Source: Fonticula-like sp. SCN 57-25 (lineage: Eukaryota). Taken from it: DNA of 64,000 nucleotides. Positions 1 to 64,000 of the stretch are shown here, one piece after another. The translations under genes and the position numbers were made by a program. The stretch is taken from contig MEDX01000002.1 in assembly GCA_001724245.1 (NCBI GenBank), forward strand, positions 1 to 64,000, written 5' to 3'. Positions within the stretch are counted from its first letter, which is position 1. The number at the start of each line of letters is the position of its first letter. The notes beneath the pieces were generated by a model. It was given only the letters and a program-made list of their open reading frames with translations. It was not told where the DNA came from and did not search any database.

Positions 1-358
1 CGCTGGCAAGGCCCCCGCCAAGGCTGCCAAGTCGGCCGCTTCGGGTGACAAGAAGAAGAAGCGCAACAAGACCCGCAAGGAGACCTATGCCTCGTACATT
101 TACAAGGTCCTCAAGCAGGTTCACCCCGAGACTGGCATCTCGAACAAGGCCATGCTCATCATGAACTCGTTTGTCAACGACATTTTCGAGCGCATTGCCA
201 CTGAGGCCTCGAAGCTCGCGTCGTCCAACAAGCGCTCGACCATCACCTCGCGCGAGATCCAGACTGGCGTCCGCCTCATCCTCCCCGGTGAGCTCTCCAA
301 GCACGCTGTCTCTGAGGGCACCAAGGCCGTCACCAAGTTCACCAGCTCGACCAAGTAA
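1..358 (+). CDS. H2B: Histone H2B (5' end outside window)
   Basis: Reads [50 protein letters not shown]...[19 protein letters not shown], the canonical H2B fold. Confidence 0.98.
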
Positions 359-835
359 GCGAGTTGTGTGCTTGAGATTTGCGCTTGCGCATTTCTATCT
401 TTTTTCGTGGTGTTTTTTAACACCAACACTTATACAAAGAATCACGTCTATTGGCCCCATAAACATCGTGTTTTATGTTGTGCTGCTGTAAATAATGTGC
501 TGTAATGCTAGTGCTTGCACTACATGCGCATATGCACATCGTGTTTGTACACTATTCTTTTTGCTGGTGTTGACATGCTGCTTTGCCTTGGTCGATGCCA
601 GGGAATGCTCAATGTACCCATGCATGATTCCGTATTCCCATGTCTCTATATTCGGTAGCGCCTCTATAGTCTCCGCGGGGAATTTAGCCCGCCAAGTCTC
701 GCGCGGTCAACAACAGTACACGCATCATGCCTAGAGCAGTTTCGGACAATTCCTTTCAAAACACATTTTATTTGATGACGTCAGTATTGGTCTGCATACC
801 GCGCCTCGCCCCCCTGACCGTCAGCACATCTTTCG

Positions 836-2089
836 ATGGCGACCCACGAGGATCCCCTGGACTTACCGCGCGTCGGCAGCGAGTACCTTTTCTCCGCGCC
901 GGCGTCGCTCCCCGACGTCTCTCTCCTGCTCGACGATTGGCAGGTCGACAATGCCCTTCTCGGCGATCCCACGCTTCTCCCGCCCGGCGAAACGCTGACA
1001 CCAGATCCGCTGACCAATGATGCGCTGACCGCCGATGCCACCCCCTTCCCCGACGATCCGCCGTCCGTCTCGCGCTCTCTTGGCGCCGCGACGCCGCCGC
1101 CCGTCGCCGCCGCGCCCGCCTTCAAGCCAATCGGCCGCCCGCTCAACTCGCCGATGCTGCTCAGCCGCTCGCCCGCGCCGGCATCCCCGCCGCTGACCCC
1201 CCCCGGCGGCTTTCCCGCCTCCTACCCGCTCGCGCCCGCCAGCGACCAGTCGCTCATTTCCTTTTCCTCTTCGCGCCCCGCGCCGATGTCGGCCTTCCAG
1301 GTCGTCCCCGAGTGCCTGCCCTCGCCGCTGCCCGCCCTCTTCGACCCGAACCGCGCGTCCGCCGGCCCCCTCTCGCTCGCCCTCTTTGGCGACGCGCCGC
1401 CCGCCATGCTGCCGTCGCCGCAGCCGCGCCACACTGCACCGCGCGCGCACGCGCCCAGCATGCGCGAGCCCGCTTCCTACTTTCCCTTTGTCGCGCAGCC
1501 GCTTCCCGACGCCGCGCCCGTCTTTCCGCCGCCAGACACCTTTGACGCCGCCGTGCCGACGCCCGACGACCTTCCGACCTTTCCCGCGGGCGAGAATGTT
1601 GTGGATGACAGCAGCGCAGTGGCGAGCAGCAGCGCCGTTGACGAGCAGAGCGCCGCACTAATGCAGCTTTTAAGTGCGCCTTCCGCCCCGCCGCCCGTCC
1701 TCATGGCGCAGCCAATGGCGCTCGCCGACATCCAAATCAAGCCAGAAGAGCCACAAGAACCTCTTTTTCAGCCACAAAAACATCAAATTCAGCCACAAAA
1801 ACACCAAATTCAGCCTCAAAATCACTCCCAAAATCACCAAACTCACGCTCAGCCGCCGCGCCGCCGCGTGCTTGACAAGAATGAGCGTCGCTCACTCAAG
1901 CGCATGCGCAACCGCGTGTCTGCGAGCCGCTGCCGCGACCGGAAGCGCGTGTGGCTGCACGACCTGCAGGACGCGCTGCAGGCGACGCAAGAGTACCAGG
2001 CGGCGGTCGAGGCGCGCACAAAGTACTTGAAGGCGGCGTGTAGGAGGGGAGTCGCAATCATGGAGGCGTCAAGGCGCGCCACTTTTTAG
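836..2089 (+). CDS. bZIP transcription factor, intronless, Pro-rich N-terminus
   Basis: C-terminal basic region KRMRNRVSASRCRDRKR followed by heptad leucines (LHDLQDALQATQEYQAAVEARTKYL). Confidence 0.9.
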   Translation: MATHEDPLDLPRVGSEYLFSAPASLPDVSLLLDDWQVDNALLGDPTLLPPGETLTPDPLTNDALTADATPFPDDPPSVSRSLGAATPPPVAAAPAFKPIGRPLNSPMLLSRSPAPASPPLTPPGGFPASYPLAPASDQSLISFSSSRPAPMSAFQVVPECLPSPLPALFDPNRASAGPLSLALFGDAPPAMLPSPQPRHTAPRAHAPSMREPASYFPFVAQPLPDAAPVFPPPDTFDAAVPTPDDLPTFPAGENVVDDSSAVASSSAVDEQSAALMQLLSAPSAPPPVLMAQPMALADIQIKPEEPQEPLFQPQKHQIQPQKHQIQPQNHSQNHQTHAQPPRRRVLDKNERRSLKRMRNRVSASRCRDRKRVWLHDLQDALQATQEYQAAVEARTKYLKAACRRGVAIMEASRRATF

Positions 2090-2483
2090 TAGGATTATAT
2101 GATTGGTGTGTATATTGTGTTGTGTATTGTGTGTATTGTGTGTAATTATAGCATAGATTGTGTTCATTTGTAGCATCCAATAGACCTTCTTATGTACTGA
2201 AACACACATTCATACCCATAAACCATCTTTTGATGCACATCATTAGACTATCATTCTATACCCATAGGCCATCATTGTGTATACATGCATGCACTGTCAT
2301 ATAGTGTACATAAACCACCTGTTAGTGTACATTAACCACCTTATAGTATACATAAACCATCTTTTGATGGACATCACTGTCATTTCATACCCATAAACTG
2401 TCATTTAGTGTACATAAACCATCATTATATTATTCTATTATATACATCATAATACTTGTACTCTACTTCTTCTACTTCTACTT

Positions 2484-4470
2484 CTATAACTTTCCCGCCA
2501 CATCCCCCCCCTCTGCCTCCCTCCTAAACACCTTCCCTCCCCCTCCCCTCCCCTGCACCTCCGCCGCCATCCTTCCCATCTGCATCTGCATCGCCCTAAC
2601 CACCCCCCTCAGCCCCTCCACTTCGTCGCGCAGCTGCAGCGTGTCGGCCACGCGGTACGCGTTCTGGGCAGAGGCAAAGCTGCGGAGCTGTTCGTGGAGG
2701 GCGTCCATGGTGAGGCGGAGTTGTTCGTTTTCTTGGCAGAGAAGCATAGAGGTTTCAGTGGCCTAATTGAGAGGAAAAGTGGGTTAGAAAAGGGGTAATG
2801 GGTGATATAATACATGTAGATGGGTATAGCAACACATGATACATATCACATTGATACATTGATACATGTACATGATACATATGCATGGTACATGATCATG
2901 ATAGATACACTGATACATACACAGTCATTGATTCATGTACATGATACATATACACTGATACATGTATATGATAGATACACTGATACATGATACATACACA
3001 TTGATACAAGGACATTGATACATACACATTGATACAAGGACATTGATACATGTACATGAACACATACACATTGATACATGTACATTGATGCATGTACATG
3101 ATACATACACATTGATAGATGTACATATACATTGATACATGTACACTGATACATACACTGATACATGTACATGGTACATACACTGATACATGGGCACATA
3201 CACATTGACATGTACATGATAGATATACAATACATGTACATGATAGACAATACAAGATACATACACATTGATACATGTACATGATACTTACATTGATACA
3301 TGTACATGAGCACATAATGGTCATGTACACATGAATACACGGACAACACATTGACACTTTCACAAATATACCTATCCACGTGGACATCTACATCCCATCC
3401 CATTCATCGTTCGTACCATGTCATGCCGCCTCCCGATTGCCGCAAGATCAACTTCAAGCTGCTCAACACGCAACCTCAAAGCACTACTCTGCTCTCTCAA
3501 CACATTATGCTATTAATACATGTGAGTATCACGTGGCCATGTGAGCAACATCATTATCAAAACATCCACAAACATCCCCTTAACAGCCCCTTTCGTACCT
3601 CTCGCTCTTGGGCCAGAAGGAACGGCTTGATGCGCACGAATGCGCACTCTGCCGCGTGCGCCGGCATTGCCTCGCGCTTGACCGTCGCAGCGCACCCAAA
3701 CCGCTCGCACTCGCACGGGACGGCGTGCTGGTTGCAGCTCTGCATGTGCGCCATCAGATCGCCGCGGGTGACTTGAGCGCCGCAGTCATCGCATGAGACG
3801 AGGGAGGCATCGCAGGCGCTTTGAGCGTGGTGATCCTGGTCGCCGGCGTGGACGGTGAGGCCGCAGCGGGGGCAGGGGACGGGGCGGAAGGTGCACACAA
3901 GCTCGTGATCGGGGATCTGTGATCGCGGTAACTGGGATGCACACGGAGTCAGTGTTGGAATCAGATGGTAATGAGCAAACATGAGCACGACAATCATGAC
4001 AAAAGATACTCAATATGGTGCCAATATCAAACATATCATTATCAATATTCACACAATATAGTCAAATATGCGCCATAGGGCGATATATTGGGGAATAATG
4101 CACGTACCCGGCGGGAGCAGCTGGGATGCCGGCATGGGATTGGGTCGTGCGGGCATGCGTTCGCGAGATGCGCCGCAAGGAGTGACCGCTCGGGCGTCTC
4201 TCCGCAGCCTTGAGACGCGTGAGGGCAGCGGATCCGCAGCTCATTGACGAGGTTGACCACGATGAGACTGGCCGGCGCGAGGTCGGCGTCCGCGATCGCC
4301 ATGCGGCACGTCGGGCATCGCGCATCGGCTCGCAGCGCCGCAGAGATGCACTCGCCGCAAAATGTGTGGCCGCAGGGCGACTGGACGGGTGTTTCAAAGG
4401 GGCACGCGCAGATGGCGCACAGCAGGTTGGCATTCACCGGCTCGACATACTCGTGGGCCGCGGCCGACAT
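2484..4470 (-). CDS. RING-HC + TRAF-type zinc finger + coiled-coil E3 ligase, no MATH domain, 3 introns
   Basis: CAICACPFETPVQSPCGHTFCGECI...CPTC RING; repeated C-x2/4-C...H-x3/4-C TRAF fingers; GTACG..AG introns at about 3932-4107, 3511-3598 and 2764-3417. Confidence 0.88.
2830..3360. repeat. Intronic imperfect repeat island (TGATACA/TGTACA)
   Basis: Dozens of shuffled TGATACATGTACA-like words. Confidence 0.9.
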
Positions 4471-4591
4471 GCCGAACCCACGCAATCAGGCGCAATCAGA
4501 TGGAATAAGCGGAATCAGTCACCGATCTGGAATCACGTGACCGGAATATTTTCTGTTGGGCGCCTTTGACGTTTGGCGGCATCCGGGCGCC

Positions 4592-5424
4592 ATGTCTGAC
4601 GACGAGTCGAGCCCCCCGCCGGGCAAGGAGGGTGGCGGGTACGCGCGTGCTCTTTGCTTATTCGCTTGATTAACCCTTTTTTCTTTCATTTTGATTCATT
4701 CAATGTTTAGTCGCAAGAAGCGCGCCAACCACAATGAGCTGGAGCGCAAGCGGCGGCATCACCAGAAAAACACCATGAATGACTTGCGGGATGCCGTTCC
4801 GATCCTTCAAATGGAAAAGCCGTCGACGGTTTCTATTTTGAGCAAGGGTGCGCCAATATTTATTTTATTAAACGTTGCCTAATCTCTTTGCGGTGCAGCC
4901 AAGGAGTATATACAGATGCTCGAGCAGCGGGCGTACGAGCAGGAGGAGGAGCTCGGCGGACTCAGGAAGCGGCTCAAGCTGCCGCCGCTCTCGGGAAAGC
5001 TCATGGCGCCGCCGGTGTCGGGCAACGCAGACCTGACCAGGAAAAAGGTCGAGTCGGTACGTTATGATGACTGCGTTACTTGGTTCTCACCTCGGCATCC
5101 TTCAGGTGCGCCGGGAAAATGATGAGCTGCGCAATAAAATCATGGACGTCGAGCGTGCGATCGCGTCGGTGCACAAGGGCGGCGCACGGCCAGCGGTGGT
5201 ACGCGCGCACACTTTCTCGCTGTTCAGTCTGTCTCACACCCGGCGATCTTTTGCAGAGTGCCGTGCCGGCCTTTGGATCCGTGGACCCCAATTTGGTTCT
5301 CGCGGCGCACCAGGTACGTTTCAATTGCCGCGCACCGCATTGCTCACGCGCATGGTAGGCCGCTGTGGCGGAAGAAGAGGACGATGTCGACGATGACGAG
5401 GAGGAGATCATTGACGACATCTGA
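4592..5424 (+). CDS. bHLH-leucine zipper transcription factor, Myc/Max/Mad-like, 5 introns
   Basis: Spliced product has KKRANHNELERKRR...LRDAVP...KPSTVSILSKAKEYIQML; the H-E-R basic residues are those of class B (CACGTG) binders. Confidence 0.88.
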
Positions 5425-5665
5425 GCGCGTCCGTCTCGTGTAAACTGCATTCTGCCGGTCGGCACGCGCGGAAGCGCCGCTCGTCTCCTTTCCGCTTTTT
5501 TCATAGTTTCTTTCCGTTTCCGTTCTTTTTCCCTTCCCGTTCTTTTCCCTTTTCCTCTGCGATCCAGCCGGCCAAGAGTTCATGCGGGGGGGGTAACATT
5601 TGTACAGTACATCATAAAATAGGCCAGCACGATTCCCGTTTAAAAATGAAAAAAACAAGGAAGAG

Positions 5666-5966
5666 TTAGCCCTGGCGCTGCTTGTGCTTCGGGTTGCGGT
5701 CGCAGTACACAAAGACGACGCCTCTCCGCTTCACTAATATGAGAATGAGGTCAGCCGATGCGGGCATGCGCAGGAAAGAAAAGAGGCGTACCGACGCGGC
5801 AATCCTCGCAAAGACGCTTGACGGACGAGCGGATCTTCATGCCGCGCGCCGCACCGAGCGACCAACCGAGGGCCGTGTGCGTCATCTCGCGCGCGTGCGT
5901 CACGACGGGCGCCAAAAAGCGGGGCAGCATGCCCGACATTACGAGCGGTCGCCACGGCGCCGACAT
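5666..5966 (-). CDS. MRPL36: Mitochondrial ribosomal protein bL36m, 1 intron
   Basis: MKIRSSVKRLCEDCRV + VKRRGVVFVYCDRNPKHKQRQG* after an intron at about 5734-5791; N-terminal presequence. Confidence 0.9.
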
Positions 5967-6355
5967 CCCGACGAACAAAGGACAACGAGGATCGTGTGCA
6001 CACGCCTGTGCACAACCCTGTAGCAACAATGATTCGAACGTTAGATCAACAGCATTGCGGCAGCAGTGTCAACTGTCTGCCAATGAAACATGATCATTCA
6101 TTATGTACAGCATTGCCGCAGCATTGTAGGCAACGCTGCAATCAAAACATTTCATCGGTGCATGCAGACCGGGGCCAAGTCATAGTTTCGCGCCAACGTC
6201 AGTCCGATTCTTGTTTTCCTGTTTGGATCGTCACTTTTAGACGTCCTTTCAACCGTCGCGCAGCTCTCTTTCCCCTCTTCAAGCTACCTATCTAGAGACT
6301 GGCCAGCTCCGTTCCTTTCCCGCAATTTATTGCGCCCGTCGCGGTCGACGCGACG

Positions 6356-8169
6356 ATGCCGTCGTTCCCTGCTTTCCAGGGGAAGAAGGCCGGCAAGCAT
6401 GGGTCGTCGACCCTGTGCATCGCGGGCGACTTTGAGCCCGAAAAGCACTACTACCCGCGCGTGCTGAACGCGCAGATCCACCCCGTCGTGAATCAGCTTC
6501 TTCATCTCAGCAATGACCGCATCATTGCCCGGTTCGCTCAGCTCTACCCGACGGCGAATCGCCATGTCCTCCGCGAGCTGCTAAACTACACGCCCGAGTA
6601 CTTCAAGTGGGCCGGCTCTGATCTCCTTCACGCGACCACGTCGGATGGCCGCCGTCGCATGGTGTGCATCGAGACCAACTCGTGCCCCTCTGGCCAAAAG
6701 TCGATGCCGCTCGCCGACGAAGATTGCCAGTTTGGCGGGTACCGCTCCGTCCTCGAGCGCACCTTCAACGACATTGCCGCGCGCGCCGACCCGCAGCTCG
6801 GCGCGCTCGCCGTCGTCTACGACAAGAACCCGATGGAGGCATCCGGCTACGCCAACGTGATGGCATCCGTCTTTGGCGAGCCCGTCCTCCTCGCCGAGTT
6901 TTACGACAGCGATCCCGACCCGCCGGTCAAGTGGGAAGACGGCGTCATGTTTGTCCGCCACCCGCAGTCCCACGGTGCGTTATTATTGATATTTAATTGG
7001 CATTTTGCTGACGCACGTGCGTTTTTTTTGCAGAGTGGGTGTCGATCCGCGCGGCCTTTCGCTACGTCACGCAGCGCCCCTGGCTTCGCTTCCCCACGCG
7101 CTCGCGCACGCTCATCCTGAACCCGATTGTTGCGTGCCTCGCCGGCGGCCGCAACAAGGCGATGGCGGCGCTCGCGTACGGCGCCTTCAACGAGCAGTAC
7201 CGCGAGGCCGGCCTGCGCATCCGCACGCCGCACACGAGCACGGGCATCCGAAAGGCCGACGTGCCGGCCATCATCGACGCCATGGGCGGGCACGGCGTCA
7301 TCAAGGTGCCGTATGCGAATGCGGGGCAGGGGATTTATACGATTACGCGCCAGCAGGAGCTCGCTGACTTTATGGCGGAGCGGCACCCGTACGACAGGTT
7401 TATCGTGCAGAGTCTCATCGGAAATCCGGCTTGGTCATCTACTACCACTGTGCGCATTTTTTGGGTAGATTTGGTCATTTTTTGGTTGTTTTTTTGGGGA
7501 TTGGTGTGTCATTTTTGGTGTTTTTTTGGATCAATTCAGGTTTGTTTTTGGATGAATTTTGGCTCATTTTTGGATCATCTTTGTCTATTTTTGTATCATT
7601 TTCTTATCTTTCTGCTTAGGACGGATGCTTCCACCACGTGGGCACAGTCCCTAATGAACGCGGCGAAACTTTCGTCGCCGACCTTCGCGTGATGGTGAGC
7701 GCCTGCAGCGCCGACGGCTTCAAGCCCGTCGCCCTCTACGCGCGCCGCGCCCGCAAGCCGCTCGCCGACGTCATCGAGCCTGAATCCCACGGTGCGTTCC
7801 CATTGGTCAGAATCGCCCTTTGCTGACACACCATTATTTTTCTTTTTCGTTCTTGTCATTGCTTCAGTGACCACCTGGGACATGCTTGGCACGAACCTTT
7901 CGATCAAGGACGCCGCGGGAAATTGGACGACCGCGAGCAACCGCCTTGTTATGATGGACCGCAAGGACTTTGGCGTGCTTGGCCTCGGCATTGACGAGCT
8001 TATTGAGGCGTACCTTCAGACCGTCTTTAGCGTGGTCGCCATTGACCACATGTGCAAGCGGCTCATGACGAGCGACGGGTTTGACTATGCGCTGTTTAAC
8101 GAGTTGAACCCCGATGAGGATCTCATGCGCGAGATCAATGAGGCATCGGCCGCGTGTGGCGCCCGATAG
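6356..8169 (+). CDS. Uncharacterised ATP-grasp-like protein, 3 introns
   Basis: Motifs [33 protein letters not shown] and ADLRVMV resemble ATP-grasp ligase motifs; GTGCG..AG introns restore one frame. Confidence 0.65.
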
Positions 8170-8399
8170 TATTGAAAGCACTCCGCCAGGATATGCACTG
8201 CATGCTGCACAAGTAGACTGCACCAGTAGGGCGTTTGCCGGACTGCTTTAGATTAGGTTTGTTGTAGTTTTTATCATTTGCGCCTCAAATCAAATACATT
8301 AGCTTATATTATACACGCGCGTTTTACCTTTTTTTCGCTTAAATATGCGCTTTTAGCGCTCAAATATGCGCTTTTAACATTCAAAATATTCAATATACA

Positions 8400-9125
8400 C
8401 TACAAGAAGCCGATGGCTTCGGCAAGGGAATGTGGCGTGGGGTGAGCGGCGACGGCGTCGGGGGTGCGACCTGCGTCACGCAGTGCAGTTGCAGTGCTCT
8501 CGCCAATGGCAGCGACGCGCACTTCACCTGGAATATGCCGCGCTAGCCGCGATGCCGCCGATGGGCTGAACAGGACGGCCCAGTCGCCCTTCTTTAAACT
8601 TGAAAGCGCCGCCATCGCGTGCTCTTCAATCACAACAGTATCGTACAAATGTGTCTCAATAAATGGAATTCCCTCGCGTGTCATTGCGGCGACAAGTTCC
8701 GGCCGTCTTTGCGCGGCGCACGGGAACCACACGCGTGGGATGGCGCCACGTTGCCAGTCGGCGGCGATGCGGACGGCGAGGACGGATCCGGATCCCGCAT
8801 CGGCGCCCGTCGTCGCCCAGCCGGGGAAGCTCTTGTGGACGGCCGCGGCGGTGCCAGGCCCGACGACGTACGCAGTCATGCCGACTGGCCACTCGATGCC
8901 GTCGGTGGCCGCAGCGAGGTACCGCACGCACTTTGGGCTGGTGAGAAGCACGATGGAATCGCTCAGCTGCATGGCGATCCTTCTCGATTCATCCGCGTTG
9001 AGCGGCACCGACCGCATCACCGGGACGCGCTGCGCGTTCACGCCGAGCGCGCACATGGCGGCCGCAAAGTCGTCCAGCGCATCCTCCTCGGCCGCCGGCT
9101 CGCCCTTGAGCAGCAGCGCGCGCAT
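8400..9125 (-). CDS. UROS: Uroporphyrinogen-III synthase, intronless
   Basis: LLLK start, LLTSPK, YVVGPGTA, LYDT, FSPSA, AAIGESTA, AAHPTP motifs of HemD/UROS. Confidence 0.88.
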   Translation of the reverse strand: MRALLLKGEPAAEEDALDDFAAAMCALGVNAQRVPVMRSVPLNADESRRIAMQLSDSIVLLTSPKCVRYLAAATDGIEWPVGMTAYVVGPGTAAAVHKSFPGWATTGADAGSGSVLAVRIAADWQRGAIPRVWFPCAAQRRPELVAAMTREGIPFIETHLYDTVVIEEHAMAALSSLKKGDWAVLFSPSAASRLARHIPGEVRVAAIGESTATALRDAGRTPDAVAAHPTPHSLAEAIGFL

Positions 9126-9220
9126 CGCAAACGCTGACAGGCGCAATCCGGGGCAGACTTTAAATACGAATCAGGGGTGGAATCTGCCCCTGACACTTGT
9201 GAACCGCCAACTGCGCCAGA

Positions 9221-11754
9221 ATGCAAGGCGGCGGCGGATGGGGCCAAGGCGGGCCGCATCGCCCGCAGGGAGGGCAGCAATATGGTAATTTTAACGCGGT
9301 TCCGCCGCCTTCAGCGCCCGCGCGGCCGGCTTACCCTGCCGGTTATGCGGCGCCACAGCCGGGCACGCCGGGCTACGAGGCCTACATGCAGTACGTTTGG
9401 ACGCAGTACTACCAGCAGCAGGCTGCAAATGCTGCCGCGGCATCGGCGATGGGCACAACGACAACTTCTCCTGCGGCGAATGTTTACCGCGGGTCGGCAA
9501 TGCCGTCGGCGATGCCTGCTGCGTACGGCGCCGGCTACAACACCGTGCCGCCGCCCAATCGACCTGCCGCGTACGGCGCCGGTGCGACGCTGTCAGCGCG
9601 CCCAGTGTCGTATGCCGCTGCGACGCGCGGCCCTGTTCAGCTGACCCCCGTGGCGAGCGCGACGGGCGCGGCGGCAACGCAGCGTAAAACGCCGTGGGGC
9701 ACGTGGACTGTGGAGAGCACGGCGGTCAAGCCCGCTGTGCCGACCGCCGACCCCGGTGCCTTTCCGCCTGCACTGCTGTACGCAAACTATTATGAAGAAA
9801 AGTGTCATTTTTGAATAAGAATTGTGAAAGTGAAATGCTTATGATAATGTATAATATGATATTGGTCATGTGAATGTTGACGTTGTCAGTATTGTTGTCT
9901 GTCTTTGTGTGTGTGTATGGTATTGAGTGTGAGTATAAGTACATGATACTTGTTCATATTTGTGCTCATGATACTCACTATTTCTCTTCTTTTCTTCACT
10001 TTTAACACGTCTTTAAGTGAATATACGCGTCGTGCGATGCAACTCGCAAAAACCGACGCCGAACGCAAGCAGGCCGAGACGCTCATTTCGCAGACCATTG
10101 TCGAGGCGACACGTGAGGGTGTTTTGCGGACACGTGATTGGTCAAAGTACCCTCTGCCATCGTGCGCCCATTGGTCCATTTGTTATTAGGGCTTAGACTG
10201 ACACCACGTGGTCGTGTAGGTTGACGTCGCCTGAAAAGATCGCCTTCAAGCTGCCCACCAAAAACATGTACGTTTTATGATGTCATTGTTTTATGTTATT
10301 GTCCATTGGCATGATTGTCTATTGATATGACTGTTGTCTATTAACATGGCTATTTGAGCTATTGATATGACTATTGATATGACTATTGACATGATATTGA
10401 CATGAGTGTTCCATGACATGATATTGACATGAGTGTTCCATGACATGGCTATTGATATGAGTGTTCTATGACATGACTGTTGTCTATTGATATGACTATT
10501 GATATGACTATTGACATGACTGTCCTATGACATGACTATTGACAACGTTCTATAACATGACATCTATTGACATGAGTGTTCTATATTGACACATGACTGT
10601 CCTATATTCCTTCATTTGCTGACTCATCCTTTCCTTTCCTTTTCAGTGCCAAAAAACGCCCCACCTTTGGCGACGACATGACCTCTACCAGCACTTCTTC
10701 CCCTTCCACTTCCCGCCTCGTCCCAGTCACCGCCGCCACCGCCGCCCCCCTAAAAGACACCCCCCAAAACGGCGGGAAAAACAAGGACAAAAACCGCTCC
10801 AAAAAGTCGGTTTTAAAATCACTCATTTCCGACGCGTCCCTTTCCGGCGATCGCTCCGAGCAGCGCGAAAAACGACTGCGCCGCTTCGAATCAAGCTCGA
10901 GTGGGAGTCACGTGACTACAACACGTGACGATGACGTTGATGATTGGGCTGATACTGGGCTAGTAGGCACGTGCACGCGCCTTGAAAAGCGCTATTTCCG
11001 CCTAACTGCCGCGCCAAATCCCGCTGATGTACGTCCACTAACTGTCCTAAAAGAGACACTTTTACTATTAGAACAGAAATGGCGCACAGAAAAAGACTAT
11101 TTTTACATATGCGATCAGTTCAAATCGCTTCGCCAAGATCTCTCCGTTCAGCATATTCGAAATGACTTTACCGCGCTTGTCTATGAGTCACATGCACGAA
11201 TTGCGCTTGAAAAAGGCGATATTGGCGAGTTTAATCAGTGCCAGACACAGCTACGTGAGCTCTATTTACAAGGAATTCCAGGTAGCCAATCAGAATTCCT
11301 TGCCTATCGCATTCTCTACTTTTTAATGTCAAGATCTGCTTCAGACTTGAACAATGCACTCGCCATATTGACCCATATTGAAAGATGTCAGCCTGAAGTG
11401 CAGCATGCACTAAAAGTGAGACACGCAAGTGTGACTGGCAATTACATAAGGTGGTTTCAATTATACTCGTCTGCACCGCATATGGGAAAGTATCTTATGG
11501 GTCACTTTGCGCAGCGTGAAAGGCTTGTTGCTATGCGTGCAATTTGCAAGTCATTTAGGCCGTCAATTGAAGTAGAAACGGTTAGGGCATGGCTTGGGTT
11601 TGAAAGGGAAAAAGTGGAAGAGTTTTTGGGTGAAATTGGGGTGACGTATGTGGAGAAAAACAGGAAAGTGATTGATACAAAGGCGTCGATGCAGGCGGTG
11701 GTGAATGCGGCGCATAGTGCGAATGCGAGGGTGGATATCAAGGGGCAGTTGTAA
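9221..11754 (+). CDS. LENG8: SAC3/GANP-domain protein, LENG8/Thp3-like, 3 introns
   Basis: VGTCTRLEKRYFRLTAAPNPADVRP, YICDQFKSLRQDL, VYESHARIALEKGDIGEFNQCQTQL. Confidence 0.92.
10300..10600. repeat. Intronic imperfect repeat island (CTATTGAYATGA)
   Basis: Visible degenerate tandem words. Confidence 0.9.
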
Positions 11755-11799
11755 TTGTACATATGGAATAAAAGATAGGAAGATGTGTATTGAAGGAAT

Positions 11800-12190
11800 G
11801 AAAGTGATGGGGATAGTTGAAAGTGTGTATTCATGATAGATGATACATGTATTGATGATGGTACAGTAGATGGTAATACAAGATGCATGTATTGATGGTA
11901 CTGTACGATACATGGTATTACATGATACATGTATTGATGATAGATGATGATACATAATACAATGTCATGTATTGATGGTATACTTGATACATGTATTGAT
12001 GATGGCACATGGTAATATGCCATACATGTGTTGGTAATAGATAGATATATTATTATGACTATGATATGATCACGACAACACAGATAGATATATTATTATG
12101 ACCATGAATATGATCATGATAACACTGATAGATATATTATTTTGACCATGAATATGATATGATAAATACATGATCATAATATATGTCATT
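11800..12190. repeat. Convergent intergenic repeat island (GATACATGTATTGATG; GATAGATATATTATT)
   Basis: Visible degenerate tandem words. Confidence 0.85.
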
Positions 12191-12252
12191 TCACACTTGA
12201 AATCTTTATCCTTAATATTAATAATACTTTTTATTGATAACAAAATTCAGAA

Positions 12253-15200
12253 TCACTTTTCCAATCTCGCCTTTTGCCTCTCATACGCAATCCTCAAAAA
12301 CCTATTCATCCCTCCAATAAACCTCTCCCCTCCCTGCTTCAACCCCTCAATCCTCCTTAAAAGTGCATACGTCATCCTCTGCACGGCATCACTCGGGTGA
12401 TACAGTGACTGCGCAATTGGGTACAAACCGCCATGCTGCGGCGTCAAATAGGATAAAAGTTCAATTACTTGCTCATCTGACGTGACACTTTTTGTAATGT
12501 CTTCAAATAAGGAAATAACTTCCTTTTCGGGCATATTCTGCGCCACAAATAGCCTTTTTAGGACCCTCTTAACGTCCACTCCCTTTATGGCCGCCGCATC
12601 TTTCTGATCCGCCGCATCCTTGACATAATTCACATACGATTCATTCCCAGAATTCTTCCACTGCTCTGCCCTCCTCTGATTGGCCAGAGTAAATTTCTTG
12701 CGCGCAACTTCATCTGCAAACTCTGCCTCGTCATTGGCCAAATCAACAATCCCTTGCGCATATTCCCGGAATTGCAGCCTGATCTGATCTTCGGAATGAT
12801 GACTCGAAATGGACAACAATACACGCTGAATAAACTCATTGTCCATGGCCACGTGGGCATCAGGGGCAGAAGTGGCGGGAATGTGTGAGGCGAGTTTGAC
12901 TGTGCCCGTGGCCACGTTGCATAGGACGTCCCACCATTTCTCCATTTCTTCAAAGCGGGGGTTGGTGACGCCGGCAATGAAACCGGGACTAGAAAGGAAA
13001 GAAGGGAAACGGTAAGTGAAAGAAGGGTTAAGAAGGAGAAGAAGAGTAATATAATACATCAATGATGATCATCAATTATACTCAATGATGGTCATCAATG
13101 ATACTCAATGATCATCATCAATGACACTCATTACCATCAATGATACTCATCAATGATACACATGATACTCAATGATACACATGATACTCGATGGTACTCA
13201 TCAATGGTACTCATACATGATCATCAACAATGGCACTCATCAATGATACTCATCAATGATACTCAATGACACTCAATGACACTCATACCATCAATGACAC
13301 TCAACGATACTCAATAATATTGCTCAATGATACTCATACATGATACTCATACATGATGATCAATCATCAATGACACTCAATGATACTCAATGATACTCAA
13401 TGACACTCATGATCATCAATGATAATGACACTCATCATCATCAATGATACTCATGACACTCATCAATGATACTCATCAATCATCAATGATACTCTATGCC
13501 ACACAATGACACTCAATGACACTCAACAACACTCAATAATACTCAATACCACTCAATACCAATACTATTACCATCCCCTTCCCCTACTTTTCCTCTCCCC
13601 CCCCTATATTCCAATCATTTCCGTACTAACTGAGCATTGTATCCAAATTAACCAGATTCGTATACGGAAACGCCCTCTTTGTAAACCCCCTCAGCGGTGG
13701 CGCCATCATCGCACACGCCGCAAGCACGTAATTGGCGACTACGCCAGAGGGCATGTTGTAGCCGCAAAAGATGATGCGCTGCTGGCGGAGGAGAGCGTTG
13801 AAGATGAGCATGACGCCGTTTTCGCCTTTTGTTGTTGGTTGGGCGAATTTGCGGACCAGTTCAATTAGGGAGAACTGAAGTAATGGGTCAGTAAGGGAAG
13901 GAAAGTAGACAAAAGTAGACAAAAAGTATCTAAAAAGTATACAAAAAGTATAAAAAATACATCAAAAAGTATCTATAATACATCTATAATACATCTAAAA
14001 GTATCTATAATACATCTATAATACATCCATAATACATCCATAATGCATCCACAATACATCTAAAAAACATCCATAAAACAACATCATATCCACAATACAT
14101 CCAAAAACCACCCTCAAATTACCCACAATACATCCAAGAATCACCCCCAAATTCACCCCCAACTTCACTTAATCCAATAATCTCCCTCATTCGTACGTCT
14201 CCGACCTCGTCCTCGTGCAGTGTCACAGGCAACTTCATCGGAATATCCGTCTTTCCAAACCTCACTTTCGTCGCAAAGAACCTCCTATCAACCCCCGACA
14301 GCGCATCTGCCCCGCCCGCAGCCCTCACAATGCGCCGCTCGCTCTTGCTCAGCACCGGGTAATTCGTCAGATCCATCGCCATGATGTTGTCGTAGAGCTG
14401 CTGGATCACGCCGATCTCGGGCGTCTTGAAGAACTCATCGAGCGCCATGAGGAGGAGCGGCTTGTAGACGTGCACGGACGAGTGCTGCGTGCAGATGGCG
14501 ATGGCTTTGGTGCGCGCGCCGCGCTTGACGCCGGGGATGCTGTTGGTGCGCACGATGTTGAGGCAATGCAGGAAGGGTTTGGGGGTGTCAGGGGCAGAGT
14601 CTGGGGTGGGAGTGATCGCGGCATTGTCGGATGGGGAGAGGGCGGCGGCGGCGGCGGCGGCGGAAAAGAGGGAGAGGAAGGAGAGGAAGCGGGTCTCGTC
14701 GTCGGGGGTGGTGAAGCGGACGCCGATCGCGACGTCATCGTCGATGACGACATCGTACATGGGTTCCATCTGCTGGAACTGGAGAGCGGTGCTGCGGCGA
14801 CTATGGAAAAGGGTGAGAAAAAGAAGTAAAAGAAGAAAAGAAAGAAGAAGAAAAAGTAGAAAAAACAGTAAAAGAAGAGAAAACAAAGGTAAAAATAACA
14901 TAACAATTACAGGTAAATCACATCATCATCGACCTTGCGTACAGTATTTTGTCGGTGCCTGAGAATGAGATTGAGTTTTGGCCGAGCGTGACGGTTTGTT
15001 TTGCCGTGCCGATCATTTCCCACGCCTGGCTGCTCTCCGTGTAGAGGTACACGTAGCCTTCCAGGGTGCCGACCGCGAGCGCGATCGCATTCTCGGCCTC
15101 GGATACGGTCGCGGCGGCTTCGGCATGCAGCGTCGATGCCGCGGCGGCCGCTTTGGCGCGCGCTTCGGCCTCTTGCGCCGCCTTGCGCACGCGTACGGCC

Positions 15201-15453
15201 TCGGGAAGGGGCTGGTTCAGGAAAAAGACCGTCCAGTCCTGCACCGACTTGTGGGCGCCATCGGGAAGCATCAGCTCGGCCAGCACACTGTGGAGATTGT
15301 TAGCAGGGATCTCAAAAAGAAACCAGAAAGGAAGCGAGATGCGCACGAAACATCGTTTCCCGTCTCTTTCGGGTACTGAAATGAGACGACGCTGCCCTTT
15401 TCAATGTCAAACTCGGCCACGAGGATCGTGTCAATGGGCGGCGGCGGCGCCAT
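12253..15453 (-). CDS. Afi1/MesA-like DENN-related polarity protein, 4-5 introns
   Basis: ILVAEFDIEKGSVVSFQYP, LAELMLPDGAH..QDWTVFFLN, VKRGARTKAIAICT, YKPLLLMALDEFF, RAFPYTNL, GFIAGVTNPRFEE..WWDVLCN. Confidence 0.85.
13050..13570. repeat. Intronic imperfect repeat island (ATCAATGAYACTC)
   Basis: Visible degenerate tandem words. Confidence 0.9.
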
Positions 15454-15655
15454 GTTTATATTTGGCGCAGCAACACTCGCCGGCTCCGCCGAGTCAGCTT
15501 TGTTTAGCACAATTTGCAAATTTGCAAATTTGTGATTGGTCCAATCAGCATCTCGAACATCACGTGACGCGCTGACACGTGTTCCGCTTCTCCTGCACTT
15601 TTTCCCACTCCGCCCTCCCTCCGCAAAGGAAGAAAAAGAGACGAATCGTAGCAAC
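15454..15655. promoter_or_regulatory. Bidirectional promoter between the Afi1-like gene and enolase
   Basis: AATTTGCAAATTTGCAAATTT, inverted CCAAT pair GATTGGTCCAATC, TCACGTGA and ACACGTGT E-boxes. Confidence 0.55.
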
Positions 15656-17638
<1,983 letters not shown>

Positions 17639-17759
17639 TTACCGGCCGATGCGAACTGTCTCTCGTTTACCTTATTGTCATAAATGCATCGCCTCCAAAT
17701 AAAGAGTGTCTACACATACATGTGTCATTTGATATATTGGGAGATTATTATCATTCCCT

Positions 17760-18045
17760 TTCAAAAGAAGTAAGTATTAAAAGAAGTATCAAAGTAAGTA
17801 TCAAAGTAGTATCAAAGTAAATATCAAAGTAAGTATCAAAGTAAGTATGAAAGTATCAAAGTAGTATCAAAAGATGTATTAAAAGATGTATCAAAACATG
17901 TCCCATAGAGATGTCTCTATCAAAAGATGTATCAAAAGATGTATCAAAGATAACTCTATAGAGATGTCCCTTTCAAAAGAAGTATCTAAAGATAATCCTA
18001 TAAAGATGTCCTTATCAAAAGATGACATTGTCCATATCAAAAGAA
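17760..18045. repeat. Convergent intergenic island (GTATCAAA)
   Basis: Visible degenerate tandem words. Confidence 0.85.
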
Positions 18046-18102
18046 GCAACTTTCGTATCAATATCAGCCTATATTACTATACAATACAATTACATATTTG
18101 TT

Positions 18103-20962
18103 TTACTTTGCCTTTTTCTCTCTCCTTTCAAACAGTCTCATGATCCTCCCCTGCAACTGCAGATCGAGCATCGATGTCGCCGCCATCAGCACGACAATGA
18201 CAAGCTGACCCGCCACGAGCATGGCTAGCATGCCGGCAGTGGCGCGCTTGTCGGCAGTGCCTTCGGGAAGTTTGCAGGCGCGGCGGATCTGGGCGACGCG
18301 CATCGCATCATCAACAAGCGACACAATTGCACTAGAGGAAGGGAAAAGTAAGTAAAAAATGAGAAGGGATTAAAGAAACAAAATGTACACAAAAAGAGGT
18401 AAAAAGTGCATAAAAAGAGGTAAAAAGTGTTTAAAATGACACAAAAAGTGTCAACAATGAACTACACAAAAAGTACCAAAAAGTACCAAAATGCACCAAA
18501 AAGTACCAAAATGACATCAAAATGCACCAAAATGACACATTTTCCTTCATTTTCCCACATTTTCCATTCATTTTCAACATAATTTCGTACTTTGCGTCAT
18601 GTTGTGCCAATCTCGAATAGAACATTGCGTGAGACATTTCGCGCCGCCCCACCGACTCCAACGCCCTTTCCATCTTTTCACTCATCACGTGCATTCTTTT
18701 CACAATGGCCACGTGGACATCCCCACTCACCCCAAACGGCCTAATTAATTCCACTGAATGTTCAACTGCCCTTTTCTGACCCTCAAAATAGGCAAAAACG
18801 GCATTTCTAACAATGGAATCGACCAAAAAAGCGGCAATTTCATATGAAAAATGGTTCGAAAAAGGGCCAAAAGGCGAATGTCCAGTACCAAAAACATAGT
18901 CTGGCATTGGCGCATTATGAAGCGCACTCCATGTTAAATAGGGCGCGCCAACACCCCATAGTGATTCAAACAATGCTGCAGTCACTGCACGTGACATGCT
19001 TGATGACGTGGCAGATAATGGTTGGCCATCGCATGCAAACTGGGCATAGTACGCTGACTGTGCGCCGCCGTCCAGTAATAGTACAATGTCATCAAATACA
19101 GCATAATGATCACGTGACGTGTCGGAAGTGTCGAATAAGGCACGTGACGTCGTGTTGAATATGACGATTGGGACTGTTTGGACGGCGGAATTAATACTCG
19201 TTAATGATCGCACAAGATCAAGGCCAAGCACAAGTGAACGAAGTAAGGATGCGTCCACGTGGTGAGCGACACCGTCTTGAGTGACTGTTGACTACATGGT
19301 CACGTGAGTATTATGATCACGTGATGATGATCGTACGTAAGTGGCGGCTGCGAGTTGTGCGAGGAGAGATTTGTTATCGGTGGGAGGGACGGCGTGGTTG
19401 GTGACGAGAAGTTTGCGGCCGGGGTAGTGAAGTGGAGCAAGCTAGAAGAAGGGTAAGGAAAGGGGAAGAAGAAGGGGGTTAGAAGAAGAGTAATATTATA
19501 TATGGCAAGTGGACATGGTCAACATGGTCAAGTAGACATGGTCAAGTAGACATGGTGAACATGGTCAAGTGAACATGGTCATCAATGATACCACATGGTT
19601 ATCAATGACATGAACATGGTCATCAGTGATACCAATATGGTCATCAGTGATGTCAATATGGTCATCAGTGATATGGTCAAGTGAACATGGGCATGGTAGA
19701 CACATCAATGGTGATACCAGTATGGCATGATCATGAACATCAATGACAAGTGATCATGACAGATGAACACAATGAACACAAGTAAACATCGATAACCTCA
19801 TATGACAATAATAACAATATAGCAAACTTCAAATGACGTACCTTTCTCTGAAGTGCCGATGCCATATTCGGATCACGACGAGCATTCTCACTACACAGTG
19901 TTAACACCCATATACACTTTCACCCAACGCACTCTTCCGATGCAATGAATAGCCTGACGTCCATATCAGCATCTCTCACCTTGCCATCAAATATGGGCAA
20001 TTTTCCCACCGACGGCACAATGGTATGCTCGACAATCGCCCCCACAAATGACGCGAGCGCCGTCTCAAACGCCTCGAGCAGCACGCCATTCTGCCTTGTA
20101 AACTCTGCCAGGCTGGGCATGCTGTGGTCAGCGACGGCGCCCAGAAAGACTGTCCCGACGGTGCGGTTCGGCGCGGCGCCTTTTTCGACGAGCTGCGCGC
20201 CGAGATCGACCCACGTGAGGCGGTCCTGCGTGACGAGGAGCGACGAGCCGCAGGTGTCGGAGGGGGACATGCGGTAGGTGTAGGGGCCGCGCGTGCCGGC
20301 GGGGAGGTTGAGCAGGTAGATGGCGCTGAAGAGGCCAACGCGGTGGTGCTCGCCGCGGACGGCGGCGTCGAGCGAGATGATGTCGCGGATGGGGCCGGTG
20401 CCGGAGGCGGCGAGGAGGGATGCGTAGAGGGTGGGGGGGGCATGCGAGACGGAAATCGAATAGTCATACTCAATTGAAACAGCCTAAGGAAACGAATATG
20501 TTAGTTAAATACAAAAATACTTGTTTTTACTCTTTTTCGTACGTCATCGTAAAAGACGCTGGGGGATGAGGGGAGCTGGAGGCGCTCGAGGCGACGGCGA
20601 AACTGGCCGGCATCGACGCGGATGCCGCCGGCGCCGTCGCCGTTGAAGCCGACGAGAACGACGCTCACGAATTCGGTGAGGCGTTTCGAGTTGATGCGGT
20701 CGAGAAGAGTGGAAATGTCGGCGTTGCCGAGAGAGGCAAAGATCGGGGATGTGTCAGAGAGCCACCGAAAGGTGTCGACATTGGCCAAGGGATGTTTCTC
20801 CATCGTCGTGCCTGCGCAAATTTTAGCAAACAAAAACATCAAAATTGGATTTTTAGTACCAAAGGCGTCGGCGTCGCGCGTCGCGCCCGCCGCGGCGAGG
20901 CACACGTTCGCCGCGGCCGCGAGCAGCAGCATCAGCGCCGCCCACCGACCTGCCATCGCCAT
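18103..20962 (-). CDS. Uncharacterised type I membrane protein with signal peptide, C-terminal TM and KKxx tail, about 6 introns
   Basis: N-terminal hydrophobic signal; conserved-looking block [33 protein letters not shown] followed by REKKAK*. Confidence 0.7.
19500..19800. repeat. Intronic island (ACATGGTCA)
   Basis: Visible degenerate tandem words. Confidence 0.88.
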
Positions 20963-21051
20963 TCGCGCAGTCAGCAAATCTGAAACGGACCGAAACGGAC
21001 CGAAACCGACGTTTCCGCTTTCTGTTTCACGTGTTGGAGCGGTCGAAAGGG

Positions 21052-21979
21052 ATGTCGCTGCGTGTTCTCGTCGGGTGCAAGCGCGCCATTGATTATGCGG
21101 TCAAGATCCGCGTCCGTTCTGACGGGCTCGGCGTCGAGACGCAGAATGTCAAGCACAGCATGAACCCCTTTGACGAAATCGCGCTCGAGGAGGCTGTCAA
21201 GCTCAAGGAGAAGAAGCTCGCCGCCGAGGTAAGTCTTGTTTTTCCGCTCTTTTTGTGTGCCCCGCCGGCTGGCTAACAGCGCCCTCGCCTTAATTCAGGT
21301 TATCGCCGTGAGCTGCGGCGGCCCCGCCTCGCAGGAGGTTCTCCGCAATGCGCTCGCCCGCGGCGCCGACCGCGCGATCCATGTCTCCTCGGAGGACAAC
21401 ATTGAGCCGCTGGCCGTCGCCAAGGTGCTCAAGGCCGTCGCCGAGAAGAACAAGGTCGACCTCGTGCTGCTCGGCAAGCAGGCCATCGACGACGACTCGG
21501 CCCAGACCGCGCCCATGACCGCGGCGCTCCTCAACTGGCCCCAGGTACGGCTCCTTTTTTGGTTTTCTTTCTCTGACGGCGGCATCAGGGTCTCTTTGCG
21601 GCCAAGCTGGACTACAGCCCGGAGACCAAGGTCGTCACCGTCCTCCGCGAGATTGACGGCGGCCTCGAGACGCTCAACCTGCAGACGCCCGCCGTCGTGT
21701 CGGCCGATCTCCGCCTCAACGTGCCCCGCATCACCAACCTCCAGAACATCATGGTGCGAATCATATTTTTTTTCGCTTGCTGCTGCTGACCTTGCCGCGC
21801 TCCTGCAGAAAGCCAAGAAGCGCCCGATTGAGGCCGAGACGCCGGAGAGCCTCGGCGTCACTGTCGACTCGCGCCTCAAGGTCGTCAAGGTCGCCGAGCC
21901 GCCGAAGCGGACGGGCGGAGGCAAGGTCGCCAACGTCGATGAGCTCATCGCCAAGCTCAAGGCCGCCGGCACCCTGTAA
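21052..21979 (+). CDS. ETFB: Electron transfer flavoprotein beta subunit, 3 introns
   Basis: [43 protein letters not shown]. Confidence 0.97.
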
Positions 21980-22106
21980 AAAAGAAGCCAAGGGGAGCGC
22001 CCTTTGCGCTATCTCATATTTACATTCAATAATACACATTTAATATTTGACGCCCTTTGATGCCATTTTTTAAGTGTGGGAAGTCGATGCCGATCGTGTT
22101 CAGACC

Positions 22107-23267
22107 ATGTTTCGCCACGTGATCGCGCGGGTCGGTCGGCGCGCGCTGTCGGCCGCGGCCGCGCCGGCGTCGGCCACGGCGCCCGTGCAGTCTCTCTTGA
22201 AGAACGAGGCCGTGCTTCGGTCCATTGCGAACGCGACGGCCGCGGGGTGGACGCCGCTGCGCCTCGCCAAGGATCTCGAGCCGTCGCTCAAGGATGTCGG
22301 CACGCGCGATCTCGTGTTGCTCAGCTACACGCTCGTCAACGAAAAGAGTGCGTAATATTGATGATGATGCGGCTGCTCACACGGTACTGCAGGCAACATG
22401 CCGTTTGCGGCTGCTCTGCTGGAGACGGTGCGCGATCGCAACCAAGAGTTCCACAATGAAGCATCGACACTGCTGTGGGGCCTCTACCAGGATGGCGCTG
22501 ATGGTCTCCCGGCCGACAAGTCGCGCTCCCTCGTGCTGCTCGAGGCCGCTGCGGCCAGCGGCAACGCCACCGCGCAGGTGACGCTCGGCAAGCTTCTCTC
22601 TGACGGCCGTGATGTCCCGCAGGATCTCGATCGCGCGCGCTCCCTGTACCAGTCGGCCGCCGATCAGGGCGACATGGATGCCGTGTACTGCCTCGGCGTC
22701 CTCGCGCTCTCTGACGGCGACAAGTTCCTCGCAATGGACCTTCTCGAGAAAGCCGCCGCCGCAGGTGCGCCTCTATTGAATGGCTTTTGGCGTGTGATGC
22801 CGATGCCGACACCCATGCTCATGCTCTGATGCTGATGCTGATGCTTCTTCTCAGATCATCCCGAGGCGCATCTCGCGATGGGCGTTTTGCTGAGCGGCAG
22901 CCAGCAAGTCTCTGGCCCCGTCACCGACCTCATGCGCTCCTTCTCGCACTACGAGCGCGCCGCCAACCTCGGCGTCGCTCAGGCCTGGTTCAACATGGGC
23001 ACGTGCTACTTTATGGGCAAGGGCGTCCCGCACGACTTTGCCAAGGCCGCCGAGTGCTTTGAGCGCGCCGCCGAGGCCGGCTTTGAGCTCGCGCAGGTCA
23101 ACCTGGGCCACATGTACTTTCAGGGCCGCGGCGTCGCGCGCGATCTCGACAAGGCAGAGTACTACCTGAGGATGGCCGCGCCAAAGAATCAGGTCGCGAG
23201 ATCGTCGCTCGAGGCCATTGAAAAGGAAAGGCAGGTCGGCAAGGGAAGTGATTCGGACGTCGACTAA
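22107..23267 (+). CDS. Sel1-repeat protein, probably mitochondrial, 2 introns
   Basis: Repeated AQxxLGxxYxxGxGVxxDxxxAxxxxxxAA units; Arg/Ala-rich presequence MFRHVIARVGRRALS. Confidence 0.88.
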
Positions 23268-24002
23268 ACGTGTAAACATATTTGAATGTTAAATAATAGT
23301 ATCTATAGACGAGGTAAAGTATGGATAAAGTATCTATAGGGAAGGTTGCTTTAAGGGGTTGGCGGGGATGGCCCCTGATTATGGGTTGTAATATGGGAGT
23401 TAAGGGGCTATATATAGGCTGCTATTTGGCATGTATATTGTGGCAAACCACCTGCCACTTTACAGATATATATTCAGTTCTATGGCCGGTCAAGCTATGG
23501 TCATTCAGTTGGAATACCGATATGGCGCTCTAAAGTACCATAATATCATAGTTAACCGACATATATGCCACTGCTATCCTATTACCTAGCATGAATACCT
23601 GCATGTTATGCTGCACAGTTTCCGTATCCATACCAAGTACCCTATGTATTCCAATGTGAGTCCTTTGTTTACCTTTGCATTGTTGTCCATCTGAGCCCAT
23701 CTGGCCAGATGACGCACTCAAATACCAAAACGTGGCGCTAATATCTCCATTCGTGAAACTTGCTTAATCGGGACAAATCTAGAAATCCAGCCCTCCCATT
23801 GGCTGAAACACAGATCGCTCATCTTCCTATTGGCCGACAATGTTCCACTTTGCACGCGTCGGGCCGTTCCGCTGACTCCGTCTCGCAGTCCTGCTCCCCC
23901 CACCCCACACGCGGCTTGCTGCTTCCAGGCGAGCCATCCCTACGCTCTTTCCCTCCCTCTGCGCGCGCAACGACAAGGCGTATAGCGCACAAAAGCTCTG
24001 AA

Positions 24003-24740
24003 ATGTTGTCGCAAAAGTTTGCTCTCGCCACGATGGCGATCCAGATGGTACGGGGCGCGCTTCGCCATGGGGATGTCGCCGCTGACCGCATGGGATTGTA
24101 GGTGTACACTGCGCTGCTCGTCGCCATGTCGTTCGCCGCGACGGGGCTATACGGCGCGACGTTCGTGCCGGGCATCCTCTGCTCGGTCGCCTTTATCATT
24201 TCGCTGATCGGCACCATCAGCATTGCAAAGTACAGCGGCGTCATCTCTTTGCTGGTGCGTGGCCCCTTGGAATTCTGTTTGCCTCTCGCCCGATGATGGC
24301 CGTGCTCACACGTGCAAAAGGTCGGCGTCTTTTCCTTCCTTTGGGGCCTTTTCGCCATCGTCATGGCGCTCTTCTTCTTCAACGTGTTTGGCATCGGCCT
24401 CCCGATCGCCGACTACGGCAGCCTGTTCGCCGTCGTCATCTACGTGAGCCTCGGCGGCAATGTCACATCCTACGTGCTGCTCATCATCGGCGGCATCGTC
24501 TACGGCCTCAGCGCGCTCATTGGCGTACGCAGCGCTATAAATAACCCTTTTTGCTGACGAGCCGCGCGCAGATCCTCGTCTTTTCCTTCACGGTCTGGTT
24601 CTTTAAGGATCTCAAAGAATCCAACATCATGAGCTGTACGCACTCGTTTTTTGACACTTTTTTATGACTTTTTATGACTTTAAATGGCTAATAATGTGCG
24701 CGCAGTTGACTATAGCGACAAGTACGCTGGCTTCAACTAA
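24003..24740 (+). CDS. Small multi-pass membrane protein (about 4 TM), 4 introns
   Basis: Five exons joined by GTRCG..AG introns give a continuous hydrophobic ORF ending FDYSDKYAGFN*. Confidence 0.65.
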
Positions 24741-25222
24741 AGTCGGCGGCGGATCGGCCGTCAAAACCACCCCCAAAATTGTGCATGTTTTCAGTTCCCT
24801 TTTCGTCCCCTTTGTGTTTCGCTGTGTTCAAGTGAGTAGATGTATGTTTGCCGCCCCCAATTTTCCCTTAACTGTGCCTTGGTGAAGCGAGGCGTGCTGT
24901 GCGGCAGAGCGGCATTTCTGTTTCGTTGCCGTGATTGCTGGAAGAGTAAAAGTAATAAATAGCAGAATGAAAAGAAAAATTTGTTTTGATGCAAAGTAAA
25001 AGTATAAAGCAGAGAAAAAGTATGATATAAAGTATCATTTTAACGCATTGTATATGATGCAAAATAATATTTTGATGCAAATACGATGCAAAGTATTCAT
25101 AATTATATCATGCAAAGTATTCCCATATGAATCACTTTATTCTCATATGAATGACTTTATTCCCATATTACTTTATTCTCATATGATGCATTACATTTCT
25201 TATGCTTTGCTTCTCATATGAA

Positions 25223-26465
25223 TTACAGCTTGTCAAATGACGTCTTTCCACCCACCGTGACGATCTGCACAAGGCTGCCGCTCTCAACCGACTCGACATT
25301 CTGCGCCCACTCGAGCGTCTTACTACTCTTTTCATTAGCAAAAACATACCAAAAACATATCAAAAACATATATGAAAAAGTGCGTACGCAGCGATGACGT
25401 CAGTCGGCGTCCACGTGCCAAAGTCGGTTTCCGGGGTGGACCACTGGCGGTTGGCGGGCGTGTCGATCATGACGGGGAGGATCGCGAGGGTGCGGGCGCC
25501 GGCGGGCATGCCGCTGCCGTCGGCGGCGAGGCTGGCGGTGAGCTGGTGGACGGCGGCCTTGGCGAGGCCGTAGCCGATCATGCCTGGGGAGGGTTAGTGG
25601 GAAAGAAAAGGAAGGGAAGAGGGAAAGTGGAGGGAAAATGGAGGAAAAGAGGGTAAAATAAAAAAATGATAGTAAAATGATATAAAACAGTTAAGAAATG
25701 ATACGAAAATGACAAGAAAATGACATGAATAATGATCGTTAATGATGCCATGATGCCATGATGTCCATGTCGATGATGCCAATGACAATGTCAACATCAG
25801 TGATGTCAATGACACCAATAGTACTAATACAAATAATATCATAATACCCCAATAATACCATAATACTCCAATATTACCAATAACATCATTTGAAAAGGGA
25901 CGTACCGGGGGTGCCCTGGGCGGCGGCCTTGGCACCGGTGAGGACAAGGAGGCCGTTCCTAACCATGCATTAGCCCCATCATACCACGCCAATCTGCGTA
26001 CGGGGCAAGGAACTTGGCGGCGAGGGCGGCGGCGATGGTCGACGACTGCACGCTCTGCATCCAGGTGAGGCAGCAGTTCTTGATGAAATCTGTATGGCCA
26101 TGCGTCAGGAAAAAGGTCACGAAAAAAAGAGGGGATGCGCACCGCCCGACGAGGCGTTGCCGCCCGCCCAGCCACCGGCGACGCAGATGATGGCCGAGAA
26201 GAAGCCCTCGCCGGCAAAGGCGGCGACGTCGGCGGTGAGCTGCGCGCGCGCGTTAGGGATCGAGATGGAAAGGCGTGGGAACATGTCGTACGCCGGCGGC
26301 CTGATCCTCCCAGCTGGCGCCCGACTTGGCGACGACGTTGCGCGCGGCCTCAGCGTTGGGGGTAAAGTCAAGCGAGGTCACCTGCCAGTTGGCAGCAGCA
26401 AAGGCGGTCACGACCGCGCGGCCAACGGCACCATTGCCGCCAAACACAAGCACCTGGCGCGACAT
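25223..26465 (-). CDS. QDPR: Dihydropteridine reductase, 5 introns
   Basis: [53 protein letters not shown]. Confidence 0.95.
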
Positions 26466-26574
26466 CTCGTCCGTCCAAGCAAGGTCAAGGGTGATTGGAC
26501 AATAAGGTGGGATAATTGTTTTTCGACCAATCAGGTACGGTGTCATCGTTTGGCGCCAAATCCAATTGCAGAGG

Positions 26575-27596
26575 ATGGCGGGCGAGCAGTCGGGCGCGCA
26601 ATGCTTTTTTGCGCAGGGGTTTGTGCTGCAGCCGGTGCTCTCGCACGCGGCCACCAAGGCGCTCCTGGATAGGGCGTTTGAGGCGTTCCCTGATGACCCG
26701 ACGCGTGGCCGGGGGGTTGAGGCGACGGTGCGCGCGCTCAATGAGAGCCTCGAGCAGGTGTCGATGCGCATCGTGAGCGTCACCGAGGACAATGGCGAAT
26801 CATTCTACGCATTCGTGCGTGAAAAGTAAATGAAAAAAACGTGCGCTGACGAGTGTGAATTAGGTGAATGAGAATGATGATGAGCTTGCGCAGCTCGCCA
26901 CCGAGCTCGATGCCCGCGAGATCAACTTTATCAAGCGCTGCGTACGTCTCTTTATTTTCTTATATCAATACAAGTGTATTTAGTCTTCTACTTGTTATCT
27001 AGATTGAGTTGATTGTGAATAGTTCGAATGACGCGTTCGAGTGCTCTTCGACGACGCTTCTCAATGAGGCGATCTCGCGTGAGCATGCCATCACGCGCGC
27101 CGACGCTGACGCCCTCCTCGGCCGCCTCGATCGTGAGCGCTGGCTGCACAAGGACTCGCGCGGCTACTACTCGCTCGGCGTGCGCGCCGTCGCCGAGCTC
27201 AAGCAGTACCTCAAGGATGAGTTCCCGGATCAGATGCGCGACTGTGCGCTGTGCCACGATGCCGTGTGCCGCGGCGAGACGTGCGAGCAGCCAGAGTGCA
27301 TGACGCGGCTGCACGCGCGCTGCCGATTCCGCCGCCACAGGAGCACGGAAGCAAAGTGCCCGACATGCGGCGCCGTCTGGCCCAACCAGGTGCGACTCTG
27401 ATCTGATGCCGATGCTGATGGCTAAACACTGATGCAGGATCCCGTGGCGCTCGTGCAGGAGGCTCGCGAGGAAAGTACGCGCGCAGCGGCGGTTGCGTCG
27501 TCGTCGTCGGCCGCGTCGTCGTCGTCGAGGCGCGCGGCGGAAGAGCCCGCAGAGGAGCCGCGCGCATCTCGCCGCTCGAGACGCGATGCCGCGTAG
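26575..27596 (+). CDS. NSE1: Smc5/6 complex subunit Nse1, 3 introns
   Basis: Winged-helix part (LGRLDRERWL..GYYSLGVRAVAELKQYL) plus C-terminal RING-like CALCHD..C..C..RLH.RC...KCPTC. Confidence 0.88.
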
Positions 27597-27702
27597 CGAT
27601 CTGCCTTTGGGCAAGAATGAACATAATTCGGCAGAGTTGTACTATATTACAATATACAGACCATAGTTTATACACACTACAGTTTTATAATTGAATTTAA
27701 CG

Positions 27703-28136
27703 TCACCGGAAAAGCTTGAGCTTTTTCAAAACGGTTCCGAATTCGGGCTTTGGGTACGGCTTGGTGGCGATGGCCGTCGGGACGTTCTCGGGCAGCTCGA
27801 GCCACCGGACAAAGTCGAGCCCCGCGGCATCGAGCGAGCTGGCGACGTCCAGCAGCTCGGCCTCGTCCTTGGCGGCGAGCACGACCTTGTGCATGCGGCC
27901 GAGATCGTTCGTGTACGCGGCGACATTGGGATCGTCGCGGAACTTCCACATGACTGCCGACGCGGCATGCGCGCCCTGCGCAATCATCGAGCCGAACGGC
28001 CAGTTGTGCGGCGCCTACGCATAACACGTGTCAGCAGCAAAAATGTGACCAGTATTGAGCGTACCTTGATGAGATCCGACCGCACAACGACGTACATTAC
28101 GTACGGCTCGATGGCCGTGATCGCCTGCTGTGCCAT
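27703..28136 (-). CDS. PTRHD1: Putative peptidyl-tRNA hydrolase 2 domain protein, 1 intron
   Basis: MYVVVRSDL, WPFGSMIAQGAHA, MHKVVL, WLELPENVPTAIATKPYPK. Confidence 0.92.
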
Positions 28137-28319
28137 GTCACTGGAAGATGCAAACTGAAATCAGATTGCACACTGATGCACAATGCATACATGGGCATGG
28201 CGTGGTTGATGGGATTGGATTGGCGTTTGTCCACATGATCTCGTCAATTCAGCATAACTAATAACCGGTGGTATATTGCACGCATAGATTAATACAACTA
28301 AATAAGAGATAAAATGTAA

Positions 28320-31054
28320 CTAGAGCTGGTCATCTCCGATGGCGAACACGGTCACATCGTCATCATCGCTATGACGCACATTCAAGATTAGCCCCCACAA
28401 AAAACAGATCAAGCAACGCGTACTCGTCCGCCGCGACCGACGTGTACTTGCTCTTCTTCCCTCCCTTCGCGCCCGCCCTCTTTGTCGCCCTCGACCGTCT
28501 CCGATTCCGAATCCACATGAATCCGATTCCCGCCAACGCGACCGCGGCAAACATCGACACGACGATCACCGTCTGCATCGCCAGCCACTGATCACCCAGC
28601 TCTTCCACCGGCGCCGTCGGCAGTCCAACGTACTCGTACGGCGACATGAGCGCGACGAACGCGCCGCGCTGCGCAAAGTCGGCGGTCGCGCCGATCCCCG
28701 GCAGGTCGAGGCTGGCGCCCTCGAGCGAGCCGCCCACGTGCACGTACGACTGGAAGGTGGACATGGAAAAGACGGCGGCGTCGGCGGCGCCTTCAAAGAG
28801 GGCGTTGAGGTAGAGCGGCTCGCCAGAGTCCTGGAAGGAGACGAGGAAGGCTTTGGGGGCAGCAGAGGGGTCAAAGAAGGACAGCGAACTAGGAAGGGGT
28901 TAGAATGGAAAGAAGTAGAAAGGGAAAGTGGCAAAGAGAGGCAAAAACATGCCAATAACATGCAAAAAGTATAGAAAAATATACATGTACAACATACACA
29001 TGTTCATCAACATGTTCATCATCATACATACATGTACATCAACATACACATGTACATCAACATACATACATACATGTTCATCATCATACCATGTACAACA
29101 TACATACATGTACATCAACATACATGAACATACATGTACACCATACTTGCCTTCATCATCATACCATGTACACCATACCATGTACACCATACCTATCATC
29201 ATACACATATACATTTCCATACACCATACACCACACAACATACATAACATATCTCCTACTAAATCCCTTATATTCCACGCACCCAGCCGATGTCTTTTCC
29301 GTTGCCGGCCCCGTAATCATCACATTCGTCCCATTCGACGCAATAAACAGCGGGTGGCCCTCATCAACCACCCCCACTCCAGCCACCGCGCTCCCATAAA
29401 CAAGCGACCCATCAGCCGACAGAGCAACGACTAGCACACATGGCGGCAAAGTACAAGAAAAGGCCGCCGTCGGAGATGAAGCAGTGCCAGAAAAGGCTCC
29501 GACGGCGACAACTGTTTCAGAGCCAGAAGACGAAACTAGAGAGGAAAGCTCGTGGGATTGGGCCACGTGGTCAAGGGAAATGTCAAAATGCCACGTGACA
29601 GTGGCGGTGAGGGCCACGTGGTCGAGGATGAGTTTGAGGGTGGTTTGTTTGGGGGTGCCTTTTAGGGTGGCAAAGCCGGTGGCGTAGAAGGTGTCGGGGG
29701 AAGATGAAGGTCTAATAGGGGGTTAATATAGAAGAAAGAGAGTATTTATAGGCATATCAATAGAGACATATCAATAAAGAGTGTCATTCCATAAAGACAT
29801 ATCAATAGAGCATGTGATTGTAAATCACATCAATAGATGTGTCATCCATAGAGACATCAGTAAAGTAAATCATCCATAGAGGAAATTTCATCAATAGAAA
29901 TTGCTATTCCATTTCAATAAAAGTGACTTTTTAACACACTAAAAGTGATAATTTTCCATTAAAAGTGTCCTTTTTCACCCTTAAAAGTGACTTTTCCCTC
30001 GATAAAAATGTCCCTTTTCTGACTCTTCCCAATCCCAATTCGTACTCTGCCGCGGTCAAAAATAGGTCCGTTGCGTTGAAATGATCGGGAAAGACGAGCT
30101 CGTAAAGGACAAATGCCTTGCCGCTGTCCGTTGAGGGGCGAAGAACGCCGACGAGCGAGCCGAAACCGTTCGAGGAGGCGGAGCTGCCGCCGACGCTGTA
30201 CGCGCGGTCAAGGTAGGGGCCAACAAGGACGATCGAGGCGTCGGCGGTCACAATCATGCTCGTGTGAGGGCTGAGAAGGAAATGGGTGAGAAAAGCGGAA
30301 AAAATGGTGTGAAAAATGGGGTGAAAAGAGGCGAAAAGTGTGCAAAAAGTCATACAAAGTGTCAGGAAAGTGACACAAAAGAGCATAAAAAGTGTCAAAA
30401 TGAGCAAAAAAGCAACAAAATTGCCTTTACACATAACAAATAAACTCAAGAAAGCGCCACAAAACATGCTACATAGTATAAACGAAACACATTCGCCGCC
30501 GCCGCTTTCCAACGTACTTCATGGCCTGTGCGGCGGTGTCCCACCCGCCGACGATCATGGCGAGCGCCTGCGACTTTCCGTCGAGCCCGACCGCCGCGAC
30601 AAAGTAAAAGACCGTGTCGGTCGTGTTGAGCTCCGCCGGCACGGTCGGGGTGAGCTTTGTGGTGGCGCCGGTCGTGTCGGTCATCAGGAGGTCGCCCGAT
30701 TTCCACGAGCCGACCGCCCACGCCCAGAGGCGCTCGCGATCGTAGCGAATGTCAAAGACATCGACGCCGGTGCCGCTCAGGCGCGCCGACCAGGTTGCCT
30801 GGCCGTCGCGGTAGGAGGAGAGCTCGGCGTATTCGCCGGCATCGCTCACGCGCGCGGCGGCAATCGTGTCATCGGCCTGCAGGATGGCCGTGGCCGTTAT
30901 GCGCGATCCAGTACCAACGGCCGAGATGTGATAGAAAACTGAAAGAAACCGGTTAGCGACATTGGTGCAAGTGGGTATTCAGCGCACTTTCGTCGGCGAG
31001 CACGAGGCCGCACGACAGCAGCAGCAAAAGCGCAACCGGCAGTGCGGCGCGCAT
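28320..31054 (-). CDS. Uncharacterised single-pass surface protein with beta-strand-rich ectodomain, about 5 introns
   Basis: Signal peptide MRAALPVALLLLLSCGLVLA; TM VIVVSMFAAVALAGIGFMWI; basic stop-transfer; acidic tail ending SDDDDVTVFAIGDDQL*. Confidence 0.7.
28960..29255. repeat. Intronic island (CATACATGTACA)
   Basis: Visible degenerate tandem words. Confidence 0.88.
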
Positions 31055-31275
31055 GCCAGACGGACCCCTCACGGAAGAAGCTGACGTCATCACGGAACTG
31101 AATAATCCCGCTTCCGCCTCAGCGGATATAAACGCGACTAGAGCTGACTATACGAAATTAGACGCTAAAGTGAAAGTATTAGAATAGCAAACGATAAAAG
31201 AGTATATTGCAGGTCATTGTACTACAGCGTCACTTTATAATGCATTTTTCTACTATGTATGGGATGCTGGATCTA

Positions 31276-31685
31276 CCTTGTGGCAGAGATGTTACCCGTG
31301 ACTGGATTTATCAACCCGGGTAAAAGTCGTGTCAGCATATTTTGAGGGATTAGGGTCTTCCGATACATCATACAAATGCCGTTAGATGCGAGAGGGTCCA
31401 TTATTTCTCTTTTCATTCCCTAGTTCATTCAAGCTAGTCTGCAAGCTACAGCTTTATTACTGCGCGCTCGATTGAGTTTCGGCATACAAACCATATTCCA
31501 TCACCTGTGACCTGCCACCCTCCACATTTGCCGCCTGGAATTGCCTATTCAGGTAGAGGAATCATTATGATTGACTGTTTGGCAATAATTGTAATTTACC
31601 CGGGTCACCTTAGGGTAATTTTAACCCGGGTAAATTTCGCGCGACCCGGGTAACCGGCCTACCCGGGTAGCACAAGGCTTGTGCT
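31276..31685. mobile_element. Probable non-autonomous DNA transposon (MITE-like) with ACCCGGGT subterminal palindromes
   Basis: ACCCGGGT at 31314, 31598, 31624, 31644 and 31661; CCTTGTG (31276) and CACAAGG (31671) inverted ends; no clear TSD. Confidence 0.45.
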
Positions 31686-31719
31686 CATGCACGCGCCATT
31701 AAAAAAAAAGGTGCTAACC

Positions 31720-32789
31720 CATTTCATGTCAAAACCCCTCCACCAGCATATCCCGAATGGGTCGCGGAAAAGCGCAAACCTGGATCGGTAAGACAGCCGG
31801 ATATGCCGAGGGCGACCGACTTGAACCTTAGCAGCAACGCACCAGCAAAGATAGCTGTGTCGCAGTTAAAAGACACGCTGCTAGGTCTGATGAAAAAGTA
31901 TCCAGAGGTCGTTTTAATTCCTATTGGATCAGGCCGTTGCGCTCGCCGCCCACGGAGGAGACGCCCGTCCCAGACACGATGACGCAGGCGGTGGTGGCTG
32001 CATTGCAGCAACTAGGGTTCCGCGGAAACCGCCCGAACCGGCAGGCGCCCAAGTCTCGCGGTCCACGCCGTTTCAACGGCACCTGCTGGGCATGTGGAAA
32101 ACCAGGCCACCGCGAGAGCGAGTGCCGCCAGCAGGGCTCCGCCAGCAAGGCGCATGTAACCCAATATAGCAAGACCAGCTATTATTTGCCCGTTGCCAAC
32201 TCAGAACAAGTCCAGACGATCAGCAAAGTGCTGAGCGTCGTCCAGTCGTCGACGACCTCACGAGCCCCGTGGCTACAAGCCACCGTCCAGTTCGCAAACA
32301 CTCCAGCGCGGGGATTGACCGCATTAGTAGATACGGGCGCCGTCATCTCGTGTGTCTCCGCCGAGTTTGCAGATGCCGCAGGTTGGCAACTGCGAGAACC
32401 CATTCGAGTCCTTGGCAAAGTGAAGCTGTCGCTACGAGTTCCGCGTCGAAAGCCATGGCAGCATTCTTTTGTGGTAGTGGACGGCCTCATATGCAACGTC
32501 CTCGTCGGCTTTTTTTTTAATAGCGAAGACGGGCGCTGTCGTCGACCTCAAGCGCGCCGTGTTTCGTTTCGGCCGTACGACCGTGCCTTTCACTAAATGC
32601 AACCGGCGAGAGTCGACGACGGAGGCAAAGGCGGCAGCCATCACGGCACCGCCCTGTCACACTATGACGACTCTAGAGTACGACCATCCCCTTTTCGGTG
32701 AGGACTGGATGCGCCGGACTATAAAGTTTTTCCGCGCCGAGGGGGCTATTTGCGACAAATGTGCCGGCATCGTAACTATCACAAACTAA
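31720..32789 (+). mobile_element. Degenerate LTR retrotransposon fragment, Ty3/gypsy-like: gag zinc knuckle, aspartic protease, possible integrase Zn remnant
   Basis: CWACGKPGHRESEC (CCHC), ALVDTGAVISCVS (retropepsin), frameshift near 32510; no RT and no LTR pair seen. Confidence 0.85.
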
Positions 32790-32800
32790 AAAAAATAAAA

Positions 32801-34869
32801 CTACAAGGCATACACCTTCTACTCCACCTTGACGTGCTGCGCTGCCCTCTTGCGGTACACCCACCACTGCACGAGAAAGATGACAAACACAATGTCATCC
32901 CGGAACACCGACAGCCTGTGCAGCATCGGCATCGGGATCACAAACGAAAACAAATCATCGACGACCGTATTGAGCAGCCTATACACAAACATCTTTTCTT
33001 ATACATTAGCACATATTATAACATCTCATTTGGCCAGTTTTTAAGCAGTAAAGGCGCGTACCCTCAAAGGCATGTGCTCGACGGACTTTAACTTGTAGTT
33101 TATAAAGAGCTGCGGTGTCATTGTGATAAAGCCAAAGGCGTAGACCCAGCTGGCGGCAGTGGCGAGTGCGAAAGAGTACCAGCCGGCGTGCTCATGGTAG
33201 ACAAGCGAGTAGGCAGTGTAGCCAATGAGGAGAGGGAACAGAACCCAGCCAAGGTACCACTGCGGAGAAGCATAATAAGCATCAAAAGAAACACAAGATC
33301 AGCAAGATGTACATCAAAAATGCATCAAAATAACACACAATAGCACACAGTAGTCACGAAAAACATCACAAAAAGACATTTCTGCGTACGAAAGCGTCCT
33401 TGTCTGCCTGCTCAGTCACCTTTTCCATCTCTGTCTTTTCCCTCACTGCCTCACCTTCTCCACCCTCCACACCCTTTTGCAATACCACAACCCTTCTCAA
33501 CTTCCACACTGTCATCACTACCGACGCCACGCTCCCTCCAAGTACAAGTGCCGACGCCCCACTGTCAAGCAGAAAGAGTGACACGACAGATCCGCAAACA
33601 AGTTGCACGACAAGTGAGCGAGGTGAAAGACCGGCAAGGTCGGAGCGACCGCGCCAAAAGTCAACGTCGGCCTTGAGGGCGAGAAGGTCAAACATGGCGT
33701 GGAGGAGTGACACGACAAGGACAGTCGTGGCAAGTGTGAAATTCGTCTCTGTTAAAGTAAAAAGTGAGACCAATTTTAAGGCAAAAGAGTGAAGCAAGTT
33801 CATAGATAAGCACAAGCACATACACATACACATACTCATACAACACACATGCTCACCTTACACATTTCCATCAACCATGAATACATATTTAATTGCATAC
33901 CAGTAAAGATTCTCCTGACGTTGTCGAGTTCTTCCGTGCCAAACATCCCTTCCAACAATCCAAACGATGACTCGGCCATTGCCGCCACGCGAAGCCACCC
34001 CAGCATCCCCCTTGTCACCCGCACATCTAGCGGGTAGGCTTCCACCGTCCCATTCACTGGCAAAACTGCGTCGCTCCTTACCCACAGTTCGTCAATTAAA
34101 AGTGCAGGCAAGTATGTTCCTTGAGGGGTCACTTTGAGGGCGCGGCCAAGGTCGCTGCCGAGCATGCGGTGGGCATTGTAGACGGAGCCGTCATTGGAAA
34201 AGCGGAGGACAAGGCGGGGTTTCCAGTGTGTCACGGGTGGCAGGTCGGGATCTTCCACTGTCGTGTTGGCGGCAGCAGAAGATCCAGTAAGGAGTGCTGA
34301 TGTCGACTTTATGGTTTTGGGGACCTGCCAGCGGGTCAGCGGGCGCCACGCGCGGACCTATCAAAAGGCTCAGTTTGTGCAAGCGGTCAATGGAAAAAGG
34401 CGTACGCAGGAGTGCTCGGCGGCGGTGAGTGGGTTGTGGCCTCCACGGCAGACAAAGGCGTGCGCGTTGTATGTGCCGTTGTTGAGGACGGAAGAAGGCA
34501 GTGTAACGTTGATAGAGCGCTCAAAGCCGTCGGCAAAGTTTGACTCGTGGAGAAGAAGATCGTCCTGGGAGATGTCAGTGATGTACTGGGCAGCGGGGCG
34601 CACATTGGTCAGATGGGGAGGGCGGGGCGAGGCAGGCATGCCAAAGATGTACAGGTCGACCGGCGCGTTGACATCCCACGCGGGCTTGATGACAACAGTG
34701 TCTAGTGCACGTTAGACAAACTACTTGTGCGTTGCTTCGTACCTGAGCGCGACGCGAGCGAGTCGGGGAAAAAGATATTGTACGCCGTGTGCGCGATCGT
34801 CACGGCATAGGCCGCAAAGGCGCCCACCACCACAAGGGTGAACAGCGACGCGCACGAGCACAGCCGCAT
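32801..34869 (-). CDS. CLPTM1: CLPTM1-family multi-pass ER protein, about 6 introns
   Basis: PVTHWKPRL, YLPALLIDELW, LHAMFDLLALKADVDFW, AFGFITMTPQLFINYKLKSVEHMP, NTVVDDLFSFVIPMPMLHRLSVFRDDIVF. Confidence 0.92.
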
Positions 34870-35001
34870 CGCTCAAGCGTCAGCACGTCGTGCTATGCTC
34901 GTGCAGCTACGTGGTGCTACAAAAAGTGTGCTCCGTCCGGCCGTCTCTGCGCTGGAACTGTTTACGTCTGAATCTGGGGCAGACTGTCAGCGTTTGACAA
35001 G

Positions 35002-37264
35002 ATGTCGCTCAAGCGCGCGCGCGATGACGACTCGTCGAGCGGCCGCGATGCACCGCCGAGTGCATCTCAGGCGTCGTCGGACCCGCGGCCCGTGTGCTAT
35101 TATGACCCCGGATGCACGCGGCAAAACTTGATGCATTTCGCGGATTTCCGGCATCCCGCGCTCGAAGCGCAACAGGCGCGCGAACTCGGGCTTGCCGATC
35201 ATGTTGACGCGCGCCCTTCGGCATCGAATGAGCCGATAGACGTTGACGCGCTTCCCTCAAGCAAGCCTACGGCGAGCGCGAGCAGCACACCAAACGCCCG
35301 AACTGTCTTTGTGTTTCGCCTCAATCGCGTCCGGCTTGTGCCTGCTTCAGCCAACGCCGATACATGGTCGATCCAGGTTCGCCGAGCGGCATCCCCTTGT
35401 ATCATTCTCTCTTTACTGACCAATATGCCTTTCCAGGATTTGATACACGGCGACATTGACGAAGCGATTCTGAGCAACTTTGAAGTCGATCTCGCCTGGC
35501 TCTACGATCGCGTCCCCCTTCTCCGCCGCATCCGCAAAGTAACTCTCCTTCACGGCCTCGGCCAGGACGGCGCCGCCCACCTCGAGCGCACGCGCGCCCC
35601 TAACATGACACTCTACGCCCCTCAGCCTCTCCCCTACGGCACGCACCACTCCAAGGTGATCCTTCTCGTGTACGCCGCCGGCATCCGCGTCGTCGTCTGC
35701 ACGGCCAACTTTGTAGAGTCCGACTGGGAATTAAAGACAGAAGCAATTTGGGCGCAGGATTTCCCGCGCAAAACTGACATGAACGCCGCCGAATCGTCTT
35801 TTGAACGCGACCTCGTGGCCTATTTTCGCGCCACGCGCTCTTTTGACACGTCAATTCTGCGTCGATTCGACTATAGTCGCGCCACCGCCGAGCTGGTACA
35901 AACTAGACATTACATATAATTTTGCCACGTGGATGCTAAAGTAGACTTTTCTTTAGGTCGGGTCGACGCCAGGTACCCACGTGGCCGAGTATAAGAACAT
36001 GTGGGGCCACGCCAAGCTTCGTCAGCTGCTCGCGCGGGAAACAGTCCCGGCCGAATTTTCCCGCGGTACGTCTCTTTTTCGCCCCTTTTTAATACCAGAA
36101 ATTGTCTCACGCATAACAGCGCCCGTTGTGTGTCAATTTTCGTCTCTCGGAGCACTGACCGAAAAGTGGATCGACGAGATGCTCGCATCGTTCACGGCCG
36201 GCGCAGGATCACTTCCATCAAGGTACGAAATGTCTCTGATTGGCTGATTCTGACAGCCCTGTCACAGCCCTGTACGCATGCAACTTGTCTTTCCGACCGT
36301 GGAAAGTGTCCGTTGTTCAACTGAAGGGTATTTGGGTGGCTGCTCTATTCCGGTGCAGAGCAAGAATCACAAGCCATTCATGCGCGCATTCAGGGGGGTA
36401 CGTGGCCACGTGGACGACTGTGTCACGTGGATGATATGATTGTGTAGATGATATATTTGTCTTGTTTATGTAGATATATTCTCTATCTATTCATATCTAT
36501 CTCGTCCATGTAGATATCTATGTCTTTTGACCATATTTGTGTGATATACACATGATAGATATACATCCCTCTATCCACGTGGACATATGTAGATATATTT
36601 CTCTATCATGTTTTCTCTTCTCTTACCACGTGGCCACTGACTTCCTTATTAGGCCGACATGTATCATCACTGGGACGGCGGCGACGGCACTATTGGCGGC
36701 GCCCAACACCGCGCCCGCAGTTTACCCCATATCAAAACATATACACGCTTCTCCCCTACCCACCCCAACCACGTGGCCTACGCCCTTGTAACATCAAGTA
36801 ATCTCAGCAAGGCCGCGTGGGGCGAACTTCAAAAGAATAATTCACAGCTCTCTATTCGATCATATGAGTTGGGCGTGCTTATTCATCCAAAGAGATTTGC
36901 TGACAATATTGGCGCGCTTTCTTTTTCATTGACACGTGACCGGCCGCTTTTTCCCACGTGGTTGGAAGGGTTAACTGCCAATGACATCGAAGAAGGCATG
37001 TTTACTGCTGCTGATATGGGTCAAGGTACAATATGTGGTCACGTGAGAAAAGGTAATACTGACCACGTGGATATAGGTACATCATCATCATCATCGTCGT
37101 CATCTGGCCACGTGGGTAAGGTGAGGTTGATTGCGCCGTTTCCTTATTCGCTGCCGCCGAGGCCGTATTTGGCGGGAGATGTGCCGTGGGCAGTTGATGC
37201 GATATATGAAAGGGCGGATGCGAGGGGGAAAAAATGGCCACAAGCATTGCAGGAAATGATGTGA
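35002..37264 (+). CDS. TDP1: Tyrosyl-DNA phosphodiesterase 1 with N-terminal PBZ zinc finger, 5 introns
   Basis: Two HKN motifs (GTHHSK..TAN; PHIKTY..SSNLSKAAWG), IRSYELGV; CYYDPGCTRQNLMHFADFRH PBZ. Confidence 0.95.
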
Positions 37265-37436
37265 ACGTGAATAATTATATTGTATAATGAAGTAGATAAT
37301 AAAGATATGTGGTATGTATTGTACAACTACTATGGATATTAACACGGATCTCGGGGACCATTCAATGGAAAAGGATATTACTCAAAGGAAAAGTGTCTTT
37401 CTGGCACAAACAACAAGACATATTGTACATTATAAC

Positions 37437-38071
37437 TTAGGAGAGGCCGACGGCCAAGCCGACAATGAGGCTCACGATGATGGCAAAGGGAAGCCACGTG
37501 CGCAAAAAGCCCGACACACTACAGAAAGTCAGTCAACAACACACACTTTCCTTTTCGTACCCAGTGTAGCTGCCCATGAAGAACATGCCGAATGCGAGAA
37601 TCACCATATTCCACCGCCCAAAGTTGTTGTAGCGCATCGCATTAAGGCAGTGAGCCACGTGGTTGTGGCAGTTGTCCCAGCACAGGATGTGCTGCGGCAT
37701 GTGTCAGCACTGATGCCTGCCCCGCATCAAAATAGACGCACCATGCGCTTGTTGTAGACATCCTTGCCCTGCATCACGGCAGAGTCCCACTCTTCGCCGC
37801 GAATCTTGCTTGTGTCGAGCTGCCAGTAGCGAGCCGGCGGGCCAAGCATCATGTCGCCGACGCCGACATGATACGGGCCCTGAAAGTCGGTGATCACGCC
37901 GGTCGACGTCGCGATGCCAATATGGCCAATAAACGGAAGCAGCCACCTAAACAATAAAATAATCAATTTCACTCTTTGTTTTTCTCGTGCGCACGTTATT
38001 AAGGGAAGCGGAGTCCACACGAGCGCGTAGCGGAAGCGCGGGTCGCCCGCCATCCGGCCCTGCTCGATCAT
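37437..38071 (-). CDS. TMEM222: TMEM222/RTE1-family membrane protein, 3 introns
   Basis: [44 protein letters not shown]. Confidence 0.92.
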
Positions 38072-38129
38072 GGCGGTCAACAGATGCAAACTGCAAACTG
38101 ACTCGCATCGCAAACTGCAAACTGGCGTC
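38072..38129. promoter_or_regulatory. 58-bp bidirectional promoter between TMEM222 and PDF, with 4 x GCAAACT
   Basis: GCAAACT at 38086, 38093, 38110 and 38117 between divergent ATGs. Confidence 0.6.
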
Positions 38130-38759
38130 ATGTCGCTGGCGGGGATCAGCGCGCAGCTTGCGCAGCGCCTGCGGCTTGCGTCGCCGGCAAAGCTACCCAA
38201 GATCCTTCTGGCAGGCGAGCCCATGCTGCTCCAGCGCTGCGCACCTGTTGATGCGGCGTTTCACGCTTCGGACGAGTTTGAGAACCTCGTCCGCTCGATG
38301 AAGGCCGTCATGGACGATGGCGACAATGCGATGGGCATTGCGGCGCCGCAGGTCGGCACGGCGGTCCAGGTGATCGCGATCCAGTACAAGGACGCGTGGC
38401 GCGTCGAGGGCGAGGCGGCGTCGGCGCTTCCGCTCACCTTCCTCGTCAACCCCACGTGGCGCGCGACATCCAAGCTCATCTCGCACGAGTTTGAGGGATG
38501 CCTCTCGATCCCCGGCGTGACGGCCGTCGTGCCGCGCTCGGTCGACATCGCCGTCGAGGCGCTGGACCTGGACATGAAGCCGATCAAGCTGCTTTTGCAG
38601 GGCTGGCCGGCGCGCGTCCTCCAGCACGAGGCCGACCACCTCGAGGGGCGCCTCTACGTCGAGCGCATGCTCCCGCGCTCGTTCCGGTTCACGTCCAACG
38701 CGCATCACCCGCTCCCGGACGACCTTTTTGCGCGCAAGCCGCGCCCGGGACGCGCCTAA
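38130..38759 (+). CDS. PDF: Peptide deformylase, probably mitochondrial, intronless
   Basis: GIAAPQVG, EGCLS and QHEADHLEG motifs. Confidence 0.95.
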   Translation: MSLAGISAQLAQRLRLASPAKLPKILLAGEPMLLQRCAPVDAAFHASDEFENLVRSMKAVMDDGDNAMGIAAPQVGTAVQVIAIQYKDAWRVEGEAASALPLTFLVNPTWRATSKLISHEFEGCLSIPGVTAVVPRSVDIAVEALDLDMKPIKLLLQGWPARVLQHEADHLEGRLYVERMLPRSFRFTSNAHHPLPDDLFARKPRPGRA

Positions 38760-38906
38760 ACATACCTTTTTGTGAATGATTCGTGTACACTAGCAAAATA
38801 AACTATTTGAAACACATGTATATTTCGGATCGGATGCTGGTGTGAACACTGGCATTGACCGACCACAAACCATAAAAAATCACTCATTTGTCGCCGACCG
38901 CCTGCC

Positions 38907-40198
<1,292 letters not shown>

Positions 40199-40405
40199 TC
40201 TTGTTGACGGACCAACTGCTGACAGCGCACAATGTCGGTTTTGGTCGGTTTAGTAGGTCTCGGTCGGTTTGGGTCTGGCTCAAGTCGGGTAGGGTTGGTT
40301 TCACTCTACAGATTGGACGGTTGATTCGCAGTGAATTCCTAAGTAATCTTTCAAGAGTAAAGGAAGCGACGAAGCGTGATTCCCGCTTTCGCCTGCGCCG
40401 CCACG

Positions 40406-40841
40406 ATGCCTCGCCTCCAGCTGCTCGGCCGCGTGATCGGGACGGCTATGCAAAAGACCGCCAAGGTGCAAGTGGACCGCTACGCCATGCACCCTCTCTA
40501 CAAAAAGGTGCGTTTTCGCTGTTTATTTCATTATTGCCGCGGCAATGCTGCGCACTTTTTCCCTTGATTTCTAACCGGCCGCGACCAGATCGTCCGCCAC
40601 ACAAAAAACTACCTGGCGCACGACCCTGAGAGCAAATGCCTCGTGGGCGACGTCGTCAAGATTGAAGAGTTGTCGCAGAAGGTCAGCAAGCGGAAAGGTA
40701 CGTCTTTTTTTCTTTTCTCTTCTTTTCATGAGTCGTTCCCTAACGGCCCATGCAGCTTTCCAGGTGATTGAGATCGTCAAGCCAGTACCCAAGTACGTCG
40801 ATGCCACCACCAATAAGATGTACACGCCATACAGCATGTAG
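40406..40841 (+). CDS. MRPS17: Mitochondrial ribosomal protein uS17m, 2 introns
   Basis: GRVIGTAMQKTAKVQV, KKYLAHDPESKCLVGDVVKIEE..SKRK. Confidence 0.88.
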
Positions 40842-41123
40842 AGCGGGGGGGCGTGTAGCCGCTTGCTTGTGCTTTCCTTATTACTTTGATAATTTGTCGC
40901 CGCCATGGGTGCGGGGGCGGAGGCCGGGGGTCGCTTTTCCCCATAAACAACAATTTGTATCATACTGCGTTGAATGAAGGTTAAACTATATACGTTATTG
41001 ACGCTTTTTGTGGCCATGTGTACTGTTGGCGCGTCCTTTTTTCAACTATTTATTATCCAATTGCGGTTTATATTATATAACTGTGGCAATTATGGCGTGA
41101 ACCAGATGGCATCATTGGCGAGA

Positions 41124-42089
41124 TCACTTGCTCTTGCTGTTCTCGTCGCCCTCGTGCTGCAGCGTACGCTGAAAGGAAAAAAGTGAGTGGCGCGCCACGA
41201 AAACAAGCGCGCGAACGCACCTTGAGCGTCGTGATCTCAGCATCGCGCTTGCGGATCTCGGCCAGCGCCTCATCGTGGGCGCGCTTGGTGTTGGCGGCCT
41301 GCTGCTTGAGCGTGTCGATCTCGGTCTGGAGAAGCGCGCGCGCAGACTCTGACTCTTGGAGCTGCACGAGGGCGTTAGACAAAAGAGAAAGAAAAAGGGA
41401 AGGGAGGCGGACCTGGGCCTGGATCTCGGCCGCCTCGACGGGGGTCGCGCGGTTCCTGAGGCTATTATTGAAAAAATATGTTAGAAAAACACGGTAAATT
41501 ACAATAAAACTCAAGAAAATTCAATGAAAAGGACATTAAAAGACAAAAGATGCAAAAAAAACGTACCTCATTTCGGTGACGGCATGTGCGGTAAAGTGGG
41601 CAAGGAGGCGGTAAAGAACGCTAAGAAATTGTGAGCGACATTGCGTGCGCATCCCGCGTATCGTACAAGGCAAGGAAGAGACCAAAGCCGGTGAGGTACA
41701 CGTTGCGCTCGGCGTAGAAAAGGTTCGAGTACGGGTTGTACGCGCTCATGACGGCGACGGCGCCGGTGGCATTCGCCGCCTTGATCTTTGCCGTCTCCTT
41801 GTACGTCCTGTTGATGGCATCTAGTTCACCGCACGGTAAGCAAATGTATAATAACAGCTTATATTACAGGCTTTAAAAAAAAGAAGGAAAGAAGCGCACC
41901 CATGAACAAGAGGCCGATCAGGCCGAGGAGCACGACGATGCCCGTCGTTACGTACGCCGACACCTCGACGCGGCCGAGGCGGGCGAGGATGCGGTGGCGC
42001 AACGCACCGGGAAGCGGGACGACAAGGAAGAGGATGCCAAAGACCTCAATTCCGAGCACAATAAACGCGAGGTTATACATGAGCGACAT
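41124..42089 (-). CDS. BCAP31: BAP29/BAP31-family ER protein, about 5 introns
   Basis: MSLMYNLAF..LGIE...VVPLP, LFYAERNVYLTGFGLFL, three TM plus coiled coil. Confidence 0.88.
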
Positions 42090-42581
42090 GGCGGCGAGGC
42101 GGCGATCCCAGGCGGCCGACCGTGACGTAGTGCAGGAGAAACGCACTTTGAATCCCCACACAGCCCCAGAGTCCGGGGTTGATTACGATTGTTTGGGGTG
42201 GATTCCATGGCAGACTTTGGACGGTTGATTGACTTCCACGTCAGATATAATCGAAAGGAAAAAAGAAGCTATTATGGACTTTTTAATAGTAAAAAACGAA
42301 AGAAACGCATAGTATTTATACTATAGTACGTAATTAATATAATATTATATGAAATTCGGAAGTGTTTTATTGTGTTGCAAGGCACACTCCTGCCCCGCAG
42401 CCAGCATGGGAAAGGACACTCATTGCAAAAGATAAGATAAAGTAAATAAAGAATAGAATAAAAAGAGATATCACGTAAGCGATCGTATTAGACAGACGCA
42501 AATAAGAAAAAAAGACAAGAAAAAATCATATTGGACAGTATCAAAGCACTTCAAACGAGCATGAAAAGCCGACGTGTGCGC

Positions 42582-44949
42582 CTAGTACGCCTCGGCGGCG
42601 GTCGCGATGGCGATCACCGCGGCAAATGCAACGACAAGAAGTGAAGCGCCGACGGCGTGCGCGCTGCCCGCCTCGAGGCCGGCGTCATTGCCGGGGCTCG
42701 GGTCGAACGGGTTCGCATACAAGTGCACACCGGCCCAGTTGGCCATCTGTGAAAGTGAGGTAAAAGGAAAGTGAAAGGAAAGTGAAAGTAAAAGTAAAAT
42801 AAAGTAAAATAAAGCAAGAAAAGTAATATAAAGATAAGTAAACATATGTAAAAGATATGTAAAAGTAATGTAAAACAACGCAAAAGAAAAGAAAAGCATG
42901 TGTCAGCAAAGCACTTGCACTTCACCCATTCGTACGTTGAGCTTTCCCGCCGAAATATCCGACTTTAAAAAGTCCGTATCATAAGGCTTGAATGCCAACC
43001 GAAGCAGCTCAACGTCCTTGACGAGCGACGCAAACAGCGGCGTGTTGCGCGTGTCGCCCGCATTCGCCGAAAAGTAGTACTGATTGCCATTCAGCTCAAT
43101 CGGCACAACAGAAGACGGCTGTGATTGGTCAGTAAAAGTCAGTAAATATTTTTCAACCAATCAAAATGCGGCATTCCGTACCTGGACCAGGGACGAGATG
43201 GGCCAAAAGTTGGGAAAGATGCCGCCATCATCCTGCGAAAGATCGCGCGGATCGTTGAGCGGGTAGCCGTGCCAGTGCGTTCCGAACGACCCCGTGGCCG
43301 TGATGGCGCGCGCCTCGATGTCGAGTGCGAGGAATGCGTTCTGTGTCGGGAGCAGCACGTGGACGATGTTGCTCGATGTGTTGGAGCTAAAGATGATGCG
43401 CGTCGGCTCGAGCTCGGTGCCAGTGTCCTTGGTGTCGTAGAGGGCAATGCCAATGTCGAGGAAGATGTTGTCCATGGAGACGATTTCGACGTCGGCATCG
43501 ACGAGGACTTGTGCGACGGGGTAGAACAGGCCATTGTTGGTCAGCTGGATGATGGCCACAGAGCCCTATTGAAATTGTTAGAAGCAGGAAATTGGCCGGA
43601 AAAAAAGTGCATCAAAAACAGCCAAAAATCACACGCAATGTCTCAAAATTACCAGAAAATTACCAGAAAATGACACAATATGACACAAAATGCAGCAACA
43701 TTACCACAAATGCAACCATTCTACCACAAAAACTACCCAAAAACTACCAAATTTTCTCCGTACCGGCGGGTCGATGCTGTTTGTCGCGTTGGCAACATCA
43801 TAATAAGCGCGCCCAGAATTGCACACGACAAGGAAACGGCGATCAGCAGTAAAGTCGACCGACGTCGGCCCCGCCCCCACCGTCAAAATCCGGAACACAG
43901 TCAACGTCGGCAAGTGCACAAACACAAGCTTACCGCGCGCCACCCCCTGCTCCGCACACGTGGCCTCAAGCGACGTATTGCACGGCGTCACGGCCACCAC
44001 AAGCACCTCATCGAGCGACGAAACCGCCGACGGCCACCCGCCGAGCGCCGCCGTGTCAATCGAAGCATTGACAACAGTCGTCCCCGAGCGCACAACGTGA
44101 ACTTTTTGCTCAATGCCAGAGGCGAAAAAGAGGTCGCCGGTGGCCACGTGGCGGTGCACGGCGTGGAAGCCCGGCACGCCGACGACGAGCGGCGCAAAGC
44201 GGATGGTGCTGGCGAGCGAGGGGGTCTCGATGGCGCCGTCGATGCGGCCGGCGGGGGTGAGGGCGGCGGCGCCGTTCGAGATCGCGACAGAGTAAAAGAC
44301 GGCGGTCGAGCTCAGCGAAAAGGACGCAATGAGCGTGCCGGTCGCGGAAGAGTTGTCGGAAGAGGGGACAAAGAAGAGGTCGACGAGGCCGTAGTCGCCG
44401 ACGGCGGCTTTGGTGAAGCTGCTGAATTGGGGGGCGAGCGTGCCGTCGATCGTGTACGCCTGGGGAAAAAGTGAGAAAAAGAGCGTTAAAAACAGGGTTA
44501 ACCAGCAAAAAATGGCACAAAAAAGTGTCTCGTACGATGATGGCGCTGATGGTGCGCAGGCCGACAAAGAGAAAAGTGGATTCGCCGATGACGGCGGTGG
44601 CGAGCGCGTAGGGCTGCGGCCCGTAGAGGAGGCTTGTGGAATCGAATCCGCCGGCGAGCAGCTCATCCTGCACTTCCTGCGGGAGCGACGAGCCGTTGAG
44701 CAGCTGCTGGATCTCGCTGAGCGTGTAGCCCTGGCTGTTGTAGTAGCTCGCGGCGTGCGTCGCGACGAGCGTCGAGATGTCGTTGGCGCTGTCCCATACT
44801 TCGGTCTTGAGATCGCCGCTCCAGAGGGAGACGGAGCGCGCGCCGTAAAAGTAGAGCGCGTCGTACGTCGTGTCGTTGTTTGACTGCGCGAGGGAAGCCG
44901 ACGCGAGCGCGGCGAGCAAAAGCGCCGCTAGGATGCCGCCGGGCCGCAT
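42582..44949 (-). CDS. Secreted or GPI-anchored choice-of-anchor I / MSP130-like beta-propeller protein, circularly permuted, about 4 introns
   Basis: YDALYFYGARSVSLW, VWDS, LTVGAGPTSVDFT, IDPPGSVAII, LEP, NFWPI..QP, ANAGDTR, GKLN motifs; signal peptide and hydrophobic C-terminus. Confidence 0.75.
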
Positions 44950-45275
44950 GGCGCGAAGCTGTGGGAGCAGATCGGGATGCAGGATGGGCAAGGCGGAAGC
45001 GACGCTCAAAACAGATGAGCGCATCAGGAGTGGCCACGGGTAAGGCAGCGAGGGGCGAAGGTCTCACCCTCCGCGAGGAGGCGCCGCTTTCATCAAGGCT
45101 ATCCAAAGACACTCCTGACCATCACGCGCGAGGAGGCGAACCGATAGGGGAAAGACACGTATGATGAGTCAGCGTTTGATCTTTTTCCCGCGCGTTTTTG
45201 CGACATTTTTGGCATTTTTGATCTTGTATTGTACACATCATCGTCATCAAAACAGAAATGGAAAGCAGGCTGAGC

Positions 45276-47905
45276 TTACGCGCTGCTTGCCTCGGCAGCC
45301 TTGGCAGCCTTGGCAGCCTTTTCCGCGGCCTTGGCGGCCTTTGCGGCGGCCGCCTCGGCCTTTTTGATCGCATCAGCAGCCTTTTTCGCCGCATCGGCCT
45401 CCTTCTTGAGCTGCCTCTCGATCTCGCGCTGCACAAAAAATAACAACAAAAATAACGCAAATGGTCAGTTTTTATCGTAAATATAATAATTTTCGCACGT
45501 CGATCTTTTCCTGCCTTTCGCGGATGAGCGTCTCGCGGCTATCGAGCTTGATCAGCGCCTTTTGACCCTTGGGGCGATCCTCGAGGCGAACGCCAAGCTC
45601 GACAAGCTCAACGTCGCGGAAACGGTCGCACAGCGCAAAGATGTCGTTCGCCTCCTTTTTGTCGCGCAGCATCGCGCGCACTTCGTCGCGGAAAGCGGCC
45701 AAAGCTTCGAGGAAAGGCAAAACCTTTTCTTCCAACTGGCGGGAAATGTGTCAGCAAATGGATCTGATTGGTTGAAATTGCGTACATTGGCGCCGCCGAG
45801 GCTCGATGCCGATCCAAAGCCAATGTCGTCCGATCCCGACTCGACAACGCCGAAAATCTATAAAAAACGGCATTTCAGCACACAAAAAAAGGTGTTTCAT
45901 TGTCGTACGCGAAGCATGCGCGTGATGTAGCGCGCGATCTTGGCGAGCACCGCCGTGCACGGCCGATCCGTGTGCGACATGACGTACACGTTGGACATCC
46001 TCACCATCTCGAGCAGCAGCTGCAGCGCCGTGCGCGTATCAATAGAGTCGCACATTGCCTCGTGAACGCGCTGCTGCGCATCCAAAAATCCCTGCAAAAG
46101 CGCGCGCTCATCTGCCGCGTAGTTGTGCCCGCCGACCGCAATGTCGTTCTTGTGCTCGCGGAGCAGCGCCTGCAGACCCGAAAAGTAGTTTTTAAAGGTC
46201 GTCTCAACGCCAATAGCCTGTTCCATAGACTCTTTCTTATAGTCAAGAATCGCCGCCCAGTCGTGCATGAGGAACAAGATGCGAATCTGGCGCGCCGTAT
46301 ACTTTTCCAGCGCCTCGCGGATCGACACAAAGTTCTTGAGCGACTTTGACATCTTTTGGCCCTCAATATGAAGATGGCCAGCGTGCAAAAAGTAGTTCAC
46401 CCATTGGTCGTTGCAGTGGAACGCTTCTGATTGGGCGAGCTCGTTGTCATGGTGAGGGAAGGAAAGGTCGATGCCGCCGCCGTGGATGTCGAGCGTGCCG
46501 CCGAGAACGTCGCTCGCCATCGCAGAGCACTCAATGTGCCAGCCAGGGCGGCCCTGCAGTGCACAGTCAGCGCTAAAATAACTTCAAATAGCAGCAAAAG
46601 TTTAAAAATAGCAACAAAAACGGACCTTGCTCCACGGCGAGTCCCACTCTGGCTCGCCCGGCTTGGACGCCTTCCACAGCGCAAAGTCGGCCGGGTCGCG
46701 CTTTTCGCCGCCGGCAAGACTGATTGAGCCTTCGCCTTCCTCGATGAGCTGCACGTTGAACGCCGATTTGGGCTCGAGCTTGGCGTAGTGGTGGTGCGCG
46801 TCGCCGTCAAACTTGCGCGTGTCAAAGTAGACCGACCCGCCGCTCTCGTAGGCAAAGCCCTCGTCGAGGATCTTTTGGGTAAAGTCGACGATGTTCGGGA
46901 CGTACTCGGTGACGCGCGTCAGAATGTCGGGGCGGCGAACGCCGAGCGCGGTCATGTCTTCCATGTACTTTTCTTCCCAGTACATGGTCAGCTTGCGCGA
47001 GATCTCGTGATCCGTCACCGTCGCGCCCTTCTGTGGTCACGTGTAAGAGCAAGATCATCTGAAAAGCATCCGTACCTGCTTGTCGAGATGGGCAGCGAGA
47101 ATGTCGCGCGCGGCCTCGTAGACAATGACGCTCTCGGCCAATGGGAGAGCGCCGTTCGCGAGCAGGGCACGTGCGTTCTTCAGGGCGGCCGAAAGTGCCT
47201 CGGCCGTGTCAAAGTTCATCTTGAGCTTGGCATCGGTCTTGAGGCGATCAGCAAAGGCGGGCGTGGCCACGTGGGAGGCGTAGTCGGTGCCCTTGGGGAC
47301 GCCGAGGCGCGCCTCGACAAAGGCGGTCCAGAGGGACTCGAGCTCGCTCGCGATCTCGGCGGTGACCTGGGGGTTGGCGGCGACGTGCGCGTCAAACAGG
47401 TAGTTTTGGCGAGCGCGGACAATGATCTGCGCAAAATTAGACCAAAGAAAAGAGGAAAAGAAAAAGCGCACCTTGTCGTCAATGTCGGTGATGTTCATCT
47501 GGTAGAGAACGTCATAGTTAAAGTACTCTTCCATCACGCGGCGCAGAATGTCAAAGGTGATGTAGGCACTAGAAGCAAGAGTCAGGACCAGGGATCGATA
47601 GCGATGCTGCGTACCGCGCATGGCCCATGTGAGACGCGTCATAGACGGTCGGGCCGCACACATACCACAGAACGCGGCGGCCGTTCTGGGGAACAAAGTC
47701 GACCTAATGTCGGGATTGTGAGCCAGGTAAGATCAAAGAAAAAAAAGGACGCACCTTGGACTGGGTGAGGCTGTTGAGCAGCTTGAGGCCCGTGGGAGCG
47801 GCGCCAGACGGAGTGGGCTATGGTAGTCATGTTAACAACCGTTTGGCACGTAAAGAGCAAGCGTACCTGAACCCAGCCGGCCCTTTTGCGAGGCTGCGCC
47901 GACAT
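45276..47905 (-). CDS. CARS: Cytoplasmic cysteinyl-tRNA synthetase, about 9 introns
   Basis: [65 protein letters not shown]. Confidence 0.97.
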
Positions 47906-48394
47906 CGGTGGCGTGCTTGGAGTGCAAGTCGACGCAATGAAAGTGTCGGTTTAAAACTCACTCGTGATTTTTGTTGAAACGCTTCAACGATGGTGACCGT
48001 TGCGTAATAGTATATAATAGGTACAAAGTATAGAGTGTTGCGTGCGCATGCGCATAGTATATTACGTTTACTATTATAGTGCAGCATACTTTTATGCTTA
48101 CTTTCCACAGAAAGCGCACTATTCGACTACGTCGCTACTTTGACTGATTTTCGCTGATTTCTCTGATCGAATCATAAGTCGGTTTCAGACTGACTTTCGT
48201 TACTTTTTCGTGACCCGTGTGCCCGGTACGTCGTCGATGGCCGAGATGGACAAAGGGATCAAATTGGCGTGTAAGACTGTACTAAAGTGCAGTGTTCTTG
48301 TCGAGCTTTGACGTCGTTTTACCTTTCTTTTTTTCTGTTTTTATTGGCGCAATTCTGACGTTTTATTCGGTTAGGATTTCCCTCGGAACTCGAC

Positions 48395-48727
48395 ATGTCT
48401 GGCCAGAACGGTGGTCTCGTGAACAGCGTGAGCCGCGTCGCTTACTTTGGCTTCCTCCGCCGCAACTCGGTACGCTTTAAACACCATTTTTAACACGCCT
48501 TTTCTTTGCCTTTGGCTGACGCTTTACGCAAAGGTGTTCGTTACCGGCATCCTTGTTGGCGCCTTTGCCTTTGAGATTGGCTTCGACAAGGTCACCAAGA
48601 ACTACTTCCAGAGCCTCAACACTGGCGTACGTACCGCATATTTCCCTTAGTTTTTTTGTTCTAACGTGGCTTTTTTGCGGTTCTGCAGAAGTCGTTTGAG
48701 GAGATTTACCCCAAGTTTGTCCAGTAA
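48395..48727 (+). CDS. QCR9: Cytochrome bc1 complex subunit 9; 2 coding introns plus probable 5'UTR intron 48226-48374
   Basis: FLRRNSVFVTGILVGAFAFEIGFD......NTGKSFEEI. Confidence 0.88.
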
Positions 48728-49187
48728 GCGCGAATGTGCTGTCTGTTATAATAAATCATTCTGAACTTATGGCTCCTTTTCCTTTGCTTCCTTTGCTTAT
48801 TTAACGACGAAAGGATGTTTTTATGTGTATGTTGGCCTGTTATTTTCCATTTTTGAATGGGAAGTGGGCCACAGACATGCAGGATCCACCTATCACATGC
48901 ACGTACAAGAGGCCTTTCAACCAAAAAGCATAGTTATTTTCCCTATTTTTTCATATTCTATTACAATAAGCCACTCTTTTGGTCCTCTTTACACCTCTTT
49001 TACTATCAATTATGCGCTCCAATTCGCCCTTTTGCCTCAATTATCTCGTCATTTCCTATCGTTTCTTGACCATTGTCAGCCAATCTTAATCACTGATTAA
49101 CAGTCAAAACATCCAGAAAGATCTTTTGCTTGTTTGGCGGGCTTTTCAGAGTGCGTGCGGGGCGGGCGCCGCGGGCAGATTACCGCG

Positions 49188-50502
49188 ATGAATCCCCAGC
49201 GCGCGCCTCCCTACTCTAGCGAAGCAGAGTCCGGGGCGATTGACAGCTCTTCCGACGAGGACGACAGTCTCGGCGCGTCGTCGTCGTCGTCATCGTCAGG
49301 CAGCGGCGGCCGGCATCGGGATGCCGCGGGGTTGCCTGGCGGAGATGTCGGCTTTCCCGGCAGCGGCAAAGGTGCGCCACGCCGCTCTTTCCTAGTGTCA
49401 TTCTAACACTTTTCACAGTGGCCGCGTTTATAGCAAAGCTCTACATGATGGTGGACGATGAAAAGTACCAGTCGCTTATCCACTGGAACAGCACGAGCGG
49501 ATTCGTGGTTGTGAATCCCGACGAGTTTGCGCATCACGTCCTTCCGCAGTACTTTAAGCACAACAATTTTGCCTCATTTGTTCGGCAGCTCAACATGTAC
49601 GGCTTTCACAAAGTCAAGGACTTTGGCGTCGGCGGCGGCGACGCGGCATCCTCCTCGGCATCGGCATCGTCATCGCCGAATGATCCGAGCTGGGAATTTT
49701 CTCACGCCATGTTCCGCCGCGGCAAGAAGCATCAGCTGCACGACATCAAGCGCAAGGTACCAGCGCGCTCCTTTGCCTCAATCAAGGTCGATGCCGAGCA
49801 GCAGGAAGGCATGCACGCCATGAGCGGCCGCGTCGGATCCCTCGAGGACCGGCACAAGTACCTCAATGACAGCACGCAATCGCTCTATGATGAGCTGATC
49901 GCGTGCAAGCAGCAGCTCTATGTGCAGCAGCAGGCGCTTCAGCAGGTCGTCGGCTTTCTTCAATCGGCATTCGGTGATGGTACGTGATCATCTTGGCGGA
50001 TGTCTGGCATGAGTAGATGACTGTGTCATTGTTGTCATTGAAAGTTGCTTGGTATCATTGGTATCATTGATATCATTGATATTTGTTATAGTTTATTGGT
50101 ACTTTTGTGGTGTTATTGGTGTTTTTAGTAGTACTTTTAGTGTTACTTTCCAATATTTTCTTTGGTATTTGTATTGATACATTGATAATAATTCTTATTG
50201 GTACATGTACTTTGATACTCTTTTGCTTGTACTTGTACCTTCATCCCTGCCTTCTCATTGGCCATTCCTTCAATTTCCTCCTTATTTCTCCCATTTTCTG
50301 ACCAATCGCAGGCGACCGCCCTTCCAAACGCCCCCGCTTCTCCCTCGACCCCGACATTGACAACGATCTCCGCCGCGCCACTCCCAAACCCGACGCCACT
50401 CTCGAGCTCGACGCGGCACTCGTCGCCAGCCTCCTGCTGCCACGTGGCGCAGCTCAGTATTCGCCGCCGACGCCGCCCCAGGGGCCACCAAAGAAAATGT
50501 GA
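49188..50502 (+). CDS. Heat-shock-factor (HSF)-type transcription factor, 2 introns
   Basis: AFIAKLY.MV, LPQYFKHNNFASFVRQLNMYGFHKV, WEFSH..F.RG; coiled coil. Confidence 0.93.
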
Positions 50503-50879
50503 GGAGCAAAGTGACCACAGTTTCATATTCAGTTTGGATCCAGTGGTGGGCGGATGTGCTGCCGGCCACCGTGTGTGCCTTTTGCCGATTTGGTAATGGG
50601 TGTTTATTGGAATGTTTGGACGCCCGACTCGATTCGCTGTGTCGGGTGATTAATATAATGCGAACATAAGTGAATTTAAAGGGTAAGGGCATAGGATCAG
50701 TGCACAGAATAGAGGAAAAGTTTACTTTATATGACACCAATGATACTCAAGAGTGCACTGTATCAGTACTCATATTCAAGAGTGTATGGAATACTGTATG
50801 AAATACGGATCAATATTGATAATCAAGTGTGATTTGTGTCAGTACTGTTCACTGATACATGTGTGTCACACCAGTACAT

Positions 50880-51070
50880 ACTCATCCTCTATCTGATAGC
50901 CGATACCCTCTCTGATAATTTATCTGATACTCTATCTGATACCCTATCTAATATCCATACTGATAATTTATCTGATACTCTATCTGTACCAATATCAGTA
51001 CTGATAATTTATCTGATACTCTATCTGATATCCAATTCCCTATCTAATACCAATTCTATTCCCAATTCAC
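50880..51070. repeat. Convergent intergenic island (TATCTGATA)
   Basis: Visible degenerate tandem words. Confidence 0.85.
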
Positions 51071-51129
51071 TCCATTACCATTCTTCTTTGCTACGCAATT
51101 GTATTGACTCTTCAATAGAAACCATTTTC

Positions 51130-54100
51130 TTACAACGCCGTAAACGACCTCTCCCCCTTTTCCTCCCTCTGCCCCTCCTGCAGCGCCACACCACCCACAA
51201 CACTCTGCTGACTCACCACTTGACTTGTCACGTGACCATTTTGCTGACTCACCACTTGACCCCCAATCGCATTCTGAGCACCGACGGCCGCACTTGCCGC
51301 CGCCGCCGCCGCGTTAAATGTCTCGATCTGCTTCTGCAGCGCCACGCGATCCGCCGCGAGCTGCGTCCGGTGACGCGCCAAGTGCCGCCGCTCAGTTTCA
51401 AGCTGCGTTTCCATCGTCTCAAAGTGCGCCAACTTGATCTCGAGCTTGCGAAGTTGAAGTTCAACGACAGCGGCGACTTCGCGTTGCATCCGTCGCTCTT
51501 CAATTTCGGCAAGTGTCAAGGCGCGGGCGGCGGCGGCGCCAAAGGCAGCGCCAGCGGCACGAAGTTGAGCAGATTCGCTGGGGGCCACGTGGGCGGGGTC
51601 AGCGGGTTTTTCACTGTCCACTTCCATCGCATCATCTTCTTTTTTCTCTTCTTGAGGGGCAGCTGAATCGGACTTTTCATCCTTCTTGTCTTGTTGAGGG
51701 GCAGCCACATCAGACTTGTCTCCCTTCTTGCCATCTTCTTGAGGGGCAGCCAGACGGGCCTTGCGTTCTTCCGCAAGTGCTCGAAGTGCCGCTTGGGCCG
51801 CGCATGCTGCCACGTTGGGACTCACCGAGCTGGCCAAAAACGCCATAACAGTCATAACAGGGTTCTCTGCGCGCGTAAACGGCATTGTCGTCGCCGCCGC
51901 CGCCGCGATCGCCATCGATCCCGACAGATTCCCACCCCCCCCTTGCTGCATCACCGACTGCGCGATCGGCGCCGATGCCGGCTCGAGGAACGGATCTTCG
52001 ATGGGCAGCTGCAAAAAGTGCAGCAAGCACTGCTCGCGCGTGCGCGTCCCGACATGCTCAGCCACCTTATTCCAGTCCTCTTGAAACATTTCAATGCCCT
52101 CGAGCAGCAAAAACACTTCCTGCTCTGTCCACGCATCCTGCGTGTCGTGCCGCATCGCCGCCGTGTGCATGCGCACAAAGTCGCCCGAAAACATGGTGTG
52201 CGGAAAGCGACCCTCGAGGAAACAATTGGCGCACAGGTCAAACGGCTTGTCGCGCGCCGCGTGGTAGCGGTACCCCGCGATCAGCACACCGCACGACCAA
52301 CAATGCACACTGTCGCGCTTCCCCGCCGGCACACTCGCCAGCCGATCGCTGCTCACATTCGCCGACGCAGATCCGCCAGTGGCAAAAATGTCGCCCTTAA
52401 AGTCGAGCGAGCCCGTCACGCGCGGCGCCGCCACCGACGACCCCACCCCACTCTGCGCCTGCACTTGCCCACTTTGCCCGCCCTGCGCGCCGCCCGCGCC
52501 ACTGACAGCGTTGCCAGGCTTGGCCGCCGCGCCAATGGCCGTCGGCCTAAACAGCTCGAGCCCCTCTGGCACTTCCGCCGTCACCTCAAAGTGCGCCGTG
52601 AACGACGGCCCCATTGGCGACGGCCGCGTGTCCGGGTCCACCTGGTGGTTGATCAGCCCCCACTGCTCGAGAAAGGCGTGCACGCGGATGATGGCGCACA
52701 CGTCGCCGGTCAGGTTGCGGCGGCAGGCGGTGACGGTGAGGTACTCGTCGGGGTTGAGGCGGTACGTGTTGATCATAAAGTCGCGGTACTCTTTGTAGAT
52801 GGAGGGGGTTTTGGAGCGGTTGCGCTTGTTGAAGAATTCGGGAAGGGATCGGCTCTCAATCTGAAGGGGGCAATGGGGTTAGGAAAAGTAGCGAAAGAAG
52901 GGGAAGAGAAGAGGGAAAGAGGTATACAATGCACAAGTACATGATACAAAGTATAAGAAAAGTACATGACAAGTACATGATACAGAGTACATGATACAGA
53001 GTACGTGATACAGAGTACAAGTACATGATACCAAGAAAAAGTTCACAATACCAAGTACACAATACCATACCAAGTACATGATATCAAGTATCCAGTACAT
53101 GACACCAAAGTACATGATACAAAGTACATGATACAAAGTACACAACACAATACAAATTACATGATACATAGTACATGATACAAAGTACATGATACAAAGT
53201 ACAAGATATACAAGATACCATACAAGTACAAGTCAAGTACATGATACCAAGTACATGATACCAAGTACAAGTACAAACCAAATTCCATACAGCTACACCA
53301 CACCAATATCCACAAATTCCACTTGACCACAATTGCGTACATCGTTGATTTGATCAAAAGAGAACCACGCCGCATACGACGGAATCACCAACGCCCTCTT
53401 TTGCTGCGCCATCCTCGCCTCCACCTCCTCCTGCTCCGCCGCATCCACTTCAGTTCCATTCCCGCTACTCGCCACCTCACCACTGATGCTTGCCGGCGCA
53501 CGCGGCTCAGTGACGACGACCGGCGGGTGACCGGGGCCTTCCGACATGTTGCCGCTCGACAGGTTGGCCGTCGTGCCCGTCGGCAGCGGCTCGAGCTCAA
53601 TGGTGCGCCGTCCCGACTGTTTCATTTTTCCGGCTTCGGCTTGCAGGTCGACGGCGGCGGCGGGCGTCTCGAGCAGCGCGTCGGCGGTCGGCTCGGGCGC
53701 CGACGAGCGCGCGCGCTTCCTGGGCGCGCTCTCGTCGTCGTTGGCGGCGGACGCGGCGGCGGCGCGGCGGTTTTTCGCGTCGCGCGAGGCGGCGGACTTG
53801 GCGGGCGACGCCGCCTTGGTGCTGCTGCTGCTGGCGGCAGCGTCGGCGGCGTCGTCCTCGACCTCATAGTCCTCCTCGTTCATCCACTCGTTGAACTTTG
53901 CGCTGTCGAGCAGCCAGCGCGCAGAGACGCGCCAGCGGCCGCTGTGCGGGGGGGCGGGCTCGGGGTCGCCGGCGTCGGATTCGGGGACCCACGCGTCGTG
54001 GCTGTCGGGAAAGTACCACCAGTGGACGAGCGAGCGGGCGCCGGATCGCTCGAGCGTGCGGAACCAATCATCGTCATCGGCTTCTTCGGGGGCTTCAAAG

Positions 54101-54728
54101 GGGAAGAGCTCGTGAGTGATGTCGGAGGCCGAGCCGCCGACTTGCGCGCCGAGACGCTCGGCGGTGGCGCGAAGGGATGCCGCGGCATCAGACGGGATGT
54201 CGGGATGCAGCTGGATCACGGGGGAGCGCAAAAGACCGGCGGACTTGAGCGAGGCCGTGATGCCCATAAAAAGATCAATGTAGACGGAGCGGCGAGAGGG
54301 GGTCTGGAGATCAAGGCGGCGGAGATCGTTCGCGTGCTTCCACTCGAAAAGCTGGCGAAGGATCAGGGCGAGCGCGCCATTCGGGCGGTAATCCTTGAAA
54401 AGCTTGGTGGGAATGCGGACAATCGGCGGATCCTTGGCGGTCTTGCCGAGCGCATCTTCCTGGAATTGCTGAAGTGAAGCAGTGAGAAGAGAAAGCTCCT
54501 TGTTTGTCGGTTTCTATTAACAATAAAATGTTAATCTTCTGCGCAGGAGGGAAAACTACCACCAAACGGGCAGTGATTTCAGCAATCGAAAAAACGCACC
54601 TTGTCCTGCTCAAAGAGATGCGCCGACGACTTTTCAAGCGCAACGCGAATTGGCTCAAAAAGGTCCTGCGTCTCCTTTGCCTCGTAGTAGCGAAGGTCAG
54701 CGCCGCCCGTGCGCTGATGCGGCGCCAT
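51130..54728 (-). CDS. SMARCC: SWI/SNF core subunit SMARCC/Swi3 (N-terminal module, SWIRM, ZZ, SANT, leucine zipper), 2 introns
   Basis: IPSYAAWF, YRLNPDEYLTVTACRRNLTGDVCAIIRVHAFLEQWGLIN, WTEQE..LLLEG, VHWWYFPDSHDAW, FNEWMNEEDYEV. Confidence 0.96.
52920..53290. repeat. Intronic island (AAGTACATGATAC)
   Basis: Visible degenerate tandem words of 14-15 nt. Confidence 0.9.
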
Positions 54729-55288
54729 GGTGGCCTGTCCTTTCACCCGACCGACCTGAACGCGCGCGCGAAAAAAGGTGGGTGCAAAGTGTGATATGCG
54801 TCTCTATTCACTTGGCATCTTTAATTGCATCAGATCTGATTCCTGATTTCGTCTGATTCCCGCCGAAACATCCTTTTCTTTCTGGCTGATGATGCCCGGC
54901 CTTTGGATGCGCAGATGGTGAAGGCGCATCGCCAGGTTCAGCGTCACCGAGCGGTGCGCCGAATCCACGGCGGCCCCTACAACCGCCTTAATGTGTTTCT
55001 TTTCGTTATTGTACCCATATTTAATGGCCAATATGACTCTTTTGTGCCTCATTTCTGCCTATTCTCTGCGCATAAATACTCTTCAATTTTTGTCTTCTAA
55101 ATGCATTTGACGGCATGCGAGATACAAAACCGAGCAAAACATGGTACAAAACGGCTTGACAAAATACGCTTGTCCGTGCTGGAACAAAACACAAATCCAC
55201 TTTGGATAAAACCACCATCAAAATCGAAATATCGCATCATGAAAAATAACAGGCTAGGTGCGGCAAACAAACGCAATCACGTGACGAC

Positions 55289-57121
55289 CTACTTGGTCGC
55301 GTCGATCGACTGCCTCAACGTGTCCTTGTACGAAATGATGTCGCCCTCCCAGCGCGTGATGGTCCCCTTGTCGCAGATCCAAATCTCCTCGGCCACCTGG
55401 TTGATCAGGCGGAAATCGTGACTCACGAGCACGACGCCGCCCTCAAAGTCGTTGATGGCCGCCGCGAGCGAGTCGATCGTCTCGAGGTCCAAGTGGTTGG
55501 TCGGCTCGTCGAGCAGCAGGAGGTGAGGCTGCAGCTGCGCGAGCCACGCAAAGATGATGCGGCAGCGCTGGCCGTCCGACAGGTTGCGGATGATGGTCGT
55601 CTGCTCCTTGCCAGTGATGCCAAAGCGGCCGACGAGGCGGCGCATGTCCTCCTCGGTGAGCACGTTCGGGAACGTCTTGTGCATCCAGTCGAGCGGCGTC
55701 ATGTTCATGTCGAGGATGTCCTGAAGGTGCTGGTGGTAGCGAGCGACCTTGAGGTGCATGTGGCGGCGGATCTGGCCCTTGGTGGGGGTCAGCTCGCCGT
55801 CCAGCAGCTTGAGAAGCGTCGACTTGCCGGCGCCGTTCGGGCCCACGAGCGCCACGCGCGTGTCGAGGTCAATGCCAAAGTCAAGGTCGTTGTAGATCGG
55901 CGGCGTGCCGTTCTGGTAGTCAAAGGCAACGTTCTGGATCATGAGCACCGGCGGCGGGAGCTTGCCGCAGTCAGGGAAGGAGAACTGGAGCACGCGGTCC
56001 TTGACGACCTGCTCAGTGAGGCCGCTCGAGACGACCTTGCTGAGGAGCTTCTCCTTACTCTTGGCCTGGCGGGCGAGCTTGGCGTTACCGTGACCGAAGC
56101 GCGCAATGTACTCCTTCATGTGCTTGATCTGGTCCTGCTCCCACTGGTAGCGCTTGTTCTGGTTCTCCTCGAGCTCAGAGCGCGTCTTGATGAACTGGTC
56201 ATAGTTGCCAGAGTAGTACTTGAGCTGCTTCTGCTGCATGTGGATGATGTTGGTGCACACGCCGTTCAAAAAGTCCTGCGAGTGCGAGATGAGCACCAGG
56301 ATGCGGTTGTACTTGCTGAGCTCCTCCTCGAGCCACACGCAGGCCTCGAGATCCAGATGGTTGGTCGGCTCGTCGAGAAGAAGGAGCGCGGGGCGGACAA
56401 AGAGCGCGCGGGCGAGCGCGATACGCATGCGCCAACCTCCGGAAAAGTCGCGCGTCTTCTTGGCCTGCATCGCCTTGGTGAAGCCGAGACCGGCAAGCAG
56501 CTTGGCGGCGCGCGTCTCGGCAACCTCAGCGTCGAGCTCGTCAAGGCGCTCGTACAGGGTCATGAGGTAGTCGCTCTCGGCGCCCTCGGTGGCGATGACG
56601 CGCTCGGTCTCGGCCTCGAGCCAGAGACGCTCAGAGTCGACCTCCATGACGCACTCGAGCGCGGTCTTGTCCGACGCCTCGATCTCAGACTTGAGGTGGA
56701 AAATGTCAATGTGGTTGGGGATGGGGAGGTCGCGCTCGCCGAGGGACGCGAGCAGCGTCGACTTGCCGCATCCGTTGGCGCCAATGAGACCATAGCGGCG
56801 GCCACAGTTGAGGTCGACCTTGGAGTCGGTCAGCAGCTCCACACCATAGTACGTGATCGAAAAGTTGTGGATCTGGACGTCGCGCGACTGCATGTGCGAC
56901 GTGATCTGGCCCGTCACCGTGCGCGCGGCGGCGGCCTCGGCGGCGCTGATCTCCTCGACGCCAATTGGGCTGCTGCTGCGAGGCGTATCGGAAGCGGTGC
57001 CGGGCTGCGAGTCGTTGATGTCGAGGTCATCCATGGCCTGCTCGGCAGTCTTGCCCTTGCCGACGGTCGTGCTCTTCTCCTTCTTCTTCAGAGCGCGCTT
57101 CTTGGCAGCATCAGACACCAT
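55289..57121 (-). CDS. ABCF2: ABC-F family ATPase ABCF2/Arb1, intronless CDS
   Basis: Two ABC cassettes: [42 protein letters not shown]. Confidence 0.97.
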
Positions 57122-57238
57122 GTTGTCTCTTTCCTTGATCCGCGCGGGAGGGGGTAACAACTAGAAGTGTGGCGCGGAAAGGCCATGTGCCACGTGGCAA
57201 TATCGCCCAATCACTCTTGTGGCAGTGACGTGGCAGGG

Positions 57239-57293
57239 GTGTGACAGGGCTGTATCCACGTGGCAGATGTGTGACAGGGCTGTATCCACGTGG
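57239..57293. repeat. Direct repeat, 2 x GTGTGACAGGGCTGTATCCACGTGG, period 30
   Basis: Exact copies at 57239-57263 and 57269-57293, upstream of ABCF2. Confidence 0.9.
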
Positions 57294-57463
57294 TCGTGGT
57301 GACGCAATTTGTGCCATCGCGGACGGAAATCGGGAAAGGGGCGGGAAAGTGACAGGCATTCTGAGGGATGTTTTATAAAGAGAAAAGGAAAAGGAAAATA
57401 GAGGAAGGTGTGGGCAAAGAGTAAAAGTCAGGAAAAGCAACATTCACGTGTGACTAGAGCCTT

Positions 57464-58948
57464 TTACGTCTTGGGGCGGATAGACACCTTACCCTGCCGC
57501 AAGTGTTGCAAAAGGATCTTGGTTTTTGATCCGTCCGTCCGCCTCACGGCAATCTAAAGAAATCGTCAGCGAAAATAATGTTGTTGTTAGAGGCGCGTAC
57601 CTCGGAGCTGTTGACGGCGGTGATCGTGCCGGGGAAGCGACTCGATTCGCGGTTCTCGATATAAATCTGACCACCGCGCGAGTACCGATTCCCCTGGTAC
57701 ATAATCGAGTTATTCTCATAAATTACCTCGTCCATCTCCTGCTCGCGCGCATCCTTGGCAACTGTGGTCATTGTCAGTATACAAAAAGGGGAAAAAAAGC
57801 ATTGGCGCACCAGCGGCAGCTCGGCGCGTCGCCACGGCGGGGTTGGCCTAGTATGGCGTCAGCAAAACAAACATGGAATCAGCATGCGTACGCTGGTGAT
57901 TATCAAAAGATCCTCGAGGATTTCGTTGTCCTTGAGAGCGTGCTGGATAGTGGGACCTGCACAGACGCGCGTCAGCACAAAAAAACCACAAAAAAAGCGG
58001 CGCGCACCGCTCAGCACGCGGCGCTTTGCCGTCTTGGTGTCCATCGGCTCGACGCCGCCGCGCCTCCTGAGCTTGCGCAGCGGGGCCAGGCGGCTGCCCA
58101 TCTCGGACGCGAGCTCTATATAAAGCAGAAAATGGTCAGAAAAAAGGGTTAACTTGGCGGGAAAGATCGCACCGGTCGTGATGTCTATGCTGCCCTTCTC
58201 CTCCTCGAGGCGCTTGCGCTTGTCCTGCAGCGACGAGATCATGCGCTCGCGGACGCTCTGCACCTCGCCCTATATCAGCATGGGTTAGATCACGAAAAAA
58301 GAGCGGTGATGATGCCGCACGGCATAGTCAGTGTCGGCGCCGTTCTTGTCCTGCGTGCAGACGGCCTCGATGGTCTCGAGCTGGCACGTGCGCCACATCT
58401 CGGCCATCTCCAGGCGCTCAGCGCGCCTCTGCTCGAGCATCTGGATCGACTCGACAAACTCGGGATGCTCGCCTGCGGAACGCATCACGAGCCATGTTAG
58501 GTGGGATCAACATCAAAAGAAAGAGGGACGTGGGCGTACCGGCGGCCACCTGCTGGATCTCGCCGTCCAGGCTGTGGAGCTTTTCCTGGTACAGGCTGCA
58601 TATTCAAACACAGTCAGTAACAGTAAAGCAAAAAAAGCGCTTGAAAAGAGAAAGGGCGCACCGATCCTTGAGCTCTGAGAATTCCTTCTCGATGCGCGAC
58701 ATTTGCTCGAGGGCTTCCTGGCGGCGGCCCTCGCTGCCGTCGGCATCAGCCTCGCCTGCGCCACACAATTAGCGGCAAATAAAACACAAAAACGTTGACG
58801 CACCGTCGGTGGAGTCGTACTCCTCCTCGGCCGTGTTTTCGGCCTGCTCGCGAGCGTCGGCAGTCTCGCCCATCACGAGCTCGGTCTCGCTGTCGCTGTC
58901 ATCACCGCCCGCGTTCGCGAGCAGCATCGCCTTTGAGGTCGGCGCCAT
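57464..58948 (-). CDS. SDS3: Sds3/BRMS1-like Sin3-HDAC subunit, about 7 introns
   Basis: EKEFSELKDRLYQEKL, GEHPEF, KLRRR, GPTIQHALKDNEILEDL, C-terminal RRTDGSKTKI..LRQGK. Confidence 0.82.
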
Positions 58949-59212
58949 GATTTCACTCACCAACGTTCACGCGCAATAACACCTAGGCTGTGTGCAAAGC
59001 GCGGCCTACCTGCAAGCGGGGATCGGTCCCCTGCTGCCCGTGGCGATCCCTAAAACACCGCCGAAACCGCAGTGATGCGAAATGGCAACAGGGCTGCCAC
59101 ACCAATGTGCACAACATTGTGAGATTGGTATTGTCACAGCCGTGCGGGCAACCTTGTGCGCAGGCCGCAAGCCTGTCTCTTGTCCTTGATTGCCCAACCA
59201 GCAACCCACGCG

Positions 59213-61496
59213 ATGTCGTCGACGAGCGCTGCGCCGGCCCCGTCCCCCGCGGCGGAGGGCAAGCCCGTCTACGTGTCCGAAGCCAAGGGCAGCGACGAGA
59301 CCGGAGACGGCTCCGAGGCCAAGCCGTTCAAGACGGCGCTTCACGCGCTGTCGCTCGACATCAACGCCATCGTTTTTGTCGAGGGCGCCGAGGGGTTCGC
59401 AAAGATCTCTGATGCCGGCCTGAAGAAGCAGAAGAAGCAGTTGGAGCTCAACGAGAAGAAGGCCGCCAAGGCCGCTCAGCTCGCCGCCGCCGCCGCCCAA
59501 AAGGTACTTTTTTTTGGTCCTTTTCCCTCTTTTTCTGCCTTTTTTCCTTGCTTACGCGTGGACGATTCCAGGCCGAGGAGGAAGCGCGCCGTCTCGAAGA
59601 GGCCAAAAAGATCGTTCTCGTCGAGGACGCCTCTCTCCCCGCCGCCGTCCAGATCAAGATCCGCGAAGGCAAGGAGCACCGCGGCAAGCGCGTCAAGATC
59701 AGCGGCTGGGTCCATCGCCTCCGCTCGCAGGGCAAGGCGCTCCTCTTCATCGTCCTCCGCGATGGCACTGGCCTCGTGCAGTGCGTCCTCAACGACCGCC
59801 TCGTACGCCTTTTTGCAGCTTTTTTGCACCTTTTTCTAATGAATTTTGCAGTGCCAGACGTACAATGCGCTGACGCTGACGCGCGAGAGCACCGTGACGA
59901 TCTATGGCGTGCTCACTGAGGTGCCCGAGGGCCAGTCGGCCGAGGGCGGCCACGAGCTCAAGGCGGACTACTGGGAGCTCGTCGCGGCGGCGCCCGGCGG
60001 CGCAGAGTCGGCCGACAACAAGTTTAACACGGAGAGCAACCCTGATGTGCTCCTGGACAACCGCCACATGGTCCTTCGTGGTGACAAGGGTACGAATTGT
60101 GGGGTTTTTTGTGGGGTTTTGTGTGTTTTGTAGAGTGTTTTTACACTCTTTTTGTACCTTTTGTGACATTTTTGCCCTTATTTTTTTAGTTTTTGTGTCT
60201 TTTTCGCCCATTTTTTCCCCTTTCTGTGTCTTTTTGCGCGCTTTTTCCACTTTTTCCACACTTTTTTCCCCACTTTTCCCCACTTTTCCCCACTTTTTCC
60301 TCACTAAATTTCTCTTTCTCAGCCTCCAAGATCCTCAAGGTCCGCGCTGTCGTCCTCAAAGCCTTCCGCGACCACTTTTACGACCGCGGCTACTTTGAAG
60401 TCACCCCCCCCTGCATGGTCCAAACCCAGGTCGAAGGCGGCTCAACCCTATTCGAATTCGACTATTACGGCGAGCCCGCTTACCTCACGCAGTCGTCCCA
60501 GCTGTACCTCGAGACGGTCATTCCCTCGCTCGGCGACGTTTACTGCATTCAAGAGTCGTTTAGGGCGGAAAAGTCGCGCACGCGTCGTCACCTGAGTGAG
60601 TATACGCACTTGGAGGCGGAGTGTCCGTTTATCGATTTTGACGAGTTGCTCAACCGTGTCGAAGACCTCGTACGTAGCATAAAAGTGTTTTTAATGTGGA
60701 AATAGAGTGTTTTTGGTGTGGAAATGGTCGTTTTTTGGTTGGTTTTGGGTGGTTTTTGGTCGTGTTTTGGTACTTTTGGGTTGTTTTTGGTCATTTTTTC
60801 GATACTTTTTAGAGTGTTTTTGGACATGTTTTTGATACTTTTTGCTTGTTTTTTATCACTTTTTGCCACTTTTCACTCACTTTTTACTTACCTCTCCTCT
60901 CTTTTCTTCCCTTCCCTTAGATTACGGATGTTGTTGCGCGCGTTCAGTCGAGCCCCTTTGCTCATCTCCTCACCGAGCTCAACCCCACTTTTGTCGCCCC
61001 CAAGAAGCCCTTCCGCCGCATGGCCTACGCCGACGGCATCAAGTGGCTCAACGAGCACGGCATCAAGAAAGACGACGGCACCGACTTTGTCTTTGGCGAG
61101 GACATTAACGAAGCCCCCGAGCGCAAGATGACGGACGCCATCAACGAGCCGATCTTGTTTTGCCGCTTCCCCGCCGAGATCAAGTCGTTCTACATGCAGC
61201 GCTGCGCGGACGACCGCCGCGTGACCGAGTCTGTCGACGTTCTCATGCCGGGCGTCGGCGAGATCGTCGGCGGGTCGATGCGCATCTGGGACATTGCCGA
61301 GCTGATGGAGGGGTACAAGCGGGAGGGGATCGATCCGTCGCCGTACTATTGGTTTACGGATCAGCGCAAGTATGGCGCGTGCCCGCATGGGGGGTATGGG
61401 CTGGGCGTGGAGAGGTTCTTGACGTGGCTGCTGGGGTTGGAGCACATTAGGGAGGTGTGCATGTACCCGAGGTTTGTCGGGAGATGCAAGCCGTGA
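59213..61496 (+). CDS. NARS: Cytoplasmic asparaginyl-tRNA synthetase, 4 introns
   Basis: [70 protein letters not shown]. Confidence 0.98.
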
Positions 61497-62032
61497 AAAG
61501 GGCAGATGATGATGAGAATAAAATTGCCAGAGAATAAATTGCCAGTTCATTAAATATGTTATTTAAAAAGGGAATAGTACATATTCAAAAGTATAATATG
61601 CTGTAGTACAGCAGTGCACTGCAACATGCTCATGGTCATCGTATGTACATCATATCATGATTGGCATGGTGACCGGCATTGCCATCGTACATGACATTTC
61701 TCATGCGGGTCATCTGCAATTTAGCACATTAATATGTCGTATTTCTTTCATATTTGCTTACAATTTCCTGCATTCAAGCATGTATAACGCTTGCTTTCCA
61801 GTTCTATATTTCCTTTTCATACGTGCATGCTCATGCTACATCTTTCCCACATCATCCACGTGGCATCTAAGGATCCACGTGGCCAACGACCGTGTTTTGT
61901 TGTGCTTTGGTCGGGTAAGATCGCAGGCGCGCCATCAGTTCAACTTTTTCTCTGCTGCTGGTGACTCTACCGCTGCACTGAACCCCATTCCGCGTCTGTC
62001 TCTGCTGCTGGTCACATTGCCTCTTTGCTGAA

Positions 62033-63923
62033 ATGGCCGGTCTGAACGCCTATTTTGCTGATCGCTTCGGCTCGACCGATGACTTTGATGAAGAGGATTC
62101 CGATGCCGCCTCTGACGAGTATGACGAGCCGCATGCCGATGAAGGCGCCGCCTCTGGCCTCGCCGACAAGCCGCTCTCCTCTTCCCGCCCCTCCATGACG
62201 ATCCTCGACGGCCCCCAGCACGATCTCGAGGCCGTCAGCGACGAGGAAGAGATGGATTCCTTTGACGAGTCCTTTAACGATCTCGCCGACATCCCCGTCT
62301 CGCCCGTCCCCATTTCATCCTCGATGCTCAACGACACTGCTCCGACGCCCGTTGCCGTCAAGGACACTCCCCGCAAGCCGCGCGTCGTCGGCCGCGCCTC
62401 GCCTCTCCGCCAATCCCGCGTCGCCGAGCTGAGCGGCTCCCCGATGCCCGCATCCCCCAAGGATGCCCTCGAGTCGTCGTCATCCTCGGCATCATCCCCG
62501 TCATCTCCTTCCTCTGACTTTGCCTCTTCGAACCTGAAGCGCAGCAGCTCCTCCGCGAGCCGCGTGAGCGCGCTGTCGCGCAGCGGCACGACCGCGCGCC
62601 GCGCCGCCGAAGCGACGATCAACCGCATCAAGCACAAGCTCAAGATGCCCGCCGGCGAAAAAGAGTCGCTTTATGTGCCGTTTGTGACGGCGGCGTCGGG
62701 GTCGACGGAGGTGCTGGGGGCGCTGCCGGCGAACACGCTCGAGGCGTTTCACGCGTGGTCGGCCAACAGGAAGCTGCAGCCGTCCAAGCAGACGTACGAG
62801 AGGGGATGAATGGGAATGGGAAAGTGTGGGAAAAAGTGTTGTTTGGTGACATTTTGTGTCATTTTACATCACTTTACATCATTTTATGTCACTTTTTGTG
62901 TCATTTTAGATCACTTTTTGGTGTCATAGTGTGTCATGTTGATTTTCAATTGTGTGTTCATGTGAACAATATTGGTAATTTTGTGTTACTTTTGTGTTAC
63001 TTTTGATATCATTTTATATCACTTTTGATGTCATTTTGTGTCACTTTTGTATCACTTTACTTTATTTTTGTATCATTTTATGTCATTTTGCCTCCTTTTT
63101 TCGTACTTTTTCCCTCCTTTTCTCCCCACTTACTAATTCTCTCTTTCTCTTCAGTTTCTTTGATACTGTTGGTGCGATGAGCAGCAATTTGTTTGAGATT
63201 TGCTTTTACGCCAATGGCGAAACATCCGCGCCTTATCTTCTCGACATTTGCTTTGGCACACTTGTTGTGCGTTCGTGGGAAACTGGCGCTGTTCTGAGAG
63301 AGTTTCCCTATTCAATCATCAAGAGGTGCGAAAGAAGAATAAGAATATGTTGGGATGAATGTAGAGCGTATATTGAATGGTTATTGTGGTTATTGTGGTT
63401 GTTATTATGTATGACTATCATATGTGACTCATGTATGGTATCATATGTGAGCACTATGGTATCATATGTGTCACTATTACTTATCATATGTGATCATTAT
63501 GGTATTATATGTGACTCAGTTATGGTATCATATATGATACTTTTACTTCATATATGGTCATTTATGGTATCATATGTGTCACTTTTCCGTATCATATGTG
63601 ATACTTTTACCTATGATTTTGACACTTTTACCTATCATTGTGACACTTTTCCTTTTCATATCTGATCATCATTATGTCACTTTTCCTATTCATTTTCCCT
63701 TTTCTATATTTACTTACGCTATTCCCTTAGTCTTTACCATTCTGTTGCTGACAAGAATGGAAATCGCCATCTTGTTTTCGAATTCGTCCGAAATGCTGAC
63801 ACACTCTCTGAGACTGGCAAGGTCCACGTGGCCCGCCATGCACTTGTCACGGAAGATCGCGAGACGCTCTATAGTGAGATTAAGAGTGCCATGCTGGCGC
63901 AGACAAAGAGGGCGAGCACGTGA
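62033..63923 (+). CDS. Uncharacterised protein: acidic Ser-rich disordered N-terminus, possible PH/PTB-like C-terminal domain, 2 long introns
   Basis: Exons about 62033-62792, 63155-63326 and 63731-63923 join in frame through GTRCG..AG; C-terminal beta strands plus a final helix. Confidence 0.6.
63410..63680. repeat. Intronic island (TATCATATGTG)
   Basis: Visible degenerate tandem words. Confidence 0.88.
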
Positions 63924-64000
63924 TTATGGTCACGTGATTGTGGTCATGTGATTGGGTCATGTGATTGGGTATAGATTTCCCTTTTGCGGGCAATAAGAAG

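Follow-up and report, generated by a model that had tools for sequence, protein, structure and literature searches.

Introns predicted in the window (the whole stretch of 64,000 nucleotides analysed here) begin almost uniformly with GTRCG, that is, with C at intron position +4. This donor consensus is confirmed as real, and it proved stronger than the first-pass annotation, which had noted near-uniform GTRCG donors, had stated: 52 of the 62 predicted introns of at most 120 nt start with the pentamer, against 5.1% of background GT sites. On the basis of one 64-kb window, the donor consensus of the host has apparently shifted lineage-wide to G|GTRCG. We put at about 0.45 the probability that the 5′ end of the host U1 carries a matching G (ACGUAC).

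Introns and donor sites of the window

Introns were placed by a dynamic-programming gene parse that combined codon log-odds, GT...AG boundaries, reading frame and an acceptor/branch score. The parse was blind to donor positions beyond GT, and its acceptor/branch term and codon model were trained on the same window. It returned 88 introns in 29 gene models, to which homology added the fourth enolase intron, giving 89 (Table 1). GTRCG starts 65 of these 89, as GTACGC (14), GTGCGT (11), GTACGA (11), GTACGT (10), GTGCGC (9), GTACGG (5), GTGCGA (4) and GTGCGG (1); in the 65, position +3 is split between A (40) and G (25), and 23 have C at +6. Among the 62 introns of at most 120 nt, +3 is A or G in 58 and +5 is G in 55, and the best-kept position after GT is +4, which is C in 57 introns from about 25 unrelated genes on both strands and A in just two. 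The exon flank (−1 G in 38 of 62, −2 A in 22) and position +6, which has no preference (A 12, C 24, G 5, T 21), carry little of the recognition information, which lies almost wholly in intron positions +1 to +5.

Over both strands the background frequency of GTRCG is 360 of 7084 GT sites and that of +4 C is 1802 of 7084, so that GTRCG is enriched about 16-fold (binomial P = 3e-57 for GTRCG and 2e-28 for +4 C). The 27 predicted introns longer than 120 nt include 13 with GTRCG, and most of the other 14 look like parse errors bridging genes or weak exons. A cruder ranking by coding score alone, with GC donors allowed, placed GTRCG first at 24 of 46 exon junctions, and at 18 of 26 where the gap was at most 150 nt. 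Sense exons show no depletion of GTRCG (71 sense versus 86 antisense occurrences in 28,287 bp), hence the pentamer is insufficient on its own to define a donor; the loose pattern GTRCG...CTNAY...YAG is modestly enriched, with 97 matches versus 57.9 +/- 6.9 in block shuffles.

Table 1. Genes and predicted introns of the window
Feature	Position	Strand	Introns and donors	Basis
Enolase	15656..17635	+	15744-15800 GTGCGT, 16094-16139 GTACGC, 16372-16552 GTACGT, 17181-17574 GTACGA	Pfam Enolase_C; parse, translation
ETF-domain gene	21052..21979	+	21229-21298 GTAAGT, 21545-21588 GTACGG, 21754-21808 GTGCGA	Pfam ETF
Small membrane-protein gene	24003..24740	+	four, all GTRCG	parse
Short-chain dehydrogenase (QDPR-like) gene	25223..26465	-	26240-26291, 26090-26142, 25959-26001, 25584-25905, 25323-25387, all GTRCG	parse
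Prenyltransferase gene	38907..40126	-	five: four GTRCG and GTCCGT (39806-39855)	parse, Pfam Prenyltrans
Four-intron gene	41124..42089	-	41821-41899, 41621-41666, 41462-41566, 41169-41220, all GTRCG	parse
Cysteinyl-tRNA synthetase	45900..47905	-	GTACGC, GTGCGT, GTACGG, GTCCGT (46554-46625, +4 C kept)	parse, Pfam tRNA-synt_1e
QCR9-like (complex III subunit) gene	48395..48727	+	48470-48533, 48627-48688, both GTRCG	parse, Pfam UCR_UQCRX_QCR9
ABCF2 gene	55289..57121	-	intronless	Pfam
Sds3-like gene	57544..58948	-	58756-58803, 58596-58661, 58473-58539, 58270-58320, 58116-58172, 57848-57891, 57762-57810, all GTRCG	Pfam Sds3
Asparaginyl-tRNA synthetase	59213..61496	+	59504-59571 GTACTT (+5 exception), 59803-59851 GTACGC, 60090-60322 GTACGA, 60670-60920 GTACGT	Pfam AsnRS_N, tRNA-synt_2
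65 GTRCG introns	5057..60920	25 plus, 40 minus	median 57 nt, range 41-394	predicted

Several genes singled out by the first-pass annotation bear out its reading. All four enolase introns are GTRCG as it had claimed: the first introns came from the donor-blind parse and the last exon was found via translation, and tblastn of two homologues (P0127 and P0132) gave four exon blocks abutting the predicted junctions. The gene that it called QDPR, which has weak adh_short/NmrA matches on two exons, likewise carries five introns in the parse, every one with a GTRCG donor. Its bHLH gene was not located among the Pfam matches, which covered part of the exons. The Pfam Sds3 match lies on one exon and under the curated cut-off, and the parse fused the cysteinyl-tRNA synthetase gene with downstream genes as far as 42582. 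Several donors that deviate from the pentamer retain +4 C, as had been noted for GTCCGT (46625 and 39855), GTACTT (59504) and GTACAA (35896), and the same holds for GTACTA (20859). The one textbook GTAAGT among the 89 predicted donors is, in agreement with the earlier reading, that at 21229 in the ETF-domain gene (then labelled ETFB); it reads gag|GTAAGT, with A at +4, and is fully complementary at its other positions as well. A doubtful GTAAGC donor was predicted at 45279.

The introns predicted in the window are, judged from the DNA, ordinary GT-AG (U2-type) spliceosomal introns. The parse required the terminal GT and AG; reading frame and homology support the junctions independently, and Pfam profile positions continue across exons both in the ETF-domain gene (ETF positions 2-31, 35-116 and 121-162 over three exons) and in the asparaginyl-tRNA synthetase gene (AsnRS_N, then tRNA-synt_2 positions 20-136 and 150-306 on successive exons). 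A CTNAY branch motif upstream of YAG was already visible in the first 26 introns, which were placed by coding score before any branch term was used; among the GTRCG introns 63 of 65 have it, for the most part 10-20 nt ahead of the 3′ end, and since the parse gave credit for the motif, this count is circular in part. U12-type introns would have the donor RTATCCTT, and GTATCC begins none of the 89 predicted GT donors. Intron density in the window is about 2.3 per kb of coding sequence.

The host organism

The window derives from a protist, uncultured, aerobic and intron-rich, that probably belongs to the opisthokonts and is possibly near the nucleariid amoebae. For placement we used the ABCF2 gene and enolase, and the latter groups weakly with Nuclearia. 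Its best relatives (80-83%) are metagenome proteins, and a search with an orphan ORF matched only itself; the host is without close relatives on record. The window sequence was found in bioreactor, wastewater and aquatic metagenomes, and no RNA run is among the 20 runs listed for it. It encodes QCR9, ETF, HemD and peptide deformylase, which we take to indicate an aerobic lifestyle. Two hosts were considered and dropped: Thecamonas trahens, given the bioreactor, wastewater and aquatic occurrence and the absence of any T. trahens protein from the matches listed, including the 120 listed for ABCF2; and Mastigamoeba, given these four genes and a GC content of 53% versus 60.7% in Mastigamoeba balamuthi, which is described as having 3.4 introns per gene (PMC8136499).

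The window contains no snRNA gene at Rfam gathering scores, no snRNA match up to E = 5 and no tRNA gene, and no splicing-factor gene was found among the window exons scanned with Pfam. We also scanned metagenomes for U1 with a short pattern of 5′ end and loop I that allowed G or T at U1 position 5. This gave at least 118 loci, and 115 of the 118 listed carry T at position 5 (ACTTAC); Rfam does not class the three with G as U1, so that no genuine U1 with G at position 5 is among the 118. No contig of the host was recognised among these loci by tetranucleotide composition (r up to 0.69) or blastn, and when the ten most window-like of them were put through the donor-blind parse, no GTRCG intron emerged. 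One metagenome contig (L004) carries 5S, U2, U6, U4, U5 and U1. Two U6 genes encountered, both from other organisms, have the standard box.

Explanations for the +4 C consensus

The first-pass annotation had predicted a G in the U1 5′ end (ACGUAC), a changed U6 box, or altered dependence on METTL16 or U5. Against the 65 GTRCG donors the standard U1 5′ end pairs at a mode of six of nine positions and at five or fewer in 20, and the pairing is always broken at +4; the predicted duplex averages -4.0 kcal/mol, versus -9.5 with G at U1 position 5, in a calculation that leaves out pseudouridines and U1 proteins. With ACGUAC in place of ACUUAC, donor bases +1 to +5 would pair contiguously with U1, a G standing opposite +4. 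The U6 ACAGAGA box would stay standard, +5 G pairing with its C, and short introns together with a strong CTNAY branch site lying 10-20 nt ahead of YAG might add the remaining specificity through intron definition. Because the information is concentrated in +1 to +5 and the flanks are weak, we slightly favour this matching U1 over a canonical one. It is further supported by the persistence of +4 C where donors depart from the consensus at +3 or +5 (GTCCGT twice, GTACTT, GTACTA and GTACAA), by the single GTAAGT donor, otherwise fully complementary, and by the precedent of ACGUAC in Mastigamoeba balamuthi. Against it stand the unchanged U1 of most lineages with atypical donors, the metagenome loci listed, a +3 and +6 composition unlike the GUGCGC of Mastigamoeba, and the undepleted GTRCG of sense exons. 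Put in evolutionary terms, a nucleariid-like, aerobic, intron-rich opisthokont may independently have changed its U1 5′ end to ACGUAC, with tens of thousands of donors following, a scenario to which we give somewhat less than an even chance.

A real GTRCG consensus read by canonical U1 and U6 is a plausible competitor, though it too falls short of even odds. The +4 C would then be a tolerated U1 mismatch favoured at a later step (the U6/U5 hand-over in the tri-snRNP), by proteins (U1C, LUC7, SNRNP27K or Prp8, for example), or by the way in which U6 is modified. This must be what happens in Thecamonas trahens and Mamiellales, where +4 C occurs with a standard U1, so that two of the three +4 C lineages described earlier kept it (bioRxiv 10.1101/2022.06.08.495308); yeasts are likewise described as switching between +4 A and +4 U without U1 or U6 change, in step with loss of METTL16 and SNRNP27K (PMC10581693), and few known RNA sequences are as conserved as the U1 5′ end, as the metagenome loci illustrate. 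However, it implies the very weak pairing calculated above in a host that lacks what goes with +4 C in Micromonas, a conserved exon AG and +6 T, and it leaves unexplained why +4 A, which matches U1 perfectly, is nearly absent. The host might instead have both standard and variant U1 genes, the variant serving the GTRCG majority and the standard one the few GTAAGT-like donors, as suggested for Physarum, for which candidates of both types are reported (bioRxiv 10.1101/2022.06.08.495308); the fully canonical donor at 21229 would suit such an arrangement, but it is the only GTAAGT of the 89, and we think the arrangement improbable.

Compensation in U6, with the central A of ACAGAGA replaced by a base pairing with +4 C, is more improbable still: an A to U change in the box is reported for Cyanidioschyzon merolae (cited in PMC10581693), but ACAGA is described there as invariant in all 240 species surveyed, and the two U6 genes that we encountered, though from other organisms, are standard. 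Hardest of all to credit is an artefact, whether from base composition or CpG richness, from introns placed wrongly, or from a single intron family that spread in a recent burst. The window-wide CpG observed/expected ratio is indeed 1.2, and parts of the parse were trained on the window itself. However, donor positions beyond GT never entered that parse, the enrichment is measured over all GT sites, and homology backs the junctions in enolase and the ETF-domain gene. Intron interiors are T-rich (A 20, C 20, G 19, T 41%) with a CpG ratio of 0.88, on which grounds we reject the CpG-composition effect that the first-pass annotation had itself offered as an alternative. All-against-all blastn of the 65 GTRCG introns gave microsatellite matches only, chiefly between enolase introns 3 and 4, and so no intron family or introner copies.

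Comparison with known donor shifts

Lineage-wide donor shifts of this kind are rare, but there are earlier descriptions of them. It is intron-poor genomes that normally show homogeneous, atypical donor sites, yet the window is intron-rich and about 92% of the donors of its short introns have +4 C. To our knowledge, the sole described parallel of an intron-rich genome with homogeneous atypical donors is Mastigamoeba. A further independent +4 C lineage near fungi and animals would be a natural replicate for asking whether a changed U1 RNA drives such shifts or whether proteins and the U6 step do. If the host U1 does read ACGUAC, Opisthokonta would have their first case of U1 co-evolving with the 5′ splice site, and the Mastigamoeba change would have been repeated by convergence. 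In practice, the host will be mis-annotated by gene finders whose training sets had GTAAGT-like donors. Our literature search found GTRCG or GURCG only in primers and unrelated matches, not as a splice consensus, and nothing on donors of Capsaspora or nucleariids; it covered texts other than supplementary files, which possibly hold per-species logos.

Mastigamoeba balamuthi is described as having GUGCGC donors without extended pairing and a U1 of ACGUAC (Roy & Bowser, bioRxiv 10.1101/2022.06.08.495308), the exact change that the first-pass annotation had predicted. Like it, the host is intron-rich, has C at +4 and G at +5 almost uniformly, lacks extended pairing beyond +1 to +5, and often has C at +6. 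In contrast to this anaerobic archamoeba, the host is aerobic by gene content and has mostly A rather than G at +3 and C at +6 in a minority of donors. The apusomonad Thecamonas trahens resembles the host in its +4 C preference, common canonical branch-point motifs and position near the opisthokonts; unlike the host, with its many introns, it is treated as intron-reduced, and it and five Mamiellales are reported to have a standard U1 (bioRxiv 10.1101/2022.06.08.495308). Mamiellales (Micromonas and Ostreococcus) have +4 C, +5 G and a CTGAC-type branch motif, as the host does (PMC3879977, PMC2483917). These green algae, however, are described with AG|GTGCGT(G) donors that have a fixed +3 G and +6 T, a conserved exon AG and extensive U1 pairing, the extended AG|GTGCGT of Micromonas going with a standard U1 (PMC3879977), whereas the host has A or G at +3, weak flanks and none of this extended complementarity (+6 T in 21 of 62).

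Saccharomycotina, with GUAUGU donors and loss of METTL16 and SNRNP27K, also made a lineage-wide move off +4 A. Their switch was to U, which is able to pair with the U6 A, in intron-poor genomes with U1 and U6 demonstrably unchanged, the U1 in 227 of 230 species (PMC10581693); U1 is likewise reported as unchanged in 69 Saccharomycotina, Giardia and Trichomonas with atypical donors (bioRxiv 10.1101/2022.06.08.495308). A precedent for co-evolution of donor and U1 5′ end is described in Entamoeba, where GUUUGU donors go with a U1 of AACAAAC (bioRxiv 10.1101/2022.06.08.495308), although there, unlike in the host, the motif is a different one and the organisms are intron-poor parasites.

Donor-blind placement of introns

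In the first of two tests, a codon log-odds table was trained on eight confident coding stretches of the window, and frame-compatible GT/GC...AG pairs between adjacent coding segments were ranked by coding score alone. A GTACGN or GTGCGN donor came out on top in 24 of 46 junctions, and in 18 of the 26 with gaps of no more than 150 nt; several misses were GC decoys 2–4 bases away from a GTRCG. The second test used a dynamic-programming gene parser that scores codons, ATG and stop, an intron length penalty and an acceptor term (Y before AG, plus CTNAY within 42 nt) and is blind to donor positions past GT. After strand-overlap resolution it returned 29 gene models with 88 introns. Enolase intron 4, skipped by the parser, was recovered via the C-terminal exon and confirmed by tblastn of two homologues. 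Junctions were backed independently by the four enolase exon blocks found by tblastn of the homologue proteins P0127 and P0132; the ETF profile was continuous over three exons (2–31, 35–116 and 121–162) and the tRNA-synt_2 profile over two AsnRS exons (20–136 and 150–306).

GTRCG (R being A or G) stood at 65 of the resulting 89 predicted introns. The near-uniform donors reported in the first-pass annotation for about 45 introns are therefore borne out and extended by donor-blind parsing and homology. Among introns of up to 120 nt, 52 of 62 carried GTRCG, with C at +4 in 57, G at +5 in 55, A or G at +3 in 58 and G at -1 in 38, and no preference at +6. Longer predicted introns had GTRCG in only 13 of 27 cases; most of the remainder are probably parser errors spanning weak exons or adjacent genes, and such suspected errors were retained in the denominators. 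Against all GT sites on both strands (GTRCG at 360 and +4 C at 1802 of 7084), the short set was enriched with P = 3e-57 for GTRCG and P = 2e-28 for +4 C.

An effect of CpG composition, which the first-pass annotation had named as a possible cause, was rejected: intron interiors are T-rich (T 41%, C 20%, G 19%; CpG observed/expected 0.88), so that CG at +4/+5 is expected in approximately 4% of introns, as against the 85–90% observed. A copied element was likewise discarded as the source of the 65 introns, since similarities were limited to microsatellites, mainly those shared by introns 3 and 4 of enolase, and no U12-type donor occurred among the predicted introns. Many unused GTRCG copies are tolerated within predicted exons, where no sense-strand depletion was seen (71 sense and 86 antisense copies in 28,287 bp); the pentamer thus cannot suffice as a donor. 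At a median of 57 nt the predicted introns are short, and CTGAC, CTAAC or CTCAC lies 10–20 nt upstream of their CAG or TAG acceptor; this suggests that each short intron is recognized as a whole. The 65 that start with GTRCG, set against the 28.3 kb predicted to be coding, give a density of 2.3 per kb.

Gene content, repeats and source organism

The 64 kb window is eukaryotic, with a GC content of approximately 0.53 overall, GC-rich coding stretches (GC3 approximately 0.8), AT-rich spacers and a CpG observed/expected ratio of 1.2. Pfam searches of single exons or ORFs, covering a subset of the exons, identified a histone, a bZIP, a RING-TRAF protein, HemD, SAC3/GANP, an SPA-domain protein, an Afi1-like protein, enolase, DUF7906, an ETF-domain protein (ETFB in the first-pass annotation), a Sel1-repeat protein, a short-chain dehydrogenase (previously QDPR), Nse1, PTH2, a gag-like retroelement ORF, CLPTM1, TDP1, an RTE1-like protein, peptide deformylase, a prenyltransferase, Bap31 (weak match), CysRS, QCR9, HSF, a SWIRM-ZZ-Myb protein, ABCF2, an Sds3-like protein and AsnRS. 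No splicing factor was among them, and the bHLH gene named earlier was not found in the exons scanned. The window contained no tRNA gene, no Rfam match at gathering scores and no snRNA, even with E up to 5.

AT-rich imperfect tandem repeats fill nearly all intergenic spacers as well as enolase intron 4. Repeat units are mostly 10–12 nt, about one DNA helical turn, or multiples thereof (e.g. ATACATTGATACAT, TCAATGATAC and TTTTGTGTCA). Enolase introns 3 and 4 are long exceptions, lengthened by mutually similar GTATGT/GATGCT-type microsatellites. An ORF in a lower-GC stretch is probably a retroelement gag-pol remnant, and an intronless ORF with strong coding statistics had no Pfam match and found only itself among 5.8 billion proteins.

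Coordinates of repeats, long introns, ORFs and snRNA-bearing contigs
Feature	Sequence	Position	Strand	Detail
AT-rich repeats	window	2854-3307, 10359-10584, 13057-13547, 13902-14162, 17221-17553, 17772-18024, 29010-29193, 52935-53277, 62842-63090, 63416-63665		
Enolase intron 3	window	16372-16552		181 nt
Enolase intron 4	window	17181-17574		394 nt
Retroelement-like ORF	window	31832-32593	+	CCHC zinc knuckle; weak retroviral-type aspartyl protease match
Orphan ORF	window	62033-62809	+	258 aa
snRNA/5S unit	metagenome contig L004	1-2834	one strand	5S rRNA (split across both ends), U2, U6, U4, U5, U1; 2.8 kb
tRNA/snRNA cluster	metagenome contig L023	1-4770		about 20 tRNA genes interspersed with 5S, U6, U2, U5 and U1 genes

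Among the metagenome runs listed, the stretch 15500-25000 was nearly whole (0.99) in one bioreactor run, which may be where it came from, partial (0.28–0.35) in aquatic, second bioreactor and wastewater runs, and present in small shares in 14 'fungus metagenome' runs; the runs listed included none of RNA. The closest of 120 listed matches to the intronless ABCF2 (71%) were corals and Fonticula alba, the only named protist among them. Enolase exon 4 was 80–83% identical to metagenome proteins and 79% to a Nuclearia transcript, and in a quick 39-row maximum-likelihood tree, based on 208 residues of this one gene and with a long branch, the window grouped with Nuclearia and those metagenome sequences (SH-aLRT 92). 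The organism probably belongs to the opisthokonts and may be nucleariid-like. QCR9, ETF, HemD and peptide deformylase indicate an aerobe with a translating mitochondrion, and the source is described as an aerobic, intron-rich, uncultured protist.

Pairing with U1 and alternative readings

Against the standard U1 5′ end, the 65 GTRCG donors most often pair at 6 of 9 positions, always interrupted at +4, and 20 pair at five or fewer. Their mean predicted duplex energy, which leaves out pseudouridine and proteins, is -4.0 kcal/mol with standard U1 and -9.5 with G at U1 position 5, compared with -14.0 for a textbook donor and -8.7 for the yeast consensus. Donors deviating at +3 or +5 retain C at +4, and the single donor with A at +4 shows full complementarity to U1 elsewhere. 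We tentatively favour a matching U1, with G opposite +4 C, at a probability of about 0.45. Nearly as probable is a canonical U1 with the +4 mismatch tolerated; the base rate across lineages favours an unchanged U1.

Metagenome contigs were scanned with a short U1 pattern permitting G or T at position 5. At least 118 loci were found: 115 had the standard T, and the three with G looked bacterial and were not U1 by Rfam. None of the loci matched the window by blastn, and the ten closest in tetranucleotides yielded no GTRCG introns with the same parser. Several loci lie in snRNA clusters: L004 has the appearance of a single repeat unit from a tandem array, and snRNA genes are clustered within about 1 kb in L002 (U2, U1), L049 (U4, U5, U1) and L101 (U2, U1, U4). 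A mixture of U1 genes in the window organism is unlikely. A change in U6 is less likely again. That the donor pattern is an artefact is the least probable reading, given its recovery by a parser blind to it.

Other lineages with C at +4

Searching full texts for GTRCG or GURCG as a splice consensus returned nothing relevant. Donors with C at +4 have nonetheless been described from a number of lineages, so the phenomenon is of a known kind. According to the available portions of these reports, Ostreococcus introns other than those of chromosome 2 have GTGCGTG donors (PMC2483917) and Micromonas canonical introns AG|GTGCGT (PMC3879977), while Thecamonas trahens prefers C at +4 and five Mamiellales have GYGCGY donors, in both cases with standard U1 (Roy & Bowser, bioRxiv 10.1101/2022.06.08.495308). 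Excerpts of PMC10581693 describe yeast +4 A/U switches that occur without U1 or U6 compensation and track METTL16 and SNRNP27K, and cite a U6 box change for Cyanidioschyzon only. The window organism would add another, apparently independent, lineage with C at +4, and would offer an intron-rich replicate on the opisthokont side for testing U1/donor co-evolution. Micromonas offsets the +4 mismatch with exon AG and +6 T, both weak in the window introns, whose donor architecture is nearer to Mastigamoeba than to Mamiellales. Mastigamoeba balamuthi (3.4 introns per gene in the part of PMC8136499 concerned) has GUGCGC donors without extended pairing and, in the same portions of Roy & Bowser, a U1 reading ACGUAC in place of ACUUAC, exactly the change that the first-pass annotation predicted for the window organism.

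Follow-up and report, generated by a model that had tools for sequence, protein, structure and literature searches.

Genes, long introns and AT-rich spacers

The window analysed here is a stretch of 64,000 nt of contig MEDX01000002.1 from the uncultured microbial eukaryote Fonticula-like sp. SCN 57-25, in which 21 gene models were built on the basis of open reading frame (ORF) continuity and splice motifs. A + strand gene of the SAC3/GANP family (ORF match to Pfam SAC3_GANP, E = 1e-22) contains a long AT-rich, repeat-filled intron (379 nt, 10268..10646) with a GTACGT donor, a CTGAC branch motif and a CAG acceptor, the flanking exons of which join in frame. In sense, this intron is G/T-rich at its start and C/T-rich at its end, carries tandem repeats with periods of 12 to 28, and has GC skews of +0.30, +0.20, +0.33, -0.12 and -0.38 in successive quintiles. 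The exon start that follows (10647..10800) is C-rich, with a skew of -0.49 (23 G, 68 C) at 10650-10800 and a third-position skew of -0.70 over the 150 nt after the ATG at 10678. The start of the SAC3-like protein is of low complexity and rich in Ser, Thr and Pro.

Further downstream, the last coding exon of a + strand gene is G-rich before its stop codon (11580..11751; skew +0.62, 69 G, 16 C), and the third positions of its last 150 nt comprise 29 G and two C. It borders an AT-rich spacer of two convergent genes (11755..12252) with tandem repeats of period 15 to 44, in which the + strand GC skew slides from positive to negative (+0.86, +0.76 and +0.58 in the first deciles, -0.09 and -0.50 in the last), while the AT skews are flat, lying between -0.09 and +0.26 with no gradient. 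On its other side lies the last coding exon of a - strand AVL9/SPA-domain gene (12256..12988; Pfam SPA, E = 1.4e-11), whose 3' end is C-rich on the + strand (skew -0.94 at 12290-12360) and hence G-rich in sense, again with 29 G and two C at the third positions of the last 150 nt. Upstream of this exon in sense, a long intron of 638 nt (12989..13626, - strand) is made up of tandem repeats whose period is about 10 to 13 nt; it has a GTACGG donor at 13626, a TAG acceptor at 12989, sense quintile skews of +0.89, +0.45, +0.48, +0.38 and -0.35 and an AT skew of -0.18, and the 681-codon spliced ORF of the gene is open. A short - strand exon (13627..13874) separates it from a second long intron and is C-rich then G-rich in sense and likewise on the + strand (skew -0.61 at 13501-13700, +0.23 at 13701-13900). 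That second intron (322 nt, 13875..14196, - strand; GTACGA donor, CTGAC branch motif, CAG acceptor) shows sense quintile skews of +0.86, +1.00, +0.88, +0.45 and -0.55, and third-position skews of +0.54 upstream and -0.66 downstream. Read on the + strand, the neighbouring - strand exon (14197..14800) has a C-rich left end and a G-rich right end (-0.44 at 14200-14330, +0.46 at 14560-14820), with the same picture in sense. It is bounded by an intron of 142 nt (14801..14942, - strand; GTACGC donor), the shortest that still has an effect on its flanks (upstream minus downstream third-position skew +0.42).

Elsewhere in the window, enolase intron 4 (394 nt, 17181..17574, + strand; the junction restores ...LLR/IEEELG) has a G/T-rich repeat body and a (TAC)n/C-rich tail, with quintile skews of +0.93, +0.86, +0.64, +0.38 and -0.58. 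The initial annotation had reported that enolase shifts its synonymous codons from GGC/ACC to GGT/ACG/GTG before this intron, and the counts agree: in exon 4, glycine is encoded by ten GGC in the first part and by five GGT and two GGC in the last 150 nt, threonine turns to ACG there (four codons), and the third-position C:G ratio runs 26:9, 22:13, 26:14, 20:18 and 11:20 by quintile. A SWI3/SMARCC-like gene on the - strand (967-codon spliced ORF open) contains a long intron of 480 nt (52861..53340) with the strongest flank contrast in the window (third-position skew +0.65 upstream, -0.67 downstream). The long intron of the Asn-tRNA ligase gene (60090..60322, + strand) consists of short words between T-runs, which change from GTGGGG... 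at its start to ...CCCCAC at its end; its flank third-position difference is +0.63, and its arms rank first of 20 for duplex energy. Finally, the convergent spacer 2090..2483 lies between an intronless bZIP gene (+ strand) and a TRAF-type zinc-finger gene (- strand), both of which end G-rich in sense. Third positions in the last 150 nt comprise 29 G and 13 C in the bZIP gene, versus 115 G and 170 C in its remainder (odds ratio 3.3, Fisher p = 7e-4), and 36 G and no C in the TRAF gene; the island next to the 3' end of the bZIP gene measures 388 nt.

Skew at island boundaries and in silent codon positions

The initial annotation had described DNA that is C-rich just after and G-rich just before AT islands, and all ten intervals that it named are skewed in this way: the + strand GC skew is -0.28 to -0.94 in the five after an island and +0.27 to +0.62 in the five before one (binomial p <= 0.009 for each). 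For an annotation-free measure, AT islands were defined as runs of 80 nt or more in which the GC content, smoothed over 101 nt, was below 0.42, those less than 200 nt from a window end being left out, and for each of the resulting 51 islands D was calculated as the skew of the left 150 nt minus that of the right 150 nt. D was positive at 40 islands (mean 0.327, binomial p = 6e-5), and none of 5000 random placements of the same lengths reached the observed mean (z = 6.7). In the bin from -150 to -100 before the island, 38 of 49 islands showed G>C and 11 the opposite, and in the bin from +50 to +100 after it C>G prevailed at 32 of 49 versus 15. There is a dose dependence, D increasing with island length (Spearman rho = 0.58, p = 7e-6): it was positive at 18 of the 20 islands of at least 200 nt (mean 0.56) and at 22 of the 31 shorter ones (mean 0.18). 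One common rule, G-rich, then island, then C-rich on either strand, fits the introns of + and - strand genes as well as the convergent spacers.

In the 21 gene models the effect resides almost wholly in silent third codon positions, first and second positions barely moving, and amino acids are unaltered by the bias. Fourfold-degenerate sites are C 0.71/G 0.12 after long-intron acceptors (n = 370, Fisher p = 1e-20 versus exon interiors), C 0.33/G 0.47 before long-intron donors (n = 367, p = 5e-7) and C 0.28/G 0.46 before stop codons (n = 407, p = 1e-9), compared with C 0.47/G 0.34 in exon interiors (n = 1276); A and T are nearly constant while G and C swap. At twofold sites the shifts run in the direction of a transition asymmetry: C/(C+T) of NNY codons is 0.82 after long acceptors, 0.62 before long donors, 0.51 before stops and 0.67 in interiors, and G/(G+A) of NNR codons is 0.56, 0.84, 0.76 and 0.73, respectively. 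The bias extends about 150 nt into exons and has faded by about 150 to 250 nt. As another source we considered chance, errors of annotation or composition at the protein level, such as low-complexity N- and C-termini, since the gene models are our own and some exon ends, such as that encoding the SAC3-like protein start, specify low-complexity peptides. The z score of 6.7 was obtained independently of annotation, however, codon positions 1 and 2 are normal where position 3 flips, and within-gene contrasts gave a negative skew after long acceptors in 12 of 12 genes; we therefore reject this explanation for the window and leave it next to no probability.

Expressed in sense, the start of an exon is C-rich if it follows a long AT-rich intron, of about 140 nt or more, and the end of an exon is G-rich if such an intron, or a stop codon and a long AT-rich spacer, comes next. 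Across 16 long introns the mean upstream-minus-downstream third-position skew is +0.50 (15 of 16 positive, p = 6e-5), and this difference correlates with intron length (rho = 0.67), whereas 21 short introns have no effect (mean -0.06, 8 of 21 positive, Wilcoxon p = 0.49). Genes of both strands agree in sign, as had been claimed, with third-position sense skews of +0.04 upstream and -0.34 downstream for six long introns of + genes and of +0.10 and -0.49 for ten of - genes. Because long introns show the skew and short introns do not, it is not an effect of splice signals; the null result at short introns and the positive 3' end of the intronless bZIP gene uphold the earlier proposal that it belongs to long AT islands rather than to splice sites as such.

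Start codons lack a C bias: pooled over 14 genes, the skew ranges from -0.04 to -0.11 ahead of the ATG and from +0.07 to -0.13 behind it. The 3'-end G bias scales with the amount of AT-rich DNA after the stop codon (rho 0.80, n = 18 genes, three models having been dropped) and is present in none of the five genes with little such DNA. These gene ends bear on the possibility that the states of RNA polymerase II (early, elongating, terminating, pausing) differ in the bias of mutation or repair that they impose on the coding strand, and that a long intron resets the polymerase, each exon flanked by long islands then acting as a gene in miniature. An explanation of this kind has been proposed for the closest known pattern, in which fungal genes carry opposite GC skews at their two ends, and which is similar in character to the one described here: G is in excess on the coding strand towards 3' ends, also at fourfold sites and on into the 3' UTR, A and T remain nearly flat as G and C shift, and one mutational and one adaptive idea are offered (PMC3315797). 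In the window, intron bodies and 3' spacers are likewise G>C on the sense strand. The unit here, however, is the exon between long AT-rich islands and not the gene, with full flips at internal long introns; real 5' ends are without C bias, short introns reset nothing, and the 3' bias occurs only before a long AT-rich spacer, which makes the island, and not the phase of transcription, the predictor. In fungi, moreover, codon positions 1 and 2 are affected as much, whereas here they are hardly touched, and introns are mentioned once in the available part of that study, in the discussion of the adaptive hypothesis (PMC3315797). We consider a transcription-linked origin unlikely.

Replication was considered as well: fork polarity would write the skew, and AT islands would be preferred zones of initiation, given an A+C-rich leading strand like that of yeasts, or of termination, given a G+T-rich one like that of bacteria and man. 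Either sign can be matched, yeast leading strands being described as rich in A and C (PMC3459929), and the effect grows with island length. Asymmetries that are reverse-complement-symmetric and change sign at a compositional island have been reported for human CpG islands, where they are bidirectional (Polak and Arndt 2009, PMC2817419), and for yeast origins (PMC3459929). As reported there, those islands are GC-rich, the range extends to several kb or up to 1 Mb, the amplitudes are small and the TA skew is involved as well as the GC skew; 10-kb windows were used in the yeast work (PMC3459929). In our window, islands follow each other every 1 to 2 kb, the effect has faded within about 150 to 250 nt, and the A/T component expected from fork asymmetry is missing in the islands, the AT skew showing no gradient in spacers. 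A replicative origin thus appears very improbable.

Sense-oriented composition of long introns

The sense strand is richer in T than in A in 20 of 20 long introns and has G>C through most of the intron body, followed by a tail rich in C and U, the length of which (about 45 to 196 nt, median about 84) does not follow that of the intron. Across intron deciles T stays at 0.41 to 0.45 and A at about 0.22 while G and C swap, and the G-rich start is limited to long introns (G 0.31/C 0.08 in their first decile; G 0.12/C 0.16 in the first quartile of short introns). The flip was initially described as centred on the islands, but in introns it falls at 0.21 to 0.92 of the length in sense orientation, with the zero crossing of the pooled decile profile at about 0.72. 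Its position off the centre is explained if sense-oriented features, namely U-richness throughout, a G>C body and, up to the 3' splice site, a C/U-rich tail with a length of about 80 nt, overlay the island effect. Strand independence, also claimed initially, therefore does not extend to the inside of islands. Nor does reverse-complement symmetry exclude transcription, as had been argued: a rule that makes the 5' end of an exon C-rich and its 3' end G-rich reads identically on the reverse complement, and such a sense-strand rule looks the same for + and - strand genes.

In mammalian introns, strand asymmetry amounts to a few percent. T>A and G>C are found on the sense strand of introns of man and mouse, linked to transcription or splicing (PMC10030826), as in the intron bodies described here, but that asymmetry is uniform along the intron and predicts neither C-rich exon starts nor a dependence on intron length.

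Such an architecture could reflect selection on the pre-mRNA. Long introns would need a G-rich, C-poor 5' arm (exon end and intron start) and a C-rich, G-poor 3' arm (intron tail and next exon start), which pair across the intron and join the splice sites or bind factors that mark exon ends; silent sites would be recruited because the proteins cannot change, and the G-rich end of genes that are followed by a long AT-rich 3' region would act as a signal in the RNA too, whether related to the arms or separate from them. The constant U-richness, the G-rich start confined to long introns and the tail of roughly fixed length are in favour, as are the restriction to long introns with unbiased start codons and a change that involves G and C but leaves A and T constant, with a magnitude that fits selection. 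Pairing over 70 nt is feasible for any combination of 5' and 3' arms, at an energy of about -23 kcal/mol, and in intron 60090..60322 the arm words are complementary while the T-runs remain T on both sides, unlike a DNA inverted repeat. Precedents are the fish introns in which (AC)n and (GT)n repeats lie at opposite ends and bridge the splice sites, and the human G triplets at 5' and C triplets at 3' intron ends (Lin et al. 2016, PMC4691745), which share complementary, low-complexity simple repeats able to pair. Those elements are described as purely intronic, co-occurring "across introns but not exons" (PMC4691745), whereas here the arms run 150 nt into exons at silent sites. This reach is long for splicing enhancers. 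Cognate arms pair no better than non-cognate ones (-24.3 versus -23.1 kcal/mol, permutation p = 0.14, median rank 9 of 19), in the longest introns a G-rich body of several hundred nt faces a C-rich tail of only about 80 nt, and the G bias before stop codons, which scales with the AT-rich DNA that follows and includes an intronless gene, has nothing to bridge. We regard selection on the pre-mRNA as a close second, only slightly less probable than the process described next.

A proposed polar process starting in the islands

The explanation that we rank first, although we hold it with less than even confidence, is a polar DNA-level process that starts in the islands and treats the two strands differently on their two sides. 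A candidate with the right sign would be that the repeat-filled AT islands, presumably poor in nucleosomes, break recurrently and that the ends are then resected 5'->3'; the strand with its 3' end towards the island would be left single-stranded and might lose C by C>T and C>G changes. The polarity is the one expected from resection, as initially suggested, and agrees with mutation clusters in yeast, in which the top strand carries mutated Cs to the left and mutated Gs to the right of the break (PMC6786661). Strand-asymmetric de novo mutations are also described around human crossovers, non-crossovers and hotspots of double-strand breaks, and in both systems the polarity is attributed to the 3' tails that resection leaves single-stranded (PMC6786661, PMC11922761). 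Those studies report events or spectra over kilobase tracts, whereas the skew here is a standing base composition. We know of no case in which an asymmetry of the break type has become fixed as a silent-site skew of 0.5-0.9, and a literature search found none among the papers listed.

The polar reading has to accommodate several points that count against breakage as its cause. Plain loss of C to T, as the initial annotation had it, would raise T, but A and T are flat while G and C swap, both at fourfold sites and in islands; by our reasoning the model would then require either bypass that turns C into G or two successive steps in the presence of a strong GC pull. The asymmetric intron profile, with T>A throughout and a late drop to the tail, indicates that sense-oriented forces act in the same places. 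At 0.6 to 0.9, the skews at silent sites greatly exceed known mutational skews of nuclear DNA, which favours fixation bias or selection. Candida albicans is not known to undergo ordinary meiosis. The fungal gene-end skew is strong in this species (PMC3315797), which argues against a meiotic cause if both patterns are the same thing.

Taken as a whole, the initial interpretation stands in its skew, its synonymous sites, its link to islands and its polarity, and gives way in its symmetry argument, in strand independence within islands and in plain C->T loss. The skew flip is a real, unusually strong and boundary-linked bias of silent sites, and in this genome it may have been written by a process that spreads from the AT islands into the exons on either side.

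Gene models, introns, and AT-rich islands

The gene-dense window is composed of two kinds of sequence, coding blocks with 55–75% GC and AT islands with approximately 30% GC, the latter being degenerate tandem repeats with a period of mostly 10–13 nt. In the arrays at 10300–10620, 13050–13560, 13900–14160, 17220–17560, and 17770–18020, the commonest periods are 10–13 nt and multiples thereof (21–23, 32–33, and 42–44), and in several introns, e.g. those at 60090–60322 and 7450–7619, T-runs are spaced about 10–11 nt apart. As this spacing is close to the helical repeat of DNA, the island sequence suggests that its DNA may be intrinsically bent or nucleosome-excluding.

Open reading frames were called from GC content by codon phase and checked against Pfam, which named eight long ones: SAC3/GANP, AVL9/SPA, enolase, SWI3/SMARCC, ABC-F ATPase, TDP1, HemD, and a weak bZIP match. 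The gene models are our own predictions from ORF continuity and splice motifs (donor GT[AG]CG[TCA], branch CT[AG]AC, acceptor YAG). An intron was kept only where its removal gave back a long open frame; the motifs alone are insufficient for intron calling, with an excess of false donors in GC-rich exons. A codon log-odds model trained on the eight Pfam-confirmed ORFs was dropped as too noisy, because GC3 ranges from 0.48 to 0.89 between the genes of the window and two of the training frames were wrong. The ABC-F (55292–57121) and enolase (15656–17635) genes, both presumably highly expressed, have a GC3 of 0.84–0.89 with C3 exceeding G3, and the SAC3-like gene has a GC3 of only 0.48; codon bias therefore differs widely among neighbouring genes. 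It sets a C-leaning baseline, against which any effect on intron flanks must be judged.

The 21 gene models comprise 23,058 coding bases and 38 introns within coding sequence, which fall into two length classes, short introns of 44–90 nt (n = 21) and long introns of 142–836 nt (n = 17). Islands of at least 200 nt are nearly all long introns or spacers between convergent genes, and promoters in the window are short and not AT-rich. The start codons of the divergent pairs AVL9/enolase, g19900/ETF-beta, and TRAF/bHLH are just 89–384 nt apart, and their shared promoter regions (15272–15655, 20963–21051, and 4471–4702, respectively) are not AT-rich, whereas convergent 3' spacers are long and AT-rich. 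Rfam and tRNA scans of the window gave no match. The palindrome CACGTG is present in 70 copies where 20 are expected (a count of 70 arose in 0 of 100 shuffles) and is strongly clustered, in introns as well as in coding exons of lower-GC genes, with clusters at 18686–19323, 36407–37114, 10110–10210, 10909–10973, 29564–29620, and 57191–57292. The TDP1 (tyrosyl-DNA phosphodiesterase) gene at 34972–37261 encodes an N-terminal PBZ (zf-CCHH) zinc finger, and the gene at 2487–4470 resembles a TRAF-type zinc-finger protein. Neither domain is known to be typical of yeasts, and the organism may therefore be an early-branching fungus or another protist.

Silent-site skew beside long introns and at gene ends

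The initial annotation had described a flip of GC skew at the islands, with the + strand G-rich just before and C-rich just after them, and all ten intervals named for it are skewed as claimed (−0.28 to −0.94 and +0.27 to +0.62). When islands were defined independently of any annotation, as stretches of at least 80 nt with a 101-nt smoothed GC content below 0.42, the skew of the left 150 nt exceeded that of the right 150 nt at 40 of 51 islands, with a mean difference (D) of 0.327 that was not reached in any of 5000 random placements (z = 6.7). D increases with island length (rho 0.58, 51 islands), and a meta-profile over 49 islands, island edges included, agrees with this test.

With the gene models, the sense-oriented skew was found to lie almost wholly at third codon positions. 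C3 and G3 are 0.62 and 0.17 up to 150 nt past the acceptor of a long intron, 0.33 and 0.44 up to 150 nt ahead of the donor of a long intron, and 0.25 and 0.45 ahead of stop codons, compared to 0.42 and 0.34 in exon interiors (more than 200 nt from either exon end) and approximately 0.51 and 0.33 on both sides of short introns. Across these classes, the first two codon positions are nearly unchanged, as are GC3, A3, and T3. The initial annotation had stated a shift in synonymous codons, and the codon shift in enolase offered there as an example is correct. At fourfold sites, the C/G frequencies are 0.71/0.12 after long acceptors, 0.33/0.47 before long donors, and 0.28/0.46 before stops, against 0.47/0.34 in interiors (Fisher p 1e-20, 5e-7, and 1e-9, respectively, versus interior). 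A comparison of the two sides gave a Fisher p of 9e-31 for long introns and 0.18 for short introns. The exonic bias extends for ~150 nt from the boundary and has vanished at 250 nt.

Considered intron by intron, the upstream-minus-downstream difference in third-position skew is positive at 15 of the 16 long introns scored (mean +0.50; the remaining one of the 17 has too few sites) and at just 8 of 21 short introns (mean −0.06). Genes on the + and the − strand behave alike when analysed separately, as the initial annotation had stated, and the equal skew around short introns that it had named as contrary evidence is absent. The difference is correlated with intron length (rho 0.67, p = 7e-6) and shows no correlation with intron GC content. 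Since three short introns that match the islands in AT richness (GC 0.25–0.28) show none of the effect, length counts, not AT content alone. In this window, the C3/G3 odds move three- to fourfold near long introns, which shows that synonymous sites within ~150 nt of them are far from neutral or uniform.

Start codons and the preceding 300 nt have no C bias. In 14 genes, the pooled sense skew lies between −0.04 and −0.11 over the 300 nt leading up to the ATG and between +0.07 and −0.13 over the 300 nt past it, without a peak on either side, and at third positions the skew of the 150 nt that follow starts is close to baseline (C 0.42, G 0.39). Around stop codons (−150 to +100), the pooled skew of 20 genes is +0.14 to +0.26, and this G bias is present only where much AT-rich DNA comes after the stop. 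In 18 genes, third-position skew of the last 150 nt is correlated with how much AT-rich DNA lies in the 400 nt past the stop (rho 0.80, p = 8e-5): it is positive in 11 of the 13 genes where this DNA amounts to at least 150 nt and in none of the 5 where it amounts to less; this count leaves out bHLH (a model without stop), enolase (a last exon of 61 nt), and the gene model g6296 (an unsure last exon). A change of polymerase state along the gene, as suggested for fungal genes in the accessible text of PMC3315797, is an improbable cause here, as such a regime fails both at the 5' ends and at the stops without islands. The intronless bZIP gene, which adjoins a 388-nt island, has 29 G and 13 C in its last 150 nt and 115 G and 170 C elsewhere (p = 7e-4); the effect is therefore not a by-product of splice signals.

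Two of the modelled stops (19923–19932 and 29934–30010) may be artefacts produced by reading through into long introns that the models miss. At 19932, just ahead of the stop of g19900, there is a GTGCGT donor, and the g27650 ORF is open up to 29722, so that g29900 and g27650 may be a single gene. If the stops are artefacts, both cases shift from the stop to the long-donor class, and no result changes sign.

Composition of introns and spacers and possible causes of the flip

The initial annotation had excluded transcription direction as a cause because the pattern is reverse-complement symmetric. This conclusion does not follow, because a sense-strand rule by which exons start C-rich and end G-rich is itself self-reverse-complementary and produces the order G-rich, island, C-rich on the + strand for either gene orientation, so that the symmetry cannot separate a sense-strand from a strand-blind cause. 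Only islands adjoining promoters or untranscribed DNA could do so, and none was identified in the window.

The interior of the islands is sense-oriented in composition. In all of 20 long introns, including three outside the coding part of the models, T exceeds A on the sense strand (AT skew between −0.14 and −0.67), and the pooled deciles contain 0.41–0.45 T and ~0.22 A throughout. G declines along the intron, from 0.31 in the first decile to 0.06 in the last, as C climbs from 0.08 to 0.36; the first quintile has a positive GC skew in 19 introns and the last a negative one in all 20. The flip, initially described as centred on the island, is off-centre in long introns: pooled skew is positive in deciles 1 to 7 and crosses zero at ~0.72 of the length, not at 0.5. 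In single long introns, it is positive through the body and then falls in a C/U-rich tail, which, computed from the flip positions, comprises 45–196 nt (median ~84 nt) and is no longer in the introns of 836, 638, and 480 nt than in short ones. Short introns are likewise U-rich (T>A), but lack the G-rich start and are not G>C. The long introns thus resemble transcription-coupled intron asymmetry in having T>A and G>C on the sense strand, and the short ones differ from it in being T>A yet not G>C. Three of the four convergent spacers run from positive to negative skew along the + strand with an AT skew that has no gradient, and the fourth holds an extra GC-rich block of ~230 nt (24700–24930), which is C-rich and then G-rich, as in exons, and for which no long ORF, Rfam match, or tRNA was found.

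Selection on the pre-mRNA could have produced such introns, with a G-rich, C-poor arm around the 5' splice site of long introns and an arm of converse composition (C-rich, G-poor) around their 3' splice site, serving for pairing across the intron or for exon-end marking. Precedents are known from fish, with (AC)n/(GT)n introns, and from human, with GGG/CCC introns, as described in the accessible text of PMC4691745 (Lin et al. 2016), and the bridging introns described there share with those analysed here the complementary simple sequence at both ends of the same intron. In the intron at 60090–60322, the words between the T-runs are complementary across the arms and the T-runs are T on both, a symmetry that, judged by the sequence, looks RNA-level rather than DNA-level. 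Unlike the bridging introns in the portion of that study available, however, the two ends of an intron in the window fit no better than chance partners: overall, the mean duplex energy is −24.3 kcal/mol for cognate and −23.1 kcal/mol for non-cognate arms (permutation p = 0.14; median rank 9 of 19). Since zippers of low-complexity sequence do not depend on a cognate fit, this null result makes the bridging idea no more than less probable. Selection on pre-mRNA requires, in addition, a second explanation for the bias at gene ends; we regard it as possible, though on the doubtful side.

The twofold sites bear on the kind of force involved. C/(C+T) is 0.82 after long acceptors, 0.62 before long donors, 0.51 before stops, and 0.67 in interiors, the loss of C to T at NNY codons ahead of stops (0.51 versus 0.67) having a p of 3e-4; G/(G+A) is 0.56, 0.84, 0.76, and 0.73 in the same order. 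Such a direction would result from elevated C>T on the strand that points its 3' end at the island, and would equally be given by a plain preference for C over G, or the reverse, on the RNA. Fourfold T and A are flat (A 0.14 and T 0.12 before stops, A 0.08 and T 0.12 in interiors), and so are these two bases in introns and spacers. Fourfold A+G shifts from 0.17 after long acceptors to 0.57 before long donors; a purine/pyrimidine shift this strong cannot be produced by transitions alone and needs C>G changes, selection, or, by our reasoning, a two-step path under a strong GC3 pull.

Replication, in the form of origin or terminus skew, is a very improbable cause. Either sign can be fitted, leading strands of yeast being A+C-rich according to the accessible text of PMC3459929, but range and amplitude do not fit: a sign change is present, yet instead of joint GC and TA skews over kilobases the range is ~150–250 nt and the AT skew has no gradient. 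Strand-biased G:T mismatch repair in heteroduplex was considered on paper and rejected, as there is one G:T configuration per site type and the simple version yields no skew. Asymmetric repair around the nucleosome dyad, reportedly described by Mao et al. in 2020, was rejected because the skew is of one sign across the first 150 nt, with no flip at ~75 nt.

A polar DNA process started at the islands is quite possible as the cause, and we hold this reading tentatively. Breaks would start within the AT islands and be followed by 5'→3' resection; the top strand would be hit at C to the left and at G to the right of the island, and C>T would rise on the strand whose 3' end points at it. In the accessible part of PMC6786661, mutations of the top strand fall on C left of a break and on G right of it, matching 5'→3' resection, and new mutations are described as strand-asymmetric around human crossovers, non-crossovers, and DSB hotspots in that of PMC11922761. 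The resection polarity proposed in the initial annotation agrees in sign with the former, C being depleted to the left of islands and G to the right of them, a comparison that tests composition and not events. A polar DNA process covers with one rule the introns of both orientations, the convergent spacers, the intronless gene, and the dose dependence; its weak points are an intron interior that is asymmetric, A and T that stay flat, and the very large amplitude. The narrower proposal, that long AT-rich repeat islands (introns and convergent 3' spacers) are recurrent sites of breaks or recombination initiation whose resection polarity has become imprinted on silent sites within ~150 nt to the left and right, appears rather unlikely.

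Related sequences, known systems, and implications

Metagenome contigs of four runs show 379 differing places and 70 indels relative to the window. In run X4, which includes pieces that are ~3% diverged (e.g. 14 differences in 445 nt), the class totals are roughly symmetric with both island sides pooled (A>G 34, T>C 29, C>T 31, G>A 36). Contigs of run X5 differ within the islands by whole repeat units at three or more places, with a 6-nt unit gained at 13479 and 8 nt lost at 8321 and at 16525; each is represented by one contig at a depth of 4–11, and repeat number may thus differ between strains. Among 80 related loci, one is an identical 3.3-kb contig (L001), the others have at most 55% protein identity, except for a segment of 63 residues at 67% (L079), and no orthologue differing in intron length came up among them. 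In the 26 of these loci with at least 6 kb, D is positive at 44 of 69 islands, several of the loci being one organism resampled; in the best matches after L001 (L002–L004, 43% identity), it is positive at 7 of 19 islands.

Opposite GC skews at the gene ends of unicellular fungi have been known since 2011 and have no accepted cause (McLean & Tirosh 2011, PMC3315797, accessible text); they are G/C-specific, present at fourfold sites, and run into the UTRs. As in that description, the coding strand here is G-biased at the 3' end and on into the 3' UTR region, and the skew is present at fourfold-degenerate sites with A and T nearly flat; unlike what is described there, C bias is absent from 5' gene ends and promoters. 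The same kind of skew repeats within genes in the window, at every long AT-rich intron. In the literature searched and the available portion of PMC3315797, we found no account of the flip recurring inside genes at such introns, of its scaling with island length, or of its restriction to silent sites. Recurrence within genes, scaling with island length, and absence at promoters and short introns distinguish between two predictors of the skew, the phase of transcription and the presence of a long AT-rich island alongside.

The evidence base is a single 64-kb window with our predicted gene models. Silent-site bias near long introns matters for measures of codon usage, for gene finders, and for estimates of substitution rates. 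If the break reading is true, hotspots and their strength could be legible from sequence alone, which could permit the mapping of hotspots in uncultured eukaryotes, and the gene-end skews of fungi would be the same footprint, left around open regions at gene ends.

Follow-up and report, generated by a model that had tools for sequence, protein, structure and literature searches.

Recognition of the class B E-box CACGTG by bHLH-ZIP proteins follows a basic-residue rule (His/Glu/Arg), and the specificity of CREB3-like bZIP proteins includes CACGTG as well. In yeast, CDEI supplies one T-flanked site per point centromere. Cyanobacteria have a highly iterated palindrome, HIP1, that is spread across the whole genome and associated with a methylase. 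One in vitro study ranks CCACGTGG highest among the 8-mers bound by Myc-Max and reports that Myc-Max and Max bind TCACGTGA four- to five-fold less well than GCACGTGC (PMC4242493). A 5' T distinguishes Pho4 from Cbf1 in an account that sets Max/Pho4-type against USF/Cbf1-type binding (PMC8431614, in part), and yeast Cbf1 is described, in the excerpt used here, as only a weak polymerase roadblock (PMC5052057). Factor-type motifs may also overlap codons; in such duons or exonic enhancers, both synonymous and non-synonymous changes affect the motif, according to the portion of the source drawn on here (PMC13216554). It is disputed whether the binding of factors influences which codons and amino acids are used, since the evidence is for the most part statistical, with small effects. 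A literature search covering few subscription papers and no supplements returned no gene-body CACGTG arrays in microbial eukaryotes. Here, we describe a eukaryotic region in which gene bodies are enriched in CACGTG, a word of the promoter type that is sharply defined and symmetric between the strands; the enrichment is limited to the neighbourhood of expanded AT-rich introns.

The window is the 64,000-nt stretch C2:1-64000 of a 9.5-Mb eukaryotic assembly in 749 contigs. The DNA, of an uncultured microbial eukaryote, recurs in sequencing runs from bioreactors, wastewater, and aquatic samples, and no RNA run is among those listed. Wider counts were made on an 861-kb sample of 23 mostly large contigs, the window included, with exons and introns called by HMM gene models built for the present analysis. 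For block statistics, 10 kb of contig C53 were removed as prokaryote-like, leaving 851 kb. This contig (L034, L095), which bears a C5 methylase match, is densely packed with ORFs that lack introns and are arranged as in operons, and its 10 kb contain no CACGTG; it probably entered the bin from a prokaryote or a phage. Elsewhere, contig C41 (L120) carries the only MT-A70 match of the assembly, which we presume to be of the AMT6/7 type, a subunit of an ApT adenine methylase complex. The ABCF2 protein of the window has best matches of 62-71% identity to animal and Fonticula proteins, which makes an opisthokont likely. An 18S rRNA search gave no match, which we do not read as absence. The features discussed below are collected in Table 1.

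Table 1 Features of the window that bear on the CACGTG clusters
Feature	Position	Strand	Remarks
Max-like bHLH gene, candidate motif reader	4592..5424	+	in window
Six sites in SAC3/GANP gene	10110..10973		either side of expanded intron
Second window cluster, 8 sites	18686..19323	minus-strand gene	AT-shifted stretch; exon limits uncertain; no Pfam match
Three sites in one exon	29564..29620		exon flanked by two expanded introns
TDP1 gene	35002..37264	+	PF06087, PF10283; from splice signals and homology
Two more CCACGTGG, absent from the earlier list	35926..35983		35926 in intron 2; 35978 in exon 3, His-Val
Intron 5 of TDP1	36398..36652	+	255 nt; 37% GC; sites 36407, 36424, 36576, 36627
Exonic CCACGTGG, His-Val	36770..36775		alignable core, before conserved LxTSxNLS motif
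Exonic site spanning Thr-Arg-Asp	36933..36938		Thr-Pro-Glu in two closest homologues
Exonic CCACGTGG spanning Pro-Thr-Trp	36955..36960		variable loop
Probable in-frame, stop-free intron	37026..37076	+	51 nt; holds 37040 (TCACGTGA) and 37064 (CCACGTGG)
Exonic CCACGTGG, His-Val	37109..37114		downstream of poly-Ser microsatellite
AT-rich island	37191..37470		TDP1 3' end and convergent intergenic space

The TDP1 gene is predicted to consist of exons 35002-35376, 35437-35895, 35957-36065, 36120-36222, 36268-36397, 36653-37025, and 37077-37264. Its product, in which both His-x-Lys catalytic motifs are found, has 578 residues with 37026-37076 spliced out and 595 residues unspliced. All ten CACGTG copies reported in the earlier note are present, at 36407, 36424, 36576, 36627, 36770, 36933, 36955, 37040, 37064, and 37109, and seven of them take the form CCACGTGG. 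The same note placed them mostly inside the coding exon, which does not hold, as intron 5 contains four of them and a further, probable in-frame intron of 51 nt another two. By the gene model, only four are surely exonic and six at most, and the majority is probably intronic. Specifically, the peptides GHVRK (37040) and DHVD (37064), which had been read as protein, are probably not protein, because the splice score of 37026-37076 stands at the 34th percentile among 1114 predicted introns (404 kb of exon contain 24 decoys with an equally good score) and the two closest TDP1 homologues have a gap at these residues. Among the 1114 predicted short introns of the 851-kb sample, 136 keep the reading frame and contain no stop codon, and some loops in proteins read directly from ORFs of this genome may therefore be introns. 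Intron 5, for which the median of predicted short introns (52 nt) gives a scale, is G-rich in its first half, C-rich in its second half, and full of degenerate short repeats.

The cluster is neither a chance event nor an artefact. In 10,000 dinucleotide shuffles of 36400-37120 (721 nt) the mean was 0.24 sites and the maximum 3, and even under a Poisson model that takes its rate from the contig itself, at least ten sites within 710 nt have a probability of 2e-8, by which a chance origin is rejected. Contigs of run X3, which may belong to the same campaign, show 0 differences over 36552-36820 and 36822-37285, so we also reject an assembly error; a metagenome scan for the TDP1 locus recovered a single, identical locus. 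Only one other ten-site cluster, at C2:69477-70169 in the AASDH gene, occurs in the 861-kb sample.

The protein code accounts for these sites only in part. The earlier note had proposed a DNA-level signal beyond codon usage, and had named loss of the enrichment under a shuffle as grounds for refutation; synonymous shuffling of TDP1 bears the proposal out, with P=1e-4 for the unspliced reading (six sites) and P=2.5e-4 for the spliced one (four exonic sites, shuffle mean 0.97). Codon contexts permitting CACGTG in spliced TDP1 are used at 0 of 6 places before 35900 and 5 of 8 after it. The ABCF2 coding sequence does lack CACGTG, as had been claimed, but it is a weak control, because only 5 of its codon contexts permit the word and about 0 sites are expected. 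On a larger scale, the domain (C2 plus C4:1-15000, with boundaries first set after the motif was seen) uses 63 of 211 coding opportunities, against 20.9 expected from class codon usage, and still 45 of 184, against 18.9, once the five hand-picked training exons are left out; outside the domain, 170 of 1587 are used, against 165.8. The enrichment is present in all three reading frames, and coding sites in the offset frame are in roughly tenfold excess (13 of 126, expected 1.2). The AASDH cluster likewise covers all three frames, and six of its sites lie within Pfam-matched residues (P=1.5e-4). In the AT-shifted exons of the domain His-Val pairs are raised (19, expected 8.0) and Val-His pairs are not (7, expected 8.0), so that CACGTG bends amino-acid choice. 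CACGTG thus lies in gene bodies more often than the protein code accounts for, and these genes may carry a second, protein-binding signal. The excess is strong but restricted to certain places, and a built-in control is provided by coding sequence at a distance from expanded introns, where there is none.

The TDP1 cluster is one case of a regional feature and not peculiar to TDP1. The window holds 70 CACGTG sites, compared with 20.3 in shuffles, and the assembly 5333 (0.56/kb), compared with 3233 for the reversed control. Pairs of CCACGTGG at most 30 nt apart number 56 in the genome and 3 in the control, and they are spread over at least 37 contigs, on which the 50 listed pairs lie. Density reaches 1.14/kb on C2, and the remainder of the sample has 310 sites in 778 kb. 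As the genome mean exceeds the density of the sample without C2, about a fifth of the genome is suggested to be C2-like; this fraction is an arithmetic estimate rather than a count, since small cluster-rich contigs and random small contigs lie outside the sample. Distance to AT-rich islands had been proposed as a check, and CACGTG does track them, with coding observed/expected ratios of 4.3 within 300 nt and 0.9 at 700-2000 nt. When 10-kb blocks of the 851-kb sample are classed by intronic AT islands alone, the ratio is 1.01, 0.90, 1.48, and 3.03 for 0, 1, 2, and 3 or more islands; blocks with at least three islands hold 66 coding sites (expected 21.8) and blocks with none 114 (expected 112.8). 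The three such island-rich blocks outside C2 hold 14 sites (expected 4.3), and the rank correlation of islands with sites without C2, on few blocks, is 0.08 (p 0.5). Contig C14 has islands at 0.1 site/kb, and of two clusters of 4-5 sites one has no island within about 1.8 kb and the other none nearby. Three telomere-repeat contigs show no subtelomeric excess (5 sites in 14.7 kb).

The domain has many introns that are long, AT-rich (37-38% GC), and filled with locus-specific short words; islands and sites occupy the middle and 3' parts of genes. At one exon-intron edge (63917-63975) tandem units of 13-14 nt grade from CACGTG to CATGTG, and inspection by eye pointed to the relic of a retroelement at 31830-32600, recognised by a CCHC knuckle together with a motif like that of aspartic proteases. 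A MutS_V search returned, on C32 and C18, only genes that we take to be MSH2-like and MSH4-like. MSH3 and MSH6 were not seen in this search, which may reflect introns or gaps, and could bear on the repeat-filled introns.

Such introns raise the possibility that no protein is involved, and that local copying by slippage or template switching fills introns with short words and makes CACGTG on the way. The degenerate, locus-specific intron repeats, some with CACGTG (63917-63970), agree with this, as does the slight flank sharing between neighbouring non-coding sites (7.2 of 20 positions, 6.5 expected; p 0.017). Neighbouring coding sites, however, do not resemble each other in their flanks (p 0.18; none of 36 pairs agrees at 12 or more of 20 positions), sites stand at alignable protein positions, and a relative 4% diverged, which covers five of the TDP1 sites with 30 differences in total, aligns over 36174-36925 without a gap. 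No hexamer ranks above CACGTG in the coding sequence of the domain, and eight of its nine one-mismatch neighbours are not raised (CACTTG is, 1.85-fold). CACGTG and TGGCCA, which overlaps it, are the only two of the 64 palindromic hexamers to be conspicuous in AT-shifted exons, and palindromic pairing is not in excess past flank position 1. Copying is thus very unlikely as a general account and already largely refuted for the exonic sites, for which local duplication is not supported. Quasi-palindrome template switching and general palindrome formation are not supported either, with few palindromes raised and arms not extended beyond the core. The flanks prefer G, C, C, and A at positions +1 to +4 (+1 G in 54-59% of domain sites) and are symmetric about the sense strand, by which an RNA-level motif is rejected. 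The sites show no helical phasing at 10-11 nt.

A second reading departs from the promoters. In ordinary genes CCACGTGG and TCACGTGA both peak at -100 to 0 relative to the ATG, and the strongest promoter word of the genome sample is TGCAAACTG (61 occurrences of one 8-mer, 2.6 expected), found in tandem in the bidirectional promoter at 38084-38124. The ABCF2 promoter (57239-57293) contains a direct repeat with a spacing of 30 nt, of which each copy ends in CCACGTGG; one more site and a CCAAT box accompany it. The gene-body sites might accordingly be bound and selected as intragenic promoters or enhancers, with the AT-rich introns open and bidirectionally transcribed, driving internal or antisense RNAs or boosting the host gene. 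The word is identical to the promoter element, and TTTCCCGC, which we assume to be E2F-like, is raised in domain exons together with CAATCAGA (16, expected 4.1, and 6, expected 0.8, respectively). Within islands, G prevails towards the left and C towards the right in plus genes, minus genes, and intergenic space alike, and exonic enhancers are known, as is a similar skew at fungal gene ends and starts in the part of the source consulted (PMC13216554; PMC3315797). Yet neither TGCAAACTG nor TGACGTCA is enriched in the exons of the domain, and TCACGTGA stays mostly intergenic (27 of 41; only 4 of 248 coding CACGTG sites), unlike CCACGTGG, which enters gene bodies. The intron skew also matches ordinary donor-G, acceptor-pyrimidine anatomy, and the sites extend over 0.7-1.3 kb of housekeeping genes. 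We therefore regard this reading as doubtful.

The CpG within the word invites another explanation, raised in the earlier note, that CACGTG escapes or results from methyl-CpG decay. CACGTG accounts for four of the seven CpGs of intron 5, and CpG observed/expected falls to 0.75 in long domain introns; GpC falls alongside it, however (0.86), coding CpG is not depleted (1.07-1.26, with NCG codons common), and CATGTG/CACATG stand at 1.0. The only C5-methylase match (PF00145) of the assembly, which may be incomplete, sits on the prokaryote-like contig. The idea is not supported by these figures, and we find it hardly credible.

Proteins that could read the word are encoded in the genome. The assembly yields 17 HLH matches, with Max-like and USF/Cbf1-like members included, which confirms that class B bHLH-ZIP genes of both kinds are present, and a cognate bHLH-ZIP with the His/Glu/Arg basic residues is among what is encoded. 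The Max-like bHLH-ZIP has Max as its best solved match (E about 2e-10), and the Cbf1/USF-like homologue was found at E 2e-13. For a small microbial genome, 17 in 9.5 Mb seems to us a large number; we take several of the loci (L022-L033) to be Max-like and several USF/TFE/Cbf1-like. Nine bZIP matches are also present, and a bZIP could be an alternative binder of CACGTG.

The Cbf1/USF-like gene gives some substance to the view that the domain is a pericentromeric region with dispersed Cbf1-type centromere elements. Low GC and long introns, which typify non-recombining regions in the accessible part of one source (PMC3318434), are in keeping with it, and they also recall gene-level recombination gradients as outlined in another (PMC11414407, in part). 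The sites, on the other hand, are mostly C-flanked, the contig is gene-dense without a gradient, and close pairs occur on at least 37 contigs. Moreover, the bias towards C-ending codons is stronger, not weaker, in the 5' parts of domain genes (0.46 in the first 150 codons, 0.37 elsewhere; p 7e-7). A pericentromere is a distant prospect.

More weight attaches to the view that the sites are bound without benefit. A bound factor would shield them from mutation or meiotic breaks, alleles would persist or spread by biased repair, and sites would pile up where the mutation or break rate is high. This predicts sharp specificity and flank preference equally well. GC3 falls in the domain from about 0.8 to 0.65-0.68 past 1.5 kb from the ATG, with no fall elsewhere, the mirror polarity of the skew may be what resected break ends would leave, and SPO11-type and (by our labelling) MSH4-like genes are present. 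Against it, the roughly tenfold offset-frame excess is large for passive shielding, and conversion usually raises GC, yet GC is low here. A literature search found no account of break occlusion by bound factors and nothing useful on resection skew. We consider this reading unlikely; were it true, the region would clearly exemplify how binding sites can build up although they bring no advantage.

The reading we prefer is that the CACGTG copies are class B bHLH-ZIP sites, weakly selected, through which nucleosomes are organised where a gene body far from its promoter adjoins expanded AT-rich introns; we give it a probability of about 0.5. It requires a binding protein, as do the intragenic promoter or enhancer and the shielding or biased-repair readings. 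The organism's own class B bHLH-ZIP proteins would bind the sites in vivo, and a Max-type dimer would fit the C-flanked majority best. The bound protein would then sit between nucleosomes and set their phase beside the nucleosome-poor intron, and the phased nucleosomes may keep the gene body orderly and transcribable. For an excess of about 3- to 10-fold, selection per site on the scale of codon bias would be enough.

The spacing of the sites bears on the chromatin role. After sites at most 45 nt apart were merged, the pooled set of 127 pairs, which are not independent of one another, favours a period of 160 nt (z 3.8, corrected p 0.002). The domain alone gives z 2.4 (corrected p 0.084) for this period, and eleven further cluster loci, chosen for close pairs, give z 2.9 (p 0.043). 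Exon-plus-intron units likewise peak at 120-200 nt, three control words show no spacing peak, and exonic sites have no preferred distance to exon edges (p 0.69). Ordinary sequence has a different CACGTG period, of 185 nt (p 0.008), and the genome autocorrelation revealed no consistent nucleosome period. The recurrence at about 160 nt is suggestive and fits a chromatin role. A stronger version, which we consider less likely than not, is that a nucleosome-spaced lattice of Max-type E-boxes runs through exons and introns of promoter-distal gene bodies at the cost of amino-acid changes, and that in perhaps a fifth of the genome of a unicellular opisthokont it orders chromatin where repeats have expanded the introns. 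If so, the Myc/Max network would have a structural, non-promoter role outside animals.

With yeast Cbf1 at CDEI, the comparison drawn in the earlier note, the region shares a class B E-box adjoining AT-rich DNA and an encoded homologue. The likeness is weak, because the flanks are C/G and not of the Cbf1-linked T/A type; moreover, the sites are multiple, mostly C-flanked, and intragenic, and the AT islands are introns of 37-38% GC. The USF sites of the chicken HS4 insulator are class B bHLH-ZIP sites that act on chromatin state and not as a promoter, as set out in the passages used (PMC3295818), and the sites described here perhaps work like such elements, by analogy. HS4 is a single vertebrate boundary element, unlike the multiple gene-body sites of this region. 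A Pre-SET search of the assembly for heterochromatin machinery gave no match, which is not taken as absence. HIP1 resembles the present word as a palindrome over-represented in all reading frames, but here the excess is local, most coding sequence does not show it, and the search for C5 methylases turned up none of eukaryotic type. With the Myc/Max E-box the region shares a core with C/G flanks and disfavoured T/A, and both Max-type and USF/Cbf1-type proteins are encoded; known sites are promoter-centred, whereas here they form gene-body arrays with predicted binding, which would point to a Max-type chromatin role outside promoters and outside animals. Duons and exonic enhancers have in common with it a factor-type motif in coding sequence beyond codon expectation. 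They differ in that here, in a eukaryote that is unicellular, one and the same word recurs in housekeeping genes, in exons as well as introns and with as many as ten copies in 700 nt, and does so only in those regions where introns are expanded.
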